IMG/VR virus record: IMGVR_UViG_3300000228_000004
Span: 1-64,000 of that record
From: a virus
Length of the DNA: 64,000 bases
Strand: one strand, 5' to 3'
Part shown: piece by piece, positions 1 to 64,000 of the stretch
How the letters are laid out: the number at the start of each line of letters is the position of its first letter
Position numbering within the stretch: the first letter of the stretch is position 1
Made by a program: the position numbers and the translations under genes
Notes under the pieces: model-generated
The model's database searches: none
Told to the model about the DNA's origin: nothing
What the model saw: the letters and a program-made list of their open reading frames with translations, nothing else

Positions 1-575
1 TGTTTAACGGCTTCAAGGCAAATCTCATGTGTTTGGTCTTTGACGAACTCTAAAACCGAACCATCTTGTTTGACAGCTTCTAGGCAAATCTCATGTGTTT
101 GGTCTTCAACGAACCGTAAAGCGTACCCGTCTTCTTTGATAGCTTCAAGGCAAAGCTCAGGTGTCTGGTCTTCAACGAACTCTAAAGTCCACCCATATCG
201 TCTAACAGCTTCAAGGCAAAGCTCAGGGGTTTGGATTTTAATATACCGTAACGCGTACCCATCTCGTTTAACGGCTTCTAGGCAAATCTCAGGGGTTTGG
301 ATTTTAATATACCGTAACGCGTACCCATCTCGTTTAACAGCTTCAAGGCAAATCTCAGGCGTTTGAACTTTAACGAACTCTAAAGCGTGACCGTTTTGTT
401 TAACAGCTTCAAGGCAAATCTCAGGCGTTTGAACTTTAACGAACTCTAAAGCGTGACCGTTTTGTTTAACCGCTTCAATGCAAATCTCAGGTGTTTGGTT
501 CTTTACATACTCTAAATCCCGCCCATCTTGATTGACTACTTCAAGGCAAATCTCTGGTGTTTGAACTTCAGGTCT
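1..575 (-). repeat. 66-bp coding tandem repeat (about 9 units)
   Basis: Recurring gcttcaaggcaaatctcag(g/c)tgtttg every 66 nt; some adjacent units are near-identical. Confidence 0.9.
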
Positions 576-602
576 TAGTTTTATAAATTGTTCTGTGGTC
601 AT
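1..602 (-). CDS. DUF4116-type repeat protein, 3' end runs off the window (missed by the ORF track)
   Basis: ATG at 602 after an AAAGGG RBS. Open frame MTTEQFIKLRPEVQTPEICLEVVNQDGRDLEYVKNQTPEICIEAVKQNGHALEFVK...; 22-aa repeats QTxEICLEAVKxxGxxLxFVK. Confidence 0.85.
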   Translation of the reverse strand, partial: MTTEQFIKLRPEVQTPEICLEVVNQDGRDLEYVKNQTPEICIEAVKQNGHALEFVKVQTPEICLEAVKQNGHALEFVKVQTPEICLEAVKRDGYALRYIKIQTPEICLEAVKRDGYALRYIKIQTPELCLEAVRRYGWTLEFVEDQTPELCLEAIKEDGYALRFVEDQTHEICLEAVKQDGSVLEFVKDQTHEICLEAVK

Positions 603-632
603 CTTTATCCCTTTCTTTATGCTATATAATAT

Positions 633-667
633 ATTATACCGTAAGTTAGCTTAAAGAGAGGTTAAAC
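633..667 (-). promoter_or_regulatory. Conserved early (host sigma70-type) promoter
   Basis: GTTTAACCTCTCTTTAAGCTAACTTACGGTATAAT; motif repeated about 10 times upstream of minus-strand genes. Confidence 0.8.
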
Positions 668-730
668 GAACAAATGTTTAAAATTATTTTTGTGGGAATT
701 AGTGTTTACGAGGAGTTTATATTGAAGTTG

Positions 731-747
731 GGGTGGTATAACCACCC
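731..747 (-). terminator. Hairpin after gene 754..1005, probable terminator
   Basis: GGGTGGT-ATA-ACCACCC inverted repeat just past the stop codon; U-tract is weak. Confidence 0.5.
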
Positions 748-753
748 ATATTA

Positions 754-1005
754 TTACATTTTTTCTATTTTCACCCAATTCGTTTCAACTTCCCATCGAC
801 CAACTTCGAAATCGTTTCCATCTTCGTCAGTAAATTGGTGAACAAATTTACCCTTATTCGCACCCTGTGTACCGCGTTTACTATCACCATTATAAGTAGC
901 GATTTTATCACCGTTACCAGGAAAATCAGTTGTCATTATCTTGTATTTTTTACCTTTAGTGAAAACCATCGGCGCTCCGAACATTTCTAATATTTCTCTT
1001 AACAT
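754..1005 (-). CDS. Small late protein with MLREILE N-terminus (candidate internal head protein)
   Basis: AAGGAAG RBS, upstream TTAAATAA box, N-terminus shared with other late ORFs. Confidence 0.65.
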   Translation of the reverse strand: MLREILEMFGAPMVFTKGKKYKIMTTDFPGNGDKIATYNGDSKRGTQGANKGKFVHQFTDEDGNDFEVGRWEVETNWVKIEKM

Positions 1006-1021
1006 AATTCTTCCTTTTTTA

Positions 1022-1030
1022 TTATTTAAG
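1022..1030 (-). promoter_or_regulatory. T4-like late promoter (CTTAAATAA)
   Basis: TAAATA core about 20 nt upstream of ATG 1005. Similar boxes near 2926, 3494, 4106, 24307, 25464 and 37114; T4 consensus is TATAAATA. Confidence 0.55.
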
Positions 1031-1062
1031 TCGGGAATTATGACAACCCATATTTTATGATG

Positions 1063-2907
1063 TCATCTTCTTATTGTGTATTTTATGTTACCTGAGTCAA
1101 ATATAATTCTGTACCCGTTTAACATCATATTTTGTTCCTCAGTTAAACCACGCTCAAAATTATCAATTATACTAGCAAGTTTATGTTTCTGAAAGTGTAT
1201 TCTATTCTTCAAAGTGAATGTTTTATCAAAGTAGAATTTATTTGGTCCAGAAATGTTATCAAGATTGAATTCAGTACCATAAATATTTTCTTGTAAAAAA
1301 GTCCATCTTCTGTTCCCATATGAAACGAGGTCTCCGCCATATGTTTTCATATACTCGGATAGTAATTTCGAAAAACCGCCCCTGACTATTGTATCTTTTA
1401 ATGTACAAAATCTATGAAGTTCAATATCATTATTTTTAAATCTACTCTTCCCGACAGTGAAAACAGAAATCAAATTACCTTGATAAAATAACCCGAACCG
1501 AATACCAGAATTCATGGAACCCTGTAAGTGATTTTCTTCTAAGAAGATAATTGTATCTTTATGTTCTATATTTTCCACTGAACAATCTCTTGCGTTAATT
1601 CTGTTTTCACATTTATTCAGTTTTATTCTGATTTTACTCTTCCAAATATCCCTTTTAGTTTTATCGATCCATTCATCTTCAAATATATGGAATAAATGAA
1701 TCCCTTGTTCTTCACAATCATTGGTTTTATTTAGATGGTAGTTTTTATCATATTCAGGGGTATTAAATCTTTTGTATTTAGAAATTCCTCTACTGTGATA
1801 CATCAAGCCGTCATATTCTATGGCGAAATTTAATTCTGGTATATAAATGTCTAGTTCTTTACCATTAAGTATCTTTCTATCGTGTATGATTACTTCTCCA
1901 TCGTATATACTATGAATAAATTCAACTATCTCATTTGCTTGAGTTTCTTTCAGAAAATTCGTTTTATTGTACCCCAAACTTTCAAGTTCTGGTATAAGGA
2001 ATGTCCTTGATACAGAATAGAAATTTTCCATCTTAGATAGATTCATTCTTCCATTTTTCATGAAGTTTTCTTCTATATATTCTTTAGTTAGAAGTTCCCC
2101 GTTTTTAAAATCTTTAAAGTAGTAATGCCTGACACCATAATTTTCAATGAATGTGGATTGAAGGGTTTGGTACCAGTTCACATTCCTTTCATTCCATATC
2201 GATAAACCGATGTCTTCACCATATTTCGCAATACAAATTTCTTTACTGAATCTAGACTGGACTTCTGAAACTTTTTGTTTTGCTTCCGATGTACTAAGCC
2301 CCCTTTCTTCCCAGTATTTTGTTTGTGTCGGTATTAACCTCTCAGTCCTTTTTTCAGACCCCCAATATTTCTTGGCTCTATTTGATTGGATTTCACTTAC
2401 TTTATTATCAGCTTCTTTTTCGGTATTCCCTTTATCTAACCAAAATTGTTTTTTATTTTTTAGAGATTTATCAGTTCTTGATTTATTCGTTTCGTGATAA
2501 TTTTGTTCCCAATTACTACTGTGTTTTTTCTTATGGAATTCTTTTGAATTCGAGTCATACCTCATTTTCTTCTGTTCGTGTGTGAGCGATTTCATCTCTT
2601 CAGAAGCTAATTGACACATCAAATTATTATGTGTTTTGACCTTATTTTTGGCTTCTTCTTCAGAATAACCCCTAAATGTCCAGAATTTAGTTATAATTTT
2701 AGATTTAGGGAGTTTTCCATATATTGATTTATAGAGTGGTTTATAGAAGTATGTTATAGGGTATGATGAGTATTGGTTTTCTTTGAACCAATTTTCTAGT
2801 TCTGGGGTCAGTGAATTTAAAAATTTATCTTGCCCTTTAAGGAAATCTTTAAATTCTTCAGTGGTATAGAGTTGAAATATTGGTTTTCTTCTTGAAGTGA
2901 TTGTCAT
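1063..2907 (-). CDS. Hef-like free-standing homing endonuclease
   Basis: C-terminal ELDIYIPELNFAIEYDGLMYHS...HIFEDEW...NHLQG...ELHRFC...DSGN, with N-terminal FW..KG.SE.EAK repeats; paralog of 34110..35903. Confidence 0.8.
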   Translation of the reverse strand: MTITSRRKPIFQLYTTEEFKDFLKGQDKFLNSLTPELENWFKENQYSSYPITYFYKPLYKSIYGKLPKSKIITKFWTFRGYSEEEAKNKVKTHNNLMCQLASEEMKSLTHEQKKMRYDSNSKEFHKKKHSSNWEQNYHETNKSRTDKSLKNKKQFWLDKGNTEKEADNKVSEIQSNRAKKYWGSEKRTERLIPTQTKYWEERGLSTSEAKQKVSEVQSRFSKEICIAKYGEDIGLSIWNERNVNWYQTLQSTFIENYGVRHYYFKDFKNGELLTKEYIEENFMKNGRMNLSKMENFYSVSRTFLIPELESLGYNKTNFLKETQANEIVEFIHSIYDGEVIIHDRKILNGKELDIYIPELNFAIEYDGLMYHSRGISKYKRFNTPEYDKNYHLNKTNDCEEQGIHLFHIFEDEWIDKTKRDIWKSKIRIKLNKCENRINARDCSVENIEHKDTIIFLEENHLQGSMNSGIRFGLFYQGNLISVFTVGKSRFKNNDIELHRFCTLKDTIVRGGFSKLLSEYMKTYGGDLVSYGNRRWTFLQENIYGTEFNLDNISGPNKFYFDKTFTLKNRIHFQKHKLASIIDNFERGLTEEQNMMLNGYRIIFDSGNIKYTIRR

Positions 2908-2925
2908 TGGATTCTTTCTTATAGT

Positions 2926-3291
2926 TTATTTAGTGATGTATTCCGATAATCCGTATTTTATGATGTCATCTTCTTTGAGTTGAAATTCGACTTCTTGATT
3001 TTTTCCCAAACATTTTCCTATACCAGTAGCCCCAGATAATAATATCACCTTATATTTGTTGGTTTCATAAAATGGGGTTGGGTAGATGTCAACAAGTTGT
3101 TTTTTCCAAAAAGGGAATACCGCGTTACCTTTGTCTAAAGAACCACCCAGATAATATTCATCGGTTATGAACTCTTGAATAGTTGGTGGGGTTTCATTAT
3201 ACCCGTTTGCTTTGGAATATAAACTATAGAGGTACTTTCTTTCTTGTGAATTGATAGCCTTGACACCATTTTCATTGAGTTTATACGCCAT
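2926..3291 (-). CDS. terL: Terminase large subunit N-terminal fragment fused to a 28-aa split-intein N-part
   Basis: PPTIQEFITDEYYLG...FPFWKKQL...ILLSGATGIGK followed by CLGKNQEVEF (intein block A) at the Walker A site. Confidence 0.75.
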   Translation of the reverse strand: MAYKLNENGVKAINSQERKYLYSLYSKANGYNETPPTIQEFITDEYYLGGSLDKGNAVFPFWKKQLVDIYPTPFYETNKYKVILLSGATGIGKCLGKNQEVEFQLKEDDIIKYGLSEYITK

Positions 3292-3293
3292 AA

Positions 3294-3479
3294 TTAATCT
3301 TCGTAAATATTACCATCAATGATGAGTGCTTTCTTTTGTTTTTCTTTATCTGTCGGACCGAAACCATTTCTGCTATACGGCGCAGTAGAAATCACGCCCA
3401 AGTCACCATAACCACCATCGGTATCTTCTTCTGTTGGTTTTTTCGTTTTTTCAACTTTTTCTATAATTTCTTTTAACAT
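3294..3479 (-). CDS. Small late protein, start re-called to MLKEIIE
   Basis: GGGAAG RBS and TAAATA box precede ATG 3479. Confidence 0.6.
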   Translation of the reverse strand: MLKEIIEKVEKTKKPTEEDTDGGYGDLGVISTAPYSRNGFGPTDKEKQKKALIIDGNIYED

Positions 3480-3495
3480 AATCTTCCCTGAATAT

Positions 3496-4086
3496 TTATT
3501 TTTCATACATTGAATTTCTGAGTTCTTCTTCAGCGTCACTTAGGAAATTTTCATCGGATAACAAAGTAGCTAATATACTATTCATTGTGTCATTCCCCTC
3601 AGCATCTTTAATAGATTCTTTAGCATGTAATGACATTAAGTTTGCCTCTAATGAACTGAAATCAACATCTTTTCTAATTTCCCTAATCATCCTAAAGGCA
3701 TCTGATCTCATCATCCTTGTATTGGTATATAGAAGGAGTAAATCACCTTTATTCATCTTATCAAGAATTTCATCATTAAACAGTTTATCTTCTATTTTAC
3801 CTAAAAACCCTTCTAGTTTTTGTAATTTAACCGCAGTCTGCTTTGCTATATTTGCCATAGCAAGGTCAATAGCAAGCTCTGCGGTCGCAACATCGCTAAT
3901 TATGCTTCTAGCTGGTATTTTTTTGTCCCTTACGAGGGACTCAGTTTCATCTTTTATCCCTTGCGTCATCAGAGAAACATCTGAATATTCTGTGTTTTCG
4001 ATAGATGCTTCTACTACTTCACCGCAAAACTCTTCAAGTTCTTTCATAGCAGCATCTAGCTCAAGTTCAATTATTTCTTCTTCCAT
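3496..4086 (-). CDS. Helical protein, possible terminase small subunit
   Basis: Coiled-coil-like, upstream of the terL fragment, with a late-promoter-like box; function inferred from position only. Confidence 0.35.
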   Translation of the reverse strand: MEEEIIELELDAAMKELEEFCGEVVEASIENTEYSDVSLMTQGIKDETESLVRDKKIPARSIISDVATAELAIDLAMANIAKQTAVKLQKLEGFLGKIEDKLFNDEILDKMNKGDLLLLYTNTRMMRSDAFRMIREIRKDVDFSSLEANLMSLHAKESIKDAEGNDTMNSILATLLSDENFLSDAEEELRNSMYEK

Positions 4087-4104
4087 TTCATCACCCTCTT
4101 TAAA

Positions 4105-5448
4105 CTATTTAATTGATTTTTTGAGAGCTTCTAAGTCATCTTTCCATAATTGTTTTTCGGTTTTAGATTGAATGGTTTCTAGTTCAGATTTCTTTTCAGA
4201 CATCTTATTCATCAATTCATCTATTTTTTCCTTCGTTAAGCTATAAATCGGGAGCCTAAGTAGATAATCATACCCTCCGTCGAACTCTTTTATTTCGTTG
4301 AAATTCGATAATTGTGAAATGATTTCCGATTTAGTTCTTTTACTGATAATAATATTATCTTCGGTGACATTTTTTATAAATGAAATCTTAGAAACAAGAA
4401 ATATTATGTCTTCATTCAGTTGTTTGATTATATTTTCTTTTCTCTTGGTGTAAAACTCTTCCCTAATTTTCGCATATGTTAAAAAAAGTTCTTCTGGCGT
4501 TTCTGAAAGAAGGATTCTATTATCAACTCCCATCGTTGTATAGTTCTCAACAAACCGCTTGTCAGCGTCTCTTAATTTAAGTGCTGAAAGGATATCTTTT
4601 TCACTCATTGATGAAAAATTACGAGTGACCCTCACTCTAAAATTGAAAATATCATTTTCAGAACGGTCTTCATAATCAGAAATCACTTTATTGTCTTTCA
4701 GATCATCAAGTATATTCTGATAATCTTTAAGCGTGATACCGATTGGTATCTCTGTTATGTCAATGGTGGTTGAATTCACTATATTCATTGCGCCAGAAAC
4801 TATCCACTTTCTTTTATTAACTGTGTCGTTTTCTATAGTACCGTTAAAATTACTCCATCCTGGTTTAGGCACTTTTACTTTACCAGTATCAATGAATGTT
4901 TCCGTCATCTTTATAATTTGGGGCAAAGGTCTAGGCAATATGAGTTGCGCAAACCCGATGGCAATACCCATAGCACCATTCACTAATAACATTGGTATGA
5001 CTGGTACAAGGTATCTAGGTTCTATTGGAGTCCCTTCAAATTCTTGTTTCACTAAAATTTCATTGTCATCTTTATGAAATATGGTAGAAAGATATTTTTC
5101 AACAGAGGTCGATATATACCTATCCGCTGAAGACTCTGGTATGAACCTTTTACCAAAGTTTCCGTCTTCCTTTAAAAGGGGTAAATTATTTGAGCCTGTG
5201 TATCTTCTAGCCAAGTTCACAATTACTGGTGAAAGGTTATCTTCGCCGTGTATGTATTCTGTGTGCTCTGAAACAGTACTTTTTAATCTCGAAACTTTCA
5301 CTGAAGAATTCAAGTTCTTATCTAAAACAGTATAAATAACTTTCCTACCTGAATTTTTAAGCCCGTCTGACACTGATGCGATTTTTCTAAGACATTCATA
5401 AGAACTTGCGTCTATATACATCGTCGAAAAAAAATTAGAAATATCCAT
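4105..5448 (-). CDS. gp52: DNA topoisomerase II medium subunit (GyrA-like)
   Basis: IASVSDGLK, YIHGE, GNFG, SADRYI catalytic Tyr, PMLLVNGAMGIAIGF. Confidence 0.93.
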   Translation of the reverse strand: MDISNFFSTMYIDASSYECLRKIASVSDGLKNSGRKVIYTVLDKNLNSSVKVSRLKSTVSEHTEYIHGEDNLSPVIVNLARRYTGSNNLPLLKEDGNFGKRFIPESSADRYISTSVEKYLSTIFHKDDNEILVKQEFEGTPIEPRYLVPVIPMLLVNGAMGIAIGFAQLILPRPLPQIIKMTETFIDTGKVKVPKPGWSNFNGTIENDTVNKRKWIVSGAMNIVNSTTIDITEIPIGITLKDYQNILDDLKDNKVISDYEDRSENDIFNFRVRVTRNFSSMSEKDILSALKLRDADKRFVENYTTMGVDNRILLSETPEELFLTYAKIREEFYTKRKENIIKQLNEDIIFLVSKISFIKNVTEDNIIISKRTKSEIISQLSNFNEIKEFDGGYDYLLRLPIYSLTKEKIDELMNKMSEKKSELETIQSKTEKQLWKDDLEALKKSIK

Positions 5449-5457
5449 CTTAACCCC

Positions 5458-7272
5458 TTAAATCTTTATCAAGTCAAAATCATTCAAAATGATTTTTTCT
5501 TTTCTTTTGTCTGAATTTTTTGAATTTAGCCAAGTATCTATTGACTCCAACGCGTCTTCATCATAAGTGAAAAAATCGACCATTTTTTCTAGACCGTCTT
5601 TACTCACGATATATTTAAGTCCTTTTTCAGTATGTGAACCAAGACCTTTATAGTATTTCACATTTCCAGTTAGTTTACTACCCTCATTAATATCATACAC
5701 CCATTTCACTGGCATATCATTCTTAACTTCAGCCATAATAGGGGTTTGTAGCATACCGATAGAACCTTTTTTTAGTTCTTCTTTCATATACTTCTCGGCA
5801 AAACCAAGTAACTGTCCTCTGATAATGAACCCGTCTAGGTCTTGGTCTGTAGCCATAACCATATGGTCATACCCCTCTGATGTCATTATGCTATATAATT
5901 CAGACAATTCTCTATTTGCTCTGAACTTTTGTTGGCTGTGTTCATACGCATTAAGTGGTTTTCCTCTGAGTTCATAATACCCGCATTGTTTTCTGCCTAA
6001 AGCTGTCATTAAACCAACCGCCGCACTCAGACCTTCACACACCATAAGGTATTTCCGTTTTTCAGTGGGTGGGTAGTATTTATCAGATTTTATCTTTTTC
6101 TTGACATCTTTTAATTTAGAAAGTTCTTGTTTATTTTTATACGCTTCTTTTATTTGGAATATTTCTATTGCTTTGTCTACAATACCCTTGTTCTTATATA
6201 GAACTTCACCCCACTTAGCAAAATCAATTTTACCAATATGTTCCGTTATTTTAGCAGAGGTAGATGTTAGCATCTCTTTACTTTGAGAATCAAATTTAGG
6301 TTCTCTAAAATCCTTGAGAATAACGACCATAGACATTTTATTTTTTATGTCTGCATTTTTTATATCTTTGAACTTTCTAGCAATCTTATCTCTGATTAAT
6401 GGTAACATTTTATCAAGGAAGTAATCTATTTGAGTACCCCCTTTAGTATTCGCGAGACCATTAGTGTACGCGAAAAATGAAAAATCATCAGATTCATTCG
6501 GGAAGAATGCTACTGAATAGTTTTGCCCTTGAAATAAAGTTACTTCTTCACTGAACTTTGAAAAATAACTTTTGACATCTACTTTCAATACCTCACCATT
6601 AAAAGTGAATGTTATTCCAGGATAACTATATGAAATGTGGTATAACCTTTGTTTTATAGCATTTTTGTAATTTTCGGTTATTTTAGATAACCCAAATCTT
6701 TCAAAATCTGGTTTAAACTCAACTTGAGTACCTCTTAACCTACAAGACACTGGGGTAGAAATATGTTCATAATCCATATTGTCTTTAAATGTGACTACCA
6801 TTTTATTCGAGCCATCACAAGTAGTGCCGATGAATTCTTTTGAAAATACGGCAGTTGCGTAAGAACCTATGCCGTTAGCACCCAATTGGGCTTGATTATT
6901 CTTATCATCAAAATTTGAACCAGCCCTTGGTCGACCCCAAGCAATGTACGGTATATACTTCCCGTTTGCGTTCTTTTCAACGGGGATTCCGTAACCGTTG
7001 TCCCTGACCTTAACAGTGGTATCAGTCATAGTGATGTCAATCTTAGTGGCTGATTTCCCACCAGATTTAATAAAAACATCTACAGAGTTATCAATTATCT
7101 CATTACATATCTTTAAAAATCCTGGGACTATGTAATATTCACTGAATATGAATTTATCATTTTTTAGAATATACCCAGATTGTTTAATTTCCTGAACAGA
7201 CCCTATGATATTTTGTGGTCTAAGTAATAACCAATCTTTATCAGTGAGTTCTTGTATCACCCTATTATTCAT
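5458..7272 (-). CDS. gp39: DNA topoisomerase II large subunit (GHKL ATPase + TOPRIM, gp39+60 type)
   Basis: EIIDNSVD, DNGYGIP, GANGIG, CEGLSA, LRGKPLN, DQDLDG, YYKGLGS. Confidence 0.93.
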   Translation of the reverse strand: MNNRVIQELTDKDWLLLRPQNIIGSVQEIKQSGYILKNDKFIFSEYYIVPGFLKICNEIIDNSVDVFIKSGGKSATKIDITMTDTTVKVRDNGYGIPVEKNANGKYIPYIAWGRPRAGSNFDDKNNQAQLGANGIGSYATAVFSKEFIGTTCDGSNKMVVTFKDNMDYEHISTPVSCRLRGTQVEFKPDFERFGLSKITENYKNAIKQRLYHISYSYPGITFTFNGEVLKVDVKSYFSKFSEEVTLFQGQNYSVAFFPNESDDFSFFAYTNGLANTKGGTQIDYFLDKMLPLIRDKIARKFKDIKNADIKNKMSMVVILKDFREPKFDSQSKEMLTSTSAKITEHIGKIDFAKWGEVLYKNKGIVDKAIEIFQIKEAYKNKQELSKLKDVKKKIKSDKYYPPTEKRKYLMVCEGLSAAVGLMTALGRKQCGYYELRGKPLNAYEHSQQKFRANRELSELYSIMTSEGYDHMVMATDQDLDGFIIRGQLLGFAEKYMKEELKKGSIGMLQTPIMAEVKNDMPVKWVYDINEGSKLTGNVKYYKGLGSHTEKGLKYIVSKDGLEKMVDFFTYDEDALESIDTWLNSKNSDKRKEKIILNDFDLIKI

Positions 7273-7398
7273 CTACACCCCTTTTATTACAAACCTGAAA
7301 CGAATATTGGATTTCCGTCATAGGAAAACTCGGTTCATTTTTTATTCTTCAAATAACTTTTGGGTTATTTTAACTATTTCCCTTTAGTAGTAAACTAC

Positions 7399-7635
7399 TC
7401 AAAGGCTATATTGAGCCAACGCAATAACAATAGGTTCTTCATCATTGGCTAAATCAAGGGAAGTACCGTTGGGTTCTTTAAATTGACCGACTAAAGTATA
7501 CCATCCATGTACCTCGACTGCTGAAAAAACCATATCCGCTAAGAATGTTCTCCCCGAAAGTACTTCTTTATTTTTATAATACCCGTCCCTTGGGTGTATA
7601 TCTGTGATGGTTAATTCTAATTTTTTACTTGGCAT
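7399..7635 (-). CDS. Hypothetical protein
   Basis: ORF with RBS and upstream promoter-like sequence. Confidence 0.55.
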   Translation of the reverse strand: MPSKKLELTITDIHPRDGYYKNKEVLSGRTFLADMVFSAVEVHGWYTLVGQFKEPNGTSLDLANDEEPIVIALAQYSL

Positions 7636-7690
7636 TTTTATTCCCTTTTTTATGTAGTATATTACTATTATACCTTTTTAAACTTAAATA

Positions 7691-10342
7691 TTACTTTAAA
7701 ATCTTTACTAGGTCAATATTTTTTTGATTTAAAATGTATGTATTCCCTCTTTTTTCAAACCCTATTTTAGCTATGAATTCCCTGAAATCACCCCACTGAA
7801 TTAATTCATCAATTTGCTTTATGTCATTATTGACAAATTTAGTTTTAAGGTGAACCCCGCGCTTTTTCAAATCTTTCATATATTTGAAATACCTAATTTG
7901 CCCTTTGTCGTGCAAAGTTTCAGAAACCATGTAGCTCAATAGTTGGTTTATATCGTTTTCGTTTTTCGTTAAGAAGTATTTCAACTTTTTGAGCCTAGAT
8001 ATAAATTTGAAGTTGCTCCTGATTTCTATATCCGTAACTTCTTTTAGTGTTTCTGGTGGCGTGCCGTGTTTGAGGTTTGAATTTATTTCTGACATCAATT
8101 TTACCATTTTGTCTTTATCATTTGAAAAGAATTTCCTACCAACGAATGATTCAAGATTCAATTCAGAATAATCACTTTCTTCTAGTGATTTTATTGTATC
8201 CATCATTATACCTAATTCCCTTTCTTTGATACTTTTTTTCACTAAATTAATGTCTATTTTATGTCTGTATTTTTCAACTGATTCTATATCAGAAGAAAAT
8301 TGATGCTTCAATAGTAATTTGAAGCTATGTTTATGATCATTCTCAAATTTATTATATAAAATTTCGGTCGCGTTCATAAACTCACCCACTGGGGAAAGAA
8401 CAAAATCACCAAATTCATCAACTGCTATTAACAAACTAGAGTGATTTTTGTAGTGTTTGTCTATGTTATTTTTTACTTCTTGGTTAAGTTGTGTCAATGA
8501 AGTTTCAAGAAATCTTTTTCTTTCCTTCACGAAATAGTGGATATTTTCAGCCTTCCTACTTCTTCGTATCATTTGTAGCGAACTTATTACATCAGTTGAC
8601 ATACTTTCATCTATGTGAAAATGGTGTTTAATTTGATTGATGATAGATACGCCCACTGTTAAAGCTGGTGTATATATTAGAACATCCCAGCTATTGTGGG
8701 TTTCTTTCACAAATTCACCATATATCAATTCTTTCTCGGCGTCCAGCGTTTCACCACTTAATAACATCGTTTTTAACCCGATATCATCTAATAATTGTTG
8801 TATTGATTTTGAAAGTATCTTAGAAGTACAGCTCACTGATACTTTTCTTCCCTCTTTCTTTTCACACAATGAAACTTCTAGTATTTTACTAATGATGTTT
8901 TCTAAATCAGAATAATCCTTTATGGTCGTATCTTCCCTGAAATTATTCACTATACCAAAGGTTGGTTTAGTATTTATGATATCATTCTCAAAACCGAAAA
9001 GAAATGCATCGGCTATTAAGCAATTTTTAGTTTTCATCGCATACAGTAACTTCACCTTATTAAGATTTGAGAATTCATTCATATTATTTCTAGAGTGTAA
9101 TGTAAGAGAAACGAATTCATCTAATATAACAACATCAAAGTTTTTAAGACTATAATGCCTAAGTGAGTCGAATTGGACGATAAGGTTATCCCCTACATTA
9201 TAGTCATAATCTGAATAGATCTTCATATTGTACTTTTTACTAAAATCATCAGCGACGGAAACTCTATTCGTTATCAATAATACTCTTTTACCCCTCGTAT
9301 CACATTCTTCTAGAACTCGTTCAATCACATTACTTTTACCAGTCCCCATAGGAGATTTTATCTTAAAAAGACCTTCTGTGTCCAACCATTCATTTATAAG
9401 GGAAATTTCCTTCTCAGTTACATCTAGGTATCGCTTGTTTACTGAGATACATTTTTGCATTTTTCCTGTACCGGAAAATTCACATTCTCTTTCTTTCATT
9501 TTAATTTCATCAAAATATTTCATCACCGATGATCTATGTTTAACCGAACTGAAAATATTAAAGCTTTTTGATTTATCAAAATGGTTCATAAAAAACGGGC
9601 TAGTGATAAAAATGAAATAGCCATTTTTCGTTCTTTCTGAATGGTGAGAGAATGTTACTATCCCATTTTCTTCATTAATACTTGAAACCGAAAACCCTCT
9701 CATCCTATATTCAGAAATACAAATGTCAACCACATCACTATGGCTATCTGAAATTTCGATTTCGAGGTGTTCTTTGATATCATCCTTAATCATAAATTTA
9801 GGGATATATTTCCCCTTTCTCAATAGCGTGATACCATTTGAATACGAAGGTGATTGGAACGCGCCCTCATTCATAGATGTCAAATCTATTTTGGCGTAAT
9901 TGAACAAATGCTCATTCATTTGTTCTAGGATGGCTCGTATAGAACCCTTGGAGTTTATCCCATTTACTTTGATAATACCCTTTAAATTAAATGAAGTTTT
10001 ACCGTTATGGCTCCTGGACGGTATTATTCCAACATAATAGTCATGCTTTATGAAAAAATCAATAATCATTTTTTCACTATATGCGTCTTTGACTCCATCG
10101 AAATCAACGATTATGAATTCTAATTTTTCATTCAAAAATGGGGCAAGATCTTTTTTTGTTCTTCTTAATCTAGTCGTGCTTTTAAAATCATAATCTCTAT
10201 TTAGAACAAATTCATTCCTAAGTAGTTCCAGAGCTCCTTCTAATGAAACTCTTGCGGTTTTAAACTCAAATGTTTTATCTAAAAACGGGGATTTCGGAAC
10301 TTTTGAAAATGTTTTATCTGAAATGAATGTAGTTATTTTCAA
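7691..10342 (-). CDS. SF2 helicase, origin-binding-protein (UL9)-like, with an N-terminal primase-like region
   Basis: KSPMGTGKS, VILDEF, YTPALTVGVSI, LQMIRRSR; N-terminal IVDFD motif. Confidence 0.7.
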   Translation of the reverse strand: MKITTFISDKTFSKVPKSPFLDKTFEFKTARVSLEGALELLRNEFVLNRDYDFKSTTRLRRTKKDLAPFLNEKLEFIIVDFDGVKDAYSEKMIIDFFIKHDYYVGIIPSRSHNGKTSFNLKGIIKVNGINSKGSIRAILEQMNEHLFNYAKIDLTSMNEGAFQSPSYSNGITLLRKGKYIPKFMIKDDIKEHLEIEISDSHSDVVDICISEYRMRGFSVSSINEENGIVTFSHHSERTKNGYFIFITSPFFMNHFDKSKSFNIFSSVKHRSSVMKYFDEIKMKERECEFSGTGKMQKCISVNKRYLDVTEKEISLINEWLDTEGLFKIKSPMGTGKSNVIERVLEECDTRGKRVLLITNRVSVADDFSKKYNMKIYSDYDYNVGDNLIVQFDSLRHYSLKNFDVVILDEFVSLTLHSRNNMNEFSNLNKVKLLYAMKTKNCLIADAFLFGFENDIINTKPTFGIVNNFREDTTIKDYSDLENIISKILEVSLCEKKEGRKVSVSCTSKILSKSIQQLLDDIGLKTMLLSGETLDAEKELIYGEFVKETHNSWDVLIYTPALTVGVSIINQIKHHFHIDESMSTDVISSLQMIRRSRKAENIHYFVKERKRFLETSLTQLNQEVKNNIDKHYKNHSSLLIAVDEFGDFVLSPVGEFMNATEILYNKFENDHKHSFKLLLKHQFSSDIESVEKYRHKIDINLVKKSIKERELGIMMDTIKSLEESDYSELNLESFVGRKFFSNDKDKMVKLMSEINSNLKHGTPPETLKEVTDIEIRSNFKFISRLKKLKYFLTKNENDINQLLSYMVSETLHDKGQIRYFKYMKDLKKRGVHLKTKFVNNDIKQIDELIQWGDFREFIAKIGFEKRGNTYILNQKNIDLVKILK

Positions 10343-10379
10343 AGTTTCCCCTATGTGTTCAATATAACACAGTATTTTA

Positions 10380-11159
10380 TTAGACCCGTTTCGTTTTTGG
10401 CGTGTATACTTTCACCATTTTAGAAATTCTTTCACCGAATTCTTCATTAGTTTCTGGTTCACATAAGTCAGTTTTCCTATAATCGCAGTATTCACAAAGC
10501 TTTGATTCATTTTTTGGAAAATTGGTCGCTTTTTCAATTTGTGATATTTTTTCAACAACTTTTTTAACTAATGTACTAAAATGTTTTCTATGAAAAATGT
10601 ATTCTTTTTCTTCTAGATGTTCAACATACAAGAACGCGGTTCTCACCGTGTTTATGTCAGGGTATTTCATAAATGCCCAAGCAGAATACATAACAAGTTG
10701 AAGTGGGGCTGGGAATGCAGATATTTTACCAGTTTTGAAATCAAGAAGTTCAATTAGATCACCGTGAATAATTTGGTGGTCAATTTTACCCCTGAAAATT
10801 GCGCCTTTATTATAATATGAGCACGGGGCTAATTGTTTGCCCACTAACTTTACCCCGAATCCTACTTCAGCTTTAGTTTCACAAGTACCACTAAAATACT
10901 CCGCGCCCTTAGGGCTTGAAATATAATTCCTGAAAATATCATCACAAGCGTGAACATCATCTTCAGACATTGCGTCGAAATTAAAAACGGTATCTTTACC
11001 CTTAGTTTTGTTTTCGAACAGGGAGTGGATATAACTCCCCCTTTCGGTTGCTAAATTTTTCTCAAATGTCTTTATTTTTTCTATATAACTAAATTCGTAT
11101 TTTTTGGGGCAAGATAAGAATGTATTAATTTTAGAGAAACTATACGGCGCGAATTTCAA
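10380..11159 (-). CDS. PD-(D/E)XK RecB/Cas4-like exonuclease
   Basis: YSFSKINTFLSCP, RGKID, DFKTGK, QLVMY, CEYCDY..C. Confidence 0.85.
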   Translation of the reverse strand: MKFAPYSFSKINTFLSCPKKYEFSYIEKIKTFEKNLATERGSYIHSLFENKTKGKDTVFNFDAMSEDDVHACDDIFRNYISSPKGAEYFSGTCETKAEVGFGVKLVGKQLAPCSYYNKGAIFRGKIDHQIIHGDLIELLDFKTGKISAFPAPLQLVMYSAWAFMKYPDINTVRTAFLYVEHLEEKEYIFHRKHFSTLVKKVVEKISQIEKATNFPKNESKLCEYCDYRKTDLCEPETNEEFGERISKMVKVYTPKTKRV

Positions 11160-11565
11160 TTGTTTCCCGATCTACATAATCTTCTTTTGTTTTGATAAAA
11201 TATTTACAGAAAGCATTTATTACTCTCGGATCTTCTTCTTCTTCGACATGCCCTATATCAATTGTTTTTAGAATTTCTCTATAAGCTTTCATATTCTCAG
11301 GGAATTCATTTTCTATCTTATATTGATATCCTTGAAATTTACCATCGTAAACATAAACTTTTGGTATCCAACCGAAAGCGTTCCAAGTACCCAACCCATC
11401 TGGTGAATATTCTCCATCTTTCAATAATGCGTGCGGGAATATCTCGCCTCGTGTATTGAGCCTAGTTGCTTTACCAGATGATCTGTAAAACAACTGGTAT
11501 TTTCCTTCAATTTCAGTAAGGTATATAACCCTACCGTGATACAACCAAGTTTCAATCAATTTCAT
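11140..11565 (-). CDS. Hypothetical protein
   Basis: ORF in the co-oriented operon. Confidence 0.6.
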   Translation of the reverse strand: MKLIETWLYHGRVIYLTEIEGKYQLFYRSSGKATRLNTRGEIFPHALLKDGEYSPDGLGTWNAFGWIPKVYVYDGKFQGYQYKIENEFPENMKAYREILKTIDIGHVEEEEDPRVINAFCKYFIKTKEDYVDRETIEIRAV

Positions 11566-11567
11566 AA

Positions 11568-11894
11568 TTATTCCACTCTATCAAATATTTTTATTGGGTT
11601 ACCATTATTCAATTCAGAAAATCTGCTATCTGATGTATACACAAAATTTCCACCGAACATTACTTGTGCTTTGTTTTCAATTAAACTTTTTGGTACTGCT
11701 CTCAAAGAGTTGTATGGACCTTTCGTTATCACTAAATAATCAGTGTCTGTGATTTCGTTTGGGGTATAGTTACCTCTTAAAGATACTTCATCTGAAAACA
11801 CGAATGCTCTAGTTCTTTGTGAACTGAACCCTTTATTTGTGCAATCACCGTTATAATCTGAATCTTTGAATATACTTACTGATAACCCTGTCAT
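11568..11894 (-). CDS. Hypothetical early protein
   Basis: First gene after a conserved promoter; DCTNKG and MFGGNF.YTSDSRF motifs. Confidence 0.65.
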   Translation of the reverse strand: MTGLSVSIFKDSDYNGDCTNKGFSSQRTRAFVFSDEVSLRGNYTPNEITDTDYLVITKGPYNSLRAVPKSLIENKAQVMFGGNFVYTSDSRFSELNNGNPIKIFDRVE

Positions 11895-11922
11895 GCTAGT
11901 TCCTTTAATTGTTATATAATAT

Positions 11923-11957
11923 ATTATACCGTAAGTTAGCTTAAAGTAAGGTTAAAC
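11923..11957 (-). promoter_or_regulatory. Conserved early promoter
   Basis: GTTTAACCTTACTTTAAGCTAACTTACGGTATAAT. Confidence 0.8.
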
Positions 11958-11969
11958 GCGCGGAATTTA

Positions 11970-13157
11970 TTAATCTATATGTATAAATTCCACTTCATCG
12001 AATTCGTGTAGAGTTGGCGCTAAAAATGCCTTTTTCATATTTTCATACACAAGCCTATTGATGTGTTTCCCTTCAGTGATTCTAAGCATGTTTCTGGCGT
12101 TTAAAATCGATTCCCCAGAAAGAAATACGACCGCTTTCTTGTTATACCCTTTAATACCAGATATCCATTTATTTCTAGATTTTCTAGACATATTTGTCAT
12201 ATCTATGATGATGTCTTTTTTCAATTTCTTCGCTTCTGTAAATTTTTTAAACAGAATTTCATCGATTTCAAGGTGGTCTTCCTTAGTAAGGGACTTAAAA
12301 ATGTCTGAATAAGTAGACAAACCAATATTTCCGCCGAATTCAACTACGATTTCATCTCTTGAGATAATTTCGTGTTTCAAGAAACATTCCTTCTTGGTAT
12401 GTGTTGACTTCCCACTTGCTGGCAATCCAACCATTACTATCAACTCATTCGGCATTTTAGGCGTGATTACTTTTTTGTTATTTTCAAACACCGAAGGGGT
12501 ATATATACTTTCCCTCAATGACTCACCGAAATCACCATTACTTGAAGCACTTGGTTTACGGAATCTCCCTAAAGCATCATTTTTAGTATGTTTTATAAAT
12601 CTTTCATACCCTTCTCGTGTTTTGAATATATGGGTAATCTTTTCTGGTTCAAATTCAGCGCCATCTTTTATTCTATTGTATAAAATGCCGTGTAGAGATA
12701 TTATCACCAGAGTTTCGTTCATTTCATCTTCGTTGATCACTCCTTCAGATTTCAGTGAGTATAGTACATCTATTGATTTCCAAAATGATATGCCTTCGTG
12801 TCCCCTGAATAAGACCTTTTTAGTGGATGTCTCCTTTTCCCCCGACCTTTCTTCACCATTGTGTATTGGTTTGGGTTGATTTGCTTCTATTTCTTCCCGT
12901 GCTTCAGGTTTTCCGACATCGTGTAAAAGGGCTGAGAGTTTGACTATTTTATGATCGTTTCTCGCCTCTTGGCAAACCATCATCGTATGAGACCACACAC
13001 TATCTTCCATATGGTATAGGTTAGGGGTCTTATCCTCATGTGCATGGTTTGAATTTTTCATATCATTCGCCAATTCTGGAAATTTGGCTTGAAAAAAATA
13101 AATTATTTCACCCATCGTTGGTGAAGTTGGGTTATCAAAAAAAGTTCGTGTTCCCAT
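11970..13157 (-). CDS. HD-domain phosphohydrolase fused to a polynucleotide-kinase-like P-loop (RNA end healing)
   Basis: YHME.SVWSHT, ALLHDVGK, GHE; C-terminal MVGLPASGKST, ISRD, IIDMTN. Confidence 0.8.
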   Translation of the reverse strand: MGTRTFFDNPTSPTMGEIIYFFQAKFPELANDMKNSNHAHEDKTPNLYHMEDSVWSHTMMVCQEARNDHKIVKLSALLHDVGKPEAREEIEANQPKPIHNGEERSGEKETSTKKVLFRGHEGISFWKSIDVLYSLKSEGVINEDEMNETLVIISLHGILYNRIKDGAEFEPEKITHIFKTREGYERFIKHTKNDALGRFRKPSASSNGDFGESLRESIYTPSVFENNKKVITPKMPNELIVMVGLPASGKSTHTKKECFLKHEIISRDEIVVEFGGNIGLSTYSDIFKSLTKEDHLEIDEILFKKFTEAKKLKKDIIIDMTNMSRKSRNKWISGIKGYNKKAVVFLSGESILNARNMLRITEGKHINRLVYENMKKAFLAPTLHEFDEVEFIHID

Positions 13158-13244
13158 TTTTTACCTTTGTGTTATAATATCATAGACTTGGTTTAAATAG
13201 AGGTTAAACTTCGGTGTATTTTAATCCTCTTCTTAAATATTTTA

Positions 13245-13430
13245 TCATTTTAGCTTTTTTTCCCAGACAACGCGCATCATATCTTCTATTAATTTTTCAA
13301 CATTTTTTTCTTTCACGGTAACACATACTATCTTTGGTTGGGATTTTGAATCTTTCCCTAGAAAAAATGAAAATTTAAGATCACCATTTTCAGATACAGA
13401 AGCAGTTGAAATATGAGAGTTTAAATTCAT
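13245..13430 (-). CDS. Hypothetical protein
   Basis: Short ORF in the operon. Confidence 0.45.
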   Translation of the reverse strand: MNLNSHISTASVSENGDLKFSFFLGKDSKSQPKIVCVTVKEKNVEKLIEDMMRVVWEKKLK

Positions 13431-13533
13431 ACCATATAACCGAGGCAGAAAGATATAAATGAAATACTTATAATGGTGAATATTATCGCACCGACCTCTT
13501 TTATATCTTCTTTAGCTCCTTGCTTTAAACATT

Positions 13534-13761
13534 TCATTGATTGTCTTCATTGAATTTGTAAAATTCTTCGGTATACTCTTTGCAAGATTTAACTAAAATT
13601 ATGTCCATTGATACGACTGAGTCCAAATTAGGACATTCTTCTAGTCCCGCTTTTATTGCTTCTATTGATTTATTAGTCGCGTTTGATTCACTCAAACTAA
13701 TCCCAATAACGCCACCTAACCCAGTAACCATCAAGAATATAAAAAACCATTTCATTTCCAT
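13534..13761 (-). CDS. Small membrane-anchored protein
   Basis: N-terminal hydrophobic helix. Confidence 0.55.
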   Translation of the reverse strand: MEMKWFFIFLMVTGLGGVIGISLSESNATNKSIEAIKAGLEECPNLDSVVSMDIILVKSCKEYTEEFYKFNEDNQ

Positions 13762-13776
13762 TTATTTTTCCTTTAC

Positions 13777-14040
13777 TTAAAATCTTATTGTTGAATTCTT
13801 GAAGAAAATTCCTGAACACACCGTACCTTCTATTGATTCCCCGCGGGTATTTTTAGCAGTGAACCCAGTATGATAAAAATCATCCTGCGAACAATCGAAA
13901 AACTGATACCCAGTGATTTTAACATCTGTGAACCCCTGAGAACTTAAAGCCCTTTTTGCATCTGTTTCTGATACACCGCCAGTTATAGCGAACGGTAGTA
14001 TACAAATCACCAGAATTGTCAAATGTGTTAAAAACTTCAT
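13777..14040 (-). CDS. Small exported/membrane protein
   Basis: Signal-like N-terminus, GY.FFDCS.DD...TGF...G.VCSG motif. Confidence 0.6.
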   Translation of the reverse strand: MKFLTHLTILVICILPFAITGGVSETDAKRALSSQGFTDVKITGYQFFDCSQDDFYHTGFTAKNTRGESIEGTVCSGIFFKNSTIRF

Positions 14041-14240
14041 TTTCCGACCTTTTCGAAATAAATGATAACTTTATCATTGAAAGGTTCGAACGAGTCTATT
14101 GGGCATTTTTCATTAATTTCATTCAATTCTTTAAAAGTGGCAGATGTCACTATACAATATGTTATAGGGTCACTTTCATGAAATAATGAAATTTCGCCAG
14201 ATTTCATTATTTCATTCAGCATCAGTTTCAATTTCTTCAT
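14037..14240 (-). CDS. Hypothetical early protein
   Basis: Follows a conserved promoter. Confidence 0.55.
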   Translation of the reverse strand: MKKLKLMLNEIMKSGEISLFHESDPITYCIVTSATFKELNEINEKCPIDSFEPFNDKVIIYFEKVGK

Positions 14241-14270
14241 CCATCTTTAATCCTTTATGTTATATAATAT

Positions 14271-14304
14271 ATTATACCGTAAGTTACCTTAAAACAAGGT
14301 TAAA
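14271..14304 (-). promoter_or_regulatory. Conserved early promoter overlapping the RNA ligase stop codon
   Basis: TTTAACCTTGTTTTAAGGTAACTTACGGTATAAT. Confidence 0.75.
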
Positions 14305-15439
14305 TGCTTTCTAAAAATTTCTTAGCATCGTTTAATCCAGAAGTTCTTGATAAAATATATATTTTCACTTGTTCTTCAGCAGTTTTTTCAATATCTCCGA
14401 ATGAATCAACAAGAGTTTTCATTACAGCTGAGAATAATTCATCTTTTGAATGTTTAATAGCAAAATCTTTTCGGACTTCTTTGAAATCTTGAAAATACTT
14501 TCTTCGCAATTCTATGAACTCTTTCACTAAATGGTTAAATTTACGGGTCACTTTAGATTCAATTTCAATGATTCTTTCTTTCTTATGACCTTCAACTAAA
14601 GCAGAAATCACATCATCTATATTTCCGTCTAAGATAGTTTTCACTAAAAGGTTTTCTCTAAATGCATCAGGACCGATTAATGAATGTTTTTGAATATATT
14701 TGTTTGTTTTGATTTTAGCCATTTGACCATCTTCAAAAGTGACAACCCACCCTTCAATATCATCAGTCCTTGTTTCTTTTTCTTTGAGTAATTCATCAAG
14801 AGTAAGGTTATCAAAATCTTGTGTGATTTTGATATCAAAATCACCTATGAAATTTTGCATGTTTTCTCTTGTTAGGTATCTACCACTTTCATCTCTGATT
14901 TGCAAAAGTACAAGCTCATCTTTTTCATAATTCACTACAATTTGATTTGATATTCCTACTAATTCAAATACAGGTGTTAATTTGTAAATGAAACAGTTAC
15001 CAATGAACATTTTCAGGTCATCGTCCGCCTCATAAATTTTTTGAGCCAACACCGCTTGGTCTGAATCAAAACTCATTTTAGATTTCATTCTCGTTATACT
15101 ATTAGAAAATAATACAGGCGATATAATTGAACCATCTTCTTTAGTTTGAACTCTTGCTATTTTTTTATCTTTTAGATCATCAAAAAGCCAAAAGTCAGTT
15201 TGTCCGACATTGAAGAATTTATTGAGAAGGATATTCCTGTCCCAATCTTGAATATCTTCATTATATACAAAGGTAAGCCCTCTTAATTCAAATGCATCAT
15301 TATCGACGAAATCTGATAAAGACGCTAAACGGTAGTCATACATCTCTACTTTTTGACCTTCCACAAACCTTTCAGTAACATAAAATGCTTCTGAATTTTC
15401 AGTAATATGTAATGCTTCTTCTCTTGTTGGTAGTCTCAT
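14300..15439 (-). CDS. rnlA: RNA ligase 1 (T4 RnlA-like)
   Basis: ELRGLTF, KFFN, KEDGS (motif I), FEL...NQIVV.Y, EGWVV, KIKT..Y. Confidence 0.88.
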   Translation of the reverse strand: MRLPTREEALHITENSEAFYVTERFVEGQKVEMYDYRLASLSDFVDNDAFELRGLTFVYNEDIQDWDRNILLNKFFNVGQTDFWLFDDLKDKKIARVQTKEDGSIISPVLFSNSITRMKSKMSFDSDQAVLAQKIYEADDDLKMFIGNCFIYKLTPVFELVGISNQIVVNYEKDELVLLQIRDESGRYLTRENMQNFIGDFDIKITQDFDNLTLDELLKEKETRTDDIEGWVVTFEDGQMAKIKTNKYIQKHSLIGPDAFRENLLVKTILDGNIDDVISALVEGHKKERIIEIESKVTRKFNHLVKEFIELRRKYFQDFKEVRKDFAIKHSKDELFSAVMKTLVDSFGDIEKTAEEQVKIYILSRTSGLNDAKKFLESI

Positions 15440-15556
15440 TATGTTCCTTTATTTTATTTTCAATCATTGAGTGCGTTTCTTGGTTAAATTCAAATTATGG
15501 TTAATTGAAAAATCAGTAAGTTTGGCTTATACACATTAAGATAGATTAGAATGGTA

Positions 15557-15931
15557 TTAATTATCATATTCTTTTTTCCATTTTAAAGGTATTTTTCTTT
15601 CGAATATATATAACTTTGAATTTGTATCTTTTATAATATTTTGATAAAATCTTATGTATTCTTTTTTCTTTGAAGCAGAAGTTTCTTCTACCATGAGCCT
15701 GAATGCTTCTGAAATATTGTGTGAATCACACTCATTTGATTTCTTTTGCCAAGTTTCTTTGATATTATCCAAATACTCGTGAAGTTTTTTACTGTCATAA
15801 AAATCAAACTCTTTATGCTCTCCTTGATATCGTTTTTCTATTCCACTGGCGAATTTTTCGAAATCGTCATCGATTTCAGTGTAAAACCGCTCGTAATCTT
15901 TAAACCCATAATCTCTTATTAATGTATTCAT
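15557..15931 (-). CDS. Hypothetical protein
   Basis: ORF with AGAGGA RBS. Confidence 0.55.
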   Translation of the reverse strand: MNTLIRDYGFKDYERFYTEIDDDFEKFASGIEKRYQGEHKEFDFYDSKKLHEYLDNIKETWQKKSNECDSHNISEAFRLMVEETSASKKKEYIRFYQNIIKDTNSKLYIFERKIPLKWKKEYDN

Positions 15932-16121
15932 TGTTCCTCTTTTTTAAAACCCAGAGTTTCTAACCTCGTTTAATACGAGAAACTAATCTATCGAGACAAA
16001 CCATCATTGATGGTAATGTATGTCTCAATCGGAATAGCCACAATTAGAAGGGAATAGTTTTGTTAAATATCGTACCAGAAACACATTAATGTTTAAATAA
16101 TAAACATTGATCTATTTCTGT

Positions 16122-16194
16122 TTCTCCATACCAGAGTTGAACTGACAACCTCTCCCTTTCAAGGGGAGTGCTCCACCAATTGAGCTAATGGAGA
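16122..16194 (-). tRNA. tRNA with anticodon UGA (nominally Ser) but a short variable loop; no encoded CCA
   Basis: TCTCCAT-TA-GCTC AATTGGTG GAGC-A-CTCCC CTTGAAA GGGAG-AGGTT-GTCAG TTCAACT CTGGT-ATGGAGA-A folds as a cloverleaf. Confidence 0.8.
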
Positions 16195-16407
16195 GTGAAC
16201 CATAAATTCATATTTTTCTAGAGAAATAGGTTTATGGTTCAGTACATTTCTCTTTTCTGGGCTTATCTGTGTTAACTCTAGAAATACAGAATAACTCACC
16301 ATAGTCTTTGTAAATGCGCAAACTTGGACTGCTTAAAGTACTTTAAAATATATTAAAAGTAATTTAAGTAGTTTAATAAATTCAAATAATTATTAGACTT
16401 CTCGGGG

Positions 16408-16842
16408 TTATTTAAAAAGATTTTGAAGTTTCCCCTTTAGAGTTGGGTCTTCTTTAAGTTCTTTTTTGAATGTTTTCAAATTATCAAATTTGAATTCGAT
16501 AATATTTCTTTCAGAATCAAAACCCCATATAGAACATTTTTTATCTTCATTATAGTGACCAGATTTCGGGCAGATACCACCTAGATATCTTTCTTCTAAA
16601 TCAAATGTAGAAAATCTGATATCATCATATAATACACCATTAACTGGGCAGTTATTTTTTAACCATACATAAGAAGTATCTGGGTTGATGATATTTTCTT
16701 TTACAAGAAATTTAATGACTGGGACGGCTTTAAGCATTTTATTTTCGAGGCTTGATTTTTTACAAAACCAATCATAAAAATTTGAATAACTGTCTGAATC
16801 TTGAATTGGATTTTCTAAGAACTCTCTAATTGATGTGGTCAT
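16408..16842 (-). CDS. Hypothetical early protein
   Basis: FYDWFCK..SL and WLKNNCP..G.LYDDIR motifs; follows a promoter cassette. Confidence 0.65.
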   Translation of the reverse strand: MTTSIREFLENPIQDSDSYSNFYDWFCKKSSLENKMLKAVPVIKFLVKENIINPDTSYVWLKNNCPVNGVLYDDIRFSTFDLEERYLGGICPKSGHYNEDKKCSIWGFDSERNIIEFKFDNLKTFKKELKEDPTLKGKLQNLFK

Positions 16843-16872
16843 CTTTAACCCTTTCTTTATCTTATATAATAT

Positions 16873-16907
16873 ATTATACCGTATGTTAGCTTAAAGTAAG
16901 GTTAAAC
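16873..16907 (-). promoter_or_regulatory. Conserved early promoter
   Basis: Part of a repeat of about 92 bp shared with 594..685. Confidence 0.8.
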
Positions 16908-17340
16908 GAACAAAAATTTAAAATTTTCCCAAGCTTCGTCATTTATGGAGAGGTGGATCACTGTATATTTTTCCTACTCGGGGGTGACATTCATCAACTA
17001 AAGGACTCTTCGCGGCAGTACATATGCCCAAGAGTTCTAAATGTCGTCTAGTGTGTACCAGTCTTAAGCAATTTGTTCTATTTTTCTTCAAGTTTCGGTA
17101 TTAATCTCTTTGATATTTTGAATACTCAAAGCATCCATTAACACACCCAATGAATTAGTTTACCCAGCGTTATTGCTTCCGCTCATATAAGTTGGCATTT
17201 GTACTTTAAAGTCTTTAAGGTTCGCAGCATATACGCCATTTTACCCAATTTTTATTTCATAATGATTCCATTTATTCCCTTTAATCAATTAATAACAGTG
17301 GGTATCACAGCTTCACGCCTGAAGTTGGAATACAGTGAAT

Positions 17341-17547
17341 TTAATCTCTGGTTATATAAAATAACAAAAAGAGCGAAACGAAAGACACTATATTTATATA
17401 GATAAATAAACGAACCCCGTCGAAAACACTTTCAAAGATTGAATCCCCATTTTGGAATTTATTATATGCCCGAAATAACCCGAACGCCCACGAAAGGGAA
17501 ATTGATATGTAGCACCCCAACACCAAAATATTCAATACCATCATCAT
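17341..17547 (-). CDS. Small membrane protein
   Basis: Two hydrophobic segments; start overlaps the upstream stop. Confidence 0.5.
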   Translation of the reverse strand: MMMVLNILVLGCYISISLSWAFGLFRAYNKFQNGDSIFESVFDGVRLFIYINIVSFVSLFLLFYITRD

Positions 17548-17918
17548 ATTATACCCTTCTCTTTTTTCATAAACCCTTGAAAGTCCCCAATGGCGACTCT
17601 TACGAAACCACCTTTGTCAACTAATACACTACTAACATTTCTTATTATTGAGTTTGAGACATCAACCCACCCATTCACGGGAGCCCTAGACTCAACTGAA
17701 ATACTCATTTTTCTGCGATTAATTACATAATCTATTTTCCTTTCGATTTTGTCTCCAGTAATAGACCAAATATTTGATGATATGGGTAGTAAAGAACAGC
17801 CACATACGATAGAGCCATCTTCATTAATATCAGCACTTTCCTTCTTTGGAATTAAATTATTGTAATAAAACACCTTTTTGTTATGTTCGATGTTGTTTTT
17901 TATGTAATGTATTTTCAA
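17544..17918 (-). CDS. Hypothetical protein
   Basis: Coupled ORF in the operon. Confidence 0.5.
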   Translation of the reverse strand: MKIHYIKNNIEHNKKVFYYNNLIPKKESADINEDGSIVCGCSLLPISSNIWSITGDKIERKIDYVINRRKMSISVESRAPVNGWVDVSNSIIRNVSSVLVDKGGFVRVAIGDFQGFMKKEKGII

Positions 17919-18295
17919 TTTCTTCCTTTCGTTAGGTAATTCGTTAGTAAAGATTCGATATTAGAAGAACCCACTGGGTTTGCTGAATGAACATTGAAAT
18001 GAAAATCTCGGTTAAAAAACAAACCAACTGAATCTAAATCTTTTTCAATCATCCATTTAACTACTACCATCGAAGTATCGTCACCACCCAAATCATGATC
18101 AAATGAAATAAATAAAGGACACCCGTGGTTTTGTATATATGTTATGGCTTCTTTTGAAGACCTAGATATGACCCAAGAACCACTTTCGTATTTCGGGGAA
18201 CGGATATCATCGATATAGAGCCAATATGTATTATTTTCGTTTTCCGTTGTTCTGGCCCGATTTTCAGGAGTTTTCTCACTCATGGTTTGTTTCAC
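17915..18295 (-). CDS. Cyclic-phosphate-processing receiver-like domain protein
   Basis: LYIDDIR.P, ISFDHDLG, VHSANPVG. Confidence 0.75.
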   Translation of the reverse strand: MKQTMSEKTPENRARTTENENNTYWLYIDDIRSPKYESGSWVISRSSKEAITYIQNHGCPLFISFDHDLGGDDTSMVVVKWMIEKDLDSVGLFFNRDFHFNVHSANPVGSSNIESLLTNYLTKGRN

Positions 18296-18325
18296 CGTTT
18301 TGACCCTTTCTTTTTGTTATGTGAT

Positions 18326-18360
18326 ATTATACCGTAAGTTAACTTAAAGAAAGGTTAAAC
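18326..18360 (-). promoter_or_regulatory. Conserved early promoter
   Basis: GTTTAACCTTTCTTTAAGTTAACTTACGGTATAAT. Confidence 0.8.
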
Positions 18361-18391
18361 ATCACTGATTTATACAAAATTACATATTATA

Positions 18392-18940
18392 TCACCAACC
18401 CCATACTTTCAATTTTAGGTAAATCCTCGCGTCCAGAAGGTGTTTAAAATCTTCAAAGTTATCCCTGATATTGGTCGCGTCAGCGTCAACCCTGAGATCA
18501 GATCTTTCTATGAATTCAACTCGTTTCAATTTGAACCCATTATCCTCGAATATCTTGGTATAGAACTCATTTTTGTACTCTTTACCAGATACTTCGAAGT
18601 GATCGTACCTGTCAACTTCTTTGTTATTGAAAAATAGTGTGATGTTTTCTTTTGGAATTTTCCCATTAAAAGTGATTCCTTTCTCAATAGTTTCAAACCA
18701 AGAACCCCAATTCGGGTTATCACTTATTTTTATAAACAATATCTCACAATTTGGGTATATGAGAGTTATGAGCTCTTTTCTTTGTTCGAATGAAAGTGGG
18801 TTTCTTTTTGTGTTTCTGCCAGAATCATCACCTAAAACTATCAAAGGGATTTTACCATCGAGAAGAACTTCGTTCACGATGTGTTGGTGCCCATAGTGAA
18901 ATGGTTGAAATCTCCCGATTATAAGACCATAATCATTCAT
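18392..18940 (-). CDS. NMN adenylyltransferase (NadM-like)
   Basis: IGRFQPFHYGH, RNPLSFEQR, ATNIR; adjacent to NAMPT. Confidence 0.82.
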   Translation of the reverse strand: MNDYGLIIGRFQPFHYGHQHIVNEVLLDGKIPLIVLGDDSGRNTKRNPLSFEQRKELITLIYPNCEILFIKISDNPNWGSWFETIEKGITFNGKIPKENITLFFNNKEVDRYDHFEVSGKEYKNEFYTKIFEDNGFKLKRVEFIERSDLRVDADATNIRDNFEDFKHLLDARIYLKLKVWGW

Positions 18941-18950
18941 AAATACCCCT

Positions 18951-20399
18951 TTAATTACAATTTCTTATTTCTTCGAGTGTAGTTTCTTTAGTAATCTTAC
19001 CGTTTTCGTAAACAATATTCAACATATCTGTTATTGGGAAATCACTTGAACTGAAATCAATTTTATCTGTAAAGTACTCTTTTGTAGCATGATTGAACCA
19101 TAGTGTTACTTTCCCCTTTTTTGATTTCTTTCCTGGGTCTGTTATGGGGTCTTTAAAAACTCCCATCGGAACAAAGAAATGTTCCATCTCAGCGCCCCCG
19201 TCACCGTTGTCTATTGGTGACCCCTCATCAACCGTAATTTCAGAACACTTGATGGCAAAACCGAGAGTATCTCTATTGTGATGTTGCATGAGCCAACCAC
19301 CTGAGCCAAACGATATATTTTCTGAACTATATCCCCTTTTAACAAGGATATCGAGCATTTCTCGCATAGAGTAAGTGTTAATACCATCACCCCAAATAAT
19401 TCTCATTTTATTGAATACCTTAAACCCCTTATTATTCATAGTATATGGCACACATTCTTTTTCCATTATATCCAAAGTCTGTGGTATGATTTTTTTAGGG
19501 TCTCCTGAGTCTGGTCTAATTACAAACACGGGGTAATCAGGGGAATTGATTTTTCTTTGAAATTCCCCGTCTTGCGCACATACGGTTCTCACCGCTTTGA
19601 AGTAATCATAAGAGTCCATAACTGCTGCGATCATAGGTTTTCCTTTATTCATTTCTATGTGTTTCATGATCATTTCAAACTCTTGTTCTTTTCCCCAAGA
19701 AGTAGTTGTGCTGTGTTCCGTGGCACTTATGCTATGTGCAATGGAAGTAGTGTCAGATACTGGGTAGAAGTTTTGGATACCCTTTATAGCTGAAAAGTTG
19801 CCAGTGCCCAAAAACCCAACAGCCAAGTGTGCCATACCACCCACCATCGCGGACTCGGCGCCAGTTGAGCCACGAGCACCAAAATTGTGAAATTGATACA
19901 ACACGAATGGTGTCTCTTGGGTTTTTACGGCGTATTCTTCAAGCATTTTTCTCACGAAATAGCTCCGAGTAGCGACAGTGGAAGTGTACCAAACTGTCAT
20001 AAGGATAGTTTCTAACCAAGATACCACCCAAAAAACATTTTGGTCTGTGCTTTCGACGGTAAAAAGAACATTACCGTTTGGCACAAGAAGCCCCTCTTGA
20101 ACTGCTCTAATTTTTACTGGGAGGTGACCACCGAGTTCTTTGACAATATAATCCCACCCAGTTTTATTGAATTCGATACCATGTGCTTTTGAGAATTCAT
20201 GTGCCTCGTCAACTTCATATTGTTCAATTGGTTCAGTGAAGTGTTCTTTGAGTATATATTGAAGCCCGAAAAATACAGTACTACCGTCTATTGAACGAGC
20301 CTCAGCGTAATCAAACATCGAAACAGTACCGACTGGGTACTGAACTGTGTGAGTGTACTTATAAGAGTCAGCAAGCATTATTCTATTTTCTTTAAACAT
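18951..20399 (-). CDS. nadV: Nicotinamide phosphoribosyltransferase
   Basis: DSYKYTH, FFGLQY, HNFGARG, ATEHS, DSYD, RPDSGDP, WGDG, FGSGG, KDPITDPGKKSKKG. Confidence 0.92.
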   Translation of the reverse strand: MFKENRIMLADSYKYTHTVQYPVGTVSMFDYAEARSIDGSTVFFGLQYILKEHFTEPIEQYEVDEAHEFSKAHGIEFNKTGWDYIVKELGGHLPVKIRAVQEGLLVPNGNVLFTVESTDQNVFWVVSWLETILMTVWYTSTVATRSYFVRKMLEEYAVKTQETPFVLYQFHNFGARGSTGAESAMVGGMAHLAVGFLGTGNFSAIKGIQNFYPVSDTTSIAHSISATEHSTTTSWGKEQEFEMIMKHIEMNKGKPMIAAVMDSYDYFKAVRTVCAQDGEFQRKINSPDYPVFVIRPDSGDPKKIIPQTLDIMEKECVPYTMNNKGFKVFNKMRIIWGDGINTYSMREMLDILVKRGYSSENISFGSGGWLMQHHNRDTLGFAIKCSEITVDEGSPIDNGDGGAEMEHFFVPMGVFKDPITDPGKKSKKGKVTLWFNHATKEYFTDKIDFSSSDFPITDMLNIVYENGKITKETTLEEIRNCN

Positions 20400-20465
20400 T
20401 TTTTATCCTTTCTATTTTATTCGTGGAATATCTGGTATTTACGGGTGTGCCGTAAATTATTCACG

Positions 20466-21044
20466 CTAAATCAACTCACTCATTTTCATCTTAGCGAAAA
20501 TCCAAATAGATTTCCAATCGTTATTTTCCAAGAGTTCGGTTGCATTCATCCAAACTGTCTTATCATTAACAAATTCAAGTGGGTCTACCAAATCGCTATT
20601 TATAATATCTGCTTCAGTTTTTCCAGGAATCAAACCAGTCACATCAACTAGATAACCAACGCAAAACTGGTTCATCTGAGAGGACACTAGAGTAGAACCA
20701 ACACATCTTATCTTACTCACATCAACATCATACCCAGCTTCTTCAAGAACTTCAGCTCTACAAATAAGTTCACGAGTCAAATTTGAGTCTATACTCCCCC
20801 CAAACGCCGTGGTCATCATGTGCCTTTCATTAAAGAGATGATCTAACGGTGGTTTGGACTCGTTTATTAACCCAAACTTCCCATTCTTTGAATCATAGAG
20901 GATGAATGCGATTGAGTCCACTCCGCCCCTTTCAGTGTAATAGTAGTAGTCCCTTGCTTTTTTGACCGTGATGTACGGGTCTCCGGCTGGGTTTTTTTCT
21001 TCAGAACTCCACAAAATCATTGGCGTGTAGTCTTCATTTTTCAT
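20466..21044 (-). CDS. Nudix hydrolase (ADP-ribose pyrophosphatase-like)
   Basis: FGGSID...CRAEVLEEAGY Nudix box; upstream of the NAD salvage genes. Confidence 0.75.
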   Translation of the reverse strand: MKNEDYTPMILWSSEEKNPAGDPYITVKKARDYYYYTERGGVDSIAFILYDSKNGKFGLINESKPPLDHLFNERHMMTTAFGGSIDSNLTRELICRAEVLEEAGYDVDVSKIRCVGSTLVSSQMNQFCVGYLVDVTGLIPGKTEADIINSDLVDPLEFVNDKTVWMNATELLENNDWKSIWIFAKMKMSELI

Positions 21045-21116
21045 TTCTTTCCTTTAATCAATTAATAACAGTGAACATCATATCACACGCCCGTGAAGTA
21101 CCCATAGAAATTAAAG

Positions 21117-21455
21117 TCAGCTTTGCAATACTGTCCTCAACTTCTTCCCGTAAGTAGGTGATTTCAATTTAGACAGTACTTTATTTTCTAATTCCATTGC
21201 CTGTCGTTTATTGATGCCCAACACTTTAGCTACATCTTCTATTTGATAATTCCCTGATACTCTTTCGGTTTTAAGAGTTCTGCGAATTTTATTTTCAAGT
21301 GATAACCTTTCCTGTACGATTTTATATTTTAAGATGAGCCTAAGTTCTTTTATTCTCACCGTAGTATATTCACTTCTATCCCCTGAATTTTCCAATAATT
21401 CGATTTTTCCTCTGACATCTTCTTTAGACAACAGTTCTTCTTCTTTTGTTAGCAT
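21117..21455 (-). CDS. Stand-alone sigma70 region-4-like HTH protein
   Basis: YQIEDVAKVLGINKRQAMELENKVLSKLKSP...KKLRTVL resembles the RpoD C-terminus. Confidence 0.65.
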   Translation of the reverse strand: MLTKEEELLSKEDVRGKIELLENSGDRSEYTTVRIKELRLILKYKIVQERLSLENKIRRTLKTERVSGNYQIEDVAKVLGINKRQAMELENKVLSKLKSPTYGKKLRTVLQS

Positions 21456-21505
21456 AATAACCCTTCATTGATTTAATTTTTTATTTTGAGAGAAAAAAAG
21501 CGCGT

Positions 21506-21712
21506 TTAGTATGTGTGGCCATTCCAATGTCTGTAATATGGTCTTTGTGGTTGTGGATAACATGGTTGTGGGTATGACCTGTAAGAGGAGTCAACAGCAA
21601 GAGCGCCAATAGAGGCACCAGCTACAGCACCTAACGCAACCCTTTCTTCATAAGAGCAACCATTTAGTAGTATTGCGATAGCGATTGCTGTAACGGTGAT
21701 TGTTTTCTTCAT
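21506..21712 (-). CDS. Small glycine-zipper lipoprotein
   Basis: MKK-hydrophobic-LLNGC lipobox, GAVAGASIGALA. Confidence 0.75.
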   Translation of the reverse strand: MKKTITVTAIAIAILLNGCSYEERVALGAVAGASIGALAVDSSYRSYPQPCYPQPQRPYYRHWNGHTY

Positions 21713-21737
21713 CTTTTCCCTTTAATTGATATGATAT

Positions 21738-21771
21738 ATTATACCGTAAGTTAGCTTAAAGAGAGGTTAAA
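21738..21771 (-). promoter_or_regulatory. Conserved early promoter
   Basis: TTTAACCTCTCTTTAAGCTAACTTACGGTATAAT. Confidence 0.8.
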
Positions 21772-21789
21772 TGAATAAATATTTAAATT

Positions 21790-22028
21790 TTTCTTCAACT
21801 AACCGTGAAGAGTGCTCGTTTTCTTTGGTTGCTTCTATGCAAATCTCATGTATTTTGGTCTTTAACATACTGCAAAGTATAACCATTTCGTTTAACGGCT
21901 TCTATGCAAATCTCATGTGTTTGGTCTTCAACGAACTGTAAACTATATCCGTTTCGTTTAACGGCTTCTAGGCAAATCTCATGTGTTTGGTCTTCAGGTC
22001 TTAGTTCTCTAAATTGTTCTATTGTCAT
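21790..22028 (-). pseudogene. Short frameshifted paralog of the DUF4116 repeat gene
   Basis: Two intact repeats, then CAA AAT ACA TGA where CAA ACA CAT GAG is expected; the repeat continues in another frame (HEICIEATKEN); the upstream promoter lacks its -10. Confidence 0.65.
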
Positions 22029-22110
22029 TTTAATGTCTTTTATATTATGTGTTGTATGTACAAGTTAGCTTAAAGCAAGGTTAGATTTTTATTAAAATAT
22101 AGTTTGTGGT

Positions 22111-22575
22111 TTAAAAGTAGGAAAGGTCATTAGAAACAGTATCATAAACAAAAAACATCCTTCCGCATTCTATGTTTTTAAAATTACCATTTGGGGTGGG
22201 GACAGTATGAGCTAATAAGTACGCTTCTACTTCTTCGTCAACAAGAATATCTTCTATTCCTATTTTTATTTCTTCTTCTGTTAATTTCTTTTGGACTATA
22301 GGATTCGGTGGTTCTTCATAGAATTCACCGTTATCACCAACTCTCGTAAAAATGGCTGGGTGGTTTATGACATTCTCTTCGTTATTGATGCCCCATTGTA
22401 TCATAGCATACATAGACGGTATCATCTCATTGAACTTATCCGCTAGAATTTGTTGGTTTACATCCATTTCAAAATTGGTGTCCCAAGTATGCTCCATACC
22501 GAGCTTAAACATTTTCATAAAAAAGTGAGCGGACTTCCAATATTCCGCTGACCTTATTTTTACGCCGATTTTCAT
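22111..22575 (-). CDS. Hypothetical protein
   Basis: ORF with AAGGA RBS. Confidence 0.6.
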   Translation of the reverse strand: MKIGVKIRSAEYWKSAHFFMKMFKLGMEHTWDTNFEMDVNQQILADKFNEMIPSMYAMIQWGINNEENVINHPAIFTRVGDNGEFYEEPPNPIVQKKLTEEEIKIGIEDILVDEEVEAYLLAHTVPTPNGNFKNIECGRMFFVYDTVSNDLSYF

Positions 22576-22584
22576 ATTCTATCC

Positions 22585-22881
22585 TTAGATAGTCATCGCG
22601 ATTGAATCCATGATACCGTCATCAGATTTCAGTTGTTCTATTATATCTTCTTCCAGTTGAATGTCTGCTGGGTTAGTTTTCATCTCTTTCTTGATTCTAG
22701 ATATGGCTGAGTCAATTTCTTTAACCAATACTCCATTATCTTTCGCTTCAGTTTTAATTTGTTTGATATCATCTTGTATAGCTTTCATTTCAATTTGGCA
22801 TGCGATAATTGATTTCGCGTAATCAAGAAGATCTTTTTGTTCTTCAACTTTTACTGGTTCTATTTCTTCATAAATTTCCAT
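22585..22881 (-). CDS. dsDNA-binding protein (T4 DsbA/GapR-like)
   Basis: EMKAIQDDIKQIKTEAKDNG..VKEI coiled motif. Confidence 0.6.
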   Translation of the reverse strand: MEIYEEIEPVKVEEQKDLLDYAKSIIACQIEMKAIQDDIKQIKTEAKDNGVLVKEIDSAISRIKKEMKTNPADIQLEEDIIEQLKSDDGIMDSIAMTI

Positions 22882-22891
22882 TTTTCAATCC

Positions 22892-23137
22892 TTAAACATT
22901 AGTTACGATTATTAACACAGACCACAACATAGCAGTCAAGCCGAATAAACCCAAAGTATTCATTTCAGTAACTTTAGTTTTTGTCGCAATGAATACGATA
23001 TCTGAAATTACCAAAAGTGAACTAATTACCAGTGATGTGAAAAACACAAAATTGACTATTAACCACAATAAAATACCAACTTTACCAAGTACACCGTAAT
23101 CAGTCAATAAGCTGATTACTTCGTTTAAATATTCCAT
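22892..23137 (-). CDS. Small membrane protein
   Basis: Two transmembrane-like segments. Confidence 0.55.
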   Translation of the reverse strand: MEYLNEVISLLTDYGVLGKVGILLWLIVNFVFFTSLVISSLLVISDIVFIATKTKVTEMNTLGLFGLTAMLWSVLIIVTNV

Positions 23138-23206
23138 GAAATACCCTTTCTATTTTTAATTATTATACCTAGCATTGTTTAAAATCAACTTAAACAATGT
23201 AATTTA

Positions 23207-24280
23207 TTACGCGTATTCTTGAACCAATCTTTCCCAATCTGATAATCCAGCCTTTTTTATTGCTATAGCGGCGACAACTGCTCTCATAGTAAGTGGCGCA
23301 GTCCCAGCTGAAAGTCGCTCTAAAATAGTTAATTTCACATCCATGTCAACCTCTGGTTCAATATATGGAAGAATAGATTTTATTCTATATATTACATCTT
23401 CTCTTTTCAATTGAACATCCATAAAGAAACTTCTAGACATAATTGCTGACATATTCGGGTCTTTCTCAAAGTCTGTGGCTGGTTTATTGGTGATAAATAT
23501 GATTCTTGAGGAAAAGTCAAATTTACTTGGTAGCTTTATTTTAGTACCAACATCTTCAGGTCTTTCTCTTAGAGCAGTTTCCAGTTCAATTAGGTATTCT
23601 TCTTTATCACTAGGTTCCATGAGTTCTAGGTTCACCGTTGCTCTACTTGGCCACTCTACTTGTCTCACTTGATAAGTATCAATTGCACCCTTCAGTATAT
23701 TAACCGCATCTTTATCACTCCAAACTGAGTCACTGTCATCATAAACGATAGTTTTATCGTTTCTGTTGATGAATAAATCCATATATAACCCAAATGGTGA
23801 TAATTTAGCACCCTTTCTGTGTCTCCATTTAGCATCCGGACCTTCAGGGGAACCGAGAATATCTTTCATCGTTTTTTCAACATGGAAAGTGTTGTGGTGG
23901 ATAAATCCTTGAGAATCTTGGTAAAGGTGAGTTTCTGAATCAACTGCTAAGTCATATACTAATTCTTTTCCTGATTCTTCTATACCAGTAATGGTAGCTA
24001 ACCCGCGTTTCATAGGTAAAGTGTCACCGACCTTTAATTCTTTTACCCATTTTTGTGAATCCAATCCCATCAACGCGTGTTCATCAGCCACTCTAAATGT
24101 CGCTTTATCAGTTATTATTTTTAGGATTGGTTCTTCTTTTACTACCATCCCTACTACCCTTACAAATTCACCATTTTCATCTAAGACATGAAATTCTGTT
24201 TTAGGTGTGTAACTTTCGTATAATTTAAATTCGTGATTTTCTTTTTCTGATATTGTATCAAAAACTTTTTTTATTTCCAT
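23207..24280 (-). CDS. Split-intein C-part (130 aa, 23891..24280) fused to the C-terminal half of a phage AAA+ ATPase
   Basis: ADEH (block B), VYDL (block F), HHN|T junction; then IVYDDSDSV (Walker B), IIFITN, SRS. Confidence 0.88.
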   Translation of the reverse strand: MEIKKVFDTISEKENHEFKLYESYTPKTEFHVLDENGEFVRVVGMVVKEEPILKIITDKATFRVADEHALMGLDSQKWVKELKVGDTLPMKRGLATITGIEESGKELVYDLAVDSETHLYQDSQGFIHHNTFHVEKTMKDILGSPEGPDAKWRHRKGAKLSPFGLYMDLFINRNDKTIVYDDSDSVWSDKDAVNILKGAIDTYQVRQVEWPSRATVNLELMEPSDKEEYLIELETALRERPEDVGTKIKLPSKFDFSSRIIFITNKPATDFEKDPNMSAIMSRSFFMDVQLKREDVIYRIKSILPYIEPEVDMDVKLTILERLSAGTAPLTMRAVVAAIAIKKAGLSDWERLVQEYA

Positions 24281-24343
24281 AATGTCTTCCCATAGTATTT
24301 TATTTTTATTTAAGATATCGAGTGAACTTAGAGTTCACCCCTA

Positions 24344-25204
24344 TTATAGCCCGAAGACAGGTATTTGAGTTTCAGAACCTAAGCATTTACCCAACCCAGC
24401 TGCACCAGCGACGATAAGACCGTTTGCACCACCAGTTGCTACAATTTTTGTTAATTTCTCGATATCACCAAAAACAAGCTCTGGGTCAGACCATTTCTTT
24501 TCAGAAAGAACTTTTTCAGCACCTTTAAAAACAGCCTCTGTTGAATTTTTTTCAACCGTATTTTTTTCAACCTGGAAGCCCTTGTATTCTTCTTTATCCC
24601 ATTTTCCAGCATCTTCTAGTTTATTGATGTAACCTTGGTAGGTATCTTCAGCTTCTATGTATTCTACGCCCATTGCAGTACCGTAAGCAATCATCTTTTT
24701 AGGGGGTTTGTTACTATCTTTTATCGCTTCTGTTAATGGGTAACTCCCTTTCGAAGGTTCAAAAGTGTTATTTTCATTGACATGCCCACCGCTTAAAATG
24801 ACATCTTTCAACTCTTTAACCACATCAATAGCATTCATCCAGTCAGCTATTTTAATAGTTAAAGTCGGGGTATCCCATCTTTTTTTACCATCTTTCGGAT
24901 CCCAGTAATCAATAACATTGATTTGAAACAAAGAAGATTTTGCTTTTTGGAGCCAACCAAACCTAATCATAAACCCAGCTTCATTCATGAATTTAAAACC
25001 TTGACCAGCACCTAAGCCTTTTTTAGTGAAACTTTCTTTTCCCAAAGAACCACCCAACATTTTGAATTCACCACCATTTAAATGATGCCCAAGTACTGTA
25101 GCCAAAAGGGTTGATACCTTTTGCAGTGAAGCTTCACTGAACTTTGCTTCATTGAGCGAAGTTTCGCTAATTTCTAATTTTTCCAATATTCTTTTTAAAA
25201 CCAT
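24344..25204 (-). CDS. N-terminal half of the AAA+ ATPase fused to a 13-aa split-intein N-part (24347..24385)
   Basis: LIVAGAAGLGK|CLGSETQIPVFGL-stop; splicing would restore Walker A GAAGLGKT. Confidence 0.85.
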   Translation of the reverse strand: MVLKRILEKLEISETSLNEAKFSEASLQKVSTLLATVLGHHLNGGEFKMLGGSLGKESFTKKGLGAGQGFKFMNEAGFMIRFGWLQKAKSSLFQINVIDYWDPKDGKKRWDTPTLTIKIADWMNAIDVVKELKDVILSGGHVNENNTFEPSKGSYPLTEAIKDSNKPPKKMIAYGTAMGVEYIEAEDTYQGYINKLEDAGKWDKEEYKGFQVEKNTVEKNSTEAVFKGAEKVLSEKKWSDPELVFGDIEKLTKIVATGGANGLIVAGAAGLGKCLGSETQIPVFGL

Positions 25205-25214
25205 TTTTATTTCC

Positions 25215-25439
25215 TTATATTTGATTCATTAATGTGTACTTTGGAGCTACTTGCGCTGACTTACCGAACAGATTAAGGTTAAGGATTTCGGCAGCAACTG
25301 CCTTACCACCCATTTTTGTTACCATTTTCTTAAAACCACTGATTATTTCTGGGTTTTCTTCTACATATTTTTGCGCGTCAATCTTACCTGTTCTTCCCAC
25401 AACGCCTACAGCTGATTCATTCAGTTTATACTTAATCAT
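25215..25439 (-). CDS. Small late protein
   Basis: GGGGAG RBS, upstream TTAAATAC box, early LNE motif. Confidence 0.6.
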   Translation of the reverse strand: MIKYKLNESAVGVVGRTGKIDAQKYVEENPEIISGFKKMVTKMGGKAVAAEILNLNLFGKSAQVAPKYTLMNQI

Positions 25440-25466
25440 AATTCTCCCCTACTTTAATAAGAGTAT

Positions 25467-26483
25467 TTAATGTATTCTTTTCCCGAGTTTTATTTTTAGG
25501 ATCCCTTTACTGCCTGACATTAGGTTACTAAGTATGTTGAATGCTATTTGTTTTTTATTTTTAGAGTTTTGTAACCAACTATTGGTGTCCTTTTCTTCGA
25601 TCGAAACTGGCCAAACGAATACTCTGAAACCACTTTCTAATAACTCTATAGATTTTTCCTTTGAAGTATTATCCTTGAATTGGTTATCTAAACAAAAAAT
25701 CGCTTCACTAAGTTCACTAATACGGTCTCCATTTAAGTCACACCCCAGTGCAGCAACTACCCTGTCGTTGGGAAGCCCAGAGCTTAGTGCGTCGAATACG
25801 GATTCGAATATGAATGTCGGTTTAGTTTTGTCTACCCCAAACCAATTCCAGACTTTGTACCCAGTATTTTCTTCTGGTATGTATGTATAAAATCGTTTCT
25901 CTTTCATTGACCTTGCTTGGAACCCATAAGCTATTTTATCGTTTTCATTGTACCAAAGTGGTATTATAATTGAATTTTTCACTGGGATAAATGCGCCGTT
26001 GAGTTCTATACTATCGTTTGAAAAATATAAACCATCAGGTGAAAGTTCTCTACCGAGTAAGTATTCTTTAGCACTCTCATCTTCTTCAGCTGACATGAAT
26101 TCATCTGGGAATTTGAATGTGAATATGGGTTTCTTTTTCTTGTACTGGTAAGAAAACTCGAAGTCTTCTGGCTCTTCTTGTGCGTGTTTTTGTTTTAGGT
26201 GGTTAAATGAAGTTTCTTGTTTTTCTTTTTTATATTGCTCGAAAAGAATTTGGTTACATTCCTTGAGGTAGGAATACATATTCCCCTTAAAACCACAATT
26301 AAAACAGTTTATCGCGTCTTGGTCATAACTCGTTTTTCGATATAGGTGTAATCTCTTCTGTCGCTTATCTGTGTCCGAATCTCCGCAAATATTACATTTA
26401 GCTGAAATGTCATTGGGGGATTCTTTCCCTATGTCAGAACCAACAGCAAACTTGAAATATTTTACATTTATTGGGTCTAACAT
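25467..26483 (-). CDS. gp61: DNA primase (gp61-like)
   Basis: CNICGDS...CFNCG Zn finger, GFQARS, IFESVFDALS, LDN, KDTN. Confidence 0.9.
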   Translation of the reverse strand: MLDPINVKYFKFAVGSDIGKESPNDISAKCNICGDSDTDKRQKRLHLYRKTSYDQDAINCFNCGFKGNMYSYLKECNQILFEQYKKEKQETSFNHLKQKHAQEEPEDFEFSYQYKKKKPIFTFKFPDEFMSAEEDESAKEYLLGRELSPDGLYFSNDSIELNGAFIPVKNSIIIPLWYNENDKIAYGFQARSMKEKRFYTYIPEENTGYKVWNWFGVDKTKPTFIFESVFDALSSGLPNDRVVAALGCDLNGDRISELSEAIFCLDNQFKDNTSKEKSIELLESGFRVFVWPVSIEEKDTNSWLQNSKNKKQIAFNILSNLMSGSKGILKIKLGKRIH

Positions 26484-26491
26484 TTCAATCC

Positions 26492-26854
26492 TTATTGTTC
26501 TTCTATTTTAGCGATCTCTTCTTCATTTTCTAAGTCTGGTTCTAAGTTTACACCATCTGGTAAATTATTTTTTGCTATTTCGTCCAGATTATGCGTAATT
26601 ATTTTGAATTTTTTGAACCCGATATCATTAATAATAATTTCAGTCAATTCAGAAACTTTTTTGATTTCAGTTTCAAATTTTAAGTTCAGATAATGAACCA
26701 AAAACCCTAAATCAACCCCTTGGATCAACTGACTGAAAACCCCAACCGTATTGATAATTTCTTCTTCACTTAGTCCTGAGTCATTATCAGTTATAACCGC
26801 TTCTTTTACTATCTTTACTAAGTCTTCTTCTTCGTGATTAAATTTAATTTCCAT
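26492..26854 (-). CDS. Hypothetical acidic protein
   Basis: AGGAG RBS. Confidence 0.6.
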   Translation of the reverse strand: MEIKFNHEEEDLVKIVKEAVITDNDSGLSEEEIINTVGVFSQLIQGVDLGFLVHYLNLKFETEIKKVSELTEIIINDIGFKKFKIITHNLDEIAKNNLPDGVNLEPDLENEEEIAKIEEQ

Positions 26855-27067
26855 TTTATCTCCTGTTATATGCTTTAAATACCCAAATGTTCATCCCCTG
26901 TTCATAGAGGTATGCCTTTGAATTTATTTTGAGTTTCAATGACTCTTCCATGAATCTCTCAGCCGTCTTTGATTACGACATAGTAATCATTCATTCTATC
27001 ATAACTTGGTATTGCTTCCGTCATGTCAGAATTTTTCAGTGCCTGTTTAAATTTAGATTCTACCAAA

Positions 27068-28147
27068 TCATACCCACTCCGAAAGACTTTCTTTTTTGTC
27101 ATGCCTTTCTTTCATTTTTCTACCATCTATGTAGAAGTCAGTTATGTTCACGATGTGTTGGGTCAGTGAATTTTTTACTAAAAATTCCATTATATCATTC
27201 GGGTCATATTGAAAAGATATCTCTTCAAAACCAGTTTCTATACTCGTTCTTATATCTTCTGGGATATGTTTGAACAGTACTAAATTTTTATTTCTTTCGA
27301 AATTTTCAACATATATTCTATTTTCAGTAAGTTTAGATTTCAAATCTGCTATGAACTTTTTAGCACCAGCTTCACCGAAAGGAGTTGCTTTGAATATGTC
27401 TAGCTCATCCAACACTTCACCTTTTTTATTGGTTTTATATGTATCGTATTCTGAGTACAGTTTTCTCGAAATGCTTAATTTATTGAATTTCTCTGGTTCA
27501 GTTAGATAAATTTCATTCTTCTTTAAATATGCTTTAAAGTTATCAGTGAATTCAGTACCCCTTTTTATATGTGGTACATTATCGCCTTCATCACCTAAAA
27601 GAACATGGATTAATTTCCACTCTTTTAATTCTTCAGGTGACATTTTAACAAACTCTTTCTTAATTGGGTCATATAACTCTACGCCGTACTCTAATACTTG
27701 TTTAAAGTCTTTGTCGCTAGAAACGACTACAGTTTTTTCAAGTGAGAACTTTTGTGCCAGAACGCCGATAATATCATCAGCTTCTGCTCTATGAACTTCA
27801 ATTACTTTATACGGAAATGATTTATCCAGCGTATCTGTAAATTTGGATACTTCTGAAAAGAACTCTTCAAAATTGACATCACTAGAATCCCTATCTTTTT
27901 TTCTATTACTCTTGTATTCAGGATAATAATCTTTCCGCCAATTATTCTTTGAATCAAGTGCTAACACCATATCACCATATTTTCCGAACTTATCCGAAAG
28001 ATGTCTCAGTGACTGTAGAATTATATGTTTATACATCTTGATAAACTCACTGGTCACATATAAACCACCCTCTTTTGACGGTTTTGATTGTGAAATTGCT
28101 ACATATAATGAACGCATACTCAAATGTGAAAAATCTATTAAAACGAT
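27068..28147 (-). CDS. rnh: RNase H / 5'-3' exonuclease; start re-called to ATC at 28147
   Basis: VLIDFSHL, NWRKDYYPEYK.NR, EADDIIG, SSDKDFKQ, GDEGDNVP. Confidence 0.9.
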   Translation of the reverse strand: MVLIDFSHLSMRSLYVAISQSKPSKEGGLYVTSEFIKMYKHIILQSLRHLSDKFGKYGDMVLALDSKNNWRKDYYPEYKSNRKKDRDSSDVNFEEFFSEVSKFTDTLDKSFPYKVIEVHRAEADDIIGVLAQKFSLEKTVVVSSDKDFKQVLEYGVELYDPIKKEFVKMSPEELKEWKLIHVLLGDEGDNVPHIKRGTEFTDNFKAYLKKNEIYLTEPEKFNKLSISRKLYSEYDTYKTNKKGEVLDELDIFKATPFGEAGAKKFIADLKSKLTENRIYVENFERNKNLVLFKHIPEDIRTSIETGFEEISFQYDPNDIMEFLVKNSLTQHIVNITDFYIDGRKMKERHDKKESLSEWV

Positions 28148-28173
28148 ATCACACCCCCTTTTTTGTATTTTTC

Positions 28174-28201
28174 AGATATTATGTAACCAGACATAATATC
28201 T
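28174..28201. terminator. Intergenic hairpin between ssb and rnh
   Basis: AGATATTATGT-AACCAG-ACATAATATCT; no U-tract on the minus strand, so its role is uncertain. Confidence 0.45.
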
Positions 28202-28215
28202 TATTATAGAACCAA

Positions 28216-29289
28216 TTAAAGATCGTTTAGGAGTGCTAAAATATCATCGTCATCAGTTGAAGAGCTCACTACTTCTCTTTTTACTGATTCTTTTGGTTTT
28301 TCAACGATTGTTTGAACAGGTTCCACTTCGTTGTCATTTGTCTCAACAGTGCCTTTAGCTGGTTTTTTGTCCTCTGTTACTTTAGGTTTGTGGGAACCGC
28401 CCATGATCGGTGTAGCGCCATAATCCACATCATCGGTATCGGTACCGACTTTGGTGGTCGATCCAGATGTTTTACTGTTTTTTTCGTATGGTTCAGTGAT
28501 TACGGCTGATCCAATACTCAGGAGGAAAGATTCAATAGGTGATTTTTCAATAACCCACGCGATTTTATCTTTTAATTCAGTGTATGTTTTGTAATTGTCA
28601 ACTGAAATAAACTCAGTTAAATCATAACATCTTTCTAAAACAGCTTCATCCATTTGTTCTTCATTTTCAAAAGCCTTTGATTTTGCCGCGATTGAAGTGT
28701 TATCATAGTTCACAAACTTGTCTTTTATTTTAGCATCTAAAATAATATCCGCGCCATCTTCTGGATCAAAAAGTTCAATTGGTTTTTTACCTACCTTTAT
28801 TTGATCTTCTGTTGGTTCGAGTGCTTGTTGGAATTTTTCAAACAAACTTTTACCATATTTCCAATAGAAAATTTTACCGTTATTTTCTGGGTTTGATGGG
28901 TCATTCACTACAAGGATATTAGAAATGAATGTTGTTCTTCTAGAAAAATTGTCTTGAATTTTTTTAGCTTCATCCGTTCCAATTTCACCCAATTCGTAAT
29001 AAATTTCAACCATCGGGCAATCTTCTTTAATTGAAGACGGGGATTGTTCGATATACCATCTGTATTTATTTGTTTTTTTATTGAACGACTTGAATGAATG
29101 TTCAAAAATTCTAACCACTGAAGCGGTATCTCCGCCCTTTCCAGGAAGCAACCTGATAACCGCAGTTCCGATACCTTGGTCATTCCTTTGTAATTTCCAC
29201 TCTCTTGGGTCATTATAGTCGTTTACTTGTTTCTCACCAACTCCTTTTTGGAGCTTGTCTTTCATATTTTTCCAGTCGTATTTTCCCAT
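28216..29289 (-). CDS. gp32: Single-stranded DNA-binding protein
   Basis: DPREWKL...GTAVIRLLP, WYIE, NILVVNDPSNPENNGK, acidic tail DDDDILALLNDL. Confidence 0.92.
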   Translation of the reverse strand: MGKYDWKNMKDKLQKGVGEKQVNDYNDPREWKLQRNDQGIGTAVIRLLPGKGGDTASVVRIFEHSFKSFNKKTNKYRWYIEQSPSSIKEDCPMVEIYYELGEIGTDEAKKIQDNFSRRTTFISNILVVNDPSNPENNGKIFYWKYGKSLFEKFQQALEPTEDQIKVGKKPIELFDPEDGADIILDAKIKDKFVNYDNTSIAAKSKAFENEEQMDEAVLERCYDLTEFISVDNYKTYTELKDKIAWVIEKSPIESFLLSIGSAVITEPYEKNSKTSGSTTKVGTDTDDVDYGATPIMGGSHKPKVTEDKKPAKGTVETNDNEVEPVQTIVEKPKESVKREVVSSSTDDDDILALLNDL

Positions 29290-29301
29290 TCTTTTTCCTT
29301 C

Positions 29302-30006
29302 TTAAAATAAATTATTTACACTGACCACTATTTGGATCGGCTCATCAGTTACTGTCCACATAGACACGCCATTACCAGTAGTACCTGATTTCTTGATAGA
29401 AACTGAATAATCTTTTTCTGGTAACTTCGCTATATTCTGTATATCAAATTCAACCCTGATACTTTCGGACGCGCTCATTTCAAAATTAGTCACGCTATCG
29501 TTTGACATATTATTATTTCTGTCCAATTTACATACTATGATAGAGCTTTCACCATCTTCTTTACTGTTTACGATAAATGATGTCGATTTCGTCAGGGATG
29601 CTAATTTCTTAAATCTTGCTATTTCACTTGAAGTGATTTCGAAACTAATAATTTCAGGAGTTCCTTGTACTTTTTCTATAGCCGAAACTGGTACATCATA
29701 AGAGCGCATAGAATCTAAGTCAGATGTTTCATATCGTTGTGTATTCTTCCCAGATTGAATTGTGACCAAATTTCCTTCAGCTGAAATTTCAGGTGACTTA
29801 TAAAAATCAATAATTGAAAGAAACTCACTTAGGTTGTCTTCTAGACCAAATTCTTCTAATGGTTCTTCGCCCAATTCTTCAATATTAACAAATGCTATGA
29901 TTGATTTATTTTTCTGTAGTACTGTCGTCCAAGGGTATCTCACGATCGCTGCGTTACCGACGGTGATAAGACTTTTTAAACTTTTTCTAGTTTGTTCATT
30001 TAACAT
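29302..30006 (-). CDS. gp45: Sliding clamp
   Basis: Size and pattern (T..LK.L..., EFGL..LSEFLSII, NI.KL...DY.VSI) match gp45-like clamps; next to ssb. Confidence 0.72.
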   Translation of the reverse strand: MLNEQTRKSLKSLITVGNAAIVRYPWTTVLQKNKSIIAFVNIEELGEEPLEEFGLEDNLSEFLSIIDFYKSPEISAEGNLVTIQSGKNTQRYETSDLDSMRSYDVPVSAIEKVQGTPEIISFEITSSEIARFKKLASLTKSTSFIVNSKEDGESSIIVCKLDRNNNMSNDSVTNFEMSASESIRVEFDIQNIAKLPEKDYSVSIKKSGTTGNGVSMWTVTDEPIQIVVSVNNLF

Positions 30007-30053
30007 TAATTCTCCTTTTTAGATTATTTTATTATATAATATTTCTCTTAATT

Positions 30054-30704
30054 TTAACTTAAATTATGTGTTTTTAAGCGTTCTATTATGTCTGAAATAT
30101 CTACATTATTTTTCATAAGGGCTGAAATTTCCCTGAGCATTTTCCTAATTTCTAAAGCCGTGCACGGATCTGTTTTTAAAGTTTTTACAACATCTTCCAT
30201 AGATATTCCTAGATTTCTAAAATAGGTTTCCGTCTCTCTCAACATTTCTTTATACTCAGATGGTACATTCCTTTGGTCTATCGGTACAATTCCTACTTGA
30301 ACTCTCCTGTAGTCTGAATTGTTATCATCTAAGTTTATCATTATAAAACTTTCAACATAACCAGCAAGCATCTTGAGTTCCCTGATACTGATATCATACC
30401 TAGATGCAAGTTTCATCACGACTGATATATAGTAACCGTTTTCTTTAACGAAATCCAAATTATCGAAATAGAAGCTCATCAATTGAGGATGGAACGAGAT
30501 ACCGCTTTTTTCTGGGTACACGAAAGATTTTGAAATCAAGTAATAATTTTTTTCAAAATTCACATTTGCCCAGAATCCACTATCTACCTCATCCTTCAAT
30601 ATACATTCCCATACCGCTTGTTGTATCTTATTTTCAAAGAAAATCATTGGTGAAAGAAGTTTTTTCCTTCGATCTGTTTTTATAACTGGTATGTCAATTT
30701 TCAT
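30054..30704 (-). CDS. Hypothetical protein
   Basis: 216-aa ORF with RBS and upstream promoter-like sequence. Confidence 0.6.
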   Translation of the reverse strand: MKIDIPVIKTDRRKKLLSPMIFFENKIQQAVWECILKDEVDSGFWANVNFEKNYYLISKSFVYPEKSGISFHPQLMSFYFDNLDFVKENGYYISVVMKLASRYDISIRELKMLAGYVESFIMINLDDNNSDYRRVQVGIVPIDQRNVPSEYKEMLRETETYFRNLGISMEDVVKTLKTDPCTALEIRKMLREISALMKNNVDISDIIERLKTHNLS

Positions 30705-30804
30705 TTTACCCCCAAATTTAGAATTTTTGTTACACCACTTATCGTATTATACCGAACCGCCCTTAAAACTGACTTAAACGGGCTTTGTAAATTTGTGTGT
30801 ACGC

Positions 30805-31902
30805 CTATTCGAAGTTGACTTCTATCTCACGAATTGGATATCCAGCAGATATATATTCATTCAACCTTTCATAAGAATGTTTGAGAACATAATTCTTATT
30901 TGTCTCTCTACCAGATTTTGATTTCGTACTAAAGTCATCGATGAAATCAAAATATCTCATCATATCTTTGTCTTCGTGGAGCCTCATTCCTCTTCCGATT
31001 GATTGATTTAATCTGATTGATGATTTTGTACTAGAAGTCGCGAAAAAGTTATGTAATCTTTTGACATTCATCCCAGTCGAAACTGTTCCTGCGCTTCCTA
31101 TGATTATTCCGTCATCGACCTTCTCAAGTAATGATCTAATTTCATTCCTCATTTCTCCCTCAATAGACCCCTTTATAAGGTAAATATGGAAATCACTGAG
31201 TACCTTTATTCGTTCTATTTCACTATCACTAAAGAATTTTTTCAGTATTTTGATGTCTTTTTCGGTTAAATCAGTTAAGACAAACAGGTTATTAACATCA
31301 CTTGTTTTTGAAAGGAAAGTTTCAACCCGTTTTGGCGTCACTTTTTCCATAATTTCAGGGGCATCAACATTGAATTTTTCCATCAGAATTAACTCAAGTA
31401 AGTATGTACCATGTGATATAGAGTTATACATCACTAAAGAATTTCCATATTTTTGTGTAGTTTGTATTACCATTTTTGCTATAAACCTATTCCGCTTGGA
31501 GTGTTCTTCTATGAACTTAGTTTCCTTTTGGTAGTTGTTTAATTTCTTCACCACTGCCTTATCTGATAATGAATAATTCATATAAACTGTGACGATAGTG
31601 ACTGGTGTAGCTAACCCTCTTTCAATAAGCCCTTGGGGGGTGATTATTCTTTCAGATTTTCCCAAAGTTGATGAGAGCGAGAATCTTCCTTCGAATGTCT
31701 TCGGTAGAGTACCCGTGAGCCCAACTTTATAAAGGCAGTTATTTGATATCTCTAGGAGCTTCGTCAGTGACTCCCCTGTCGCAAGATGACAATTAGAAAC
31801 ATTTAAGCCTTCTGCAAAATAATTATGATTATCTTCAACGTGTAAATTATATGTGTCCCCTGAATAATCGATTTCTTTTATTGAAATTACATTAGACATC
31901 AT
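30805..31902 (-). CDS. uvsW: Split-intein C-part (37 aa, 31792..31902) fused to the C-terminal part of UvsW helicase
   Basis: TYNLHVEDNHNYFAEGLNVSN|CHLA; then GLTGT, STGMNVKRLH, QSIGRGMR, DFIDDF. Confidence 0.9.
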   Translation of the reverse strand: MMSNVISIKEIDYSGDTYNLHVEDNHNYFAEGLNVSNCHLATGESLTKLLEISNNCLYKVGLTGTLPKTFEGRFSLSSTLGKSERIITPQGLIERGLATPVTIVTVYMNYSLSDKAVVKKLNNYQKETKFIEEHSKRNRFIAKMVIQTTQKYGNSLVMYNSISHGTYLLELILMEKFNVDAPEIMEKVTPKRVETFLSKTSDVNNLFVLTDLTEKDIKILKKFFSDSEIERIKVLSDFHIYLIKGSIEGEMRNEIRSLLEKVDDGIIIGSAGTVSTGMNVKRLHNFFATSSTKSSIRLNQSIGRGMRLHEDKDMMRYFDFIDDFSTKSKSGRETNKNYVLKHSYERLNEYISAGYPIREIEVNFE

Positions 31903-33074
31903 CGTAATCCTCGATGCTTTTTATGAGTTTTTCAAGAGAATTCTTATACCATATTTTAATTATTTTTTCTTTTTTAAAAATAGCCACTTTAAATGAATTC
32001 TCGCCATAAAAGGTTATTTGAAAAAATAGCCCCATTTCTTTCATCTTAAACTGTAAATTGTTTAATTGTTCTTTCAATTTTTCTCCTAGATTCTTTTTGA
32101 TGATATTATATTTTTCTTTGATTTCCGTTAAATGTTCGATAAAATATTTTTCCGTGATAATTTTAAAATTACCACTTGAAAATTCTTTTGCTGCGATAAA
32201 CTTGACGAAATTCATTTCTGAATTTATTTCTGAATTTGGTTTTATTTCATATAAAACCCCATCTTTTTCGAAATCAACTATATATTCTATTCGTTTTATG
32301 TAATTCATAAGGTATTCTTATATTTTCATAATTGTAAGTTGGGTGGAGTATGTGGAATATTGCTTCCCAAGAACTCCTAAATGGTAGACCATTCACATAA
32401 CACCTTGTTTTACCCCAAGAATTCGTTACTGCTGGGGTAAAATCACCATTTAATATTTTCTTTTTCATTATCATAGATAATTTTTCGTTCCTCTTTCTTA
32501 AAACTTCTCCTGACATCCTTGAGTTAGGGTTCCTGAGCCCAATAATATTTCGAGAATGTATTTTATTTTCACATTCAAGAGAACAAGTTTCCCGATACCT
32601 AACATGCCTCGTTTTAAACATTTCAAACATTTCGCTCCGTTTTAGACGTTTTTCACAATTTTTACAATTACCCAAAGGATCATAAAAATCTTCTACTTCG
32701 AGATCATTATTCCTATAAAGGGCAGTTTCTGATCTCCCATATTTTAGGAAAATTTTAAAATACTTATTGCCTGATAATAAATGCATACTTTCGTGTAATT
32801 TACTACTGCTGAATTTCAATTTTTTTAATTCTTTTTTAAAATCTTCATCAGAAATTTGTGTAATATTTTCTGGAAAAAATACGGAGTCCAATTTAATGAA
32901 ATCAAATTTTTTTAATTGCTTGAATGAGAATTTCAAATTATCATCGTCTCTTATGTTGTATATTTTTCTAAATTTTAATACTATTTTTGTTTTTATCGAA
33001 GGATGTTTGAATTGTTGAGGATTTTTGAAGAATTGTTTAAAATCTTCTTTTGTTTCGATGTTTTGGATAAGCAT
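31892..33074 (-). pseudogene. Frameshifted TnsA-like PD-(D/E)XK homing endonuclease between the uvsW halves
   Basis: FRSSWE...YENIRIPY...RIY then, in another frame, IVDF...LYEIKP...K..AAKEF; a 2-nt loss in an AT run near 32280 explains the break. Confidence 0.75.
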
Positions 33075-33113
33075 GTAATTTCCTTGCTTTATAATATAAG
33101 GTAGACCTTAAAT

Positions 33114-34094
33114 TTATTTAATTTCAAAAATACTATCTCCAACCACTAACTCATCAACTCTTTTCCAAACTTCCCCAGTAAAAACTTTATGGTTGCCAGT
33201 TATCCTCATAACTTTCCCGTTTTCAGTTTTCACCTCGAACATTTTTTCTTTGGAAATATTTTTGTGAATTTTCTTAATGGGTTTATATTCTAAAACGCCA
33301 GTTTCTTCGTTTCTAGTTAAAACTAGATTCCCAGTTTTTAAATCTTTAATCTTAACTTTATAATTCGGTACATCAACCAATGTATCTGGGTGTAGGCACT
33401 CATCAACTAAAACATAATCGAGAGCTGAAAATTCAGTACTATTCATCAACATAGCTGACTGCCAAGTAGAAGTTGTCATTAATTTATCGAATGTTTTGAC
33501 CTTCCCAGCAAATATGGTATGGAAATGTTTATCGAGGTCTTCTTCAGTCATTCCGTAACTAGAAAAATCCGAGCGCATTTGTTCAGCCAACCCAACATTC
33601 GGTACTATCAATAAACCTCTTCTTTTCTTCCTTGCGTGGAGCGTCATGATCAAATAACAAATAAGTGATTTTCCGCTCCCAGTAGCTGATACCAATATAG
33701 ATCTCGGGTGGTTAAATGAGTGTAAAACTGCGTCTATTTGATAATCATATGGTTCAAACGGTAAACCCACTACTTTGACATGTTCTAGTATTTCTTCTCT
33801 AGACACATTCTCTTGTACCCTGATTGGGGAATATTCTTCAGATATATTATCCGCGTATCGTTTTAATATAGTCGCAACCAATCCCTTTGGAATTTGCATA
33901 CTCATATCTTTGTTCATTTTAAAAAAATACTTTTTTCCGTCCCAAATTCCCGCACGAAATTTTGGAGAGAATCGATATCCTTCGACATAAACAGATAAAT
34001 CATCCATCAACTTTATTCTTAGTTTAAGAGCTTCTTCGTCATTTTCTTCAAACTTTATAACGGAGAAGCTTTCATTTTTATCTTCTATTGTCAA
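33114..34094 (-). CDS. uvsW: N-terminal part of UvsW helicase fused to a 94-aa split-intein N-part (33117..33398)
   Basis: WDGK, PYDYQ, ATGSGKS, STWQS, LVDE|CLHPDT...ITGNHKV; splicing would restore DECH. Confidence 0.9.
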   Translation of the reverse strand: MTIEDKNESFSVIKFEENDEEALKLRIKLMDDLSVYVEGYRFSPKFRAGIWDGKKYFFKMNKDMSMQIPKGLVATILKRYADNISEEYSPIRVQENVSREEILEHVKVVGLPFEPYDYQIDAVLHSFNHPRSILVSATGSGKSLICYLIMTLHARKKRRGLLIVPNVGLAEQMRSDFSSYGMTEEDLDKHFHTIFAGKVKTFDKLMTTSTWQSAMLMNSTEFSALDYVLVDECLHPDTLVDVPNYKVKIKDLKTGNLVLTRNEETGVLEYKPIKKIHKNISKEKMFEVKTENGKVMRITGNHKVFTGEVWKRVDELVVGDSIFEIK

Positions 34095-34109
34095 TTAAAA
34101 TCCTTTATG

Positions 34110-35903
34110 TTATTTTACTTCATATTTCTTAAAGTAAACTTTGTTACCTGAGTCATATATCTTCCTATAACCATTATTGTACATATTCTCAGTTTCTGAT
34201 AAATCTTTGTCAAATATATCTAGGATTTTATGGAGCTTATGTTTTTGGCATTTGTTCCTTGACTCCAGAAGCATAGACCCGTCCTTAAAATAGAAGTAAT
34301 TCGCTTTGGATGAATGGCTATATGTGAAACCGATAGCATCATAAAGGTTTCCCTGTGACCATCTCCTATTCGCGTATGTGACCAATGATTCTGGGGAATA
34401 GTTTTTCTCGAAATATTTTAGTAACTTACTCCCAGCACCAACTACAGTATGGTTCAATTTTGAACAAAATCTAATCAATTCATATTGATATTCTTTTGAA
34501 AACCTCGACTTTCCGAAAGTCATCAAACTCACTAAAGAACCAGCGTGGTATAACCCTATTCGAATTGATGATAGCCCCTCACCTTGTAAGTGGTTTTCGT
34601 TTTCAAAATTACTAGCAACCCTGCTAGAAACTTCCATTATATCACATTTTCTAGCATATATTCGCTTAGTTTTACCAAGCTTCGAATTTAGGACTGATTC
34701 CCAAATCTCCCTCTTTTGCAACCATTCATTTTCAAATATATGAAATAGCTGAAAGCCATTTTCTTCACAAAGATCAGTTTTATCTTCGTGCACTGACTTT
34801 AATAGTTTCTCTTTCGTCGAATTATCGAACATAGAATACTTAGATTTCCCAAAAGAATGGAACATCAACCCGTCATATTCGACGCCAAACTTATGTTCGT
34901 AAGAGATGATATCTATTTCTTTCGGCTTTATTAAACTCCTGTCATTTAGTAAAAAAGACTTATTGCCCCCTAAAAAATTAAAAATTTCAACCTGAGTTTT
35001 CCATTTGTTATCAGGGGACACCCCGAATTTTAACATGGTTATATTTGCGTTTGAAAGTGACACATTGAAAAATTCCATATATTCACCCCTTTTGAATTTG
35101 TTGATGCCGTCTTTGGTCGTGATAAAATTTTTTGCTATGTATCGTTTATTATTGAAAAATACAAAATTTTTGATATGCGACTGAGAAGAATACGGTGTAC
35201 CGCATTTCTTTAAGTTCGTTTCTTTTATTTTATCCTTTACCTGTTCTGTCATAGCTGGGTTTATCACGCCATATTTTTTTAAGTTAGTTTCTTTTATTTT
35301 CTGCTTGACTTCTTCGTTCTGTAAGCTACATTCATAACCGTATCTAATGAGGCTTGTCTCTTTAACTTTTTGCTTTACCTGATCTGACTTTAATTGGTGT
35401 TCATGCCCATATTTTTTTAAGTTCGTTACTTTAGTCTTTTTATTAACTTCTTCGTTCTGTAAGCTACATTCAGAACCATACCTTTCAAGGTTCGTTTCTT
35501 TGGCTTTTTGCTTTACCTGTTCTGACTGAGAAGAATGTAGCGTCCCGTATTTCTTTAAGTTAGTTTCTTTTATTTTCTGCTTGACTTCTTCGTTCTGTAA
35601 GCTACATTCAGAACCATACCTTTCAAGGTTCGTTTCTTTTATTTTATTCTTTTTTTGATGAGACCCAGAACTACAATGAACCGAGCAAAAGGTTTTGTAT
35701 GATTTGTACTTAAATTTTATCGGTTTACCACATTCACGAAGTGGTGGTTCAAGTATTTGGTGTTTCACCGAGTACAAAAATTCTTGAATAGTTTCAAAAG
35801 GGCGTATGTCAATATTCAAGGATTTGATAATTTCTGTGGATTTTGTACTCATATGCCCAATTTTTGTGATAACCCCGATATCACTAAGATCTTCTATTGT
35901 CAA
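34110..35903 (-). CDS. Hef-like homing endonuclease with KETNL.(K/R)YG repeats
   Basis: About 7 repeats of ~23 aa, then EIDI...VEYDGLMFHS, HIFENEW, NHLQG, ELIRFC, YANRRWS.G, IYDSGN. Confidence 0.8.
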   Translation of the reverse strand: MTIEDLSDIGVITKIGHMSTKSTEIIKSLNIDIRPFETIQEFLYSVKHQILEPPLRECGKPIKFKYKSYKTFCSVHCSSGSHQKKNKIKETNLERYGSECSLQNEEVKQKIKETNLKKYGTLHSSQSEQVKQKAKETNLERYGSECSLQNEEVNKKTKVTNLKKYGHEHQLKSDQVKQKVKETSLIRYGYECSLQNEEVKQKIKETNLKKYGVINPAMTEQVKDKIKETNLKKCGTPYSSQSHIKNFVFFNNKRYIAKNFITTKDGINKFKRGEYMEFFNVSLSNANITMLKFGVSPDNKWKTQVEIFNFLGGNKSFLLNDRSLIKPKEIDIISYEHKFGVEYDGLMFHSFGKSKYSMFDNSTKEKLLKSVHEDKTDLCEENGFQLFHIFENEWLQKREIWESVLNSKLGKTKRIYARKCDIMEVSSRVASNFENENHLQGEGLSSIRIGLYHAGSLVSLMTFGKSRFSKEYQYELIRFCSKLNHTVVGAGSKLLKYFEKNYSPESLVTYANRRWSQGNLYDAIGFTYSHSSKANYFYFKDGSMLLESRNKCQKHKLHKILDIFDKDLSETENMYNNGYRKIYDSGNKVYFKKYEVK

Positions 35904-35992
35904 TAATATCCCCTTATATATGTATCATAGTATTATAGCGGTTATTACTTAAAGTGGGCTTATGTGAGAGTGATTTTGGTTATTAATTTACG

Positions 35993-36013
35993 ACACACAA
36001 ATTAAGTTTGTGT
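35993..36013 (-). terminator. Hairpin ending the late mini-operon
   Basis: CACACAAA-TTAAG-TTTGTGTG. Confidence 0.45.
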
Positions 36014-36055
36014 GCCAGGAGTCAGTCGTATATAAAAGGTATTTTGTAGTGAGTA

Positions 36056-36373
36056 TTAATGTTTATCTTTTCTAAATTTCTTGGTATTGACTGCTGAAAT
36101 ATTGGCTCTTTTGGCAGCAGGAGTTTTATTGAAAATTTTTCTTGCTCTACTGACCTCTCTTGATTTTTCTTGGTCTTTGAGAGTACAAATATACCTCACT
36201 CTTGGTCCAGGAACTCTAGCTGGGGTCATATTCCCATGACACTTCGCCTTTTTCATCATAGCAACTCTTATCTTCGCAGTTCTTTTGTCGGCTAAAGAAC
36301 GATTACCGAGGAGTTTTGTTGCGTTGTTTTCTTCATTATGACCTTCAATGGTTTCGAGTATTTCTTTAAGCAT
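36056..36373 (-). CDS. Basic late protein (prohead core gp68-like character)
   Basis: MLKEILE start, acidic N-terminus, Arg/Lys-rich C-terminus. Confidence 0.55.
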   Translation of the reverse strand: MLKEILETIEGHNEENNATKLLGNRSLADKRTAKIRVAMMKKAKCHGNMTPARVPGPRVRYICTLKDQEKSREVSRARKIFNKTPAAKRANISAVNTKKFRKDKH

Positions 36374-36384
36374 AATTACTTCTT

Positions 36385-36717
36385 TTAATTTTCGTAGAAA
36401 ATTTCAACAGAGTCATCTTTATAGGATGAACTATCTGGTACCCATTTTGCATAATAACTGGACGGTTTGTATTCTTTTATCCAAGCTTTCACTGAAGACA
36501 AAGTCGCCTTTCCTTTAGAATTTATTCTAGTTGATTTTGCTGATTTCTTAAATCCAGATATGCCCCTATTCGCGTTCACGAAATCACCGAAATTTGAACT
36601 TGAAGATAATTGAACCCCGTCTATTTTAATGGCGTAATTAAATTTTTCAATTTTACCAATAAACGAATTTTCTTTTGCTTCTAGTTTGGTAATTTGTTCA
36701 AATATTTCTCTTAACAT
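36385..36717 (-). CDS. Late protein, start re-called to MLREIFE
   Basis: GGGA RBS before ATG 36717; shared N-terminal motif. Confidence 0.6.
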   Translation of the reverse strand: MLREIFEQITKLEAKENSFIGKIEKFNYAIKIDGVQLSSSSNFGDFVNANRGISGFKKSAKSTRINSKGKATLSSVKAWIKEYKPSSYYAKWVPDSSSYKDDSVEIFYEN

Positions 36718-36721
36718 AATT

Positions 36722-36907
36722 TTATTCCCATTCTTTCTGAATTTCACTGAAAAATTTTCTTCTTTTTTCTTTATCTAATTCTGCTGGTGATTTAACGCCC
36801 CACTCTTTGAGTTTACTGTTAAAAAATTCCTGGTAATCTTTTTCTTCCATTAGCTCTTGGTGTTTATTGGTTTCAAACTCTATATTTTCAACTATTTCTT
36901 TTATCAT
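36722..36907 (-). CDS. Small late/virion-like protein
   Basis: MIKEIVE start; YQEFF..KLK.WGVKSPAELD.E....FF motif. Confidence 0.65.
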   Translation of the reverse strand: MIKEIVENIEFETNKHQELMEEKDYQEFFNSKLKEWGVKSPAELDKEKRRKFFSEIQKEWE

Positions 36908-36915
36908 ATTTCTGC

Positions 36916-37092
36916 CTATTTTTTAATAATTTTTTCAAGTTCACTTTTTACCGCTTCTATTGATTGAAGCTTGTGCGCATCGATTTTCATGTTTTGTACC
37001 GAGTTAAGTTTTTGTAGAATGGCTTTAACTTCGAATAGGACAAGTTCAAAATCTTCTTTGTAATCAACGCCTTCTATAATTTCCTTTAACAT
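36916..37092 (-). CDS. 58-aa late protein MLKEIIEGVDYKEDFE... (below the ORF-track cutoff)
   Basis: Open frame, AAAGGAG RBS, TTAAATAAA box near 37113-37121. Confidence 0.65.
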   Translation of the reverse strand: MLKEIIEGVDYKEDFELVLFEVKAILQKLNSVQNMKIDAHKLQSIEAVKSELEKIIKK

Positions 37093-37123
37093 AACAAATG
37101 AACTCCTTTGAGTTTATTTAATT

Positions 37124-37528
37124 TTAGAAATCACCAGCCTTAAATTTTTCCCAATCAATTATTGATTTCAGTGTCCATCTCATAGAGTCAAGACCTTTTA
37201 GAACTATTTCGATCTGTTCTAATAGGTCTGTCACCTCTTGAAGTTTTTTCTTTATCATTAGGTATTCATAGTCTTTTTCTATGAAAGATTTAATCTCAGC
37301 ATTATTAAGAGTGTAGTTGAAATCATTTTTATAGTATAGAAATCTTTCTTGCCATTTATTATCTAGTTCAAAAGAATAAGTCGTGTGTTTTTTCTTAATG
37401 TTATAATACATTGATTGATAAAACCCCAATATTTCTGTGTGCTTCCTGAGCCTATCAGCTATATCCGTTGTGTCGAATTTTATAAAATCATAATACTTTT
37501 CGAATACCTTCTCCATAATCAATCCCAA
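37124..37528 (-). CDS. uvsY: Recombination mediator UvsY-like
   Basis: Helical; EIKSFIEKD.EY...W.LKSIIDWEKF.AG C-terminus typical of UvsY. Confidence 0.7.
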   Translation of the reverse strand: MGLIMEKVFEKYYDFIKFDTTDIADRLRKHTEILGFYQSMYYNIKKKHTTYSFELDNKWQERFLYYKNDFNYTLNNAEIKSFIEKDYEYLMIKKKLQEVTDLLEQIEIVLKGLDSMRWTLKSIIDWEKFKAGDF

Positions 37529-38004
37529 AACATTTTCGATGCTATGATACTATAAATTTCTTTTCGTGTATGGTCTTCAGTTGAAGAAACATTCAAAAAT
37601 TTACCATCTTCACCGTAATCAACGACATATTCATTTTCGATCCTGAGTGATTCAAATAAGTCAACTATTTTGTTGAGTAGTTTTTCATCCTCTTCTGCCC
37701 CGACATAGTGGCTTTGGTGCCATTTTTCAGCTCTTTCCTTATACATTTCCCTGACTACTTCATCAGCGAAAGAATAGTCATACCACCTATGTCTCCAAAT
37801 TACACTTCTATAACGCCAGAAGTTCTTTAACCCAGCTACCATATCATATCTGAAAAAATCATAAATACCACCAAAACAACGGTGAAGTATAATTTCAACT
37901 TTTTCTAATGATGTAAACTCTTGAAAATGTTTATCGAACTCTTCTACCAAATAGTCCGCCATTTTATTCTTTTCAATTTTCATTATATTCCAACTCCGTT
38001 TCAC
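37519..38004 (-). CDS. Hypothetical protein
   Basis: GLKNFWRYRSVIW..RWYDY...MFWD. Confidence 0.6.
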   Translation of the reverse strand: MKRSWNIMKIEKNKMADYLVEEFDKHFQEFTSLEKVEIILHRCFGGIYDFFRYDMVAGLKNFWRYRSVIWRHRWYDYSFADEVVREMYKERAEKWHQSHYVGAEEDEKLLNKIVDLFESLRIENEYVVDYGEDGKFLNVSSTEDHTRKEIYSIIASKMFWD

Positions 38005-38383
38005 ATTGTTTACATATTAACTCACCGAAACTATCTTCGTACAGTTCTGGTAAAATTTCATACTCTGATTGCGTAATTTCTTTTAGCCCCATCCTTTTCA
38101 GGAAACATCTAGTAATTTCTGTGTTTAAGTCGGTTAAAATGAATGGGATACCTTTTTGTTCTAGTCCTTCAACTGAACAATGCGCGCACCTATTTTTCTG
38201 AATACCTCTGAAAATGAAACCAGCTTCTTTAAAATATCGGTACTCTCGACCGATAATTTCTTTAAGTGTGATGTGATAATTGTAATCAAATTTGATTGTA
38301 GTAGAATCAAATTTCATCGGATTCCAAGGCATTAGACCAATTAACCTCATCGACAACCCTGAAAAGTGAATTTGGGTGAACAT
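37973..38383 (-). CDS. Hypothetical protein with two CxxC pairs (true start probably MKFDS)
   Basis: CAHC and CKQC motifs. Confidence 0.5.
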   Translation of the reverse strand: MFTQIHFSGLSMRLIGLMPWNPMKFDSTTIKFDYNYHITLKEIIGREYRYFKEAGFIFRGIQKNRCAHCSVEGLEQKGIPFILTDLNTEITRCFLKRMGLKEITQSEYEILPELYEDSFGELICKQCETELEYNEN

Positions 38384-38582
38384 TCACTACAGTTCTTTTA
38401 TTTTTTATGGGCGTTATGTCGTTTTTACCCGAACCTCTACCCCTGTGAACCGCCTCTAATCTCACCACGCCATTATGGAAAGAAGTTGCTTTCCCTATCA
38501 TAACCTCGACATATCCACTTGCTCTGATAGAACTTCCATAAAGGAGACCTAAAACTAAATGGTTTCCATTGGCGTCTTTCAT
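38307..38582 (-). CDS. Hypothetical protein
   Basis: Coupled ORF. Confidence 0.55.
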   Translation of the reverse strand: MKDANGNHLVLGLLYGSSIRASGYVEVMIGKATSFHNGVVRLEAVHRGRGSGKNDITPIKNKRTVVNVHPNSLFRVVDEVNWSNALESDEI

Positions 38583-39616
38583 TTCATACCAGCTTCTTCG
38601 TTTAATTCACTCATCAAAAACTCTTTTGAAATCTTAGCAATGTACCCAAAAATTTCTTTAGGCTCTAACCCAGCTTCTGTGATAACATCGATTTCTTCTT
38701 TTAGGATATCTTTATTTACCGCTTTCAGGAAATCACCAGTCCTTTTGATATCACCTCGACCACCATTCAGTACATCGAAAGTTTCGTTGTACATTTGTGA
38801 TAGCCTATAAGCTGGCGTAACTTTTTGGGCAATGTTAATTTTCATTTGTTCTTTTTCATCATCAACTGGTTTAAGAGTTTTCACTTTTGATTTAGAGTGA
38901 GATTCACCTTTCACTTTAAATGTCTGGGCAGTATTTTTAAACCAACCTACCCACACCACCCCCTCACCGTGACCAGAAACACCAAACACTTTGCCGACTG
39001 GGCATTCTTTATCAACACTTTCAGTAATCGCAATGAGTTTATTATTGAAGAGCTCAGGCTTATTGAAGTCAATTTCCATTTCATAGGTTTCGAATTCATA
39101 TATGCTTCTAATATTTCTTTCTGAATCCAATATCAGTTCTAATGACGCTTCTGGGAATTCTACCCATTCATAATCTTCTTCAAGTTTATACTTAATAGAA
39201 AACATAAAAAAGTGTTTAGGTATCTCTGTTACAGCAACACCCTTTTGGATACCTTTCCCTGCCCATTCTCCGTAAATACAAACTTCTTCAACACCAAGAG
39301 CTTCTCTTAATTCCGCGAGTTTACCAGTGAAGTATTCTTTGTTAGTTTCTACAAAAAACGCAAACCCAGCATTGTCTTTTTCTACAGTAATGATGTTTTC
39401 TTTAGATTGTGCCCAAAGATCACCCCCGTTATAACAAATACTTGCATTAGTTCCGTGTAGCTTCACTGTACCAGTGAATTTAATTACTGGGAGGGGTTTC
39501 ATATTATCATATACGGGATTCTCGGCTTCATCTAAACTAACAAACCTTGCTTGATGAGATATGTTTCTTATTGTTTCCCTAAATTGAGAAATACTCGGCA
39601 TTTTAATTAATTTCAT
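38579..39616 (-). CDS. RNA ligase 2-family nucleotidyltransferase
   Basis: KLHGTNA, DNAGFA, IYGEWAG.GIQKGV, GEGVVW, FKVKGE.HS. Confidence 0.82.
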   Translation of the reverse strand: MKLIKMPSISQFRETIRNISHQARFVSLDEAENPVYDNMKPLPVIKFTGTVKLHGTNASICYNGGDLWAQSKENIITVEKDNAGFAFFVETNKEYFTGKLAELREALGVEEVCIYGEWAGKGIQKGVAVTEIPKHFFMFSIKYKLEEDYEWVEFPEASLELILDSERNIRSIYEFETYEMEIDFNKPELFNNKLIAITESVDKECPVGKVFGVSGHGEGVVWVGWFKNTAQTFKVKGESHSKSKVKTLKPVDDEKEQMKINIAQKVTPAYRLSQMYNETFDVLNGGRGDIKRTGDFLKAVNKDILKEEIDVITEAGLEPKEIFGYIAKISKEFLMSELNEEAGMK

Positions 39617-39822
39617 TCAGTCTTCTTAAATATGTTTAATACATTAGTAATGTTTACCATTGAGTCATCATCCAACTTAGTAGTCTTGAGAGCAATAATA
39701 TCTTCAATCATAGAGCTATATATCCTATCAACCGCTACTTTGTAATCGATTGCTTCCATTCCTTCTTCGTTTATTGATATTAGTGTCCCTATCCCTATTT
39801 TTTCTGCTTCAGTTCTAGTCAT
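39613..39822 (-). CDS. Hypothetical protein
   Basis: AAAGGA RBS, coupled to the next gene. Confidence 0.55.
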   Translation of the reverse strand: MTRTEAEKIGIGTLISINEEGMEAIDYKVAVDRIYSSMIEDIIALKTTKLDDDSMVNITNVLNIFKKTE

Positions 39823-39993
39823 TTTTTGTTCCTTTAAATTTCTGGCTTATCATTGAGTAAATAATCAGATGATATAAATCTCAACCACATAATATTGAAT
39901 GGGTTATAAGTTTTAAACTCTTTAACATTAGAATTTCCCAATTTAGCCCACTTCTTAGCGTTTTCATTGTTCTTAAAGTAGTGACCTGACACT

Positions 39994-40230
39994 TTATAAT
40001 ATTTCATTTATTCTCCTCTGAACCATTTTGTCTAATTTTGATTTTGATAGTACAGAAATACTACGCATGGCTAAAAGTAATAAAATAATAATCACCGAAA
40101 ACCATGAAAAAATTGATACTAAGATTGCATCAGCAAAACCTATATTTACATCATCCATAAATCGATTCATTAGAAAAGATATGATGATTACAAGGATGGT
40201 ACCACTAAAATATATTGCAAAAAAACCCAT
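39994..40230 (-). CDS. Small membrane protein
   Basis: Two hydrophobic helices; follows a promoter. Confidence 0.6.
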   Translation of the reverse strand: MGFFAIYFSGTILVIIISFLMNRFMDDVNIGFADAILVSIFSWFSVIIILLLLAMRSISVLSKSKLDKMVQRRINEIL

Positions 40231-40259
40231 TTGATATCCTTTTATTGTTTATATGATAT

Positions 40260-40293
40260 ATTACACCGCGAGTTAGTTTAAAGTAAGGTTAAA
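40260..40293 (-). promoter_or_regulatory. Variant early promoter
   Basis: TTTAACCTTACTTTAAACTAACTCGCGGTGTAAT. Confidence 0.65.
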
Positions 40294-40659
40294 TCGAGAA
40301 ACTTTATATTATTTCATTTTTTCTTTCCTTTAATTTTAAGAATTTTTTCACAACAACTATCACAAATACCATACTGTGAAGTTCTACCACCGACAACCTC
40401 ACCACTGAAATCTTCAAACTCTTCATTATATGAAAACTTTCCTGGAAGTTCACTAACTTCATTTTTGTAAATATCACAAAATAGTATGCGTTTTCAGGTA
40501 TAACTATGATCATTCTAATCCTTTAAAATCCATTCACATGCCTTAAAAATGGCTTCTTGTTCAGTATCAGCATCAACAATTTCAAGAGAAGATTCTCCAG
40601 AAGAAATGAATTCACTATCGTCACTATGAGTGAACCACCTCGTCATTTATAGCGAGGGT

Positions 40660-41214
40660 TTACGAAACTGATACTAAGTAATTTTCTATAAAAGAGCGTA
40701 TTTCATTTTCGCCATCAAAATTATTAGTGAATTCATGATCATATAGACCATCTTTTTCGATGTTTCTCACGAAATCATCGAAACCATTTTCACGGTGTAT
40801 TGGTGTTTTTGTTTTTATTAATACGAAAGTGAAACCATTTTCCTTACACCAATCATATTCGTTCTGTGTCCTTACATCAGAAATGACAATACTATCCACA
40901 TTTAAAAGTAATAGTTCTTCTTGTAACATTCTCACAAACAACCCGTCTTCAGAATTCCTCAGAGAATTTAAACTCAGCCAAATTTCCCTTGGAGTTTTAG
41001 AGATAAGTTCCCCTGTCTTCGGTACTACTATATTCAATGGTTTTTCTTTTTCTTCAGGTGGGTAGTCCTTTTTCATCCAAGGGTAGATCTTAACTGCTAA
41101 TTTTTTTAATTGGTCACTGAAACTAATTCTGTTAAAACCATATTTTGTTACCATGGTTTTTACTACATAGTCTTTCCCAACACCGCTCACCCCCAATATT
41201 GCTATCTTATTCAT
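40660..41214 (-). CDS. Deoxynucleoside monophosphate kinase
   Basis: GVSGVGKD, ISFSDQLKK, TPREI, ISDVR..NE. Confidence 0.85.
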   Translation of the reverse strand: MNKIAILGVSGVGKDYVVKTMVTKYGFNRISFSDQLKKLAVKIYPWMKKDYPPEEKEKPLNIVVPKTGELISKTPREIWLSLNSLRNSEDGLFVRMLQEELLLLNVDSIVISDVRTQNEYDWCKENGFTFVLIKTKTPIHRENGFDDFVRNIEKDGLYDHEFTNNFDGENEIRSFIENYLVSVS

Positions 41215-41749
41215 AATCTCGTACCGCCTTTAATATTTCTAAAATTTCACTCACTGCGTTTTCACCAATCTTAACTATATGGAATGGTTGATTATTTTTT
41301 ATTAACATATCTTTTATCCTTTCATCTAGCTCTTCTGACTCTGATAGAGTTTGTCTTCTTCCGTATGTTTGGTATGGGTGCTCTTTGGTATCTCTCTGTA
41401 AGAATATATTCAGGTGGTCATACGAATTCCAAATACCTAAAATAAGAGCTTCGAATTCTTTTTCTGGGAGATGTTTACTTTCTTGTAGGTAAACAGAACC
41501 CAGTAAAAATGGTCCATCATTAACTGTATAGTCAACTTGCTCTTCAAGTTTGAACCAATGGTGATGTTGTTTAGCCAATATCATCAATTGATCTTTTAAT
41601 TTATAGAAATCCTTACTGTATACAAGCCCTTTTGCGTATTCAGTAACGAACTCAACCTCGTACCCAAGCTTTTTCATTGAATGGAAAACCCCTGCGGCAG
41701 TCGTTGATTTTCCGGAAGACGGACCTCCGAATAGGTTGATATTCAACAT
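41207..41749 (-). CDS. P-loop NTPase/kinase (NadR/AAA_28-like)
   Basis: INLFGGPSSGKST, EYAK, DGP, GR.QT..E. Confidence 0.75.
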   Translation of the reverse strand: MLNINLFGGPSSGKSTTAAGVFHSMKKLGYEVEFVTEYAKGLVYSKDFYKLKDQLMILAKQHHHWFKLEEQVDYTVNDGPFLLGSVYLQESKHLPEKEFEALILGIWNSYDHLNIFLQRDTKEHPYQTYGRRQTLSESEELDERIKDMLIKNNQPFHIVKIGENAVSEILEILKAVRDYE

Positions 41750-41928
41750 TTACCATCCTCTAAAATTTCATAATTTAGTGTTATTTCGTTTCCTCGACAA
41801 ACGGGACAGGCGTAATATTCGTTTTCACCAAACGCGCCATACCCTTAATTTTACCATTTCCAGAACATTCAGTGCATAGTATTACGACACCATCATTTAG
41901 TAAATCTTCCAATTTCACTTTTTTATTT

Positions 41929-42735
41929 TCAATCATAGTACCACCCTTTTTTTACCAACATTTCTTTCGCCTCTTCAGTCGTTAATTCAATTGCTTCACC
42001 TTGCATAAATGGGGTATCTATTTTGATAAGAACTTCTTTCGAAAGTAGGCTACCTTTTTTGAAATACAGTGGTTTACTTTCGAAGCACCTGAACCCAATA
42101 ATTGTCCTTTTATTCGGGAGATCATTCGGAACCCCGTGTAAAAACTTCGTGTTATCAAAAATAATAGTATCACCAGGAGCTAAGTTTAGCTCAAATACTT
42201 CTCCAGCATGATTCATGAGACATAAACCTTTACCGCCATTTTCATTTTCAAGGACAACCACCATAACCAACCGTGGGATGAGCCCTTCCCTTATTTCAAT
42301 CTTATCTTTCCCCCATTCACCGTCAAACACTTCGGCATCAAAATGATATGGTATAGAATTACTATAATGGGATCCTTCTTTGTAATATTGGTAGTTGAAA
42401 AGAGACTTACTGTTTCCAGAAACAACTTCACCTATAAAACCGCCTAATATATCATTATATAATGAAAACAGCCCACCGAGAAGACCGTCTATTTTCAGAA
42501 ATGGTGCAGTATCTGGTTCACCCAAAGAAACCATTACTGCGCCACCGACCCTTCCTTCAGTTTCTTCCCTTTTTCTATATAATTTGCGCTCGACCAAATA
42601 ATCACTATACCCTATATCTATATTTGGTATAATATCATCAGTTAATTTTTTAGTATCCAACTCAGACAGAATGTCATAAATGACACAAAACCCATTCAAC
42701 TTCAGATCTGAAATATAATCTTCTATGTATTCCAT
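41929..42735 (-). CDS. 2OG-Fe(II) dioxygenase superfamily protein
   Basis: YHFD (HxD), GGKGL, PGD.IIFDN...LHGV, RTIIGFR. Confidence 0.75.
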   Translation of the reverse strand: MEYIEDYISDLKLNGFCVIYDILSELDTKKLTDDIIPNIDIGYSDYLVERKLYRKREETEGRVGGAVMVSLGEPDTAPFLKIDGLLGGLFSLYNDILGGFIGEVVSGNSKSLFNYQYYKEGSHYSNSIPYHFDAEVFDGEWGKDKIEIREGLIPRLVMVVVLENENGGKGLCLMNHAGEVFELNLAPGDTIIFDNTKFLHGVPNDLPNKRTIIGFRCFESKPLYFKKGSLLSKEVLIKIDTPFMQGEAIELTTEEAKEMLVKKGWYYD

Positions 42736-42950
42736 TAATTATCCCTGTATTCTGAGAATAATATTGTTATTTCTTCTTTTGACAATCTTTTTGGACCTGC
42801 CAATGAGAAATGATATACAAACTCATTCCCGAGAAAAGTGGTCATGCCGTATAAGTTATTCTCTACTATTTGGACTTCTAGTGGTATGTTTATTTCTTCT
42901 GGGGTGGAAATAAATACTTCATTTCCTATTGTTAATTCAAACGAAATCAT
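42735..42950 (-). CDS. Hypothetical protein
   Basis: Coupled between the TS-like and oxygenase genes. Confidence 0.5.
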   Translation of the reverse strand: MISFELTIGNEVFISTPEEINIPLEVQIVENNLYGMTTFLGNEFVYHFSLAGPKRLSKEEITILFSEYRDN

Positions 42951-44041
42951 CTTTCTACCCTTACAAACTCAAATTTTCTGAAAAATGAATTCTCTAAACT
43001 ATGGTACAATTCATCAGAACATTTGATTTTGACCGTGTCTGTGGAAAGTGAGAATTGTTCTTCATATTTTTTATGTAAAATATATGTAAGCACTAAATTG
43101 GAATATAAATATAAAAGATTATCTGTTGTTGGAACATTAAACCGCTCAAATAAATCATCCAAGCCCGTGTATTCTTCACCACTGAAATCAGTATCGGTCG
43201 TGATTATTGAGGATAAATGAGAAACCAACCCCTGAAAAAATTCATGAATTTTTTCAATTTCAGGAAATTCTATTTCATCATCTGCTAGTAATCCATTTTC
43301 TTGTGAAATTTTATTCGTGATAACATCATACCCCTGTTTCCCTGAAAAATCATAAAGGTGCATATTAGTCACATGGTGATTATAAACGCCTAAAGTAACT
43401 TCTGGGTCAATTTCAGATTTGATATATTGAAGAATCATTTCTTGTAAAAATGTCCATTCAAAAATATTTATACTACCTAGCCCCCAAACAATATCACCGC
43501 TCCTAGATTTGACATTCATATTCAATTTCTTATCAGGTGTAACGAAAAAATCTAATACCATGTTACACGGTCTGTCTTTTCCTTTTTCTATACCATCTTC
43601 TTGAAGTGCTGAAGTAGAGTCAATAGACGGGTCTGAAATAACCATCACGGCTCTTCTCGTGTAAATTCCTTCGTTCCTGAATTGCTGAAGGACGTCATTT
43701 ATCTGCTCATTACTGGAAATCCTTTCTGGATAACCCCCTCTCCACGAAATACCGTCATCAGAATAATCACTTGCTCTGGGCAGGAAAAAACTTAGGTACG
43801 GGTCTATTTTATTAGAACCAGCAAATACCCAAAATGTTTCTGCTATCGTAGCAAATATATTGTTTTTTCTACCAATGAGAGAAAGATGCCTTGCTTTAGG
43901 ATTTTCTAGAGTGATGAACGCATTATATACTGAAAGAATTCCACCATTCCTAGATTTGGTTCTATGCCCCTCGCTGATAAGTTTATCCAATGATTTGTAA
44001 ACAACTTCATTGATAGTTTTCCCTTTGATTTGGTTCAACAT
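42947..44041 (-). CDS. Thymidylate-synthase-fold dUMP hydroxymethylase (5-hmdUMP synthase)
   Basis: SRNG, N.FA..AET.W, TRRAV, PCN catalytic Cys, RSGD..WG...N (Asn, dUMP-type), LQE, H.Y; hypermodification gene context. Confidence 0.8.
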   Translation of the reverse strand: MLNQIKGKTINEVVYKSLDKLISEGHRTKSRNGGILSVYNAFITLENPKARHLSLIGRKNNIFATIAETFWVFAGSNKIDPYLSFFLPRASDYSDDGISWRGGYPERISSNEQINDVLQQFRNEGIYTRRAVMVISDPSIDSTSALQEDGIEKGKDRPCNMVLDFFVTPDKKLNMNVKSRSGDIVWGLGSINIFEWTFLQEMILQYIKSEIDPEVTLGVYNHHVTNMHLYDFSGKQGYDVITNKISQENGLLADDEIEFPEIEKIHEFFQGLVSHLSSIITTDTDFSGEEYTGLDDLFERFNVPTTDNLLYLYSNLVLTYILHKKYEEQFSLSTDTVKIKCSDELYHSLENSFFRKFEFVRVER

Positions 44042-44232
44042 TCGTGTAACTCCTTTTTTGAATTTATATGGGCGGATGGTATTTTAATAAAATATTGGGT
44101 ATACCCGTATTTTTCAATGCACTCACCGCAAATTTTGATATCTCTATTGAACTCTATTGAAATAAAACCTGAAAAATGAAATATTCCATTTTCTTCTTTT
44201 GTAGAACCACACACATCACATTTAATGCACAA
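44035..44232 (-). CDS. Small Zn-finger-like protein
   Basis: CDVC...CGEC. Confidence 0.5.
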   Translation of the reverse strand: MCIKCDVCGSTKEENGIFHFSGFISIEFNRDIKICGECIEKYGYTQYFIKIPSAHINSKKELHEC

Positions 44233-44277
44233 ACCGACCCCTTGTTTAAAATATATTGACTTATCGGGATTGAATTA

Positions 44278-44907
44278 TCAATCCCTTTTTCTTGGTTTGG
44301 TTGATAACCTTGTTTTACCGAGCTTCGTTTTCTTGTTACTGAAAATTAGGTTAGTTAATCTATCCGAATATTTCTTATACTGAAAACAATCTGGGATGTA
44401 AATAACCTCAAGTTTATCTGGGAAATGTATGGCACTTATTGATACTGTCGTATTTTCACGAATTCTATCTTCGCCATCAGGAAAAACTTTCATGAGACTT
44501 TCTTCAAGAACAGGTAGTATGTGCTTGATATCAAATGCTACAGCATAAAGTAAAACGCCTTCTCTTGAGTAACCAGCTGAAATATATAACCCATTTTCAT
44601 TCTTATACTTCTGGAAAGATTTCCAAGTCAAATTATTGAAAATTCCTCTCCCCGAAACTGGTTTATTCTCCCCAATAGTTTCATTTTTTACTTCTAGGAA
44701 CAAGTTGCCTCTCTTACCATCCCAACCATGTTTTTCTGATATGTGGTGTCCGTGTATAAGATCTACTGTTATTCTTTCCCTCACAGAGTCTCCGCCACCA
44801 GTCATAAGGTTTTCACAAGAAAACCTCGAAAATGCGTTCGCTTCTTCTAAGTTGTCAAAATCAGATAATACCCCAGTCTTAGCATAATTCATTATATTAT
44901 GGTACAA
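44278..44907 (-). CDS. Putative PD-(D/E)XK endonuclease
   Basis: E...HGWDG...LEVK motif. Confidence 0.5.
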   Translation of the reverse strand: MYHNIMNYAKTGVLSDFDNLEEANAFSRFSCENLMTGGGDSVRERITVDLIHGHHISEKHGWDGKRGNLFLEVKNETIGENKPVSGRGIFNNLTWKSFQKYKNENGLYISAGYSREGVLLYAVAFDIKHILPVLEESLMKVFPDGEDRIRENTTVSISAIHFPDKLEVIYIPDCFQYKKYSDRLTNLIFSNKKTKLGKTRLSTKPRKRD

Positions 44908-44910
44908 AAG

Positions 44911-45090
44911 TCACCCTTTAGTTGAAATTCTAGAGGTAGACCATTCTTTGGTTGAGCGACGAGAAAGATAGTAACCCATCCCGAATGCTGACATACGGTA
45001 TTCTTTCAGCATTTGTAACGCTTCTTTTCTTGTTTCAAATTGGTCAACTGTTTCAACCACCCCATTTGTTTTAGTGTTGATGTATAGCAT
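44911..45090 (-). CDS. 59-aa early protein MLYINTKTNGVVETVDQFETRKEA...
   Basis: Open frame, AAGGTG RBS, promoter directly upstream. Confidence 0.6.
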   Translation of the reverse strand: MLYINTKTNGVVETVDQFETRKEALQMLKEYRMSAFGMGYYLSRRSTKEWSTSRISTKG

Positions 45091-45121
45091 TTTTCACCTT
45101 TCTTATCATATAATATCTTAT

Positions 45122-45155
45122 ATTATACCGTAATTTGGTTTAAAATAAACTTAAC
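45122..45155 (-). promoter_or_regulatory. Variant early promoter
   Basis: TTAAGTTTATTTTAAACCAAATTACGGTATAAT. Confidence 0.6.
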
Positions 45156-45733
45156 CGATCACCATTTATTTGAGCCGCAGTTGATTGATAATAGTGAGTA
45201 GTACCAGTTCCGTTATCACTAGAAACCCTCACATATTCATTGAAATTTTTAGCGTTCATAATCCATTTGAATTTTACCAAATAATCACCACTGGGGGTAT
45301 TTTCATAGTACCCAACCACGATATAATCAACAAGTCTATTGTATTTTAAAAAAGTGGTTAAATTCGCCCTTGTCAGTTGGTGTTCATTTGGGTTATTTGC
45401 CCCAGAAATATTGAAATTGAACCATCTATCGTTTTTATTGGAAGGCTTCACTTCTATAAAAGAACCGTCGACCTCAACATCATAAGCAAAAGAGAGAGGA
45501 TTCAACGGGTCATGCTTTTGGGTATTAAGTTTACCGCCAAGAAGTGATGCTAAAGCAACTTCTAGTATTACACCACTTTCGCAGTTTTTCATCAGAACTT
45601 CATCCGTTCTACCGTGTGTTTGACCATTTTCCTTTATCTCTTGAAACAAATTAAGTGATAATTCTGAAATATCTTCTTTAGTGACCACGATTGGTTTTCG
45701 AAGCTTAATTAAAATATTGTTGGTTAAAACCAT
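45140..45733 (-). CDS. Putative PD-(D/E)XK nuclease
   Basis: G...E.A...YDV.V....IEVK motif. Confidence 0.5.
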   Translation of the reverse strand: MVLTNNILIKLRKPIVVTKEDISELSLNLFQEIKENGQTHGRTDEVLMKNCESGVILEVALASLLGGKLNTQKHDPLNPLSFAYDVEVDGSFIEVKPSNKNDRWFNFNISGANNPNEHQLTRANLTTFLKYNRLVDYIVVGYYENTPSGDYLVKFKWIMNAKNFNEYVRVSSDNGTGTTHYYQSTAAQINGDRLSLF

Positions 45734-46410
45734 TCTGTATCCTTTGATGGTGCTGTTTCTTTAATTGAATTTACAATTTCCCAATTTTCGTTAAAATACA
45801 TTTTTACTAACGCGTCTCGACTTTCCTTGAAATCTATATGTTTTACTAGATTATTTTCAGAAGCACCCATATTATTTTTGTAATATATTAACAGGGTTTT
45901 AAAAAGTTCATTGTCCGACCACCCAGATGAATTTTCAGCCCAATCAAGACCTCTGGTTTTTCCAGTTCTCTCGTTCGTTCTTTGCAAAAACTCAGTTATA
46001 TCATCATAATAAGAAGCAATCAAGTGTACTTCATCACACCCATTGGCTTCCCAACTCGGAATATCGCCTCGCTTAGAACGGTTGTTAAAATAACCCTCCA
46101 TAAAAATAGTGGTTATTTCTGGGTATTGTTTTGCTAACGCTGGTATCTTTTCTAACCGTTGTTCCCAATTTGAAAACATTGCTGTATCAAGACTGACCCA
46201 TTGTGTACCACCTTTGGCAAATCTACCCAATACGAACCAACCATTTTCGAATAGGAATCCTATATCTTCTTGCTTAGGTTCTTTACCCTTTCTTTCAATT
46301 TTACCGCGTATCACTGAATACTCGAATTTTGAAATCAAGTAGTTCACTAAGAAATATGTTCTTGTTGATTTCCCGGAACCATTTGACCCCATATAATTGA
46401 TTAGTCTCAC
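45724..46410 (-). CDS. P-loop kinase, candidate 5-hmU-DNA kinase
   Basis: GSNGSGKST, VLGR.......SLDT, FMEG, R..ERTG; lies in the hypermodification cluster. Confidence 0.72.
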   Translation of the reverse strand: MRLINYMGSNGSGKSTRTYFLVNYLISKFEYSVIRGKIERKGKEPKQEDIGFLFENGWFVLGRFAKGGTQWVSLDTAMFSNWEQRLEKIPALAKQYPEITTIFMEGYFNNRSKRGDIPSWEANGCDEVHLIASYYDDITEFLQRTNERTGKTRGLDWAENSSGWSDNELFKTLLIYYKNNMGASENNLVKHIDFKESRDALVKMYFNENWEIVNSIKETAPSKDTEWF

Positions 46411-46443
46411 TATTTATCCTTTACTTTCAAATATTATACCATA

Positions 46444-48234
46444 TCATTCTTTTGTTTGACTTAAACCAATTTGTGAAAATTCACCTTTCACGAACCTAGA
46501 AAAAACTTCTTTTATCGTTCCAGATGTATCTAATTCTAATAATTGAACCACATTTCCACCGAGATCGTTGTGTTCTTGATAAACTTTCTTCGCAGTTGAA
46601 AGTCTCTCGTATTTTTTTTCTACTGCTTTAAGTTGGTTCATTTCTTCATCAGATTTACCAGTCCTGTTTTTAATTCTTACCAGTGCTTCTTCGTAGGAAG
46701 TACTTAAAAAAAGTACCACTGGCTTCCTTAGTGTCATATTCTTTAGTGTATCAAAATATGCAGCTATTGTATCTGATGGTATTGAACCCTCTAGATACAC
46801 GCTAAAATCACTGAACTCTTTCCTGTTTAATACTTCTATGGCATACATGATTTCTTTCTTCTTGAGCGTGTCACATCCCCCAAAATTAGATTCCACTCCA
46901 TAGTTACCCAAAGAGATGAAGTTATATTTCGGAAAAACCGTGAAAATGGTTTTCTTAAAATAATTTGAATAAATTTTATACGAAAGAGAATCAGTTGCAA
47001 GCATTTGCTTGGGGATAGTTGATTTTCCGGCACCGTTCCCCCCCTTGACATACATGAAAGTTGGTTCACTTTTTTTAATTATTTCAAAAAAACTTTCATC
47101 AAATTTTTCGACTGGTGTATCAAACCAGTCATCATATAAATTAGGCGCGTAAACTTCTTTCTTAACGATGTCGAGTTCGATGTCCCCAACGAAGTTGAAT
47201 GTTTCTTCGTACTCGTAAATTTCTACTTCAGTGGGCATCTTTCTATTCAAATTTTCGGCGGAAGTTTTAAGGTCTGGTACTGACCCAACTACCCAAAACA
47301 GGGTTTTATCGTTTATCAGTTCTGGGTGATTTTTTAATAGGTATTCGTAAACTTTCGCTTCATATCTATAATGAAATGTTATGTCATCTATTTGAATACC
47401 CTTAATGGTTTTAGAATACGGTTGTTTCGTGTCGTGCCAAATGAATTCAAACATCGATGTGTCAGCACCCATTAAAGAAAGCCTTTCAAACATATAGTCA
47501 CGCTTATCGACCCCCACATTTATGAGGTGTATTCTTTTCAATGCCTTTGGCGTATCTTTATCATCACTTAACCCCAATAATATAGAAGTTGCTGAATTCG
47601 CTGAGCCGAATGGTATGATTAGATCAGTGATAAAGGTTGGTATATTCTTTACCTGATGAGCGCCAACTTTATGGAAATCAGTTACCATCTTAGCTGAATT
47701 CACAGAAAGCCTATGATCCAGAGTGATATCTCTTTCAATGGTAAATGATTTCGGGAACTTTTCCATAACTTCCCCGACCCTCTTTTGTATATTCACATTA
47801 AACCCAGAGCCACTTGATATTTCATACTTAGTACCAAACATAGTCGCGAATAAAGGAAGTTGGTGTTTATTTATAGCGTCGAAACTTGTCCCACCAGCCA
47901 CTTGAATACACCGAAGCCCGTAATGCTCTGCCATTGCGGCAGCCATAATGGTCTGTGGTGATGAGTTGACATTCGTTGCGTGTATTACTGTATCAGCACC
48001 CGTTGGTCTATTTTCAAATAAGTGAAGGAGTTGTCTACACTTAGACCCGTTCGCGGTGTTTATCCCGAAAAGAGAGAATTTATCTTCTCTCTTATAGTAC
48101 ATACCATCTGATTTCTGTTCCACTGGGGTTAGTTCCCACATATAATCTTTCCACCGTTTACCTTCCGGAAGAGGAAAGGGTACAACGGAATCTCGTAAAT
48201 CTTCATTCAGTGTAATTCTTTCTGTCATAACCAC
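46444..48234 (-). CDS. Fold-type II PLP enzyme fused to a second 5-hmU-DNA-kinase-like domain
   Basis: LTPVE...KRED...NGSKCRQ, SPQ, IIPFGSANS, YEAK, LFWVVG; C-terminal KGGNGAGKST, LGNY....FGGCDT, LEG. Confidence 0.8.
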   Translation of the reverse strand: MVMTERITLNEDLRDSVVPFPLPEGKRWKDYMWELTPVEQKSDGMYYKREDKFSLFGINTANGSKCRQLLHLFENRPTGADTVIHATNVNSSPQTIMAAAMAEHYGLRCIQVAGGTSFDAINKHQLPLFATMFGTKYEISSGSGFNVNIQKRVGEVMEKFPKSFTIERDITLDHRLSVNSAKMVTDFHKVGAHQVKNIPTFITDLIIPFGSANSATSILLGLSDDKDTPKALKRIHLINVGVDKRDYMFERLSLMGADTSMFEFIWHDTKQPYSKTIKGIQIDDITFHYRYEAKVYEYLLKNHPELINDKTLFWVVGSVPDLKTSAENLNRKMPTEVEIYEYEETFNFVGDIELDIVKKEVYAPNLYDDWFDTPVEKFDESFFEIIKKSEPTFMYVKGGNGAGKSTIPKQMLATDSLSYKIYSNYFKKTIFTVFPKYNFISLGNYGVESNFGGCDTLKKKEIMYAIEVLNRKEFSDFSVYLEGSIPSDTIAAYFDTLKNMTLRKPVVLFLSTSYEEALVRIKNRTGKSDEEMNQLKAVEKKYERLSTAKKVYQEHNDLGGNVVQLLELDTSGTIKEVFSRFVKGEFSQIGLSQTKE

Positions 48235-49460
48235 TCACTTATTTGTTTTTCTATGGTTGGGGTGATTTTATTATTGGTTTTCTTCCCATACCATTCTTTT
48301 TCTTTTTCTTCGTGATTAATGAAGAAATTATTTTTAAAAACTGGGTTATAATTTTCCATCATAATAACTTCCCCTGTTTTCTTATACCAATTCTGTTTGA
48401 CCTTAACCAATCCTGGGTCATTCGGGTTATCTTCCATCCTAAGTTCAGAAGGAAGATATTTTCTTCTTGCTTCCCAAAAATCTTTGAAATCTATATCAGA
48501 CCCATCAATTTCTTTCCAATCCCTTGTTTCTGCTTTTTTTATTCTATCATGGAACATATCATTATAAACATTAGGATATCTTCTATTTTCCCTGTGCCAA
48601 CTCTTATAGCAACAAAGCGTGGACTCAAGGGTGAAGTAGTTCACATCTTCAAAGAACGGTTCTTGTGAAAATCTTTCCTTGGCATCTGATAATAGTACCG
48701 CGCCCTCTTTTTCTAGCCAAATCATAACTTCTTTGTTATGCCCGTTGACTATTTCTGTTGGTAAATCTTGGTTATCTTTTCTAACATCAAGATCATCCCT
48801 ACCACTCACTACACAAAGACCGTTCCGGTGTGATTTTGAACCAGATTTATCATAAATGAAGAGACTACCGCAATCTATGTTTAATCCCATAATTTTAAGA
48901 TACTCAAGGTATGAAAATGTTGAAAGCCTTCCATACATAAAAAAATCGTTAAAAACGGTATCCCAAACTTTTTCAAAATTTCCATAAACATCACCAGTAT
49001 CACAAAGGTCTGAAAAATACCCTTCTTGCGTTTTACCACCCAATAATTCTAGGTAATTTTGGTACATTTCAATGAAGTGACCCTTTTGGTATCTTCTGTC
49101 GATATCATAGTCGAGGTTTTTCCAATATTCTCTATGCCATTTTTCCATGTCTTCTATAGAAGAAGACCTTAAAGAAGGGAAATGTTTAAATAACACCCAG
49201 GAAGTGAGTGGGTTTTGTGTTGCTCCGTTTATAAACGCGAACCACAATCTTGTCTCAAAATCCCAATCATGTTTCTTAGCCAAGAAAGGCATCACATAAT
49301 ATACTGCCCCTGGATGAGATTTATACTTTAAATGGAACCCATAAAAATTAAGGAAAACTTCTCTTCTATATTCAGGCAACCGAAAATCAACGCCCTCTGC
49401 TAATTCCCTTTCTTCGACCCCATTTATGTGACAAAATCTACCCAATACCATTGATATCAC
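48225..49460 (-). CDS. Amino acid:DNA transferase (aGPT-Pplase clade 2-like)
   Basis: WFAFING.TQNP, D.DRRYQKG, YGRLSTFSYLEYL, SHRNGL, TLESTLC.YKS, RRYP.VY.D. Confidence 0.78.
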   Translation of the reverse strand: MISMVLGRFCHINGVEERELAEGVDFRLPEYRREVFLNFYGFHLKYKSHPGAVYYVMPFLAKKHDWDFETRLWFAFINGATQNPLTSWVLFKHFPSLRSSSIEDMEKWHREYWKNLDYDIDRRYQKGHFIEMYQNYLELLGGKTQEGYFSDLCDTGDVYGNFEKVWDTVFNDFFMYGRLSTFSYLEYLKIMGLNIDCGSLFIYDKSGSKSHRNGLCVVSGRDDLDVRKDNQDLPTEIVNGHNKEVMIWLEKEGAVLLSDAKERFSQEPFFEDVNYFTLESTLCCYKSWHRENRRYPNVYNDMFHDRIKKAETRDWKEIDGSDIDFKDFWEARRKYLPSELRMEDNPNDPGLVKVKQNWYKKTGEVIMMENYNPVFKNNFFINHEEKEKEWYGKKTNNKITPTIEKQISEWL

Positions 49461-49983
49461 CTTTTATGAATTCATAAATTTCCACCCATTCAACATAAGG
49501 GAATTCGTCACTGGGCGAGTTAAGGAAACTTTTAATTTGAAAAACTTTAGAATGAGGGGAAACATCCCTACAATATTTCTTATAGTCATCAACGAAATAA
49601 TCACATCTCACGAATTTCTTATCAGAAGTGGACACAAACCCCTTAGAGTATGGGAAATTTCTTCTTATGAAATGTCGTTTCGATTCTTCATGCTCTGGGA
49701 TACAACTTGATACGAATATTATACCAATACCGAGTTCGTGGATTTTTTGTAAGTATATTTTAGCATGTTCAAATGCTTCTAATTTATCATATAACTTAGG
49801 GTCTCTCCAAAATTTCATTGGGTCATTATGATTTTTCATCAAGGTTTCTAGGTCATTATTCTCAGATGAAAGTGACCCTAAATCATCCCCAGTCAAATCT
49901 TTGTACCAATTTACCCAAGGGGTAACTGAGTCAACCACTGTTAAATCAACATCGACCGCGATTATTTTATTCATTTCAGACAT
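49438..49983 (-). CDS. HAD 5'(3')-deoxyribonucleotidase
   Basis: IAVDVDLTVVD, FVSS, K..., DYFVDD. Confidence 0.82.
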   Translation of the reverse strand: MSEMNKIIAVDVDLTVVDSVTPWVNWYKDLTGDDLGSLSSENNDLETLMKNHNDPMKFWRDPKLYDKLEAFEHAKIYLQKIHELGIGIIFVSSCIPEHEESKRHFIRRNFPYSKGFVSTSDKKFVRCDYFVDDYKKYCRDVSPHSKVFQIKSFLNSPSDEFPYVEWVEIYEFIKGDINGIG

Positions 49984-50106
49984 TTTTCACCTTTTTGTTC
50001 ATTTTACTAAAGTAACCTTTCAGAAACCTTAAATCTTTTTAATAAACCACGCTTAGTATGTTTCATAGATTTAAGGTCAGTATAAGTTTCAGTTCCGACT
50101 TTAATT

Positions 50107-50748
50107 TTATTTGAATAATTTGGTGTTATCTTCGTTACCATTTTCATCAAATTTTGCATATGCATCAGCTGATTCAGTATAACCGCCGTCAACTCTTTCG
50201 TGGTTCAGTTTATTCTTCCCCATATATAATTGATACATATATTCAGGTGTCATATTCGCGTACCACCCAAGTGAATTTATCAGGTACACGAACGCGGTCA
50301 ATGATTCTTCCCTTTGGTCTAAAAGAGAAGATAATGAAAATGAATTGATATCTAACATCAATCCACTAGATAAATTTTCCCCATTTTCATCAAATTCCGC
50401 TTTAGAGAACTCCTCGTGGCAAGAAATATAATCACCTAACAATTGTTCTATATTAGACCCGTAATTCATAATCAATACACTGATCGCAAAGTGGATAATA
50501 TCAACTGCTTCTACTTGCATGTTATTAAAGTCATTCTCTAGGAAAATTTTCCACCACTTCCAACCAGTTCCTGTATCACCAGTCCTAGGGGAACTTTCCA
50601 ATAGTTCCCCTAACTCAGCCATCATTGCTGAAATAAAGTGTGATTTTGGGATAATCTCAGCCCAATCTTCCCCTGAATACTTCTCATTTAATAATACCTG
50701 TGCGCTCAAAATTTCACTAAATTCATTTACTTTCATTATGTTAAACAT
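50107..50748 (-). CDS. dut: Dimeric (all-alpha) dUTPase
   Basis: Q..LN, AELGELLES, WKWWK, VEAVDIIHF, Y..KN.LN.ER...GY. Confidence 0.88.
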   Translation of the reverse strand: MFNIMKVNEFSEILSAQVLLNEKYSGEDWAEIIPKSHFISAMMAELGELLESSPRTGDTGTGWKWWKIFLENDFNNMQVEAVDIIHFAISVLIMNYGSNIEQLLGDYISCHEEFSKAEFDENGENLSSGLMLDINSFSLSSLLDQREESLTAFVYLINSLGWYANMTPEYMYQLYMGKNKLNHERVDGGYTESADAYAKFDENGNEDNTKLFK

Positions 50749-50759
50749 TATTTTTCCTT

Positions 50760-51189
50760 TTATTTATGATTTGAAGTACTCAGTACTTCACCGTCCTTAT
50801 CAACCCATTTTCTCAGTTTGAAATCCAGTATATACATAGTTTTATCTGAATTTTCTTTGGCATCAATCGTGTGTTTTGTGCCCTTAGATTCCCCATCCCA
50901 GATAACCAAGAACATACCCGAATTATCCCAGATGGTTTTGTTTCTTATAAAACCAGCACTTTCCATATTTTTCCCAATCAGCTGGGTAAATTTCAGTGGG
51001 AATATCATTTACTTCAGTATAATATTCAGCCATAGAATCTATCCCTCTTGCGCCACCTGATACTATAGTGTCAAATTGTGTTTTTAAACGCATAGAGTCT
51101 AAAATTTTTACCAAAAGGTCAAAATCTTCAAACCCACGGGAACCAATGACCGCTAATCTTATCACGGGGGGGAGAACCACTTTTTTCAA
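50760..51189 (-). pseudogene. Frameshifted SLOG-family (YspA/DUF2493-like) gene
   Basis: AVIGSR, VSGGARGIDS, ADWEKYGK then, in another frame, SAGFIRN...WDGESKGT; break near 50960. Confidence 0.75.
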
Positions 51190-51206
51190 TCACTGTCTCA
51201 TCCTTA

Positions 51207-52388
51207 TCAATGCGTTTTCAACCACTCATCGGTTTGTTTTATTTCAGTATCTGAATCATTTGGATTTCGTTTATACCTATTTCTTGGTCTTCCAGTTTTC
51301 TGTTTCACAGAGACTATTTTTTGTAATTCACAGAAACTGTTTTCACACATCATAACATTTAATTTTCGATCTTCCTCTGGTAAATGGTCAAAAAGTTCAC
51401 TATAATCAATGTGAAGTCCGCGTTTTTCCCATTCAGTCTCTATATTATCCCTGACCCAGAATAATGCTTCTTCGTGGGTCATACCGTCCCTGTCTTCCAT
51501 TAAAAGGTCTATCCCTCTATCACATCCTGGCCCAGACACTACGAATTCATTTTCACTGAACTTGAATTCTGGTATATATGTTAAGTCAACAAATACTTGG
51601 TACGCCAAAAACCCAGCCAATCCTGGGATTTCTCTCAAAATATTGAATACTTCCTCTTGAGTATTCGCCCCTTGAACTCGAGTGGATATATCCGTGTTTT
51701 TAACCCATTGTATCATGTGTATCATCCTAGTTGGCATATTTTTTTCTACACCAACTATTTCATACCCTTCATTTTCTTTAATATACCCCTTTGCTTCTTT
51801 CCAGGTCATTTCTTCTGTGTCAATATGACCTTCTTTTCTTACCTCAACCACCATACCCGAATTCGTGCATTCGTACTCTAATGTTTTAGGGAAAGCCCAA
51901 CTTGCTTTGAGCCCACCAGTGTTAAATGCTGGTGTGAAAAATGCATATTTCGGATTTTCTTTAGCATATTCGATAAATATTTCACGGAACGCGTCTATGT
52001 CTAAATTGTCAAAATCTTCTATGTAACCACCAAATAATTCTGATGTACTAGACTTGTTATATGTTCTGAAGAAGATAGAATTGAGGATCTTTACTTCTAG
52101 TGTTAGATTCGGGTTTGTGCTAATATTCTTAATCAACCATTTAGACTCTCTATCGAGTTCACGCCTTACATTAGTGAATCTATAATTCTTGAACACTTCA
52201 TCGTCTGTCCATTCTTGTTGTGGTAATTTTTCAATTTCTTTTCTTTTGTGTATATTGTGTCTTTCAGACATGAACAAATTATGATATCTTAGCACCTCTT
52301 CATTTAAAATCGGTTTCGCGTTTTTTATCTTTTCGATATCAACACCACAATATCTAATATCGGCTTCCTTTGTTTTCATTAAAACCAT
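51207..52388 (-). CDS. aGPT-Pplase clade 1-like DNA base hypermodification enzyme (HhH glycosylase-like fold)
   Basis: ER..I..RK...WTDD.V...YRFTNVRRELDR, FR.YN, G..GFLAYQV..DL, GPG..RG, EN.FCE..K. Confidence 0.82.
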   Translation of the reverse strand: MVLMKTKEADIRYCGVDIEKIKNAKPILNEEVLRYHNLFMSERHNIHKRKEIEKLPQQEWTDDEVFKNYRFTNVRRELDRESKWLIKNISTNPNLTLEVKILNSIFFRTYNKSSTSELFGGYIEDFDNLDIDAFREIFIEYAKENPKYAFFTPAFNTGGLKASWAFPKTLEYECTNSGMVVEVRKEGHIDTEEMTWKEAKGYIKENEGYEIVGVEKNMPTRMIHMIQWVKNTDISTRVQGANTQEEVFNILREIPGLAGFLAYQVFVDLTYIPEFKFSENEFVVSGPGCDRGIDLLMEDRDGMTHEEALFWVRDNIETEWEKRGLHIDYSELFDHLPEEDRKLNVMMCENSFCELQKIVSVKQKTGRPRNRYKRNPNDSDTEIKQTDEWLKTH

Positions 52389-53548
52389 TCCTCAAGTTTA
52401 AAATTTTGCTTCATATCATAACCAACTGCTTCTAACATAAGGTTAAGTGGTGATATGAAATAATCTTCCCACATTTTACCCCTATCAACATATTTTTCAA
52501 GCCCAGAGTCTGTTATAAAGTCAGAATCTAGAAACCCGATTATATCATCACCTAAAATGTTGGGTTTCTTTAAAATACAATATTTTATTTTATCACTGTC
52601 TGTTATTTTAGGGTATTTGGATAACCCAGTTCTTTCTAAAAAAATATTGTAATTCATTGCCGCCCTTACATTCATTGGCGCAGTTAAAATTTTTCCATTT
52701 TTCTTAGTGGTGAATTTACCTATACCCCCCTTATAATCCAAAGACCCGATACCAGAAACCCTGCATATGTCACCCAATGGTGCTTTGTAGAATTTCTCTT
52801 CTATCTCAGATATAGAAGCAATCGTTTCTTTTGCATCGTTATCTAGAATTACATTCACCATATCTTTGAGATATTTCCTACAAAAGGGCGGAGTAGAAGA
52901 TCGTACTATCTCCAACCCAGTGACCGCCAATTTAGGGTCATCGACAAGTATAGACCCTTCGTCCCAAACGGCACGCAAAGCATATTTTTTCTTTGCAACA
53001 AACATCCCTTTATCGGCAATTTTTTCAAGTTTTGCCCCGATGGGCTTGGCACTAAATGCGTTGAAATTGTCTGAGAAAGAATCTATGTATTCTTGGACCC
53101 ATACATCGAGGTATTTATGATCAAAATTAACAAGTTTATCAAGTATTTCGTGATTATTAGCGGTGTCGAATTTTTTTACTAATTCATTAAGAGTAAAATA
53201 CACAGAGTCGGTGTCACCATAAACTACAAAGTCAATATTGGTATTAAGAACACTTCGTAACTTCCCATTTACATAATTCGCCAATCCTTGTATAAATATC
53301 CTACCGTTCCCAGTGATACTTGCAGCAACATCTCGATTGAATAGTAAAAAGTGTATATTTGCTAGAGCACCATATAATGAGTTCATCGAAATCTTTAGAG
53401 CCATCTGATATACATCGAAATAAGCAATTCTAGTGTCTATATATTTCATATCTGCCGTTAAACCACTAACATCCAAATCGTTGATTTTATCAATCGTCAT
53501 TGAACCGTCTTCTATACCATCGTAAATTTCTTCTATTGTCATGTTCAC
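52379..53548 (-). CDS. gp43: Family B DNA polymerase, C-terminal piece (fingers helix, palm, thumb)
   Basis: QMALKISMNSLYG, YGDTDS, KKKYA, GLEIVRSSTP. Confidence 0.92.
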   Translation of the reverse strand: MNMTIEEIYDGIEDGSMTIDKINDLDVSGLTADMKYIDTRIAYFDVYQMALKISMNSLYGALANIHFLLFNRDVAASITGNGRIFIQGLANYVNGKLRSVLNTNIDFVVYGDTDSVYFTLNELVKKFDTANNHEILDKLVNFDHKYLDVWVQEYIDSFSDNFNAFSAKPIGAKLEKIADKGMFVAKKKYALRAVWDEGSILVDDPKLAVTGLEIVRSSTPPFCRKYLKDMVNVILDNDAKETIASISEIEEKFYKAPLGDICRVSGIGSLDYKGGIGKFTTKKNGKILTAPMNVRAAMNYNIFLERTGLSKYPKITDSDKIKYCILKKPNILGDDIIGFLDSDFITDSGLEKYVDRGKMWEDYFISPLNLMLEAVGYDMKQNFKLEEWF

Positions 53549-53959
53549 CTCTTAATTAAGTTAAATTATAGTAAAAATGACTTAATTAAAACTTAATTAA
53601 CAATCATTAAAGAACCGTCACTCGACGGTATTATTCTTTTCTACTTTACCGCAGTAATTTTCCTCAGCTGTCACATTTTATGCTTAACAAAAATACCATC
53701 AATCTTGCTCTTCCCAATTACCCCAATCGTTATTCTGATATGCATTAAACCCTTCTGACCATAATATGGCTAGAACTCGTTTCGAAATGTCCTTGTAAAC
53801 ATTAAATGAGTCAGCTTCAAAAAGGGTCACAAAGGGCGAGTGTCAATTTTTCTCGAACCCCGACCACTTTCAAGGCATAGATCAGCAACTCTTTCAGCTT
53901 CTTCCTGAAGCATTTTTTCAAATTGAGTAAATGTATTCACGCCACATCCTCACAATTCA

Positions 53960-54268
53960 TTAAGCTACTTTCTTTTCAGCCATATAAGTTTCTATTTCTT
54001 CTTGAGTAAGAACTCCTTCTGAGTATATAATACCAGAATAACCGTCACTAGCAGCATTATTTTTAGCGTTGTAAATGTTTGTTATAAGTGAACCGATACT
54101 TTTAGGGCTTCTGTTGATTTTCTTGTTACCCTTTTCATGTTCCCAAGACTGCCCTACCTCTAACACATAACTGAAATATTTGATCAACTCTTCTAGAGTA
54201 CCGATTTCTGAGGGATAATCTCTTCCTGATTTTCTCTGGTTGATTTTGAATATTTTTACTTTTGCCAT
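53960..54268 (-). CDS. Hypothetical early protein
   Basis: GTLEELIKYFSY.LEVG.SW..EKGNKKIN..PK motif; follows a promoter. Confidence 0.65.
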   Translation of the reverse strand: MAKVKIFKINQRKSGRDYPSEIGTLEELIKYFSYVLEVGQSWEHEKGNKKINRSPKSIGSLITNIYNAKNNAASDGYSGIIYSEGVLTQEEIETYMAEKKVA

Positions 54269-54300
54269 TTTAGACCCTTTATGTTTAATTATTATATAAT

Positions 54301-54333
54301 ATTATACCGTAAGTTAGCTTAAACCTTGCTTAA
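54301..54333 (-). promoter_or_regulatory. Conserved early promoter
   Basis: TTTAAGCTAACTTACGGTATAAT; part of a direct repeat with 57066..57129. Confidence 0.78.
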
Positions 54334-54577
54334 TTTTAAAAAATTCCACTTATTTATGCATCGACTTCTTTCAATTTACCCTGAAGTACCTCATATATAA
54401 GCATGCGTCTTCTAGGAAGTTTAATTCTTTTTGAGATATGCCGAAATCTCAAGAAGTTTCGTTAATCTCTTTTATGGTCATTTCACCATTTTCTATTTTC
54501 AGACAAAGTTCATTGAAATCCATTTAATAAACCTTACATTATTTTCATCTATTATACCAAAAAATATTAAAGTTTGC

Positions 54578-54817
54578 TTAATACTGGTCTTCACCTGGAT
54601 ACTGATTTCCAAAACCTTGGATGGTACTGACTCCTTCTGAATTTAGGATTATCCTAATTCTTCTGTAAATTTCGTTTGTCACATCTATCGAATTTACGTC
54701 GAATATTGAAATGATCTGAAGAACATTTACCTTAGTTTGGCCACAGCCGTCTAAATATACATCGACTACCCTTTCAGCTTCGGCTTGTATCATTTGTTCA
54801 AGTTCAGAAATACGCAT
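54578..54817 (-). CDS. Hypothetical protein (a degenerate paralog lies near 53825-53940)
   Basis: GAGGGG RBS; EQMIQAEAERV versus EKMLQEEAERV in the remnant. Confidence 0.55.
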   Translation of the reverse strand: MRISELEQMIQAEAERVVDVYLDGCGQTKVNVLQIISIFDVNSIDVTNEIYRRIRIILNSEGVSTIQGFGNQYPGEDQY

Positions 54818-54903
54818 TTGCCCCTCGATAAAAATTTATAATATTTACACCGAATATAGTTTATTGAGATTAATAACCATTCGTGATCTCATTTCTTTGT
54901 TTT

Positions 54904-55359
54904 TTAAAGTTCTTCCTCTATCGCGGTTTCTTCTATCTTACATATAAACAGTGCACCCTCTTCTTTACCTTCCTCTCCTGTATAAAAACCACTTGTGATA
55001 AAATAATTACAAGTTTCACTGTCGTATATAACCCACTTCCACTTAGTCACCGTTTTCGGTTTTATGCGATAAGAATACTCAGCATATAGATGCTGAGTGA
55101 ACATATCCAAATCAGTGAGTGTAGTTATTTCCCACTCTCCGTGCAGTGTATTGAGCCATTCAATTTGCGTTTTGTCATCTACGAATTGCTTTCGTAGTGA
55201 TGCATATTCATCGTCTAGTATGTAGATTAAATCCTTATCCCAGCTTGGTAATGTTGTTACATCCCAAAGTTCATCAGTTGGCATCTTACACCATACTATT
55301 GTTCCAACTGGACTATTTGCGAATTTAATCATCTCTTCTTTATGTACTCTGCCCATCAT
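54904..55359 (-). CDS. Tandem paralog family member 3
   Basis: H..E...A..P.GT.VW, YI.DD...RKQF.D, YRIKPKTVTKWKWVI, ICKIEET. Confidence 0.7.
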   Translation of the reverse strand: MMGRVHKEEMIKFANSPVGTIVWCKMPTDELWDVTTLPSWDKDLIYILDDEYASLRKQFVDDKTQIEWLNTLHGEWEITTLTDLDMFTQHLYAEYSYRIKPKTVTKWKWVIYDSETCNYFITSGFYTGEEGKEEGALFICKIEETAIEEEL

Positions 55360-55805
55360 TCAACTTCCTTTCTTGTTTCTTCTATCTTACATATAAAAAA
55401 TGCGTTACCATTACCTTCCTCTCCTGTATAAAAACCACTTGTGATAAAATAATTACGAGTTTCACTGTCGTATATAACCCACTTCCACTTAGTCACCGTT
55501 TTTGGTTTTATGCGGTAACAGTCTGATGTATGATTCCACAAGAACCCATCAAATTTTAACAGATTTTCAAAATTGTTTGGAACCCATTTACTTGAACACT
55601 CATCATATATCTCAATCTGTGATGCATTATCTATGAATTGCTTTCGTATTTCTGAGTGCTCGTCATCTACGATGTAGTGGAAATTATTATACCATCCTGG
55701 TTCTACTACCTTAACCCACTCTGTGTGCCTTTTTTCCCTATACCAAACATTTGTACCATCAGGTCTATCCGCCCATCTATTAATTTCTCTTCTATGGTGT
55801 TTCAT
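55356..55805 (-). CDS. Tandem paralog family member 2
   Basis: Same motifs as its neighbours. Confidence 0.7.
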   Translation of the reverse strand: MKHHRREINRWADRPDGTNVWYREKRHTEWVKVVEPGWYNNFHYIVDDEHSEIRKQFIDNASQIEIYDECSSKWVPNNFENLLKFDGFLWNHTSDCYRIKPKTVTKWKWVIYDSETRNYFITSGFYTGEEGNGNAFFICKIEETRKEVE

Positions 55806-56266
55806 ACTTCAAACTCTCTTTCAGTTTCTTCGATTTTACAAACAAATATATGGAATTTACTTTTTGAACCATCTACATAGTAACCATTTGATATTCTATG
55901 TTCATTCGTTAAGATATCTTTTATAACCCACTTCCACATAGTTACCGTTTTCGGTTTTACCCGATACCTATGCCCCATATCAAGAAATTTCGTTAGGCTA
56001 TCTAGCTCCCGTCTATCAGTTGCTACCCACTTATCATCGATATAGTGGTGCCACTCGACCCTTGTCGGGTCATCAAGGAATTGCTTTCGTATTTTAGCGT
56101 GTTTGTCATCTACTATGTATAAGAGATCTGTATTCCAACTCGGGTGGGCTGTTAGTATCCACTCCAGTTCATTTTGTCTTTTAAACCATACACCAGTTGC
56201 TTCTGGTGCGTCAGCCCAGCGTATTATTTCACTTCTATGCTTTTTCATCTTTTGAATATCCCCCAT
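55802..56266 (-). CDS. Tandem paralog family member 1
   Basis: Same motifs as its neighbours. Confidence 0.7.
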   Translation of the reverse strand: MGDIQKMKKHRSEIIRWADAPEATGVWFKRQNELEWILTAHPSWNTDLLYIVDDKHAKIRKQFLDDPTRVEWHHYIDDKWVATDRRELDSLTKFLDMGHRYRVKPKTVTMWKWVIKDILTNEHRISNGYYVDGSKSKFHIFVCKIEETEREFEV

Positions 56267-56472
56267 GATTTTAATAGCGTATATTCCAGTTCGGTGATAT
56301 CACTTATTTCTCCCCGAGACAGTGAGATTCACTAATCTTATATCCTGCTTCCTGGAGCTTTTTAATCGCTTTTTCTATTTTCATTTTTTATCCTCTGAAT
56401 CTTTCAGGGCATACTCTGTTCCCGTTCCGTACCTGTTTGTCTTTTGCTCGATACCTTTGTACATCAGGTATA

Positions 56473-56736
56473 TCAGTCCAATTTTAATTCAAATTTGGTA
56501 CAACCATTGCAGTATTCAAGTATCATTGAACAATCACCGTCTATAATGCTGCAATATTCGATAGACATGAACCCTTCACAGTTTTTGCAGTTTATGCTTT
56601 TATCAAACCCATCATAGTTTTCTATTGTGAAATCTACCACATCATGTAACATCAAACTCATAACCCTTGGTTGGTCAACCAATATAAATTTATTTTTTAT
56701 TTCATCTACTGTCATCTTATATCTCCAAAAGTTCAC
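56473..56736 (-). CDS. Small Cys-rich protein
   Basis: CKNC...C...C...C..C. Confidence 0.5.
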   Translation of the reverse strand: MNFWRYKMTVDEIKNKFILVDQPRVMSLMLHDVVDFTIENYDGFDKSINCKNCEGFMSIEYCSIIDGDCSMILEYCNGCTKFELKLD

Positions 56737-56945
56737 TATATAAATTTAATCACTTTTTATAGTGATACCTCTGCTTTTTCGTGTATACCTGCCTCTTTAA
56801 GCCTTTTAACCACTAACTTCTTTCACCGTTTTTATATCTATCGTGTTAGATATATCAGGGTATATAGCGAACACGCCATACCATACCCAAAGTACTGTTT
56901 GGATAAATGGTATTCAGGCAAATTCACGATTTCAATAATTTCATA

Positions 56946-57074
56946 TTAAACGCCGAATTTTGCCCTAAAATCATTTAACATTTCAAGTAAGTCTTCTACT
57001 TGAAATTGATTCAACCATTCTCTAGTCAATCCGAACTCATTTGCTAATGTATTCACTACTTGTGATTTTGCCAT
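56946..57074 (-). CDS. 42-aa early peptide MAKSQVVNTLANEFGLTREWLNQF...
   Basis: Open frame directly after a promoter-RBS cassette. Confidence 0.55.
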   Translation of the reverse strand: MAKSQVVNTLANEFGLTREWLNQFQVEDLLEMLNDFRAKFGV

Positions 57075-57106
57075 TTTAGACCCTTTATGTTTAATTGTTA
57101 TAATAT

Positions 57107-57141
57107 ATTATACCGCAAGTTAGCTTAAAGTAAGGTTAAAC
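57107..57141 (-). promoter_or_regulatory. Conserved early promoter containing the stop codon of the middle PolB piece
   Basis: GTTTAACCTTACTTTAAGCTAACTTGCGGTATAAT. Confidence 0.8.
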
Positions 57142-58401
57142 AGTCTTCAATTTAGCTTGTAATGCTTTATACATTAACATTTTTCTCTTTACTTCTTTCC
57201 TAGTAGAATAAATGTTCCCTACTATTTCGGGTATTATACCCTCATTGTCACGCCTAAAGAAAGCATTCATGCCAAAAGCAACATCATATTTATGCGTAAC
57301 TTCTCTAATTTCAGCAAGGCTATCAGGATTAAGGTACACTTCTTCATGCTCGTGTGTGTGATACTTAGCTCGTAAATTTTTCAATTCTTGAGGCAACTCA
57401 TATTCATTTATATATGTTTCTGGTGACATATTAAAAGCGCGCATACCAAGTAACGGGTACATTGAGTTGACGTCGACTGAAACCAACCAATTATGTTTAC
57501 CCTTTTGTGGTTGTCGAACATAACCACCAATAATTGTTTTATCTAGGCGGCTATGTCTGTCGAACGGCATTACAAGTCCCTCTTTCATAGCAAGGTTAGT
57601 CAGATATTGCCCCCAAGGTTTAACAGTGCCGAAGGAGTCATCCATATTAATACCCATCATTGAAGATAAAATTTTCATAAGCTCTATTAACTTCAGTTTA
57701 TCCTCTAGTTTTTTCAGGAGCAAAACATCTTGTATAGAATATTCTATGAATAAGTCTTTATCCCCGTGATAGAAATCTACTATATCATCAAACTTCCCAT
57801 AGTCAACCTTACCCTCACCAACACCAAGTTCCACTTTAACGATGTTGTCCAATGCGTATGACACTTGTGGCTTAGTTACGAACTTTTTGTATGCTTTCAT
57901 CATATCGATTAGATAAATTCCTTCCCAGTCATAGTTCATCCCTTCCATCGTTTTTATCTCTTTAACTTTATTAATTGGGGATAATCTTCTATAATTCACC
58001 CCGTCCAATTTCATTGCTCTGTTAGTGATATATGGGAAGTCGAATGAATCACCATTCCAAGCAGTTATAACCGTCGGTTTTAAATTTTCAAGTAATTTAA
58101 TAAAATCTTTAAAAAGTTCTTTTTCATCATAGTAGTGTTTGAATATCAAATTATCATATTTCTTAAATTTGGTTTCGTCGACCATTTTGTCTAAACTTAG
58201 AATTATTATCTTGTTGCTATAACTGTCGTATATCTGTATTTGTGAAACTGTCTTTTCAGCAAGCTGAGGATCTGGGAATGACTTATCTGCGTAATAACAT
58301 GAATTTTTAAATAAAACCCATTCATTCAATTCTTCATCGAATACTTCATAGTCAGTATAATCTTCAGCAAGAATCTCCGACATTTTCATTATTTTTTCCA
58401 T
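57136..58401 (-). CDS. gp43: Family B DNA polymerase, middle piece (ExoII/III, motif A, first fingers helix)
   Basis: FPDP, AWNGDSFDFPYI, SYALD, YSIQDV, GGYV, SVDVNSMYP, NMSPET, RK..K. Confidence 0.92.
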   Translation of the reverse strand: MEKIMKMSEILAEDYTDYEVFDEELNEWVLFKNSCYYADKSFPDPQLAEKTVSQIQIYDSYSNKIIILSLDKMVDETKFKKYDNLIFKHYYDEKELFKDFIKLLENLKPTVITAWNGDSFDFPYITNRAMKLDGVNYRRLSPINKVKEIKTMEGMNYDWEGIYLIDMMKAYKKFVTKPQVSYALDNIVKVELGVGEGKVDYGKFDDIVDFYHGDKDLFIEYSIQDVLLLKKLEDKLKLIELMKILSSMMGINMDDSFGTVKPWGQYLTNLAMKEGLVMPFDRHSRLDKTIIGGYVRQPQKGKHNWLVSVDVNSMYPLLGMRAFNMSPETYINEYELPQELKNLRAKYHTHEHEEVYLNPDSLAEIREVTHKYDVAFGMNAFFRRDNEGIIPEIVGNIYSTRKEVKRKMLMYKALQAKLKTV

Positions 58402-59058
58402 CTTTCATTTCCTCCATTAATTTTCTTTCAGAATGTTTCTTTTTTACTGCTTCAGATATTCTTTTCCTTTGTTCAGGGGTTCCTTTTCTTATCAGAATTA
58501 CTTTCGACAATATTTTTATACCTTTTGTCTCTTTCTTCCTTTTGGGCGTCCGTGAGGTTTTCCGTATATACATATACTGAATCTGATCGTCGCCTAATCG
58601 TTTCCTCTGAAGCCTTCGTACCTCTTCTTTTCTCAATCATTTTTTCTACGCGTTCTTCTAATTGCTCTTTAGAAAGGGATTCGATATATTTTTTCTGTGC
58701 TTTTGAATTTACACTTCTTCGCCAACTACTCTTATTCATCTCCGAAAGAAATTTCCCTTGTTCTTTAGCCCAAGTTTCTCTTATCAACGCAAAATCTCTA
58801 TTATTAGTAACATACCTATTCTGATTTTCACTTTGCATTAACACACAATTCAATAAGTATTCCTCTTTCATTCGTGTAAATTTTCACTAATGACTTATGA
58901 GCTATAAAATGTTCTCTAGCAGTTAAGTAAACTAAGTTTGAATTTTCGTTATCACCGCCCATACAAGATGGAACAATATGATGAACTTCACCATACCCTT
59001 CAAAACAAATTTCTCTTCTCTTTTTAACCAATTCTTGGTAAATTTTCAAATAATCCAT
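58364..59058 (-). pseudogene. MobE-like HNH homing endonuclease with two frameshifts, between PolB pieces
   Basis: Y.KIY..L...EVHHIVP.C.GG.....NLV.LTAREHFIAH..L.KIY, continued in two other frames. Confidence 0.75.
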
Positions 59059-59098
59059 AAATACTCCTTTTAAGTAATTAATGCTCGATATCTAAAAA

Positions 59099-59512
59099 CT
59101 AACTTTTCACCCTAACTCGTATTTCATAGTCTCTTCCGTACTTATTTTCTTCAACAGTTTCTATATCGAAAAACCATATTCGCATATCGTTGTTTTTTCC
59201 ATTATTGAAAAAATTATCTCTTATGTGTTTGTACTCTGGTCTCTGTCCGCCGTATAGTTCTTTACCGAGTGAATCCATCAACCCCTTAAACTCTTTTTCT
59301 TCTTTTGAAGAAGTAAATTCCCTTTTAGACAATTTCACGGATGGGTCTAGTATATATGAAAATTCACCATTTTTATTTTTTTCAAAGTATTCGTATTTTG
59401 GTGATATTTCTTCTATTCTTACTTGGTTCGTGTCAGTGTTCCTTGTTCTGCAAAAGTATTTAAAATCACTTTTCCATACTTTTTCATATTGTTCATTTTC
59501 GTAATCTCTCAT
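59099..59512 (-). CDS. gp43: Family B DNA polymerase, N-terminal piece (N-domain + ExoI)
   Basis: Ends Y.HIRDNF...MRIWFFDIET; FPDP, which normally follows, is in the next piece. Confidence 0.8.
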   Translation of the reverse strand: MRDYENEQYEKVWKSDFKYFCRTRNTDTNQVRIEEISPKYEYFEKNKNGEFSYILDPSVKLSKREFTSSKEEKEFKGLMDSLGKELYGGQRPEYKHIRDNFFNNGKNNDMRIWFFDIETVEENKYGRDYEIRVRVKS

Positions 59513-59781
59513 TATATACCACCGAATAGTTTTCTTAATATGATCTGATAATTCCTTCCCTTTCTAGTACTATAATCTATCGCAGTGACGACCACCATAG
59601 AATAAGGGACTGAAAGGTTTGGATGTGATATCCAAGAGCTATATAATTCACCCAAACCAAATTTTATAGAAGCATCTTTTATTTGTGAAAGATAAAAATT
59701 TATTTTTCTAAAATTAAACATAACAAATAACCAGCCCATCCTAGAAGAAATTTTCCTAAAAAACATTATTTTCTCTTTCAT
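59512..59781 (-). CDS. Hypothetical protein
   Basis: Between the helicase and polB, with coupled ends. Confidence 0.45.
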   Translation of the reverse strand: MKEKIMFFRKISSRMGWLFVMFNFRKINFYLSQIKDASIKFGLGELYSSWISHPNLSVPYSMVVVTAIDYSTRKGRNYQIILRKLFGGI

Positions 59782-59788
59782 ACTAATC

Positions 59789-61147
59789 CTAATTGAAATT
59801 TATTACTGAAGTATCCATATCTCGTTCAGTCGCTTTTTGTAAAACATGTGTATTCGCTTTCGCCACTTGTTGCTCGACACCATCTTCATCAAGGTCACTG
59901 AACCTGACAGTAGAAAAATCCGTTTCAACTAAATGCGATGAAAGCATACCTGTGTTCCTATTCTTTAAGAACTTAATTAGGCTTTGATTCATTTCCCTTA
60001 ATTGTGGGTTAGAAAGTAACGCGATTACATTGTCAGCGGTCTGTATAACACCAAGTGAGTCAGCGATAGAGTCCAACCCTGACTCTAAGTTATCAAAACT
60101 CCCTCTGTTTAACTGGGCAGCAGTTAGTGCGATTATATCCTCTTTCTTGCTAAAACCATGTAATTCTTCCGCGATAGACTTGTAATAGGCATACCCACCA
60201 GCCGTACCTAAAGAAACCCTTGTTGACGCCATTAAGCCTATGTAATCAATACATATTAAGTCTGGCGTGAAACCATCCTTTGACTTCAATTCATTTAAAA
60301 GTGCTTTTAATGTCAATGTACTGAAAGTACCAGATGGAAAATCCTTAATGACCAAATTCCCAGCTATTTCTGAAATGGATTTCATCCTACTTTCAAATTC
60401 TTTTCTATCTAATTTACCCAAATCGTTAGCAGGGTGGTTCAAAAGATTAGCGTCTATCCTTCTAGCGATTTCCATATCAGTCATTTCCAGTGAAATGAAT
60501 AAAACATTCTTCCCAGATAAGTAAGCCGAACTTGCCGCCGACATAAGGATCGCACTTTTACCGCCGTGTGAAGGTGCTACGATTAAATTCAATGTTTTAG
60601 ACCTCAACCCACTACCAAGTGCCAAATCTACCGACGGGAGCCCGATACTAAGCCCAGATATTCTTTGAGTATAGTAATCATATCTTTCTAGTGTGGCTTT
60701 TTCTTCCTTGTATTTCATCCCTATATCATAGTCAAATGAAATACTCAGTGCTTTCTCTATCATACCAATAATAGGTTCGAATGGCTGGTCATTTTCTATT
60801 AAATCGGCTGATTTAAAAATTGCTTCAGATAATTCTTCTTTTTGGATATATTTTTCAGTTTGGTCAATTAAAAATTCTTTATTTTCAACAGATGGTTCAA
60901 GAATAACTTCTTTGAATTGCCCAATAACTTTAAGTTTGATATTCTCACTCACCTCACCTGAATTTTTAATAAAAATACCAAGTTCTTTAGGGTTTGGGGT
61001 AGCATCGTATTCTTTGTTATATTGTACTAGAGCCTTAAATATCTCAGAATTTTCTAAGTTCGAAAAATGTGAACTCTTTAAGTGCGGGAAAACCTTTGCG
61101 AAATATTCTGGGTCAACTATCAAATTTTTCAGTATTACACTTTCCAC
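59789..61147 (-). CDS. gp41: Replicative DnaB-like helicase
   Basis: APSHGGKS, ISLEM, RRIDAN, IDYIGLM, AEEL, AAQLNR, ADS, KNR. Confidence 0.92.
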   Translation of the reverse strand: MESVILKNLIVDPEYFAKVFPHLKSSHFSNLENSEIFKALVQYNKEYDATPNPKELGIFIKNSGEVSENIKLKVIGQFKEVILEPSVENKEFLIDQTEKYIQKEELSEAIFKSADLIENDQPFEPIIGMIEKALSISFDYDIGMKYKEEKATLERYDYYTQRISGLSIGLPSVDLALGSGLRSKTLNLIVAPSHGGKSAILMSAASSAYLSGKNVLFISLEMTDMEIARRIDANLLNHPANDLGKLDRKEFESRMKSISEIAGNLVIKDFPSGTFSTLTLKALLNELKSKDGFTPDLICIDYIGLMASTRVSLGTAGGYAYYKSIAEELHGFSKKEDIIALTAAQLNRGSFDNLESGLDSIADSLGVIQTADNVIALLSNPQLREMNQSLIKFLKNRNTGMLSSHLVETDFSTVRFSDLDEDGVEQQVAKANTHVLQKATERDMDTSVINFN

Positions 61148-61269
61148 ATCAATCCTTTTATTACAACGCGATGTATATTATTTTCACATGCGCGTTACCA
61201 CCCATAACGGGGGTGTTTGTTTTGGTTATTATACCACATTAATATAAAATCAAACTTAATCAACCTTTG

Positions 61270-62080
61270 CTAAAACCACTCAGAAACTAACTCTAAATTT
61301 TCACTGAAAAATAAACATTCCAAATTTCCATTTTTTTGTTTGTTGGTTGAAGGAGCAGTTGAATTCATTTCCCTTATTTTTTCGAATTTTAAATCACCAT
61401 TTATATTGTTCAGTATATCTGTATAAACATAATCAAAATCCCCTTTTTTTAAAAAGTCAATGAATTCGCGTAAATCGTTTTCAGAAAACCCACTATAAGA
61501 TGAAGCTTGTGAAAAATAAGGGGATCTAAAAAATACAGCGCATCGGTGTTCCCCATCAGGGTTTTATATGATAGATTAGTAATCTTTGTCTTTCTTAATA
61601 CATCTTTCACTGAATTGAAATCCGTTTCATTTAAAGTGTAAAATCTACCCCCGAAGCTTTGATTCATACCGTTTGGTCCAAATCTTAAAAATGAATTAAT
61701 ACAAGAATTTGTTAAAAAATGTAGATATACCCCTTCCTCTTCTACCCCAGTCTTCCAGAAATTTTGATTGAACCAATCCCTGAAAGCATAATAAGAATTT
61801 TTGTCTTCTTTTATATATCCCCAAATTTCTCTAGTACGAACCGTTGTTCTTGGGTATATTCTTTGAAATTTATTATTTTAAATGTTTCGTACATTCTATA
61901 TATATTTTCGTCTAAATCATTTACCGAATATTCATCAAATGATTTATCCAAATTAAACAAAACCGCACCTGAACCGACGAAAGGTTCTATATAAATTTCC
62001 TTTTTCGTATTATTGATGTATTCATTTATGATACCGACAAACTTAGATTTACTGCCGGAATACCTAAAAAATTTTAACAT
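61270..62080 (-). pseudogene. dam: DNA adenine methyltransferase (Dam/D12 class) with two frameshifts
   Basis: FRYSGSK, EPFVGSGAV, ND; a +2 shift near 61815 and a -1 shift near 61522 that breaks DPPY; the reconstructed protein ends LVSEWF. Confidence 0.8.
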
Positions 62081-62095
62081 TTTTTGTCCTTGTTA

Positions 62096-63076
62096 TTAAA
62101 ACGGGGTGTTTATGTGGTCTTCAATAATTTCAATGATCCCCTCTATTATACCCAAGTGGTCATCCCTCAACATATTATCATCAATAGTAATACCGAAAGC
62201 ATGATCATGTCCACCACTTGATATTACCATCGGGTTTTGTCTCACATACCACAGGATAGTATCTTTCAATTGCTTAGCGTCGGTGTTATCTACCCTATGT
62301 GAAAATCGTATAGAAATATTCTTACCTTTTGTCTCATAAGGTAAAACATAATAATCGAAATCTGGGTAGTCATTTTGCCAAAATGACTTATGTTTATCAC
62401 AAAAAGCAAGTAAAATAGAATTTTCTTCGTCAAACACCGCTATATTGTTTTCTATAAGTGATTTGAAATACCTATCTTTATCTTCCAAAATTTTAACATA
62501 TATATCTTTGAACATTTTAGGTATTTTATATTGGTTTCTTATGATGTTTGATTTGAATGCCGAAAGCTTCAATTCCCAGAATACTGAATTTAAAAACCAA
62601 CCTATTTTGAAATTAGTTGGGTCTTCAAACTCTTTGTATATATCAAATGCATTAATAAACCCAACCAACTTTCCTAAATCTTCATTTACTGAGTGCGTAA
62701 ATTCATAAGTCAATAGGGTAGCTGACTTCCCTATCTCGTGCTTACAGTAAACATTAGGGAAACTCGCCAATTCATTAAATGTTTCTAATACATCACCCTC
62801 ATATGGGTGATGGTCTATGAATATAATTTTAATATGTGGGTGCCCTTCCGCTACTCTCATCAATTCTAGAAAAGCATCTTTATCGAAACTTAAATCAGTC
62901 ACGAATAGGGTTTTAGTTAAATGATTGATGTCCAAGTCTATTGATTTCAGTGTATCTGTTACTGACCCATACGATACATGAAAGGTATCCATATCCCCGA
63001 ATTTTTCTCTTAGTACTATGTTCGACCCAGCGCCATCAAGATCATTATGCGTCAAGTTAATTCTTTCTTTCATCAA
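62096..63076 (-). CDS. DHH-family phosphoesterase
   Basis: THNDLDGAGS, VTDL, IDHH, GGH..AFG. Confidence 0.85.
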   Translation of the reverse strand: MMKERINLTHNDLDGAGSNIVLREKFGDMDTFHVSYGSVTDTLKSIDLDINHLTKTLFVTDLSFDKDAFLELMRVAEGHPHIKIIFIDHHPYEGDVLETFNELASFPNVYCKHEIGKSATLLTYEFTHSVNEDLGKLVGFINAFDIYKEFEDPTNFKIGWFLNSVFWELKLSAFKSNIIRNQYKIPKMFKDIYVKILEDKDRYFKSLIENNIAVFDEENSILLAFCDKHKSFWQNDYPDFDYYVLPYETKGKNISIRFSHRVDNTDAKQLKDTILWYVRQNPMVISSGGHDHAFGITIDDNMLRDDHLGIIEGIIEIIEDHINTPF

Positions 63077-63510
63077 ACTTTACCCTTTGAATATTTTTTG
63101 TTAATTCTTTCTATTTCGATTTCAGGCATCATTTCTATATATTCTAACGCAGTACTTTCATTACACCTATAATATCTCATTACATTATCGATGGAACCGC
63201 TTTCGAATTTTTTCTTCCCTTTTTCAAACGGTATAAAACTTTTCGAGACCATGTTTCGTATTATATCCCATTGCTTATCAACTGGTATAGTTTTAGTCGT
63301 GAACATCAAAGCAAAATCTAAAGTATTCTCGAATCTAGCCAATAATTTATGAAACATAAATTCACTTATTTTCTCTTTTTCTTTTTGGGGGGGTTTTATT
63401 TTTTTATCAATACTAGCATTCATTACGCTCCACATAGAAGTTTCTTTTGGCGGCATATACTCTGGTATACTGGTTTCAGTATGGGTTATACCCCATTCAT
63501 CAGCCAACAT
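63073..63510 (-). CDS. gp62: Clamp loader small subunit (gp62-like)
   Basis: FM....L, QW......K.F....K, VMRYY.CN...A.EY pattern; replication cluster context. Confidence 0.65.
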   Translation of the reverse strand: MLADEWGITHTETSIPEYMPPKETSMWSVMNASIDKKIKPPQKEKEKISEFMFHKLLARFENTLDFALMFTTKTIPVDKQWDIIRNMVSKSFIPFEKGKKKFESGSIDNVMRYYRCNESTALEYIEMMPEIEIERINKKYSKGKV

Positions 63511-63895
63511 CCGATACCTCAGATGTTCGTTTTGAATTAGCGGAAACTGGGGCTACTGGGTCAGGCGTTTCCTGACCTTTACCCTCACGCGGAATTCCTT
63601 TCTTTTTCATTAGGTCGTGAACACCTAGATTGGCTTCTTCACCAAATATGTCATAGTAATAAGAAATCGCGTCATTGATATTAGAGCTATGAAATTTATA
63701 AGACTCTTGTGCTTTTTCAACGATACTCTTGAGGTTTTCATCTTCTGGGGTTTTATCCAGGACACCAGCCATATGTGAGTGAACAGACATTGCTTGTGAC
63801 GCAAGGTGTGAATTTGACAAGGTACTGAAAACTAAATCTAACCTCACTGTAATTTCTTCTAATTTTTTTCTTAACTCTTTCATTTCATTTTCCAT
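63500..63895 (-). CDS. Hypothetical protein
   Basis: AAGGGA RBS; coiled-coil-like N-terminus. Confidence 0.55.
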   Translation of the reverse strand: MENEMKELRKKLEEITVRLDLVFSTLSNSHLASQAMSVHSHMAGVLDKTPEDENLKSIVEKAQESYKFHSSNINDAISYYYDIFGEEANLGVHDLMKKKGIPREGKGQETPDPVAPVSANSKRTSEVSDVG

Positions 63896-64000
63896 TTCAT
63901 TCCCTTAAAATTGTTGATATTATTACAACATAAGACCATATGTAGCTACATATGGTCGATCTCTCCCAATCCTCTGCATATGACTCCAAAGTACATTGTA

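Follow-up and report, generated by a model that had tools for sequence, protein, structure and literature searches.

The DNA polymerase of a phage known solely as a contig and the enzymes predicted to hypermodify its thymidine share a short C-terminal peptide, [LIVM]-x-E-W-[FLVIM]-COOH. This tail is enriched at protein ends and conserved in relatives; on the polymerase, it lies where T4 gp43 has its own tail and, from one phage lineage to another, it changes in the modification enzymes together with the polymerase. It is likely to be the T4-type clamp-interaction tail of this lineage, acting on a gp45-like clamp (29302-30006); there is no direct evidence of binding. Judging from these sequences, the enzymes of base hypermodification probably ride the replication clamp as they work, with physical binding inferred. 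Coordinates refer to the window, i.e., the whole 64,000-nt stretch analysed, which is part of a 110.5-kb genome (G000); all features described within it are on the minus strand.

The polymerase appears as two separate genes, an N-terminal (exonuclease) half (57136-58401; Pfam DNA_pol_B_exo1 and DNA_pol_B) and a gp43-like C-terminal half (52379-53548; Pfam DNA_pol_B), separated by ~3.6 kb; the same split is found in the relatives G001, G002 and G003 and in a Vibrio phage. The C-terminal half ends in FKLEEWF, with L-E-E-W-F at 52382-52396 followed by the stop codon at 52379-52381, and shows 32-35% identity to T4-like gp43 proteins through the final residue (tblastn). In alignment A2, KLEEWF occupies the same columns as SLDFLFG of T4 gp43 and SLEFLFG of Syn9, LEEWF matching the T4 LDFLF column for column, so that, on the evidence of the alignment, the tails of PolB and of T4 and Syn9 gp43 are homologous in position. 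In T4, gp43, gp55 and gp33 end in SLDFLFG, SLDFLYEAND and TLDFLL; gp45 is bound by the gp43 tail and by its counterparts on gp55 and gp33, which follow divergent linkers and function even when made internal by fusion (PMC2988020, PMC3012046).

Five of the ~189 ORFs of G000 have an exact E-W-[FLV] C-terminus, against ~0.09 expected. Of the 21 occurrences of EW[FLVIM] among 33,247 residues, five form the very end of an ORF (Poisson P ~5e-8). G001, an 82-kb relative, provides an independent replicate for the same motif, with five terminal cases against 0.05 expected. The exact terminal form is found in five ORFs and in the remnant of a Dam methyltransferase gene; in one more ORF, the motif is followed by three residues (DEWLKTH), compared with four in T4 gp55. 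The carriers are PolB, RNase H/FEN, the HMUD2 kinase, the amino-acid:DNA transferase, the HMUDK_hel/aGPT-Pplase1 protein, Dam and a candidate gp33-like coactivator. The proteome-wide count that the preliminary description proposed as a check gives a strong enrichment, with the motif found only on proteins that act on DNA and on one candidate clamp-dependent transcription factor. As that description also held for nucleotide-pool enzymes, the thymidylate-synthase-like, MazG-like and dNMP-kinase-like proteins of G000 have no such tail. Nor is it universal among DNA-acting enzymes, which counts against the clamp reading: it is missing from the ligase, the helicases, the DenB-like nuclease and the HMUDK (gp67-type) kinase.

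The C-termini originally quoted for PolB, RNase H, the transferase, the kinase and aGPT-Pplase1 are all present in their places. The HMUDK_hel-domain protein (aGPT-Pplase1, 51207-52388; PF18723, E 1e-60), an ortholog of ViI gp160 with 40% identity, ends in KQTDEWLKTH, with T-D-E-W-L at 51219-51233 and then KTH, and likely starts at 52379 (TAATG); its orthologs end in DEWL, DEWL and NEWF. The amino-acid:DNA transferase (aGPT-Pplase clade 2/ADDT, 48225-49460; phrog_3271) ends in KQISEWL (I-S-E-W-L at 48228-48242); its tblastn matches are annotated as aGPT-Pplase clade 2, with homology stopping near residue 373, and the ADDT identity is supported via homologs that carry PF18724. The 5-hmdU DNA kinase 2 (HMUD2, 45724-46410; PF18747 at 24.3 bits, cut-off 25) ends in SKDTEWF (D-T-E-W-F at 45727-45741); its orthologs end in MDEWI and MDEWL, with linker indels of 8-13 residues. 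The RNase H/FEN-type 5'-3' exonuclease (27068-28123; PF02739), which matches T4 rnh at 1e-24 (phmmer), ends in ESLSEWV (L-S-E-W-V at 27071-27085), and its G001 ortholog in AMDEWI; the RNase H of G004, a distant relative, ends in QIPLL, unlike the lineage tail. Outside the window, an 82-aa ORF (genome 68060-68308) ending in NIEEWV is the sole match to the gp33 family PF16805 in the genome (E 2e-4; 18-19 bits, the cut-off being 25); when T4 gp33 alone was used in a profile comparison, the result was not significant, and a search for a gp55 homolog in G000 found none.

Two further loci concern the motif, one as an internal variant and the other in a disrupted gene. The fusion of a PLP enzyme with a 5-hmdU DNA kinase (HMUDK; 46444-48234; PF18748 at residues 391-552), whose PLP domain is 33% identical to ViI gp226, has no motif at its own C-terminus. 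As previously described, NLYDDWF is present in the linker, and its D-D-W-F (47122-47133) lies at the domain junction, where it aligns with the end of the stand-alone PLP ortholog of G002 (VINEWIGE); by this alignment, the junction DDWF is an internal relic of the tail. The D12-class Dam methyltransferase (61270-62080), which had been reconstructed to end in ELVSEWF, proves to be real but broken, being readable only in three frames: compared with the intact Dam of G003 (269 aa, PF02086), it has gained 2 bp after codon 89 and lost 1 bp inside the DPPY motif (tblastn). Its last piece ends in V-S-E-W-F (61273-61287; stop at 61270-61272), and the intact G003 protein has the same ELVSEWF end.

The window encodes a thymidine hypermodification cluster (PF18748, PF18747 at the above 24.3 bits, PF18723 and PF00303), which by gene content comprises a 5-hmdU DNA kinase, aGPT-Pplase1, aGPT-Pplase2/ADDT, a PLP enzyme and a thymidylate-synthase-like hydroxymethylase. 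Hypermodified thymidine in the virion DNA is inferred from these genes only.

Four relatives retain the tail, but the linkers preceding it have diverged and changed in length. In G001, G002 and G003, it is retained on PolB, Pplase1, AADT/ADDT, HMUD2, RNase H, Dam and the PLP enzyme. In the ortholog alignments, conserved domains are followed by linkers that vary through indels of 1-13 residues and finally by an invariant E-W, in line with the initial impression that the motif follows a linker-like stretch. Among the 15 closest metagenomic AADT homologs, whose linkers are unrelated, 11 end in EW[LI] and the other four in DEWLI, SDWI, AEWD and IDEW.

The polymerase tail differs between lineages and, in three further lineages, the hypermodification enzymes of the same phage carry the matching tail. 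In the well-studied Salmonella phage ViI, this is VNLLSxM, found on PolB (RRVNLLSMMGKKG), gp160 (GSVNLLDRLKKPE), gp243 (SSVSLLGLMRKA) and gp247 (TSVNLMSLLKR). In Vibrio phage 1.244.A (Ackermannviridae), it is [KR][KR]LW, found on PolB (KARKLW), Pplase1 (TKRLW), AADT (TRKLW) and HMUD2 (TKRLW), and a bona fide gp33 homolog shares the lineage tail, ending in TRKLF. In PhiW-14, it is LGxFF, found on PolB (KLGAFFV) and gp109 (GLGSFFR), and here the gp55 homolog, which ends in IARFMV, shares it. In G004, PolB ends in IDIW, the gp33-like protein in IDEW and an N6-methyltransferase fragment in EEIW. The ViI, Vibrio and PhiW-14 motifs were defined post hoc from the sequences, the enzyme sets having been fixed beforehand by homology. 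When all ORF tails were ranked without bias by their resemblance to that of PolB, the named enzymes came within the top 7 of 188 (G000), 8 of 173 (G001), 5 of 235 (ViI) and 10 of 226 (Vibrio phage). The same ranking in T4 recovers known clamp binders, with gp55 first and gp33 third among 281 ORFs; the T4 glucosyltransferases and Dam are not among the gp43-like tails.

The proposed hub is the ORF at 29302-30006, which the preliminary description had taken to be the clamp, an assignment borne out by predicted structure: according to its AF2 model, the product is a gp45-type sliding clamp by fold. The best PDB matches are to T4 gp45 (1czd, 6drt and 1b77; E ~1e-6, TM 0.58), and the Foldseek list is headed by 1czd, 6drt, 1b77 and 3u61_F, followed by PCNAs, consistent with a two-domain, T4 gp45-like clamp of ~230 residues. 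The model is only of moderate quality (mean pLDDT 66, weak N-domain). The protein itself has no Pfam or PHROG match, including to PF09116 or PF02916; a 65% identical homolog (P0011) carries PF09116, and a T4 gp45 query finds the G004 clamp homolog at 1e-5.

The motif could, in principle, dock on a replisome hub other than the clamp, such as a DnaB-like helicase, the clamp loader or gp32 (28216-29289; PF08804, E 5e-34), whose gene directly adjoins those for RNase H and the clamp and whose product has a conserved acidic tail of its own (DDDDILALLNDL). Clamp binding has not been demonstrated, and T4 RNase H binds the clamp via its N-terminus and contacts gp32 via its C-terminal domain (PMC3012046), so that a C-terminal tail on RNase H alone is not diagnostic of clamp binding. 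Nevertheless, a different hub appears unlikely given that the polymerase tail shares alignment columns with the clamp-binding tail of T4 gp43, that gp45 is the only known common partner of T4 gp43, gp55 and gp33 (PMC2988020), and that the gp33 homolog of the Vibrio phage and the gp55 homolog of PhiW-14 carry the tail of their lineage. Furthermore, a terminal motif borne by the clients and inserted in a pocket of the hub is the clamp pattern. In hubs of the SSB type, the motif is on the hub itself; with clamps, a terminal motif is on the clients.

Less likely still, the tail might be a sorting or turnover signal (a degron or localisation tag) of an early DNA-metabolism class, with no docking on the replisome. 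Short hydrophobic C-termini can serve as protease tags, all carriers are likely early or middle products, and sequence does not exclude this function. It would leave unexplained, however, the exact coincidence of the polymerase tail with the T4 clamp-binding tail, the absence of the tail from nucleotide-pool enzymes of the same clusters, the internal relic at the fusion junction, and the distinct tails that track their own polymerase in four lineages with very different hosts. Chance, composition or a DNA-level by-product, such as overlapping starts or a repeated 3' element, is effectively refuted. Three motif genes do seem to overlap the next ORF by 10 nt, but these overlaps are artefacts of longest-ORF calling: GA[AG]TGG always holds ATG or GTG, and the downstream genes actually begin at TAATG or ATGA. 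Two of the carriers are not overlapped by any gene. From copy to copy, the codons, the stop codon and the DNA that follows are different, so that selection acts on the protein and a repeated DNA element is ruled out; the Poisson P is <=5e-8 in both genomes counted (G000 and G001), and the tail persists in orthologs at 37-79% identity despite linker change.

Under the preferred interpretation, a clamp-interaction tail, [hydrophobic]-x-E-W-[FLVIM]-COOH would be a short linear motif that, at the end of a flexible, fast-evolving linker, inserts in a hydrophobic pocket of the clamp. Its bearers include the usual clamp clients, i.e., the polymerase, FEN/RNase H and probably a gp33-like late-transcription coactivator, together with the enzymes that act on 5-hmdU in duplex DNA (the HMUD2 kinase, HMUDK_hel/aGPT-Pplase1 and the amino-acid:DNA transferase), Dam methyltransferases and, in relatives, the stand-alone PLP enzyme. 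A tether to the clamp loaded during replication would place these enzymes on fresh 5-hmdU DNA, along which they could slide, and, because the clamp is trimeric, successive enzymes of the pathway could share a single ring, as in the 'toolbelt' idea for PCNA. The clamp as receptor, the toolbelt arrangement and any increase in modification efficiency or processivity upon binding are inferences. Of the earlier proposal that these enzymes dock on the clamp, the predictions testable by sequence are met, gp33 and gp55 homologs fitting the pattern wherever they are identifiable, whereas physical binding and the site of coupling, whether the fork or clamps that it has left behind, remain inference. Since the ViI enzymes are active in vitro with no clamp present (PMC8989533), catalysis does not require the tail. 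Searches of the thymidine-hypermodification literature found no description of a clamp-docking tail, in agreement with the original suspicion of novelty; the present analysis draws attention to such tails on ViI gp160, gp243 and gp247 as well as PhiW-14 gp109.

The enzyme families of G000 are those of the thymidine pathways of ViI, M6, PhiW-14 and SP10 (Lee et al. 2018, 2021), namely, 5-HMUDK/HMUD2 kinases, aGPT-Pplase1, aGPT-Pplase2/ADDT, the PLP enzyme and the thymidylate-synthase-like hydroxymethylase; these studies deal with naked-DNA chemistry and are silent on clamps, the replisome and C-terminal tails. The idea of a base-modifying enzyme on the replication clamp was put forward for T4 alpha-glucosyltransferase and gp45 from in vitro work in 2004; a 2025 preprint using C-terminally His-tagged enzymes did not reproduce the interaction (10.64898/2025.12.06.692756). 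The T4 enzyme lacks a gp43-like tail, whereas the case made here rests on a tail that is shared and covaries in four lineages. A close parallel in form is with the gp45 clients of T4 and RB69 (gp43, gp55 and gp33; RB69 gp45-peptide structure 1b77/1b8h), which likewise have a short motif at the extreme C-terminus after a divergent linker, common to polymerase and non-polymerase proteins, with homologous PolB-tail columns and the gp45 fold; here, the motif is x-E-W-hydrophobic instead of L-D-F-L-F, and the clients include base-modifying enzymes and Dam. Among eukaryotic and archaeal PCNA clients, FEN-1 and DNMT1 are similarly a flap nuclease and a DNA-modifying enzyme brought to new DNA by a clamp-binding peptide. 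DNMT1 is a maintenance methyltransferase that binds PCNA through a PIP box. The phage RNase H/FEN, unlike T4 RNase H, has its motif at the C-terminus, where FEN-1 has its PIP box; the clamp in this case is a phage one and the substrates are 5-hmdU-derived bases, not cytosine. The tails do not conform to the canonical PIP box (Qxx[LIM]xx[FY][FY]; PMC3012046), with no Gln at the required position and a W-hydrophobic pattern of aromatics, nor to the bacterial beta-clamp-binding motif QL[SD]LF, the Q-L-x-L-F pentapeptide being absent from the G000 tails. Separately, some distant AADT homologs end in Q-x-[ST]-L-F, which is only a lead.

The source record of the window is a single-contig phage genome of 110,523 bp with a GC content of 34%, of which the window covers the initial 64 kb. 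Megablast found no match to the gene cluster among GenBank phages, which include no close relative. Nearly all genes in the window lie on the minus strand. ORFs were called with a longest-ORF heuristic; C-termini are independent of the choice of start, and a few small ORFs might not be genes. Pfam and PHROG searches recognise a T4-like replication module that consists of RNase H/FEN (27068-28123), gp32 (28216-29289), a DnaB-like helicase (59789-61147), a family-B polymerase (PolB) whose N-half (57136-58401) and C-half (52379-53548) are encoded separately, and, just beyond the window, a gp44-like clamp-loader subunit. The same searches identify a thymidine-hypermodification cluster encoding a thymidylate-synthase-like protein (42947-44041), the 5-hmdU DNA kinase HMUD2 (45724-46410), a PLP-HMUDK fusion (46444-48234), the amino-acid:DNA transferase (aGPT-Pplase2/ADDT, hereinafter AADT; 48225-49460), a MazG-like protein (50107-50748) and HMUDK_hel/aGPT-Pplase1 (Pplase1; 51207-52388).

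The preliminary description proposed that PolB, RNase H and the DNA-hypermodifying enzymes share a C-terminal E-W-[F/L/V] tail that docks on the sliding clamp. All the C-termini quoted there are present in the sequence. The genome as a whole has ~189 ORFs, in which E-W-[FLVIM] is found 21 times; in five cases it makes up the final three residues of the protein, compared to ~0.09 expected (Poisson P ~5e-8). Four of these five exact-terminal carriers are proteins named in that description, and the fifth is an 82-aa ORF outside the window (genome 68060-68308) that ends in EEWV. In the HMUDK_hel protein, the motif is located three residues short of the C-terminus (DEWLKTH). The nucleotide-pool enzymes indeed lack the tail. 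The reconstructed Dam methyltransferase ends in ELVSEWF, as does an intact ortholog, relative to which the gene is disrupted by two frameshifts. Relative to the ortholog from the close relative G003, the Dam region (61270-62080) shows a gain of 2 bp (AT repeat following codon 89) and a loss of 1 bp within the DPPY motif; apart from these changes, the pieces share 74-76% identity with the intact protein and are free of further stops. The gene may have decayed into a pseudogene recently, or else the assembly is in error here.

Two sources of the tail at the DNA level were considered and rejected. Overlapping start codons could force the E-W codons, and tail genes do show apparent 10-nt overlaps with downstream genes; these arise, however, because GA[AG]TGG always contains ATG or GTG, and the genes actually start at TAATG or ATGA. 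A DNA element repeated at the 3' ends could likewise spread a common ending, but the codons and the flanking DNA vary between the copies, and the 3' flanks and codon usage of the tail genes differ in every lineage, so that selection acts on the peptide.

Relatives available in IMG/VR, all contig fragments, include three close phages (G001, G002 and G003, with 72-78% identity in PolB) together with two that are only distantly related. In G001, G002 and G003, respectively, PolB ends in EEWM, EEWI and DEWGF, and Pplase1 in DEWL, DEWL and NEWF. The AADT tails are LEWF in G001 and GEWI in G002, and those of HMUD2 are DEWL and DEWI; RNase H ends in DEWI in G001, intact Dam in DEWL in G002 and SEWF in G003, and the gp33-like protein and a stand-alone PLP enzyme of G002 in SEWL and NEWIGE (the remaining combinations have no entry). 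The internal DDWF of the PLP-HMUDK fusion aligns with the tail of this stand-alone PLP enzyme. In ortholog alignments, a conserved domain is followed by a low-identity linker, in which indels reach 13 residues, and then by the invariant E-W. Among the 15 closest metagenomic AADT sequences (69-79% identity), 11 terminate in EW[LI] and the other four in DEWLI, SDWI, AEWD and IDEW, and the linkers preceding the tail are unrelated in all 15. Retention of a tail behind diverging linkers is the behaviour of a short linear docking motif.

The strongest evidence is the covariation of the predicted docking tails across lineages. If the modification enzymes dock at the site used by the polymerase tail, a differing polymerase tail should recur on the modification enzymes of the same phage, and this is what is observed. 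In Salmonella phage ViI, PolB ends in RRVNLLSMMGKKG, the Pplase1 ortholog gp160 in GSVNLLDRLKKPE, the gp243 kinase in SSVSLLGLMRKA, the gp247 serine:DNA transferase in TSVNLMSLLKR, and Vi01_049c, a 70-aa, Cys-rich protein of unknown function without a Pfam match (30355-30567, locus L035), in DKVNLLSLMRK. In Vibrio phage 1.244.A (Ackermannviridae), the PolB tail KARKLW is accompanied by TKRLW on Pplase1 and HMUD2, TRKLW on AADT, TRKLF on the gp33 homolog and KTKRLW on a 98-aa protein of unknown function, also without a Pfam match (60010-60306; positions 10-306 of locus L050). In Delftia phage PhiW-14, PolB ends in KLGAFFV, the putrescine:DNA transferase gp109 in GLGSFFR, a PD-(D/E)XK nuclease in GLGGFFA, a DUF4326 protein in GLGAFFT and the gp55 homolog in IARFMV. 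In the distant relative G004 (IMGVR_UViG_3300028042_000003), the corresponding ends are IDIW for PolB, IDEW for the gp33-like protein, LDEW for a 536-aa protein and EEIW for an N6-methyltransferase fragment. The activities of ViI gp243 and gp247 and of PhiW-14 gp109 have been shown experimentally, and gp160 belongs to the clamp/clamp-loader operon of ViI. Of the five VNL[LM] matches across ViI proteins, four are C-terminal, and [KR][KR]LW is terminal in five of its seven occurrences in the Vibrio phage proteome.

The ViI, Vibrio and PhiW-14 motifs were specified only once the sequences had been inspected. In a motif-free test, every ORF was ranked by how closely its final 12 residues resemble the PolB tail, and the pre-defined enzymes fell within the top 7 of 188 ORFs in this phage, the top 8 of 173 in G001, the top 5 of 235 in ViI and the top 10 of 226 in the Vibrio phage. 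The same ranking of the 281 T4 ORFs places gp55 first and gp33 third; the T4 glucosyltransferases are not in the top ten. Vi01_129c, a 491-aa ViI protein without a Pfam match encoded next to gp160 (85844-87319), ends in SSSLMKKVA. This protein, Vi01_049c and the Vibrio 98-aa protein are candidates for new clamp clients.

The ORF at 29302-30006 is, judging from its predicted structure, the sliding clamp: its AlphaFold model (mean pLDDT 66) best matches T4 gp45 (1czd, 6drt and 1b77; E ~1e-6), followed by PCNAs. The ORF itself has no profile match in Pfam or PHROG, PF09116 is present on one 65%-identical homolog, and the profile of the clamp alignment retrieves only spurious internalin matches from PDB sequences. 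The PolB C-half is a homolog of gp43, and its alignment with T4-like polymerases runs to the final residue, with KLEEWF, T4 SLDFLFG and Syn9 SLEFLFG occupying the same columns. The T4 tails, taken directly from the T4 record, are SLDFLFG, SLDFLYEAND and TLDFLL. The gp45 clamp is bound by the gp43 tail and by those of gp55 and gp33, which closely resemble it; the three are interchangeable, reside on divergent linkers and remain functional if a fusion places them internally (PMC2988020). PMC3012046 summarizes the structure of the RB69 clamp with peptide and the residues of its pocket. The 82-aa ORF ending in EEWV and its G002 ortholog both match the gp33 family, PF16805, below threshold. No other ORF of this genome matches that family (E 2e-4 for the 82-aa ORF), and the G004 ortholog is encoded two genes downstream from a gp55 homolog. 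Comparison of the three gp33-like ORFs with T4 gp33 alone is not significant (hhalign E 0.09), and this ORF can be considered only a candidate gp33. No gp55 was found in this phage or in G001 with a small profile comprising the T4, G004, PhiW-14 and Vibrio sequences.

Thus, the evidence supports a docking site common to the tail proteins and the polymerase; its identification with the clamp is inferred from the homology with T4 and the behaviour of gp33 and gp55. Several observations count against clamp docking: there are no binding data, the gp33-like assignment is weak in this clade, and several DNA enzymes of this phage (helicases, ligase and a DenB-like nuclease) also lack the tail. Moreover, T4 RNase H contacts the clamp through its N-terminus and gp32 through its C-domain (PMC3012046), and the ViI enzymes are active in vitro without a clamp (PMC8989533). 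A predicted complex of the clamp trimer (alignment of 130 rows) with transferase residues 372-411 scored 0.30 against a mark of 0.32, without controls, and argues neither for nor against binding. The net charge of the clamp is -22 in the Vibrio phage (MG592609, 18000-18689), -11 in ViI (91596-92264) and -7 in T4, and the Vibrio clamp has Asp at the equivalent of the T4/RB69 pocket residue Arg32 (the alignment is uncertain). The acidic Vibrio clamp might fit the basic KRLW tail through compensatory change, but this is only a hint given the single comparison and the uncertain alignment.

Under the clamp-docking hypothesis, the tail would be a peptide that binds gp45 and is specific to each lineage. 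After loading at the fork, clamps that stay behind on the daughter duplexes would recruit the kinase and the transferases, as well as intact Dam, to fresh 5-hmdU DNA; the recruited enzymes would scan along DNA, and consecutive pathway enzymes could share one trimeric ring. These functional consequences are inferred. A broader reading, somewhat more likely than not, is a general rule for clamp-encoding phages whereby HMUD2 kinases, Pplase1, amino-acid/polyamine:DNA transferases and Dam-type methyltransferases are clamp clients. Within each lineage, their docking tails would evolve in concert with that of the polymerase, and the trimer would serve as a moving assembly line for successive steps on new DNA.

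Clamp-binding tails of phage polymerases and late transcription factors are textbook knowledge, and recruitment of FEN-1 by PCNA is well known, as is that of DNMT1; clamp-docked hypermodification would be a bacteriophage parallel to the PCNA-DNMT1 coupling. An interaction of T4 alpha-glucosyltransferase with gp45, proposed in 2004, was not reproduced in a 2025 preprint using C-terminal His tags (10.64898/2025.12.06.692756). The two defining papers on thymidine hypermodification mention neither clamp, replisome nor C-terminal tails, and a search of the literature on aGPT-Pplase or DNA modification together with the clamp found nothing relevant, in agreement with the earlier impression that such a link was undescribed; subscription journals were outside the coverage, and therefore earlier priority cannot be excluded. 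What appears to be new are the motif variants and the client class, seen in four lineages, their binding to the clamp being predicted from sequence. Post-replicative thymidine hypermodification has been reconstituted on naked DNA with purified enzymes, but this does not explain how, while a genome replicates, several enzymes locate and act on a large share of its thymidines, nor why the modification stays incomplete. If the enzymes dock on the clamp through the tail that they have in common with the polymerase, this would provide a concrete mechanism, and one open to immediate testing, since ViI and PhiW-14 are in culture and their enzymes have been cloned. Phage sliding clamps would gain a new class of clients and four putative binding motif variants. 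In practical terms, C-terminal tags on hypermodification enzymes may mask the motif, and ranking ORF tails against the polymerase tail is a simple route to new clamp clients in phage genomes that recovers T4 gp55 and gp33 and flags small unknowns, such as Vi01_049c.

Among metagenomic AADT homologs (P0185-P0289), the tails fall into clade-specific classes, [ST]LE[AEG]F[FL], [LI]-[ND]-[DA]-W, GIE[DE]F[IL] and Q-x-[ST]-L-F, the last resembling the bacterial beta-clamp motif QL[SD]LF; many homologs end at the domain boundary without a tail. This variation, including the Q-x-S-L-F-type ends, may indicate for each phage whether a phage clamp or a host clamp is used. Other C-termini conserved in the clade are those of a DHH-family protein (62096-63076; I-x-x-P-F, as INTPF, INMPF and QIIPF), the DnaB-like helicase (V-[IM]-[NQ]-F-[ND]) and gp32 (D-I-L-A-[LM]-L-[ND]-D-[LM]), which may be further docking tails. 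In G004, P-E-x-[YFW]-L (e.g., YPEYYL) ends 35 of the 205 ORFs (65-236 aa) and is terminal in 35 of its 36 proteome occurrences (example loci L023-L029: 33864-34805, 62185-64933 and 84898-99454), a second, far larger shared-tail family whose partner is unknown.

The PolB halves are ~3.6 kb apart (52379-58401), a split that is retained in G001-G003 and in the Vibrio phage, and the gap contains three tandem paralogous ORFs (54904-56266), each ending with CKIEET followed by further residues, along with other small ORFs. Hint/intein modules interrupt the UvsW-like helicase and the RecA/UvsX-like gene. In the former, 33114-34094 carries the intein N-part, the helicase C-part is at 30805-31902 and an endonuclease ORF (32274-33074) lies between the pieces. 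The DnaB-like helicase of G003 is in three pieces; the loci listed for these interrupted genes are 30805-34094 of the window, genome 65012-65902 and L007 2003-4852.

Follow-up and report, generated by a model that had tools for sequence, protein, structure and literature searches.

An 11.7-kb block of genes located after a split DNA polymerase gene in an uncultivated T4-type phage very probably carries a complete pathway for thymidine hypermodification of the ViI type, whose most likely product, judging from its gene content, would be a 5-(2-aminoethoxy)methyl-dU-like base. The locus is genuine and adds a well-supported example to a known system; a few of its extra genes are unexplained. Indeed, the 5-hmdU-based hypermodification proposed in the initial annotation, by DNA kinases, amino-acid transfer and PLP decarboxylation, is supported at the level of homology, with a homologue found for every ViI component.

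Organisation of the locus and type of phage

The window analysed (64,000 nt of DNA) belongs to a contig (G000) that is 71% complete, so that more tailoring genes could be located elsewhere. The cluster spans positions 40660-52388 and includes 16 ORFs, all on the minus strand; both this common orientation and the ORF bounds agree exactly with the initial annotation. The features of the locus and the two polymerase halves are as follows:

57136-58401: N-terminal half of the DNA polymerase (phrog_262)
52379..53548, minus strand: C-terminal half of the family-B (T4 gp43-type) DNA polymerase (PF00136, 8e-20)
51207..52388, minus strand: clade-1 aGPT-Pplase / HMUDK_hel protein, homologue of ViI gp160 (PF18723, 1e-60)
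50760..51008, minus strand: small ORF, 82 aa (44-48% identical copies in loci L005 and L103; no family match)
50107..50748, minus strand: dimeric all-alpha dUTPase (dUTPase_2; PF08761, 1e-17; phrog_173)
49438..49983, minus strand: HAD-type 5'(3')-deoxyribonucleotidase (NT5C; PF06941, 7e-8)
48225..49460, minus strand: amino acid:DNA transferase (ADDT, formerly aGPT-Pplase clade 2), homologue of ViI gp247 (phrog_3271, 2e-77)
46444..48234, minus strand: PLP enzyme (residues ~1-345, gp226-type decarboxylase) fused to an HMUD1-type 5-hmdU DNA kinase (residues ~375-596, gp67-type; PF18748, 6.5e-25, 88 bits)
45724..46410, minus strand: second 5-hmdU DNA kinase (HMUD2 type, gp243-like; PF18747, 24.3 bits for a 25-bit cut-off)
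45140..45733, minus strand: DenB-like (T4 endonuclease IV family) nuclease (phrog_1360, 5e-14)
44278..44907, minus strand: probable PD-(D/E)XK nuclease, 209 aa (orf209; motif and fold match)
44035..44232, minus strand: Cys-rich ORF, 65 aa (no family match)
42947..44041, minus strand: thymidylate-synthase (TS)-fold enzyme (PF00303, Thymidylat_synt, 4e-10)
42735..42950, minus strand: small ORF, 71 aa, between the TS-like and 2OG genes (35-37% identical copies in loci L103 and L104)
41929..42735, minus strand: Fe(II)/2-oxoglutarate (2OG) dioxygenase of a family outside Pfam coverage (conserved residues and model)
41207..41749, minus strand: P-loop kinase (AAA_28; thymidylate-kinase-like by PHROG; PF13521, 1.6e-12; phrog_2107, 1e-16)
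40660..41214, minus strand: dNMP kinase, homologue of ViI 'dnk' (orf65) (phrog_139, 7e-28; weak dNMP-kinase matches in Pfam)

The cluster had been placed directly after polB; it does follow the C-terminal half of this gene, which shares a 10-nt overlap with the gene that comes next, but polB is a split gene, and the split is kept in loci L005, L006 and L014. The families previously listed were correct, but the DenB-like nuclease, the probable PD-(D/E)XK nuclease and the three small ORFs had been omitted. These assignments hold when checked with HMMs, although neither ADDT nor the PLP half has a direct Pfam match. Synteny of the whole block extends to three sister contigs, with identities of 40-80%, which indicates that it is under selection. 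In the sister phages, the tailoring genes are swapped in the same slot, where a GATase, a GNAT and an amidoligase are found as alternatives, whereas the 5-hmdU supply genes, the 2OG oxygenase and the AAA_28 kinase are constant.

The description of this virus as a Campylobacterota T4-like phage is sustained for its second part only. Indeed, T4-type myovirus genes are present (gp43-type polB, gp41, gp44, gp46/47, gp32, UvsX and topo II), and, for the contractile tail, a tail sheath was found in the complete sister genome (G001). A Campylobacterota host is unproven, because its signals are mobile or generic: the Hef-like homing endonucleases, which share 40% identity with proteins from Campylobacter phages, do so with those from E. 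coli jumbo phages as well, and the dUTPase matches the epsilon-type dUTPase model weakly (52 bits for a 300-bit cut-off). GroEL shares 50% identity with a Sulfurimonas GroEL from a bacterial contig. The habitats (biofilm, soil and cave metagenomes) fit such a host but prove nothing. A DNA search of 401 Campylobacterota genomes returned chance-level short matches only, and the nearest relatives of the polymerase are those of Vibrio phages and cyanophages.

Enzymes predicted to act on 5-hmdU in DNA

The gp160-like protein shares 40% identity with ViI gp160 (E 3e-75) and matches M6 gp55 weakly. Its PF18723 match agrees with its earlier naming, this family (HMUDK_hel) being the clade-1 'aGPT-Pplase' of Lee 2018; no demonstration of a transferase activity for the clade-1 protein was found in the accessible parts of the thymidine-hypermodification literature.

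Two 5-hmdU DNA kinases are encoded, both retaining a Walker A motif. The kinase domain of the PLP-kinase fusion shares 33% identity with ViI gp67, with a Walker A motif from residue 398, and the HMUD2-type kinase, just under the PF18747 cut-off, is homologous to ViI gp243 (24% identity, E 3e-5) and conserved in loci L005, L006, L014, L103 and L104. Two kinase/transferase sets serving different sequence contexts, as suggested initially, are a speculative possibility: the complete sister genome encodes one kinase only, of the HMUD2 type. The PLP half of the fusion shares 33% identity with ViI gp226 (E 2e-53), and its Schiff-base lysine, K65, is invariant and aligns with gp226 K92; no Pfam match was obtained for the window protein, distant relatives of which match PF00291. 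The identical fusion protein is encoded by 4 contigs, and another homologue is likewise fused. Both the fusion and the second kinase had thus been correctly recognized at the outset.

ADDT (411 aa) shares 29% identity with ViI gp247 (E 3e-30), with the cysteine aligned, and this residue, C283, is invariant in 19 homologues; a Cys nucleophile has been shown for PaMx11 gp46. The protein does not match the ADDT family PF18724 even at E 10, but relatives ~50% identical to it score 72-89 bits, which, with the gp247 homology, upholds the amino acid:DNA transferase call. No solved structure was reached with an ADDT profile. The PLP and ADDT genes are adjacent in nearly all of 79 loci, these loci having been retrieved with the PLP profile. 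Furthermore, the [DE]W[FLIV] tail of the polymerase (EEWF) also ends ADDT (SEWL) and the HMUD2 kinase (TEWF), and this motif is present near the terminus of the gp160-like protein. Several DNA-acting enzymes of ViI likewise share the C-terminal motif of their polymerase, although the ViI motif differs.

With respect to the type of pathway, no PF04055 (radical-SAM) match was obtained, and tblastn with M6 gp53 (radical-SAM isomerase), gp52 (PLP) and gp51 (ADDT) returned nothing from either the contig or its complete sister. As no radical-SAM isomerase was found, the route appears to be ViI-type and not M6-type. An M6-type 5-NedU pathway was rejected, neither gp53 nor the M6-type PLP enzyme gp52 having been found in the 71%-complete contig and the complete sister genome.

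The same pathway logic could possibly lead to another product, although this is clearly the less probable outcome: the ADDT donor would not be serine but threonine, cysteine, homoserine, a diamino acid or a polyamine, and the PLP domain would decarboxylate or otherwise remodel the attached donor into a base not yet described. The donor may indeed differ, since two pocket residues can switch donor choice in the ADDT family (PMC13458397). Known donors include Gly, Ser, putrescine and 1,3-diaminopropane, few residues setting the specificity (PMC13458397), and ADDT is closer to uncharacterised mycobacteriophage and Glutamicibacter phage enzymes (42% identity) than to gp247; the alternative genes found in the slot of the sister phages are also consistent with other products. 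However, the PLP partner is gp226-type and is not accompanied by an isomerase, which is the ViI solution for O-linked serine, and a plain diamine donor would require no PLP decarboxylase. A serine-derived 5-NeOmdU-like base remains the preferred product.

2OG oxygenase and adjacent AAA_28 kinase

The dioxygenase can be assigned to the Fe(II)/2OG superfamily on the basis of its iron triad, its 2OG-binding Arg and its modelled double-stranded beta-helix fold. Indeed, H131, D133 and H200 (HxD...H), together with R210 and R216, do not vary among 46 homologues, and the AF2 model has a pLDDT of 95.6, in agreement with the family named initially, as is the AAA_28 match of the P-loop kinase. Prolyl hydroxylases come closest in fold (Z 14), thymine-7-hydroxylase and AlkB ranking lower in a flat list; no Pfam match to TET/JBP was obtained and no TET/JBP chain is present among the 50 best fold matches. 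The oxygenase gene always adjoins the AAA_28 kinase gene, and this pair also occurs in an unrelated 63% GC phage contig, with no TS-like or ADDT gene near it.

This oxygenase could supply or top up 5-hmU by hydroxylating thymine, either on DNA, in the manner of the phage T-dioxygenases, or on dTMP/thymidine from host DNA with AAA_28 feeding the pool, but this is improbable. The enzyme is predicted from its residues to be catalytically intact, is among the supply genes of the island that stay constant with any tailoring cassette, does not carry the polymerase-like tail seen on the enzymes that act on DNA and keeps its AAA_28 partner in the high-GC phage; moreover, there are known phage T-dioxygenases with links to ADDT and kinase genes (PMC13229309). 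Nevertheless, its sequence gave no match to TET/JBP, its nearest folds are those of prolyl hydroxylases, a dUMP hydroxymethylase is already present, and the lack of nearby TS-like and ADDT genes in the high-GC phage means that the 2OG/AAA_28 pair may serve another purpose. Provision of 5-hmdU by the TS-fold enzyme is retained.

Supply of 5-hmdU

The TS-fold enzyme is predicted to be a dUMP 5-hydroxymethylase. By sequence, it resembles hydroxymethylases more closely than it does thymidylate synthases: it shares 37% identity with ViI 'thyA' (the ViI hydroxymethylase), its best match in a PDB search is the CMP hydroxymethylase MilA (1.6e-12, canonical TS at ~1e-2), and its scores against NCBIfam TS equivalogs are far under their cut-offs. 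The catalytic Cys159 is kept, and Asn192 occupies the TS N177/N229 position, which is that of the uracil-specifying Asn, whereas MilA has Asp there. Its phage relatives come from ViI-like, M6-like and SPO1-like phages, and no second TS or ThyX was found. The earlier dUMP hydroxymethylase call is thus corroborated at sequence level, as are the identities of the dUTPase, HAD nucleotidase and dNMP kinase (dUTPase_2, NT5C and phrog_139, respectively).

The dimeric dUTPase, which matches its ViI counterpart at family level only, probably makes dUMP and may hydrolyse dTTP as well, a dTTPase/dUTPase having a precedent in phage 15599 (PMC13458397). The HAD nucleotidase is probably a dTMP/dUMP phosphatase and shares 36% identity with ViI orf239, located between the ViI polymerase and gp243. 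The dNMP kinase, probably a 5-hmdUMP kinase, shares 30% identity with ViI dnk, which adjoins the ViI hydroxymethylase gene.

That T is merely replaced by 5-hmdU, as in SPO1, or that ordinary nucleotide metabolism with a true TS is encoded, the kinase, ADDT and PLP genes being inactive or otherwise used, is very improbable: most phage records do annotate the TS-fold enzyme as 'thymidylate synthase', and a hydroxymethylase or methylase outcome is not readable from sequence alone, but its equivalog scores are too low, the catalytic residues of ADDT, the PLP domain and the kinases are conserved across many homologues, and the genes are syntenic in the sister phages.

Nucleases and small ORFs

The DenB-like protein, conserved in loci L005, L014 and L103, is a candidate degrader of unmodified DNA. 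In orf209, D63...E72-V-K74 is invariant in 5 homologues, and a low-confidence model (pLDDT 65) has PvuII as its best PDB match (Z 7.4 over 95 aligned residues), with further restriction enzymes accounting for several of the matches ranked after it. The 65-aa Cys-rich ORF, with no homologue in sister loci, may not be a gene.

Proposed pathway

From the functions of the families concerned, the dimeric dUTPase would supply dUMP before replication and perhaps destroy dTTP, the HAD nucleotidase would clear dTMP, the TS-fold enzyme would convert dUMP into 5-hydroxymethyl-dUMP, and the latter would be phosphorylated by the dNMP kinase and perhaps by the AAA_28 kinase. The split T4-type polymerase would put 5-hmdU in DNA in place of T, and the DenB-like and PD-(D/E)XK nucleases may break down unmodified DNA. 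After replication, by homology with ViI, the HMUD2 kinase and the PLP-fused kinase domain would convert 5-hmdU in DNA into 5-PmdU, ADDT would swap the phosphate for an amino acid via its conserved cysteine, and the PLP domain would decarboxylate the attached amino acid, yielding a primary-amine side chain. Since no radical-SAM isomerase was found, the amino acid would have to keep a free alpha-amine, so its attachment is probably via the side chain, like that of serine in ViI. Of the possible products, 5-(2-aminoethoxy)methyl-dU (5-NeOmdU, 301 Da) or a close analogue would be the most likely, at part of the T positions. The initial view that T is replaced by 5-hmdU and partly hypermodified is consistent with a 5-hmdU-based ViI-type pathway but needs qualifying, because ViI retains thymidine: four canonical nucleosides, thymidine included, and a fifth replacing ~40% of thymidines are reported in the accessible part of PMC5889632, which does not describe a 5-hmdU peak.

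Comparison with known systems

The five proteins sufficient for 5-NeOmdU synthesis in ViI (Kuttervirus, Salmonella), namely gp67, gp160, gp226, gp243 and gp247 (PMC8989533, PMC5889632; Lee 2018, 2021), all have homologues here, as do the ViI dUMP hydroxymethylase, dNMP kinase and HAD nucleotidase. Both phages have two kinase types, both Pplase clades, a HAD gene adjoining the polymerase, kinase 2 and ADDT downstream of the polymerase gene, and no rSAM. However, the ViI modification genes are found at four places and not in one 11.7-kb island, and protein identities are only 24-40%. Unlike in ViI, one protein combines the PLP enzyme with the gp67-type kinase and the polymerase is split; the 2OG oxygenase, the AAA_28 kinase and the two nucleases are additional, and the phage backbone, judged from polymerase similarity, is unlike that of Ackermannviridae.

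In the accessible part of Lee et al. 2021, metavirome clusters (Fig. 2, sequences 14-16) likewise show a 5-HMUDK-PLP fusion near a dUMP hydroxymethylase; they come from IMG/VR-type contigs, as here, and may include the present one. A constant/variable island within one lineage and the 2OG/AAA_28 pair were not found in that part of the article. The 5-hmdU -> 5-PmdU -> ADDT logic is common to this phage and the Pseudomonas phages M6 (5-NedU) and PaMx11 (5-NmdU/acetyl); neither a FAD lyase nor an acetyltransferase was observed in the 64,000-nt window. The diamine:DNA transferases of PhiW-14 (putrescinyl-T) and Acinetobacter phage 15599 (dapT) belong to the family of ADDT, but their donors are free polyamines and no PLP decarboxylase is needed; the dimeric-type dTTPase/dUTPase that reshapes the nucleotide pool in 15599 resembles the dUTPase encoded here.

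Finally, the T4 hydroxymethyl-C system (gp42, dCTPase, DenA/DenB) follows the same strategy in a T4-type replication module, with a TS-fold hydroxymethylase, a base-excluding NTPase, a dNMP kinase and a DenB-family nuclease. T4 targets cytosine and glucosylates it, whereas here the target would be uracil/thymine and the decoration a phospho-activated amino-acid transfer.

Genome and habitat of the phage

The virus record (G000) is linear, 110.5 kb long and estimated to be 71% complete, the window being its first 64 kb; it has about 34% GC, and its ORFs are almost all on the minus strand. The record contains a T4-type replication and nucleotide-metabolism arm. Indeed, it encodes topoisomerase II subunits, helicases, a gp41-type helicase, a gp43-type polymerase, a clamp loader, UvsX, gp32, a gp46/47-like nuclease, RNR, a ligase, GroEL and NAMPT. 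A gp45 clamp was not found with PF02916, PF09116 and ViI gp45 as queries, and a 185-aa ORF where gp45 would be expected (G000 67323-67880) is a candidate clamp by synteny alone. Other located features are as follows.

Window 14300-15439 and 38579-39616: two RNA-ligase-family proteins
Window 16122-16194: one tRNA-Ser(TGA)
Window 18951-20399: NAMPT
G000 78324-79820: Ro60/TROVE-like RNA-binding protein
G000 80947-82554: GroEL

A complete sister genome (G001) of 155 kb, with terminal repeats and an encoded tail sheath, is collinear with the record and shares 35-78% protein identity with it. DNA of the phage is present in metagenome runs of biofilm, soil and cave samples, which come from at least three studies, and no RNA run is among the listed sequencing runs containing the phage. 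The cluster has no megablast match among GenBank phages, and promoter-like and terminator-like sites were no more numerous than in shuffled sequence.

The thymidine hypermodification island

Window 40660-52388, minus strand: island of 16 ORFs

Judged by its gene content, this island is a genuine and complete ViI-type thymidine hypermodification system with a predicted product, carried by an uncultivated T4-type myovirus. The ORF coordinates proposed in the initial annotation were recovered, as were the family assignments of HMUDK_hel (the clade-1 aGPT-Pplase of Lee 2018, PMC5889632), dUTPase_2, NT5C, the HMUD1 and HMUD2 types of 5-hmdU DNA kinase, the TS-fold enzyme, AAA_28 (thymidylate-kinase-like by PHROG) and the dNMP kinase. 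Two further assignments, the amino acid:DNA transferase (ADDT) and the PLP enzyme, are supported indirectly. The 411-aa ADDT has no Pfam match, and neither its single sequence nor its profile reached any solved structure, PaMx11 gp46 included; it shares 29% identity (E 3e-30) with ViI gp247, and the ADDT family PF18724 is matched by relatives with about 50% identity to the window protein. The N-terminal 345 of the 596 residues of the PLP enzyme-HMUD1 kinase fusion share 33% identity (E 2e-53) with ViI gp226, and K65 of this domain corresponds in the alignment to gp226 K92, for which a Schiff-base role has been proposed (PMC8989533). According to the same source, gp247 is a biochemically proven serine:DNA transferase and gp226 a proven decarboxylase.

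The PLP decarboxylase is reported to require a free alpha-amine (Lee 2021, PMC8989533), and tblastn found no homologue of the radical-SAM isomerase, PLP enzyme or glycine transferase of phage M6 in the 71%-complete record or in the complete sister genome. The requirement for a free amine and the lack of a detected isomerase together point to a side-chain linkage: the amino acid would be attached through its own side chain, like serine in ViI.

The TS-fold enzyme retains the catalytic cysteine (C159); its counterpart of the uracil-specifying residue of thymidylate synthases is an asparagine, as opposed to an aspartate in the CMP hydroxymethylase MilA. The enzyme matches MilA at 1.6e-12 and any thymidylate synthase at about 1e-2, and its score is far below every NCBIfam thymidylate synthase cut-off. 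From orthology, we infer that it hydroxymethylates rather than methylates. No second thymidylate synthase or ThyX was found by the Pfam-family genome search, which overlooked the TS-like gene of the sister genome recovered by tblastn, so that negatives from this search are weak; they were partly repeated by tblastn, for example for the HMUD1 kinase and the M6 proteins. The gene of the TS-like hydroxymethylase is interrupted in one sister phage (L104:7659-9731) by an intein that contains an HNH endonuclease (Intein_splicing, 6e-15; HNH_3, 5e-13).

The cluster also encodes two proteins missed in the initial annotation: a DenB-family nuclease and a protein of 209 aa in which a D...EVK motif is invariant and whose low-confidence structure model has PvuII as its top match. 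By analogy with T4, both could degrade unmodified DNA.

Constant genes and an exchanged cassette

Sister-phage loci were retrieved with PLP and 2OG oxygenase profiles; a search with the single fusion protein sequence returned no related locus, an alignment being required. The genes for dUTPase_2, NT5C, the TS-like enzyme, a small conserved ORF (orf71), the 2OG oxygenase, AAA_28 and the dNMP kinase are constant in the sister phages, and the slot between the NT5C and TS-like genes is variable. Its contents are as follows.

Window, L005, L006 and L014: ADDT (411 aa), PLP enzyme and HMUD2 kinase
L103 (2899-8411): GATase, a different ADDT and a GNAT-HMUD2 fusion
L104 (2825-7594): GATase, ADDT, HMUD2 kinase and amidoligase
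L107 (71-2217): ADDT and HMUD1 kinase

Overall, the cassettes at L103, L104, L107 and L108:6258-8565 comprise GATase_6, the GNAT-HMUD2 fusion, Amidoligase_2 and uncharacterised proteins of 366 and 385 aa. These differing tailoring cassettes predict different hypermodified bases in close relatives. Modular recombination of hypermodification genes was proposed by Lee 2021, and the exchange in this slot is that process, seen at a single locus within a single lineage.

The PLP-kinase fusion is found in the window phage, with an identical protein on a 143.7-kb contig, and in only one other fused homologue (52% identity). The initial annotation had suggested that two kinase/transferase sets may serve different sequence contexts. 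This idea is weakened, though not refuted, by the complete sister genome, in which tblastn detected no HMUD1 kinase, so that two kinases are not required.

The 2OG oxygenase and AAA_28 kinase pair

Although no Pfam family matches the 2OG oxygenase, its H131, D133, H200, R210 and R216 are invariant across 46 homologues and its model (pLDDT 95.6) has a dioxygenase fold. Prolyl hydroxylases are its closest structural neighbours, in a flat ranking that singles out no specific family. The oxygenase gene is one of the constant genes of the island and always adjoins that of the AAA_28 kinase. Both are found again, at 29% and 31% identity, in an unrelated phage contig of 63% GC (L117:3758-8741; IMGVR_UViG_3300049617_000342) that has neither a TS-like nor an ADDT gene within 8 kb, which suggests an independent module. 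An attractive but speculative role for the oxygenase is that of a thymine or thymidylate hydroxylase.

Split polymerase and shared C-terminal tails

Window 57136-58401: N-terminal half of the family B polymerase
Window 52379-53548: C-terminal half of the family B polymerase

This split, also missed in the initial annotation, is kept at the same site in the sister phages, where each half retains its own conserved ends and the insert between them is variable. The insert is 3.6 kb long in the window, with five small ORFs (within 52379-58401), and 1.0-1.6 kb long in the sister phages. Among the five ORFs, three (54904-55359, 55356-55805 and 55802-56266) are paralogues in tandem whose ends resemble one another (FICKIEET). 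Elsewhere in the record, similarity to a UvsX-like recombinase spans two adjacent ORFs of 296 and 185 aa (G000 64363-65902), which may be another split gene.

The C-terminal half of the polymerase ends, in the window lineage, with the motif [DE][DE]W[FLIV]. The same terminus is present on the ADDT of the window and of five of the six sister loci (that of L108 differs) and on the HMUD2 kinase of the window and of all sister loci except L014, where the protein stops at DEW. In clade-1 (gp160-like) proteins and stand-alone PLP enzymes the motif is mostly at or near the C-terminal end, and the tail is also found on a 5'-3' exonuclease and an 82-aa protein, being kept in the sister phages. The tail-bearing sites are window 45724-53548, window 27068-28123 and G000 68060-68308. 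The pool enzymes and the 2OG oxygenase of this lineage lack the tail, and only 6 of the 286 ORFs of the record end with W[FLVIM]. Another tail, (S/V)-N/S-L-L/M-x-x-L/M (variants VNLL, VNLM and VSLL) followed by basic residues, is common to the polymerase, gp247, gp243 and gp160 of ViI and absent from its gp67, gp226 and pool enzymes.

The occurrence of two different motifs on the same protein set in two lineages suggests that the tail is a docking peptide for a replisome component. Such docking would let the kinase and the transferase act on nascent DNA. The tentative proposal, to which we give somewhat less than an even chance, is of a physical link between the replisome and post-replicative hypermodification, in which a docking peptide specific to each lineage would bind the clamp or some other replisome component.

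Host

A Campylobacterota host, as put forward in the initial annotation, is not established, the protein similarities being generic and the DNA matches at chance level. Two large Hef-like homing endonucleases (phrog_3339; window 1063-2907 and 34110-35903) are about 40% identical to proteins of Campylobacter CP220-type phages, with E. coli jumbo phage proteins similarly close and similarity extending to Vibrio phages. The match to the epsilon-type dUTPase is far below its cut-off, the nearest relatives of the polymerase are in Vibrio phages and cyanophages, and short matches at chance level (E 1e-4 to 5e-6) were all that 401 Campylobacterota genomes yielded in a DNA search. A scan for GroEL yielded a single bacterial GroEL, 50% identical, and is uninformative on the host. 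The cave and biofilm habitat is compatible with a Campylobacterota host and proves nothing.

Comparison with known hypermodification systems

These results extend ViI-type thymidine hypermodification to a T4-type myovirus lineage from biofilm, soil and cave metagenomes, with the entire pathway in one compact, clonable block. Within this lineage, fixed genes for 5-hmdU supply combined with an exchanged tailoring cassette constitute a natural test bed for new DNA bases, and two testable puzzles are raised by the conserved 2OG oxygenase/kinase pair and by the polymerase-like tail on DNA-acting enzymes.

The nearest relatives of the window ADDT in cultured phages (42% identity), such as that of Mycobacterium phage Prince (1-3465), belong to a cassette of ParB, thymidine hydroxylase, ADDT and kinase located at the left end of mycobacteriophage genomes; that cassette corresponds to the T-dioxygenase route to 5-hmU. 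With ViI, the window shares the clade-1 Pplase (40% identity with gp160), the fused kinase domain (33% with gp67), the HMUD2 kinase (24% with gp243), the TS-like enzyme (37% with 'thyA'), the dNMP kinase (30% with dnk) and the HAD nucleotidase (36% with orf239), in addition to its homologues of gp226 and gp247. Gp67, gp160, gp226, gp243 and gp247 are reported to suffice for the formation of 5-NeOmdU on 5-hmdU DNA (PMC5889632), and their individual roles are described in PMC8989533. The pathway type is already known from ViI; what is new here is its consolidated, cassette-like architecture, the 2OG/AAA_28 pair and the shared tails.

Follow-up and report, generated by a model that had tools for sequence, protein, structure and literature searches.

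The closest precedent for the locus described here is the nrdA gene of phage Aeh1, which is split by mobE (Crona et al. 2011, PMC3045599). Aeh1 (nrdA-a/mobE/nrdA-b), like our locus, has a gene for a MobE-family HNH endonuclease inserted between two parts of the coding sequence of an essential enzyme. Both loci are cut through an active-site region, in both the downstream piece begins within the 3' end of the endonuclease gene, and neither involves RNA or protein splicing. The upstream piece of NrdA has a basic C-terminal tail and the downstream piece an acidic N-terminal tail, again as here; the tails are essential, and their deletion costs about 2000-fold in activity (PMC3045599). A different split is found in Aeromonas phages 44RR2.8t and 25, whose T4-type family B DNA polymerase (PolB) consists of two parts, 43A and 43B, with the cut at the fingers tip (Petrov et al. 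2010, reviewed in PMC2988022). The two products co-purify and polymerase activity is present (PMC2988022), and Pfu polymerase engineered with a fingers-tip split also works (PMC3061061). Lastly, the fractured genes of Dassa et al. 2009 (PMC2677866) have the order gene half, short peptide, free-standing endonuclease gene, short peptide, gene half, an order also seen at our locus. Two of these precedents, the two-piece gp43 and the mobE-split nrdA, had been described correctly in an earlier note on this DNA (PMC2988022, PMC3045599).

The window (the whole stretch analysed, 64,000 nucleotides of a 110-kb record of an uncultured T4-like phage) encodes PolB in three minus-strand ORFs, which we call P1, P2 and P3 (Table 1); break 1 separates P1 from P2, and break 2 separates P2 from P3. 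We think it quite likely that this only PolB is made as three separately translated chains that assemble without RNA or protein splicing, that break 2 is old, and that break 1 came from a mobile cassette. The polymerase is a member of the T4 gp43-type family B, with exonuclease motifs and polymerase motifs A, B and C all intact (6/6). ExoI (DIE) is in P1, ExoII (WNGDSFDFPY), ExoIII (YSIQDV) and motif A (DVNSMYP) are in P2, and motifs B (KISMNSLYG) and C (YGDTDS) are in P3. P1 (137 aa) reads ...FFDIET and then an 18-aa C-terminal tail, and P2 (421 aa) has a 41-aa extension ahead of FPDP. In P2, Pfam detects DNA_pol_B_exo1 (E 9e-20) together with the beginning of DNA_pol_B, and the matches to RB69 gp43 cover residues 172-437 (P2) and 548-896 (P3). 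The AF2 model of P2 has a mean pLDDT of 89.5 and its best fold matches are RB69 and T4 gp43; in the model of P1 alone, residues 1-100 fold as the N-terminal domain (pLDDT > 93) and residues 101-137 are disordered. P2 and P3 each have their own Shine-Dalgarno sequence (SD) and ATG, with GGAGG 9 nt upstream of the P2 ATG. For P3, the ATG at 53542, behind the SD AAGAGGTG, is a likelier start than the GTG at 53548. These findings bear out the earlier note's description of a PolB in three pieces, the first stopping just past ExoI (DIET), the second running from FPDP to the first fingers helix and the third beginning before KxxxNSxYG; missing from it are the spread of break 2 through the whole clade and, at break 1, the widespread and probably mobile cassette with its conserved tail and extension.

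Table 1. Features of the three-piece PolB locus (positions in the window)
Feature	Position	Strand	Basis or remark
P1: N-terminal domain, ExoI strand D116-I117-E118, tail VEEN...EIRVRVKS	59099..59512	-	ORF; fused to P2 in L006/L007/L008
Cassette-specific part of P1 tail, ~14 aa KYGRDYEIRVRVKS, basic strand alternating hydrophobic/basic	59102..59143	-	absent from unsplit alleles
Relic second copy of ExoI codons, FLDIEH-stop, in frame right behind P1 stop	59078..59098	-	read from sequence
Truncated MobE-family HNH homing-endonuclease ORF, 76 aa, HNH domain only, own SD	58828..59058	-	phrog_655, Aeh1 MobE
Frameshifted endonuclease remainder (58473-58871 and 58364-58636)	58364..58871	-	tblastn; 3' end overlaps P2 start by 38 nt
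P2: acidic N-extension 1-41, remaining exonuclease domain (ExoII, ExoIII), second half of N-terminal domain, palm motif A, first fingers helix	57136..58401	-	ORF, Pfam, RB69, AF2
P2 N-extension, 41 aa, pI 4.1; core DYEVFDEELNEWVLF, predicted beta-hairpin	58279..58401	-	AF2, motif conservation
Promoter-like 23-mer copy 1 (TTTAAGCTAACTTGCGGTATAAT), 7 nt past P2 stop	57107..57129	-	repeat search
Break 2 insert: three paralogues of ~150 aa (54904-56266), clade-conserved 102-aa ORF (53960-54268)	53543..57135	-	ORFs
Promoter-like 23-mer copy 2, ahead of 102-aa ORF	54301..54323	-	repeat search
Terminator-like hairpin	53614..53629	-	followed by TATAAT 53565-53570 and SD AAGAGGTG 53546-53553 ahead of P3
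P3: second fingers helix (motif B), palm motif C, KKKYAL motif, thumb	52379..53542	-	ORF, Pfam, RB69 match

Break 1 does contain a decayed HNH gene, as had been claimed. The 76-aa ORF matches phrog_655 (E 2e-30) and Aeh1 MobE (44% identity, E 1e-20), and weaker homology to the intact L052b and to Aeh1 MobE is found in two further frames, 1 and 2 (tblastn). The frameshifts are not assembly errors, because contigs of independent runs from 2012, 2014 and 2019 span both frameshift places without gaps or indels. A DIE-coding 9-mer lies at +6/+7 after the P1 stop in the window and in lineages L052 and L054, compared to 0.06 expected. By eye, the 9-mer of L053 overlaps the P1 stop, and L050 has a degenerate one at +5. 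Relatives L006, L007 and L008 lack break 1 and have P1 and P2 as one piece. Relative L005 has break 1 too; its HNH gene has been deleted and just a 50-nt gap is left.

The basic C-terminal tail of P1 and the acidic N-terminal extension of P2 are missing from unsplit homologues, and among split alleles their polarity is constant (pI 8.4-10.6 for the tail and 4.1-4.9 for the N-extension). Between the window and L005, pS and pN are 0.50 and 0.088 in the tail and 0.475 and 0.042 in the N-extension. These values (pN/pS ~0.09-0.18) indicate purifying selection at the protein level, and thus that the junction peptides are translated. The pS is ~0.5 in the tails compared to ~0.85 in the flanks, and the cassette DNA is 84-91% identical compared to ~72% for the flanks; no co-conversion tract past the cassette edges is visible in a sliding-window identity plot. 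An AU test rejects the window and L005 as a clade (p 0.011), a result that recombination within the gene could confound. In AF2, the hairpin of the N-extension is formed by strands E18-22 and E27-31. We also considered the tail and N-extension as duplicates of neighbouring polymerase strands and rejected this, as local alignment scores were no better than those of shuffles.

The arrangement of basic C-terminal tail, HNH gene and acidic beta-hairpin N-extension recurs in at least five other lineages, and many further uncultured phages carry the cassette. In L050, L052, L053 and L054, the tail equivalents end in ...VKIRKK and the endonuclease gene between tail and N-extension is intact (L053, L054), split or deleted. 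At least 41 protein clusters terminate in DIE plus a basic tail, and the N-extension motif is kept in eight other PolB lineages. No cultured example of break 1 was found. Xanthomonas phage BUDD and phage C48C1, the best isolate matches for P0048, a polymerase with the N-extension, have P1 fused, and so does jumbo phage MIJ3, a match for P0184, a stand-alone P1-type protein. A P1-type gene is absent from Aeh1 and phiAS5, and one annotated MobE of phiAS5 (hit H84) has unrelated genes on either side and is not inside a split gene.

There are also differences from Aeh1. The host gene there is nrdA and here polB, and here the endonuclease gene has decayed. Many lineages share the conserved PolB tails, which travel with the cassette; the tails of Aeh1 NrdA matched nothing in the databases. 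The data do not support homology between these two tail sets (shuffle p 0.11 and 0.23); they share composition and a short YEV[YF] string only, and an HMM of the N-extension fails to retrieve NrdA-b (E above 10). A motif count that seemed striking was discarded as post hoc, since its patterns had been tuned after the Aeh1 sequence was seen.

Other readings would turn the pieces of PolB into fewer chains. If break 1 were a self-splicing group I intron carrying the HNH ORF, P1 and P2 would be joined in the RNA. HNH-bearing group I introns are well known in phage polymerase genes, and the insert of ~215 nt between homologous codons in L005 is intron-sized. We nevertheless consider an intron very improbable: a search for Rfam families at E up to 10 found none at 52000-60000 of the window or at 7700-8300 of L005, which lacks the endonuclease ORF, and the gaps in L005 and L050 are just 50-83 nt. 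In addition, P2 has its own translation signals, substitutions in both flanking peptides are mainly synonymous, and the peptides are conserved as protein where the DNA of the lineages is unrelated. Nor do we expect, except with very low probability, that tail and N-extension are halves of an active or barely degenerate split intein that ligates the pieces by protein trans-splicing. This idea draws on the true split intein in uvsX of the same genome, a fractured-gene example that has lost its endonuclease gene, on the IntC-like length of the N-extension and its ending in ...S-[C/S/T]-Y, and on the existence of an atypical PolB split intein with a 15-aa IntN (PMC10189870). However, TIGR01443 and TIGR01445 both match the uvsX pieces, and at E up to 10 neither matches either junction peptide. 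The added part of the tail starts without Cys or Ser. The Asn expected at the end of an intein, ahead of the +1 residue, is not conserved among the N-extensions: only the window and L005 have N before S-[C/S/T]-Y, with E, S, D or Q elsewhere. Moreover, both peptides together (~55 aa) are far smaller than a HINT domain. Unlike those of fractured split inteins (PMC2677866), the PolB junction peptides are without intein motifs, nucleophiles and size, and thus the pieces are not ligated. The searches, the selection on the peptides and the separate translation starts all agree with the earlier claim that neither intron nor intein is present. Ribosomal bypass of the gap, as in T4 gene 60, could also yield a single chain, and both the gap of exactly 50 nt in L005 and the likeness of the basic tail to the nascent-peptide signal of gene 60 fit this possibility. 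The bypass sequence of gene 60 and the mobA endonuclease gene travel as one cassette in T4, which counts in the same direction. We find bypass extremely unlikely, since the window, L052, L053 and L054 have gaps of 697-1002 nt, far longer than any known hop. The frames of P1 and P2 differ, there are stops in both, and no matching take-off and landing codons were seen by eye at the two junctions.

Two readings concern the function of the pieces. The [D/E]-Y-E motif of the N-extension could conceivably stand in for ExoI, in which case P1 would be dispensable or decaying and P2 and P3 would form a two-piece enzyme, with [D/E]-Y-E-V as the ExoI surrogate and a proofreading site that is not split. 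MAFFT aligns TDYEV of the N-extension under LDIET, YEVFD is a beta-strand in AF2, and the Y-E motif is kept across N-extensions, with R in place of Y in L005. We think this unlikely. That change in L005 speaks against the motif, as does its first residue, which is E in P0054, P0075 and L050, and the similarity between the N-extension and the ExoI region is no better than that of shuffles (p ~0.5). The P1 ORF stays intact, with an invariant DIE, in 41 clusters and six lineages, and its first 100 residues are confidently folded. DIE is likewise invariant in a 60-sequence alignment in which the P1 bodies are just 14-25% identical. It is also highly doubtful that the pieces are a dead gene and that the working polymerase lies in the unsequenced ~29% of the genome. 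CheckV puts the 110-kb record at ~71% completeness, which leaves room for such a gene; the record holds no second PolB, no PolA and no intact polB elsewhere, the last having been named in the earlier note as a finding that would speak against its reading. Every motif is preserved, and in P1, P2 and P3 alike pN is much lower than pS. The same architecture is found in independent samples spanning seven years, the order of helicase, small ORF and polymerase is the same in relatives, and one member of the break 2 clade whose genome is complete (155 kb, terminal repeats, CheckV 100%) has the split 43A plus 43B form as its only PolB.

We favor three unligated chains, which could have arisen as follows. 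Break 2 would be an old, clade-wide split at the fingers tip, whose gap later became a landing place for accessory genes. Insertion of a MobE-family HNH cassette between ExoI (DIE) and FPDP would have created break 1, giving P1 a stop behind a short basic strand (...EIRVRVK; ...VKIRKK elsewhere) and P2 a new SD and ATG before an acidic beta-hairpin extension (...DYEVFDEE..W.). The oppositely charged tails probably hold the pieces together without splicing. Strand and hairpin might pair as a small intermolecular sheet, a pairing predicted from charge pattern and position only. This sheet, together with the natural contacts (insertion of the ExoI strand in the exonuclease sheet, and packing between both halves of the N-terminal domain), could dock P1 on P2. 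We infer that the pieces assemble into an active heterotrimer whose proofreading site comes from two chains, with D116 and E118 of P1 completing the site of ExoII and ExoIII in P2. In the window, the endonuclease gene would since have decayed, leaving a fixed split that can no longer move on from this genome.

A broader proposal, on which we are evenly divided, is that tail, MobE-type gene and hairpin are one portable "cut-and-clasp" cassette, functionally analogous to a split intein but without splicing. Such a cassette would home into the DIE...FPDP loop of very different PolBs (T4-like and jumbo-phage), its own docking module would make insertion at the active site harmless, and the module would remain fixed once the endonuclease gene has decayed or been lost by deletion.

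Break 2 is common to the whole clade, more distant relatives are contiguous there, and alignment with 43A and 43B of 44RR2.8t places the cut at the fingers tip, between the two long helices. Compared with the 44RR site it is shifted upstream by ~10 residues. As in 44RR2.8t and 25, the pieces are ~500 and ~390 aa with their own translation starts. Since intermediate lineages are unsplit, break 2 is independent of the 44RR split. Unlike 44RR2.8t and 25, this phage has its polymerase in three pieces, cut once more after ExoI, and as much as 3.6 kb of cargo genes lie in the gap. Insert length among relatives varies between 1.2 kb and over 3.6 kb, and the L021 insert includes a GIY-YIG gene that is seg-like, as is the gap gene of phage 25. 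The window has 3.59 kb with about nine small ORFs and a 78-nt repeat (54246-54323 and 57052-57129, 87% identical), in line with the ~3.6 kb of accessory genes and two promoter cassettes described earlier. The window contains 10 copies of the 23-nt core of the repeat, every one of them on the minus strand, compared to 0 expected. The earlier note was mistaken in having the first cassette provide the stop codon of P2: the TAA (57136-57138) stands 7 nt away from the repeat, and in relatives that lack the promoter cassette P2 ends 0-3 residues from the corresponding column of the alignment.

If three chains do make up this enzyme, a replicative polymerase tolerates two simultaneous cuts, one of them through the proofreading site. 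The single case of Aeh1 NrdA, with its "tails as antidote to fragmentation", would become a recurrent and sequence-conserved one. The antidote idea is directly testable, because there are dozens of natural variants with the endonuclease gene intact, decayed or deleted. The short, charge-complementary pair of tail and hairpin might also serve as a small natural protein-complementation tag. In current annotation, the ~130-aa P1 proteins are listed as "hypothetical" and carry no Pfam domain, and P2-type proteins look like N-terminally short polymerases.

The IMG/VR record behind the window, which is 110.5 kb long, about 71% complete and T4-like in gene content, has no PolB or PolA signal beyond a single family B polymerase (PolB) spread over three ORFs, all on the minus strand. 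We refer to the N-terminal, middle and C-terminal pieces as P1, P2 and P3; P1 and P2 are separated just after ExoI (break 1), and P2 and P3 at the fingers tip (break 2). The nearest cultured polymerases are only ~36% identical to this one. P2 matches Pfam exo1 (E 9e-20) and aligns with residues 172-437 of RB69 gp43, and P3 aligns with RB69 residues 548-896. The first 41 residues of P2 have no counterpart in ordinary polymerases.

Coordinates of the polymerase pieces and associated features (window positions unless a locus or record is named)
Feature	Position	Strand	Remarks
P1	59099-59512	-	137 aa; ...FFDIET, then 18 further residues at the C-terminus
P2	57136-58401	-	421 aa; 41-residue N-extension, then FPDP, ExoII, ExoIII, motif A, first fingers helix
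P3	52379-53542	-	if the ATG behind Shine-Dalgarno (SD) AAGAGGTG is the start; motif B, motif C, thumb
Relic ExoI codons	59078-59098	-	FLDIEH-stop in frame, directly behind the P1 stop
23-mer TTTAAGCTAACTTACGGTATAAT	633, 11923, 14271, 16873, 18326, 21738, 40260, 45122, 54301, 57107	-	10 copies in the window; 0 expected
Conserved break 2 ORF, window	53960-54268	-	~102-111 aa; motif ...EVGQSWEHEKGNKKINR.PKSI...NNAA.GYSG
Same ORF, relatives	L005 9353-9688; L006 8586-8915; L007 5135-5470; L025 762-1097		
Three tandem paralogues in break 2	54904-56266	-	~150 aa each; common ...YRIKPKTVTKWKWVIYDSE...FICKIEET
Fourth, shorter paralogue	L049 6-353	-	just past the window end
GIY-YIG endonuclease gene	L021 1396-2082	+	228 aa; seg-like, NUMOD-type repeats
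uvsX/recA in two ORFs	L049 363-920 and 1012-1902 (G000:C1 64363-65902)	-	split intein
Motif B/C part of PolB	G005 (record of L052) 19729-19920		the frame is just 178 aa long

Break 2 is old and common to the clade. In all six of the closest relatives (loci L005, L006, L007, L008, L021 and L025; P2 identity 68-84%), a gene of the type of 43A, the first half of the two-piece gp43 of Aeromonas phages, ends 0-3 residues from one alignment column (...MLMY.AL.AK..), and a 43B-type gene restarts after a gap wherever the contig extends far enough. This gap is of variable length, 1.2 kb at the shortest and more than 3.6 kb at the longest. More distant relatives, and also a 52%-identical sister polymerase (P0006), are contiguous at the site. 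The L008 record is complete (155 kb, terminal repeats, CheckV 100%) and its two-piece PolB is its only PolB; thus, the two-piece enzyme must be the replicase. The 43A/43B cut of Aeromonas phage 44RR2.8t falls in the same fingers-tip region, but in the alignment the cut described here lies about ten residues upstream of it, indicating that break 2 is a split of a known kind that arose independently. The products of 43A and 43B are reported to co-purify, with polymerase activity (PMC2988022), and a Pfu polymerase engineered to be split near the finger tip is functional too (PMC3061061).

The break 2 gap of L021 contains a GIY-YIG endonuclease gene that mirrors seg43 of Aeromonas phage 25. Most clade members have in break 2 a conserved ORF without a match in Pfam or PHROG; it may be mere cargo or encode a resident partner for the split polymerase. 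The three tandem paralogues in the window belong to a multi-copy family.

At break 1 sits a mobile endonuclease cassette rather than an intron or an intein. The close relatives L006, L007 and L008 are uninterrupted here (DIET-MNDDPTDKS-FPDP). In the window, the P1 tail and stop codon are followed by the relic FLDIEH-stop, a 76-aa HNH ORF, the remainder of the HNH gene in two other frames, GGAGG, 9 nt, and the ATG of P2. The 76-aa ORF matches phrog_655 (E 2e-30) and is 44% identical to MobE of phage Aeh1. Matching contigs in runs from 2012, 2014 and 2019 show no indels in this stretch, and the frameshifts are therefore real. L005 has the same break 1, with the HNH gene almost wholly deleted. 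Rfam searches of the window and L005 were empty at E up to 10. The junction peptides likewise had no match to intein models. These same models detect a true split intein in uvsX of this genome, which served as a positive control (IntN CGTNK..., IntC ...ISHN|S; NCBIfam intein_Nterm and intein_Cterm match both pieces).

The cassette is widespread. A search with P2 found polymerases that start just before FPDP and have the same N-extension: a leader of ~15 aa, [D/E]YE[V/I][F/Y/W]DE, W[V/C] and S-x-Y. In every locus examined, the upstream ORF is ~130 aa and has DIE and a short tail at its end, and the last part of the tail is an alternating hydrophobic/basic strand (...VKIRKK, ...IKVRKK; ...EIRVRVK in the window). 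Between the two ORFs, loci L053 and L054 contain an intact phrog_655 HNH gene (292 and 253 aa), the gene in L052 is frameshift-split as it is in the window, and only 83 and 50 nt are left in L050 and L005. In loci that retain the endonuclease gene, the 3' end of this gene runs 8-41 nt into P2, and mobE of Aeh1 overlaps nrdA-b likewise. Identity between the P1 bodies of different lineages is only 14-25%, yet D-I-E is invariant. In a profile search, stand-alone P1-like proteins fell into at least 85 clusters, at least 41 of which end in DIE and such a tail (up to 32 aa), on contigs as long as 367 kb. Members of one large family end in ...FFDIETDMQPFAVSSQHMVKIRKK. No cultured phage with break 1 was found; in the cultured jumbo-phage relatives of the large family, MIJ3 (inspected) and PA5oct and CBB (by annotation), P1 is continuous with the remainder of the polymerase.

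Comparison of the window with L005 gives a pS of 0.50 and a pN of 0.088 for the P1 tail, and 0.475 and 0.042 for the P2 N-extension. Because the changes are mostly synonymous, both the tail and the extension are under constraint and are translated. At synonymous sites they have diverged about half as much as the polymerase codons on either side (pS about 0.85), and DNA identity is 84-91% in the cassette and ~72% in the flanks. In a tree of the polymerase core, the window groups with L005, L006 and L007 with good support, and branching order inside the group is not resolved. A sister relationship of the two split alleles, window and L005, is rejected by an AU test (p 0.011), which means that the cassette was either transferred laterally or removed by recombination; within-gene recombination could affect this test.

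Beyond the P1 stop, a second 9-mer coding for DIE occurs at +6 or +7 in the window and also in L052 and L054 (expected 0.06); by eye, the copy in L053 overlaps the P1 stop and that in L050 is degenerate. The tail-coding segment is flanked by a ~15-nt direct repeat of target-site codons. The relic copy may be a leftover of the first formation of the cassette, or may be tied to the endonuclease target or to immunity.

We infer that the three pieces assemble into a working enzyme. In every lineage, the P1 tails are basic (pI 8.4-10.6) and the P2 N-extensions acidic (pI 4.1-4.9). AF2 gives a confident fold for P2 (pLDDT 89.5), with the N-extension as a beta-hairpin of YEVFD and EWVLF at moderate confidence. 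When P1 is modelled alone, residues 1-100 take the fold of the N-terminal domain (pLDDT above 93), and the ExoI strand and tail (residues 101-137) are disordered. In the complex, the ExoI strand of P1 would enter the exonuclease sheet of P2, the N-terminal domain halves of the two pieces would pack as in RB69 gp43, and the acidic hairpin could gain a strand from the basic tail, thereby clasping the cut loop. In Aeh1 NrdA, a mobE-associated C-tail (pI 10.4) and N-tail (pI 3.8) are kept in the mature proteins, and without the tails activity is ~2000-fold lower; the authors predicted that such tails may occur elsewhere, yet would be hard to find (PMC3045599). The Aeh1 and PolB tails have the same charge order and a YEVY string in common. 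Neither profile search nor shuffle tests supported homology, so we treat them as analogous.

Two-piece gp43 is already known, as are endonuclease-split genes with tails. The literature that we searched describes no three-piece PolB, no cut through the proofreading site, and no conserved, widely spread cassette of tail, endonuclease and extension.

There is no terminator-like site between P1 and P2. The promoter-like 23-nt motif of the phage, probably its early or middle promoter consensus and without a canonical -35 element, occurs twice in break 2. A terminator-like hairpin, TATAAT and an SD lie directly before P3; with the motifs in break 2, these indicate that P3 probably has its own promoter. 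The earlier note's proposal that the first promoter cassette supplies the P2 stop codon was not borne out.

Two fused-type relatives on contigs of 1-1.3 kb (P0003 and P0004) depart from the consensus just past FPDPQ.ADKP and then end, which hints at a further insertion site, a few codons past break 1, or at artefacts of the contig ends. P0007, a 744-aa polymerase of an unsplit sister lineage, has an apparent in-frame insertion directly after motif C (YSDTDS|VVGDTLIH...) that looks like an intein. Lastly, the short frame with motifs B and C in the record of L052 suggests that P3 of that phage may be cut once more.
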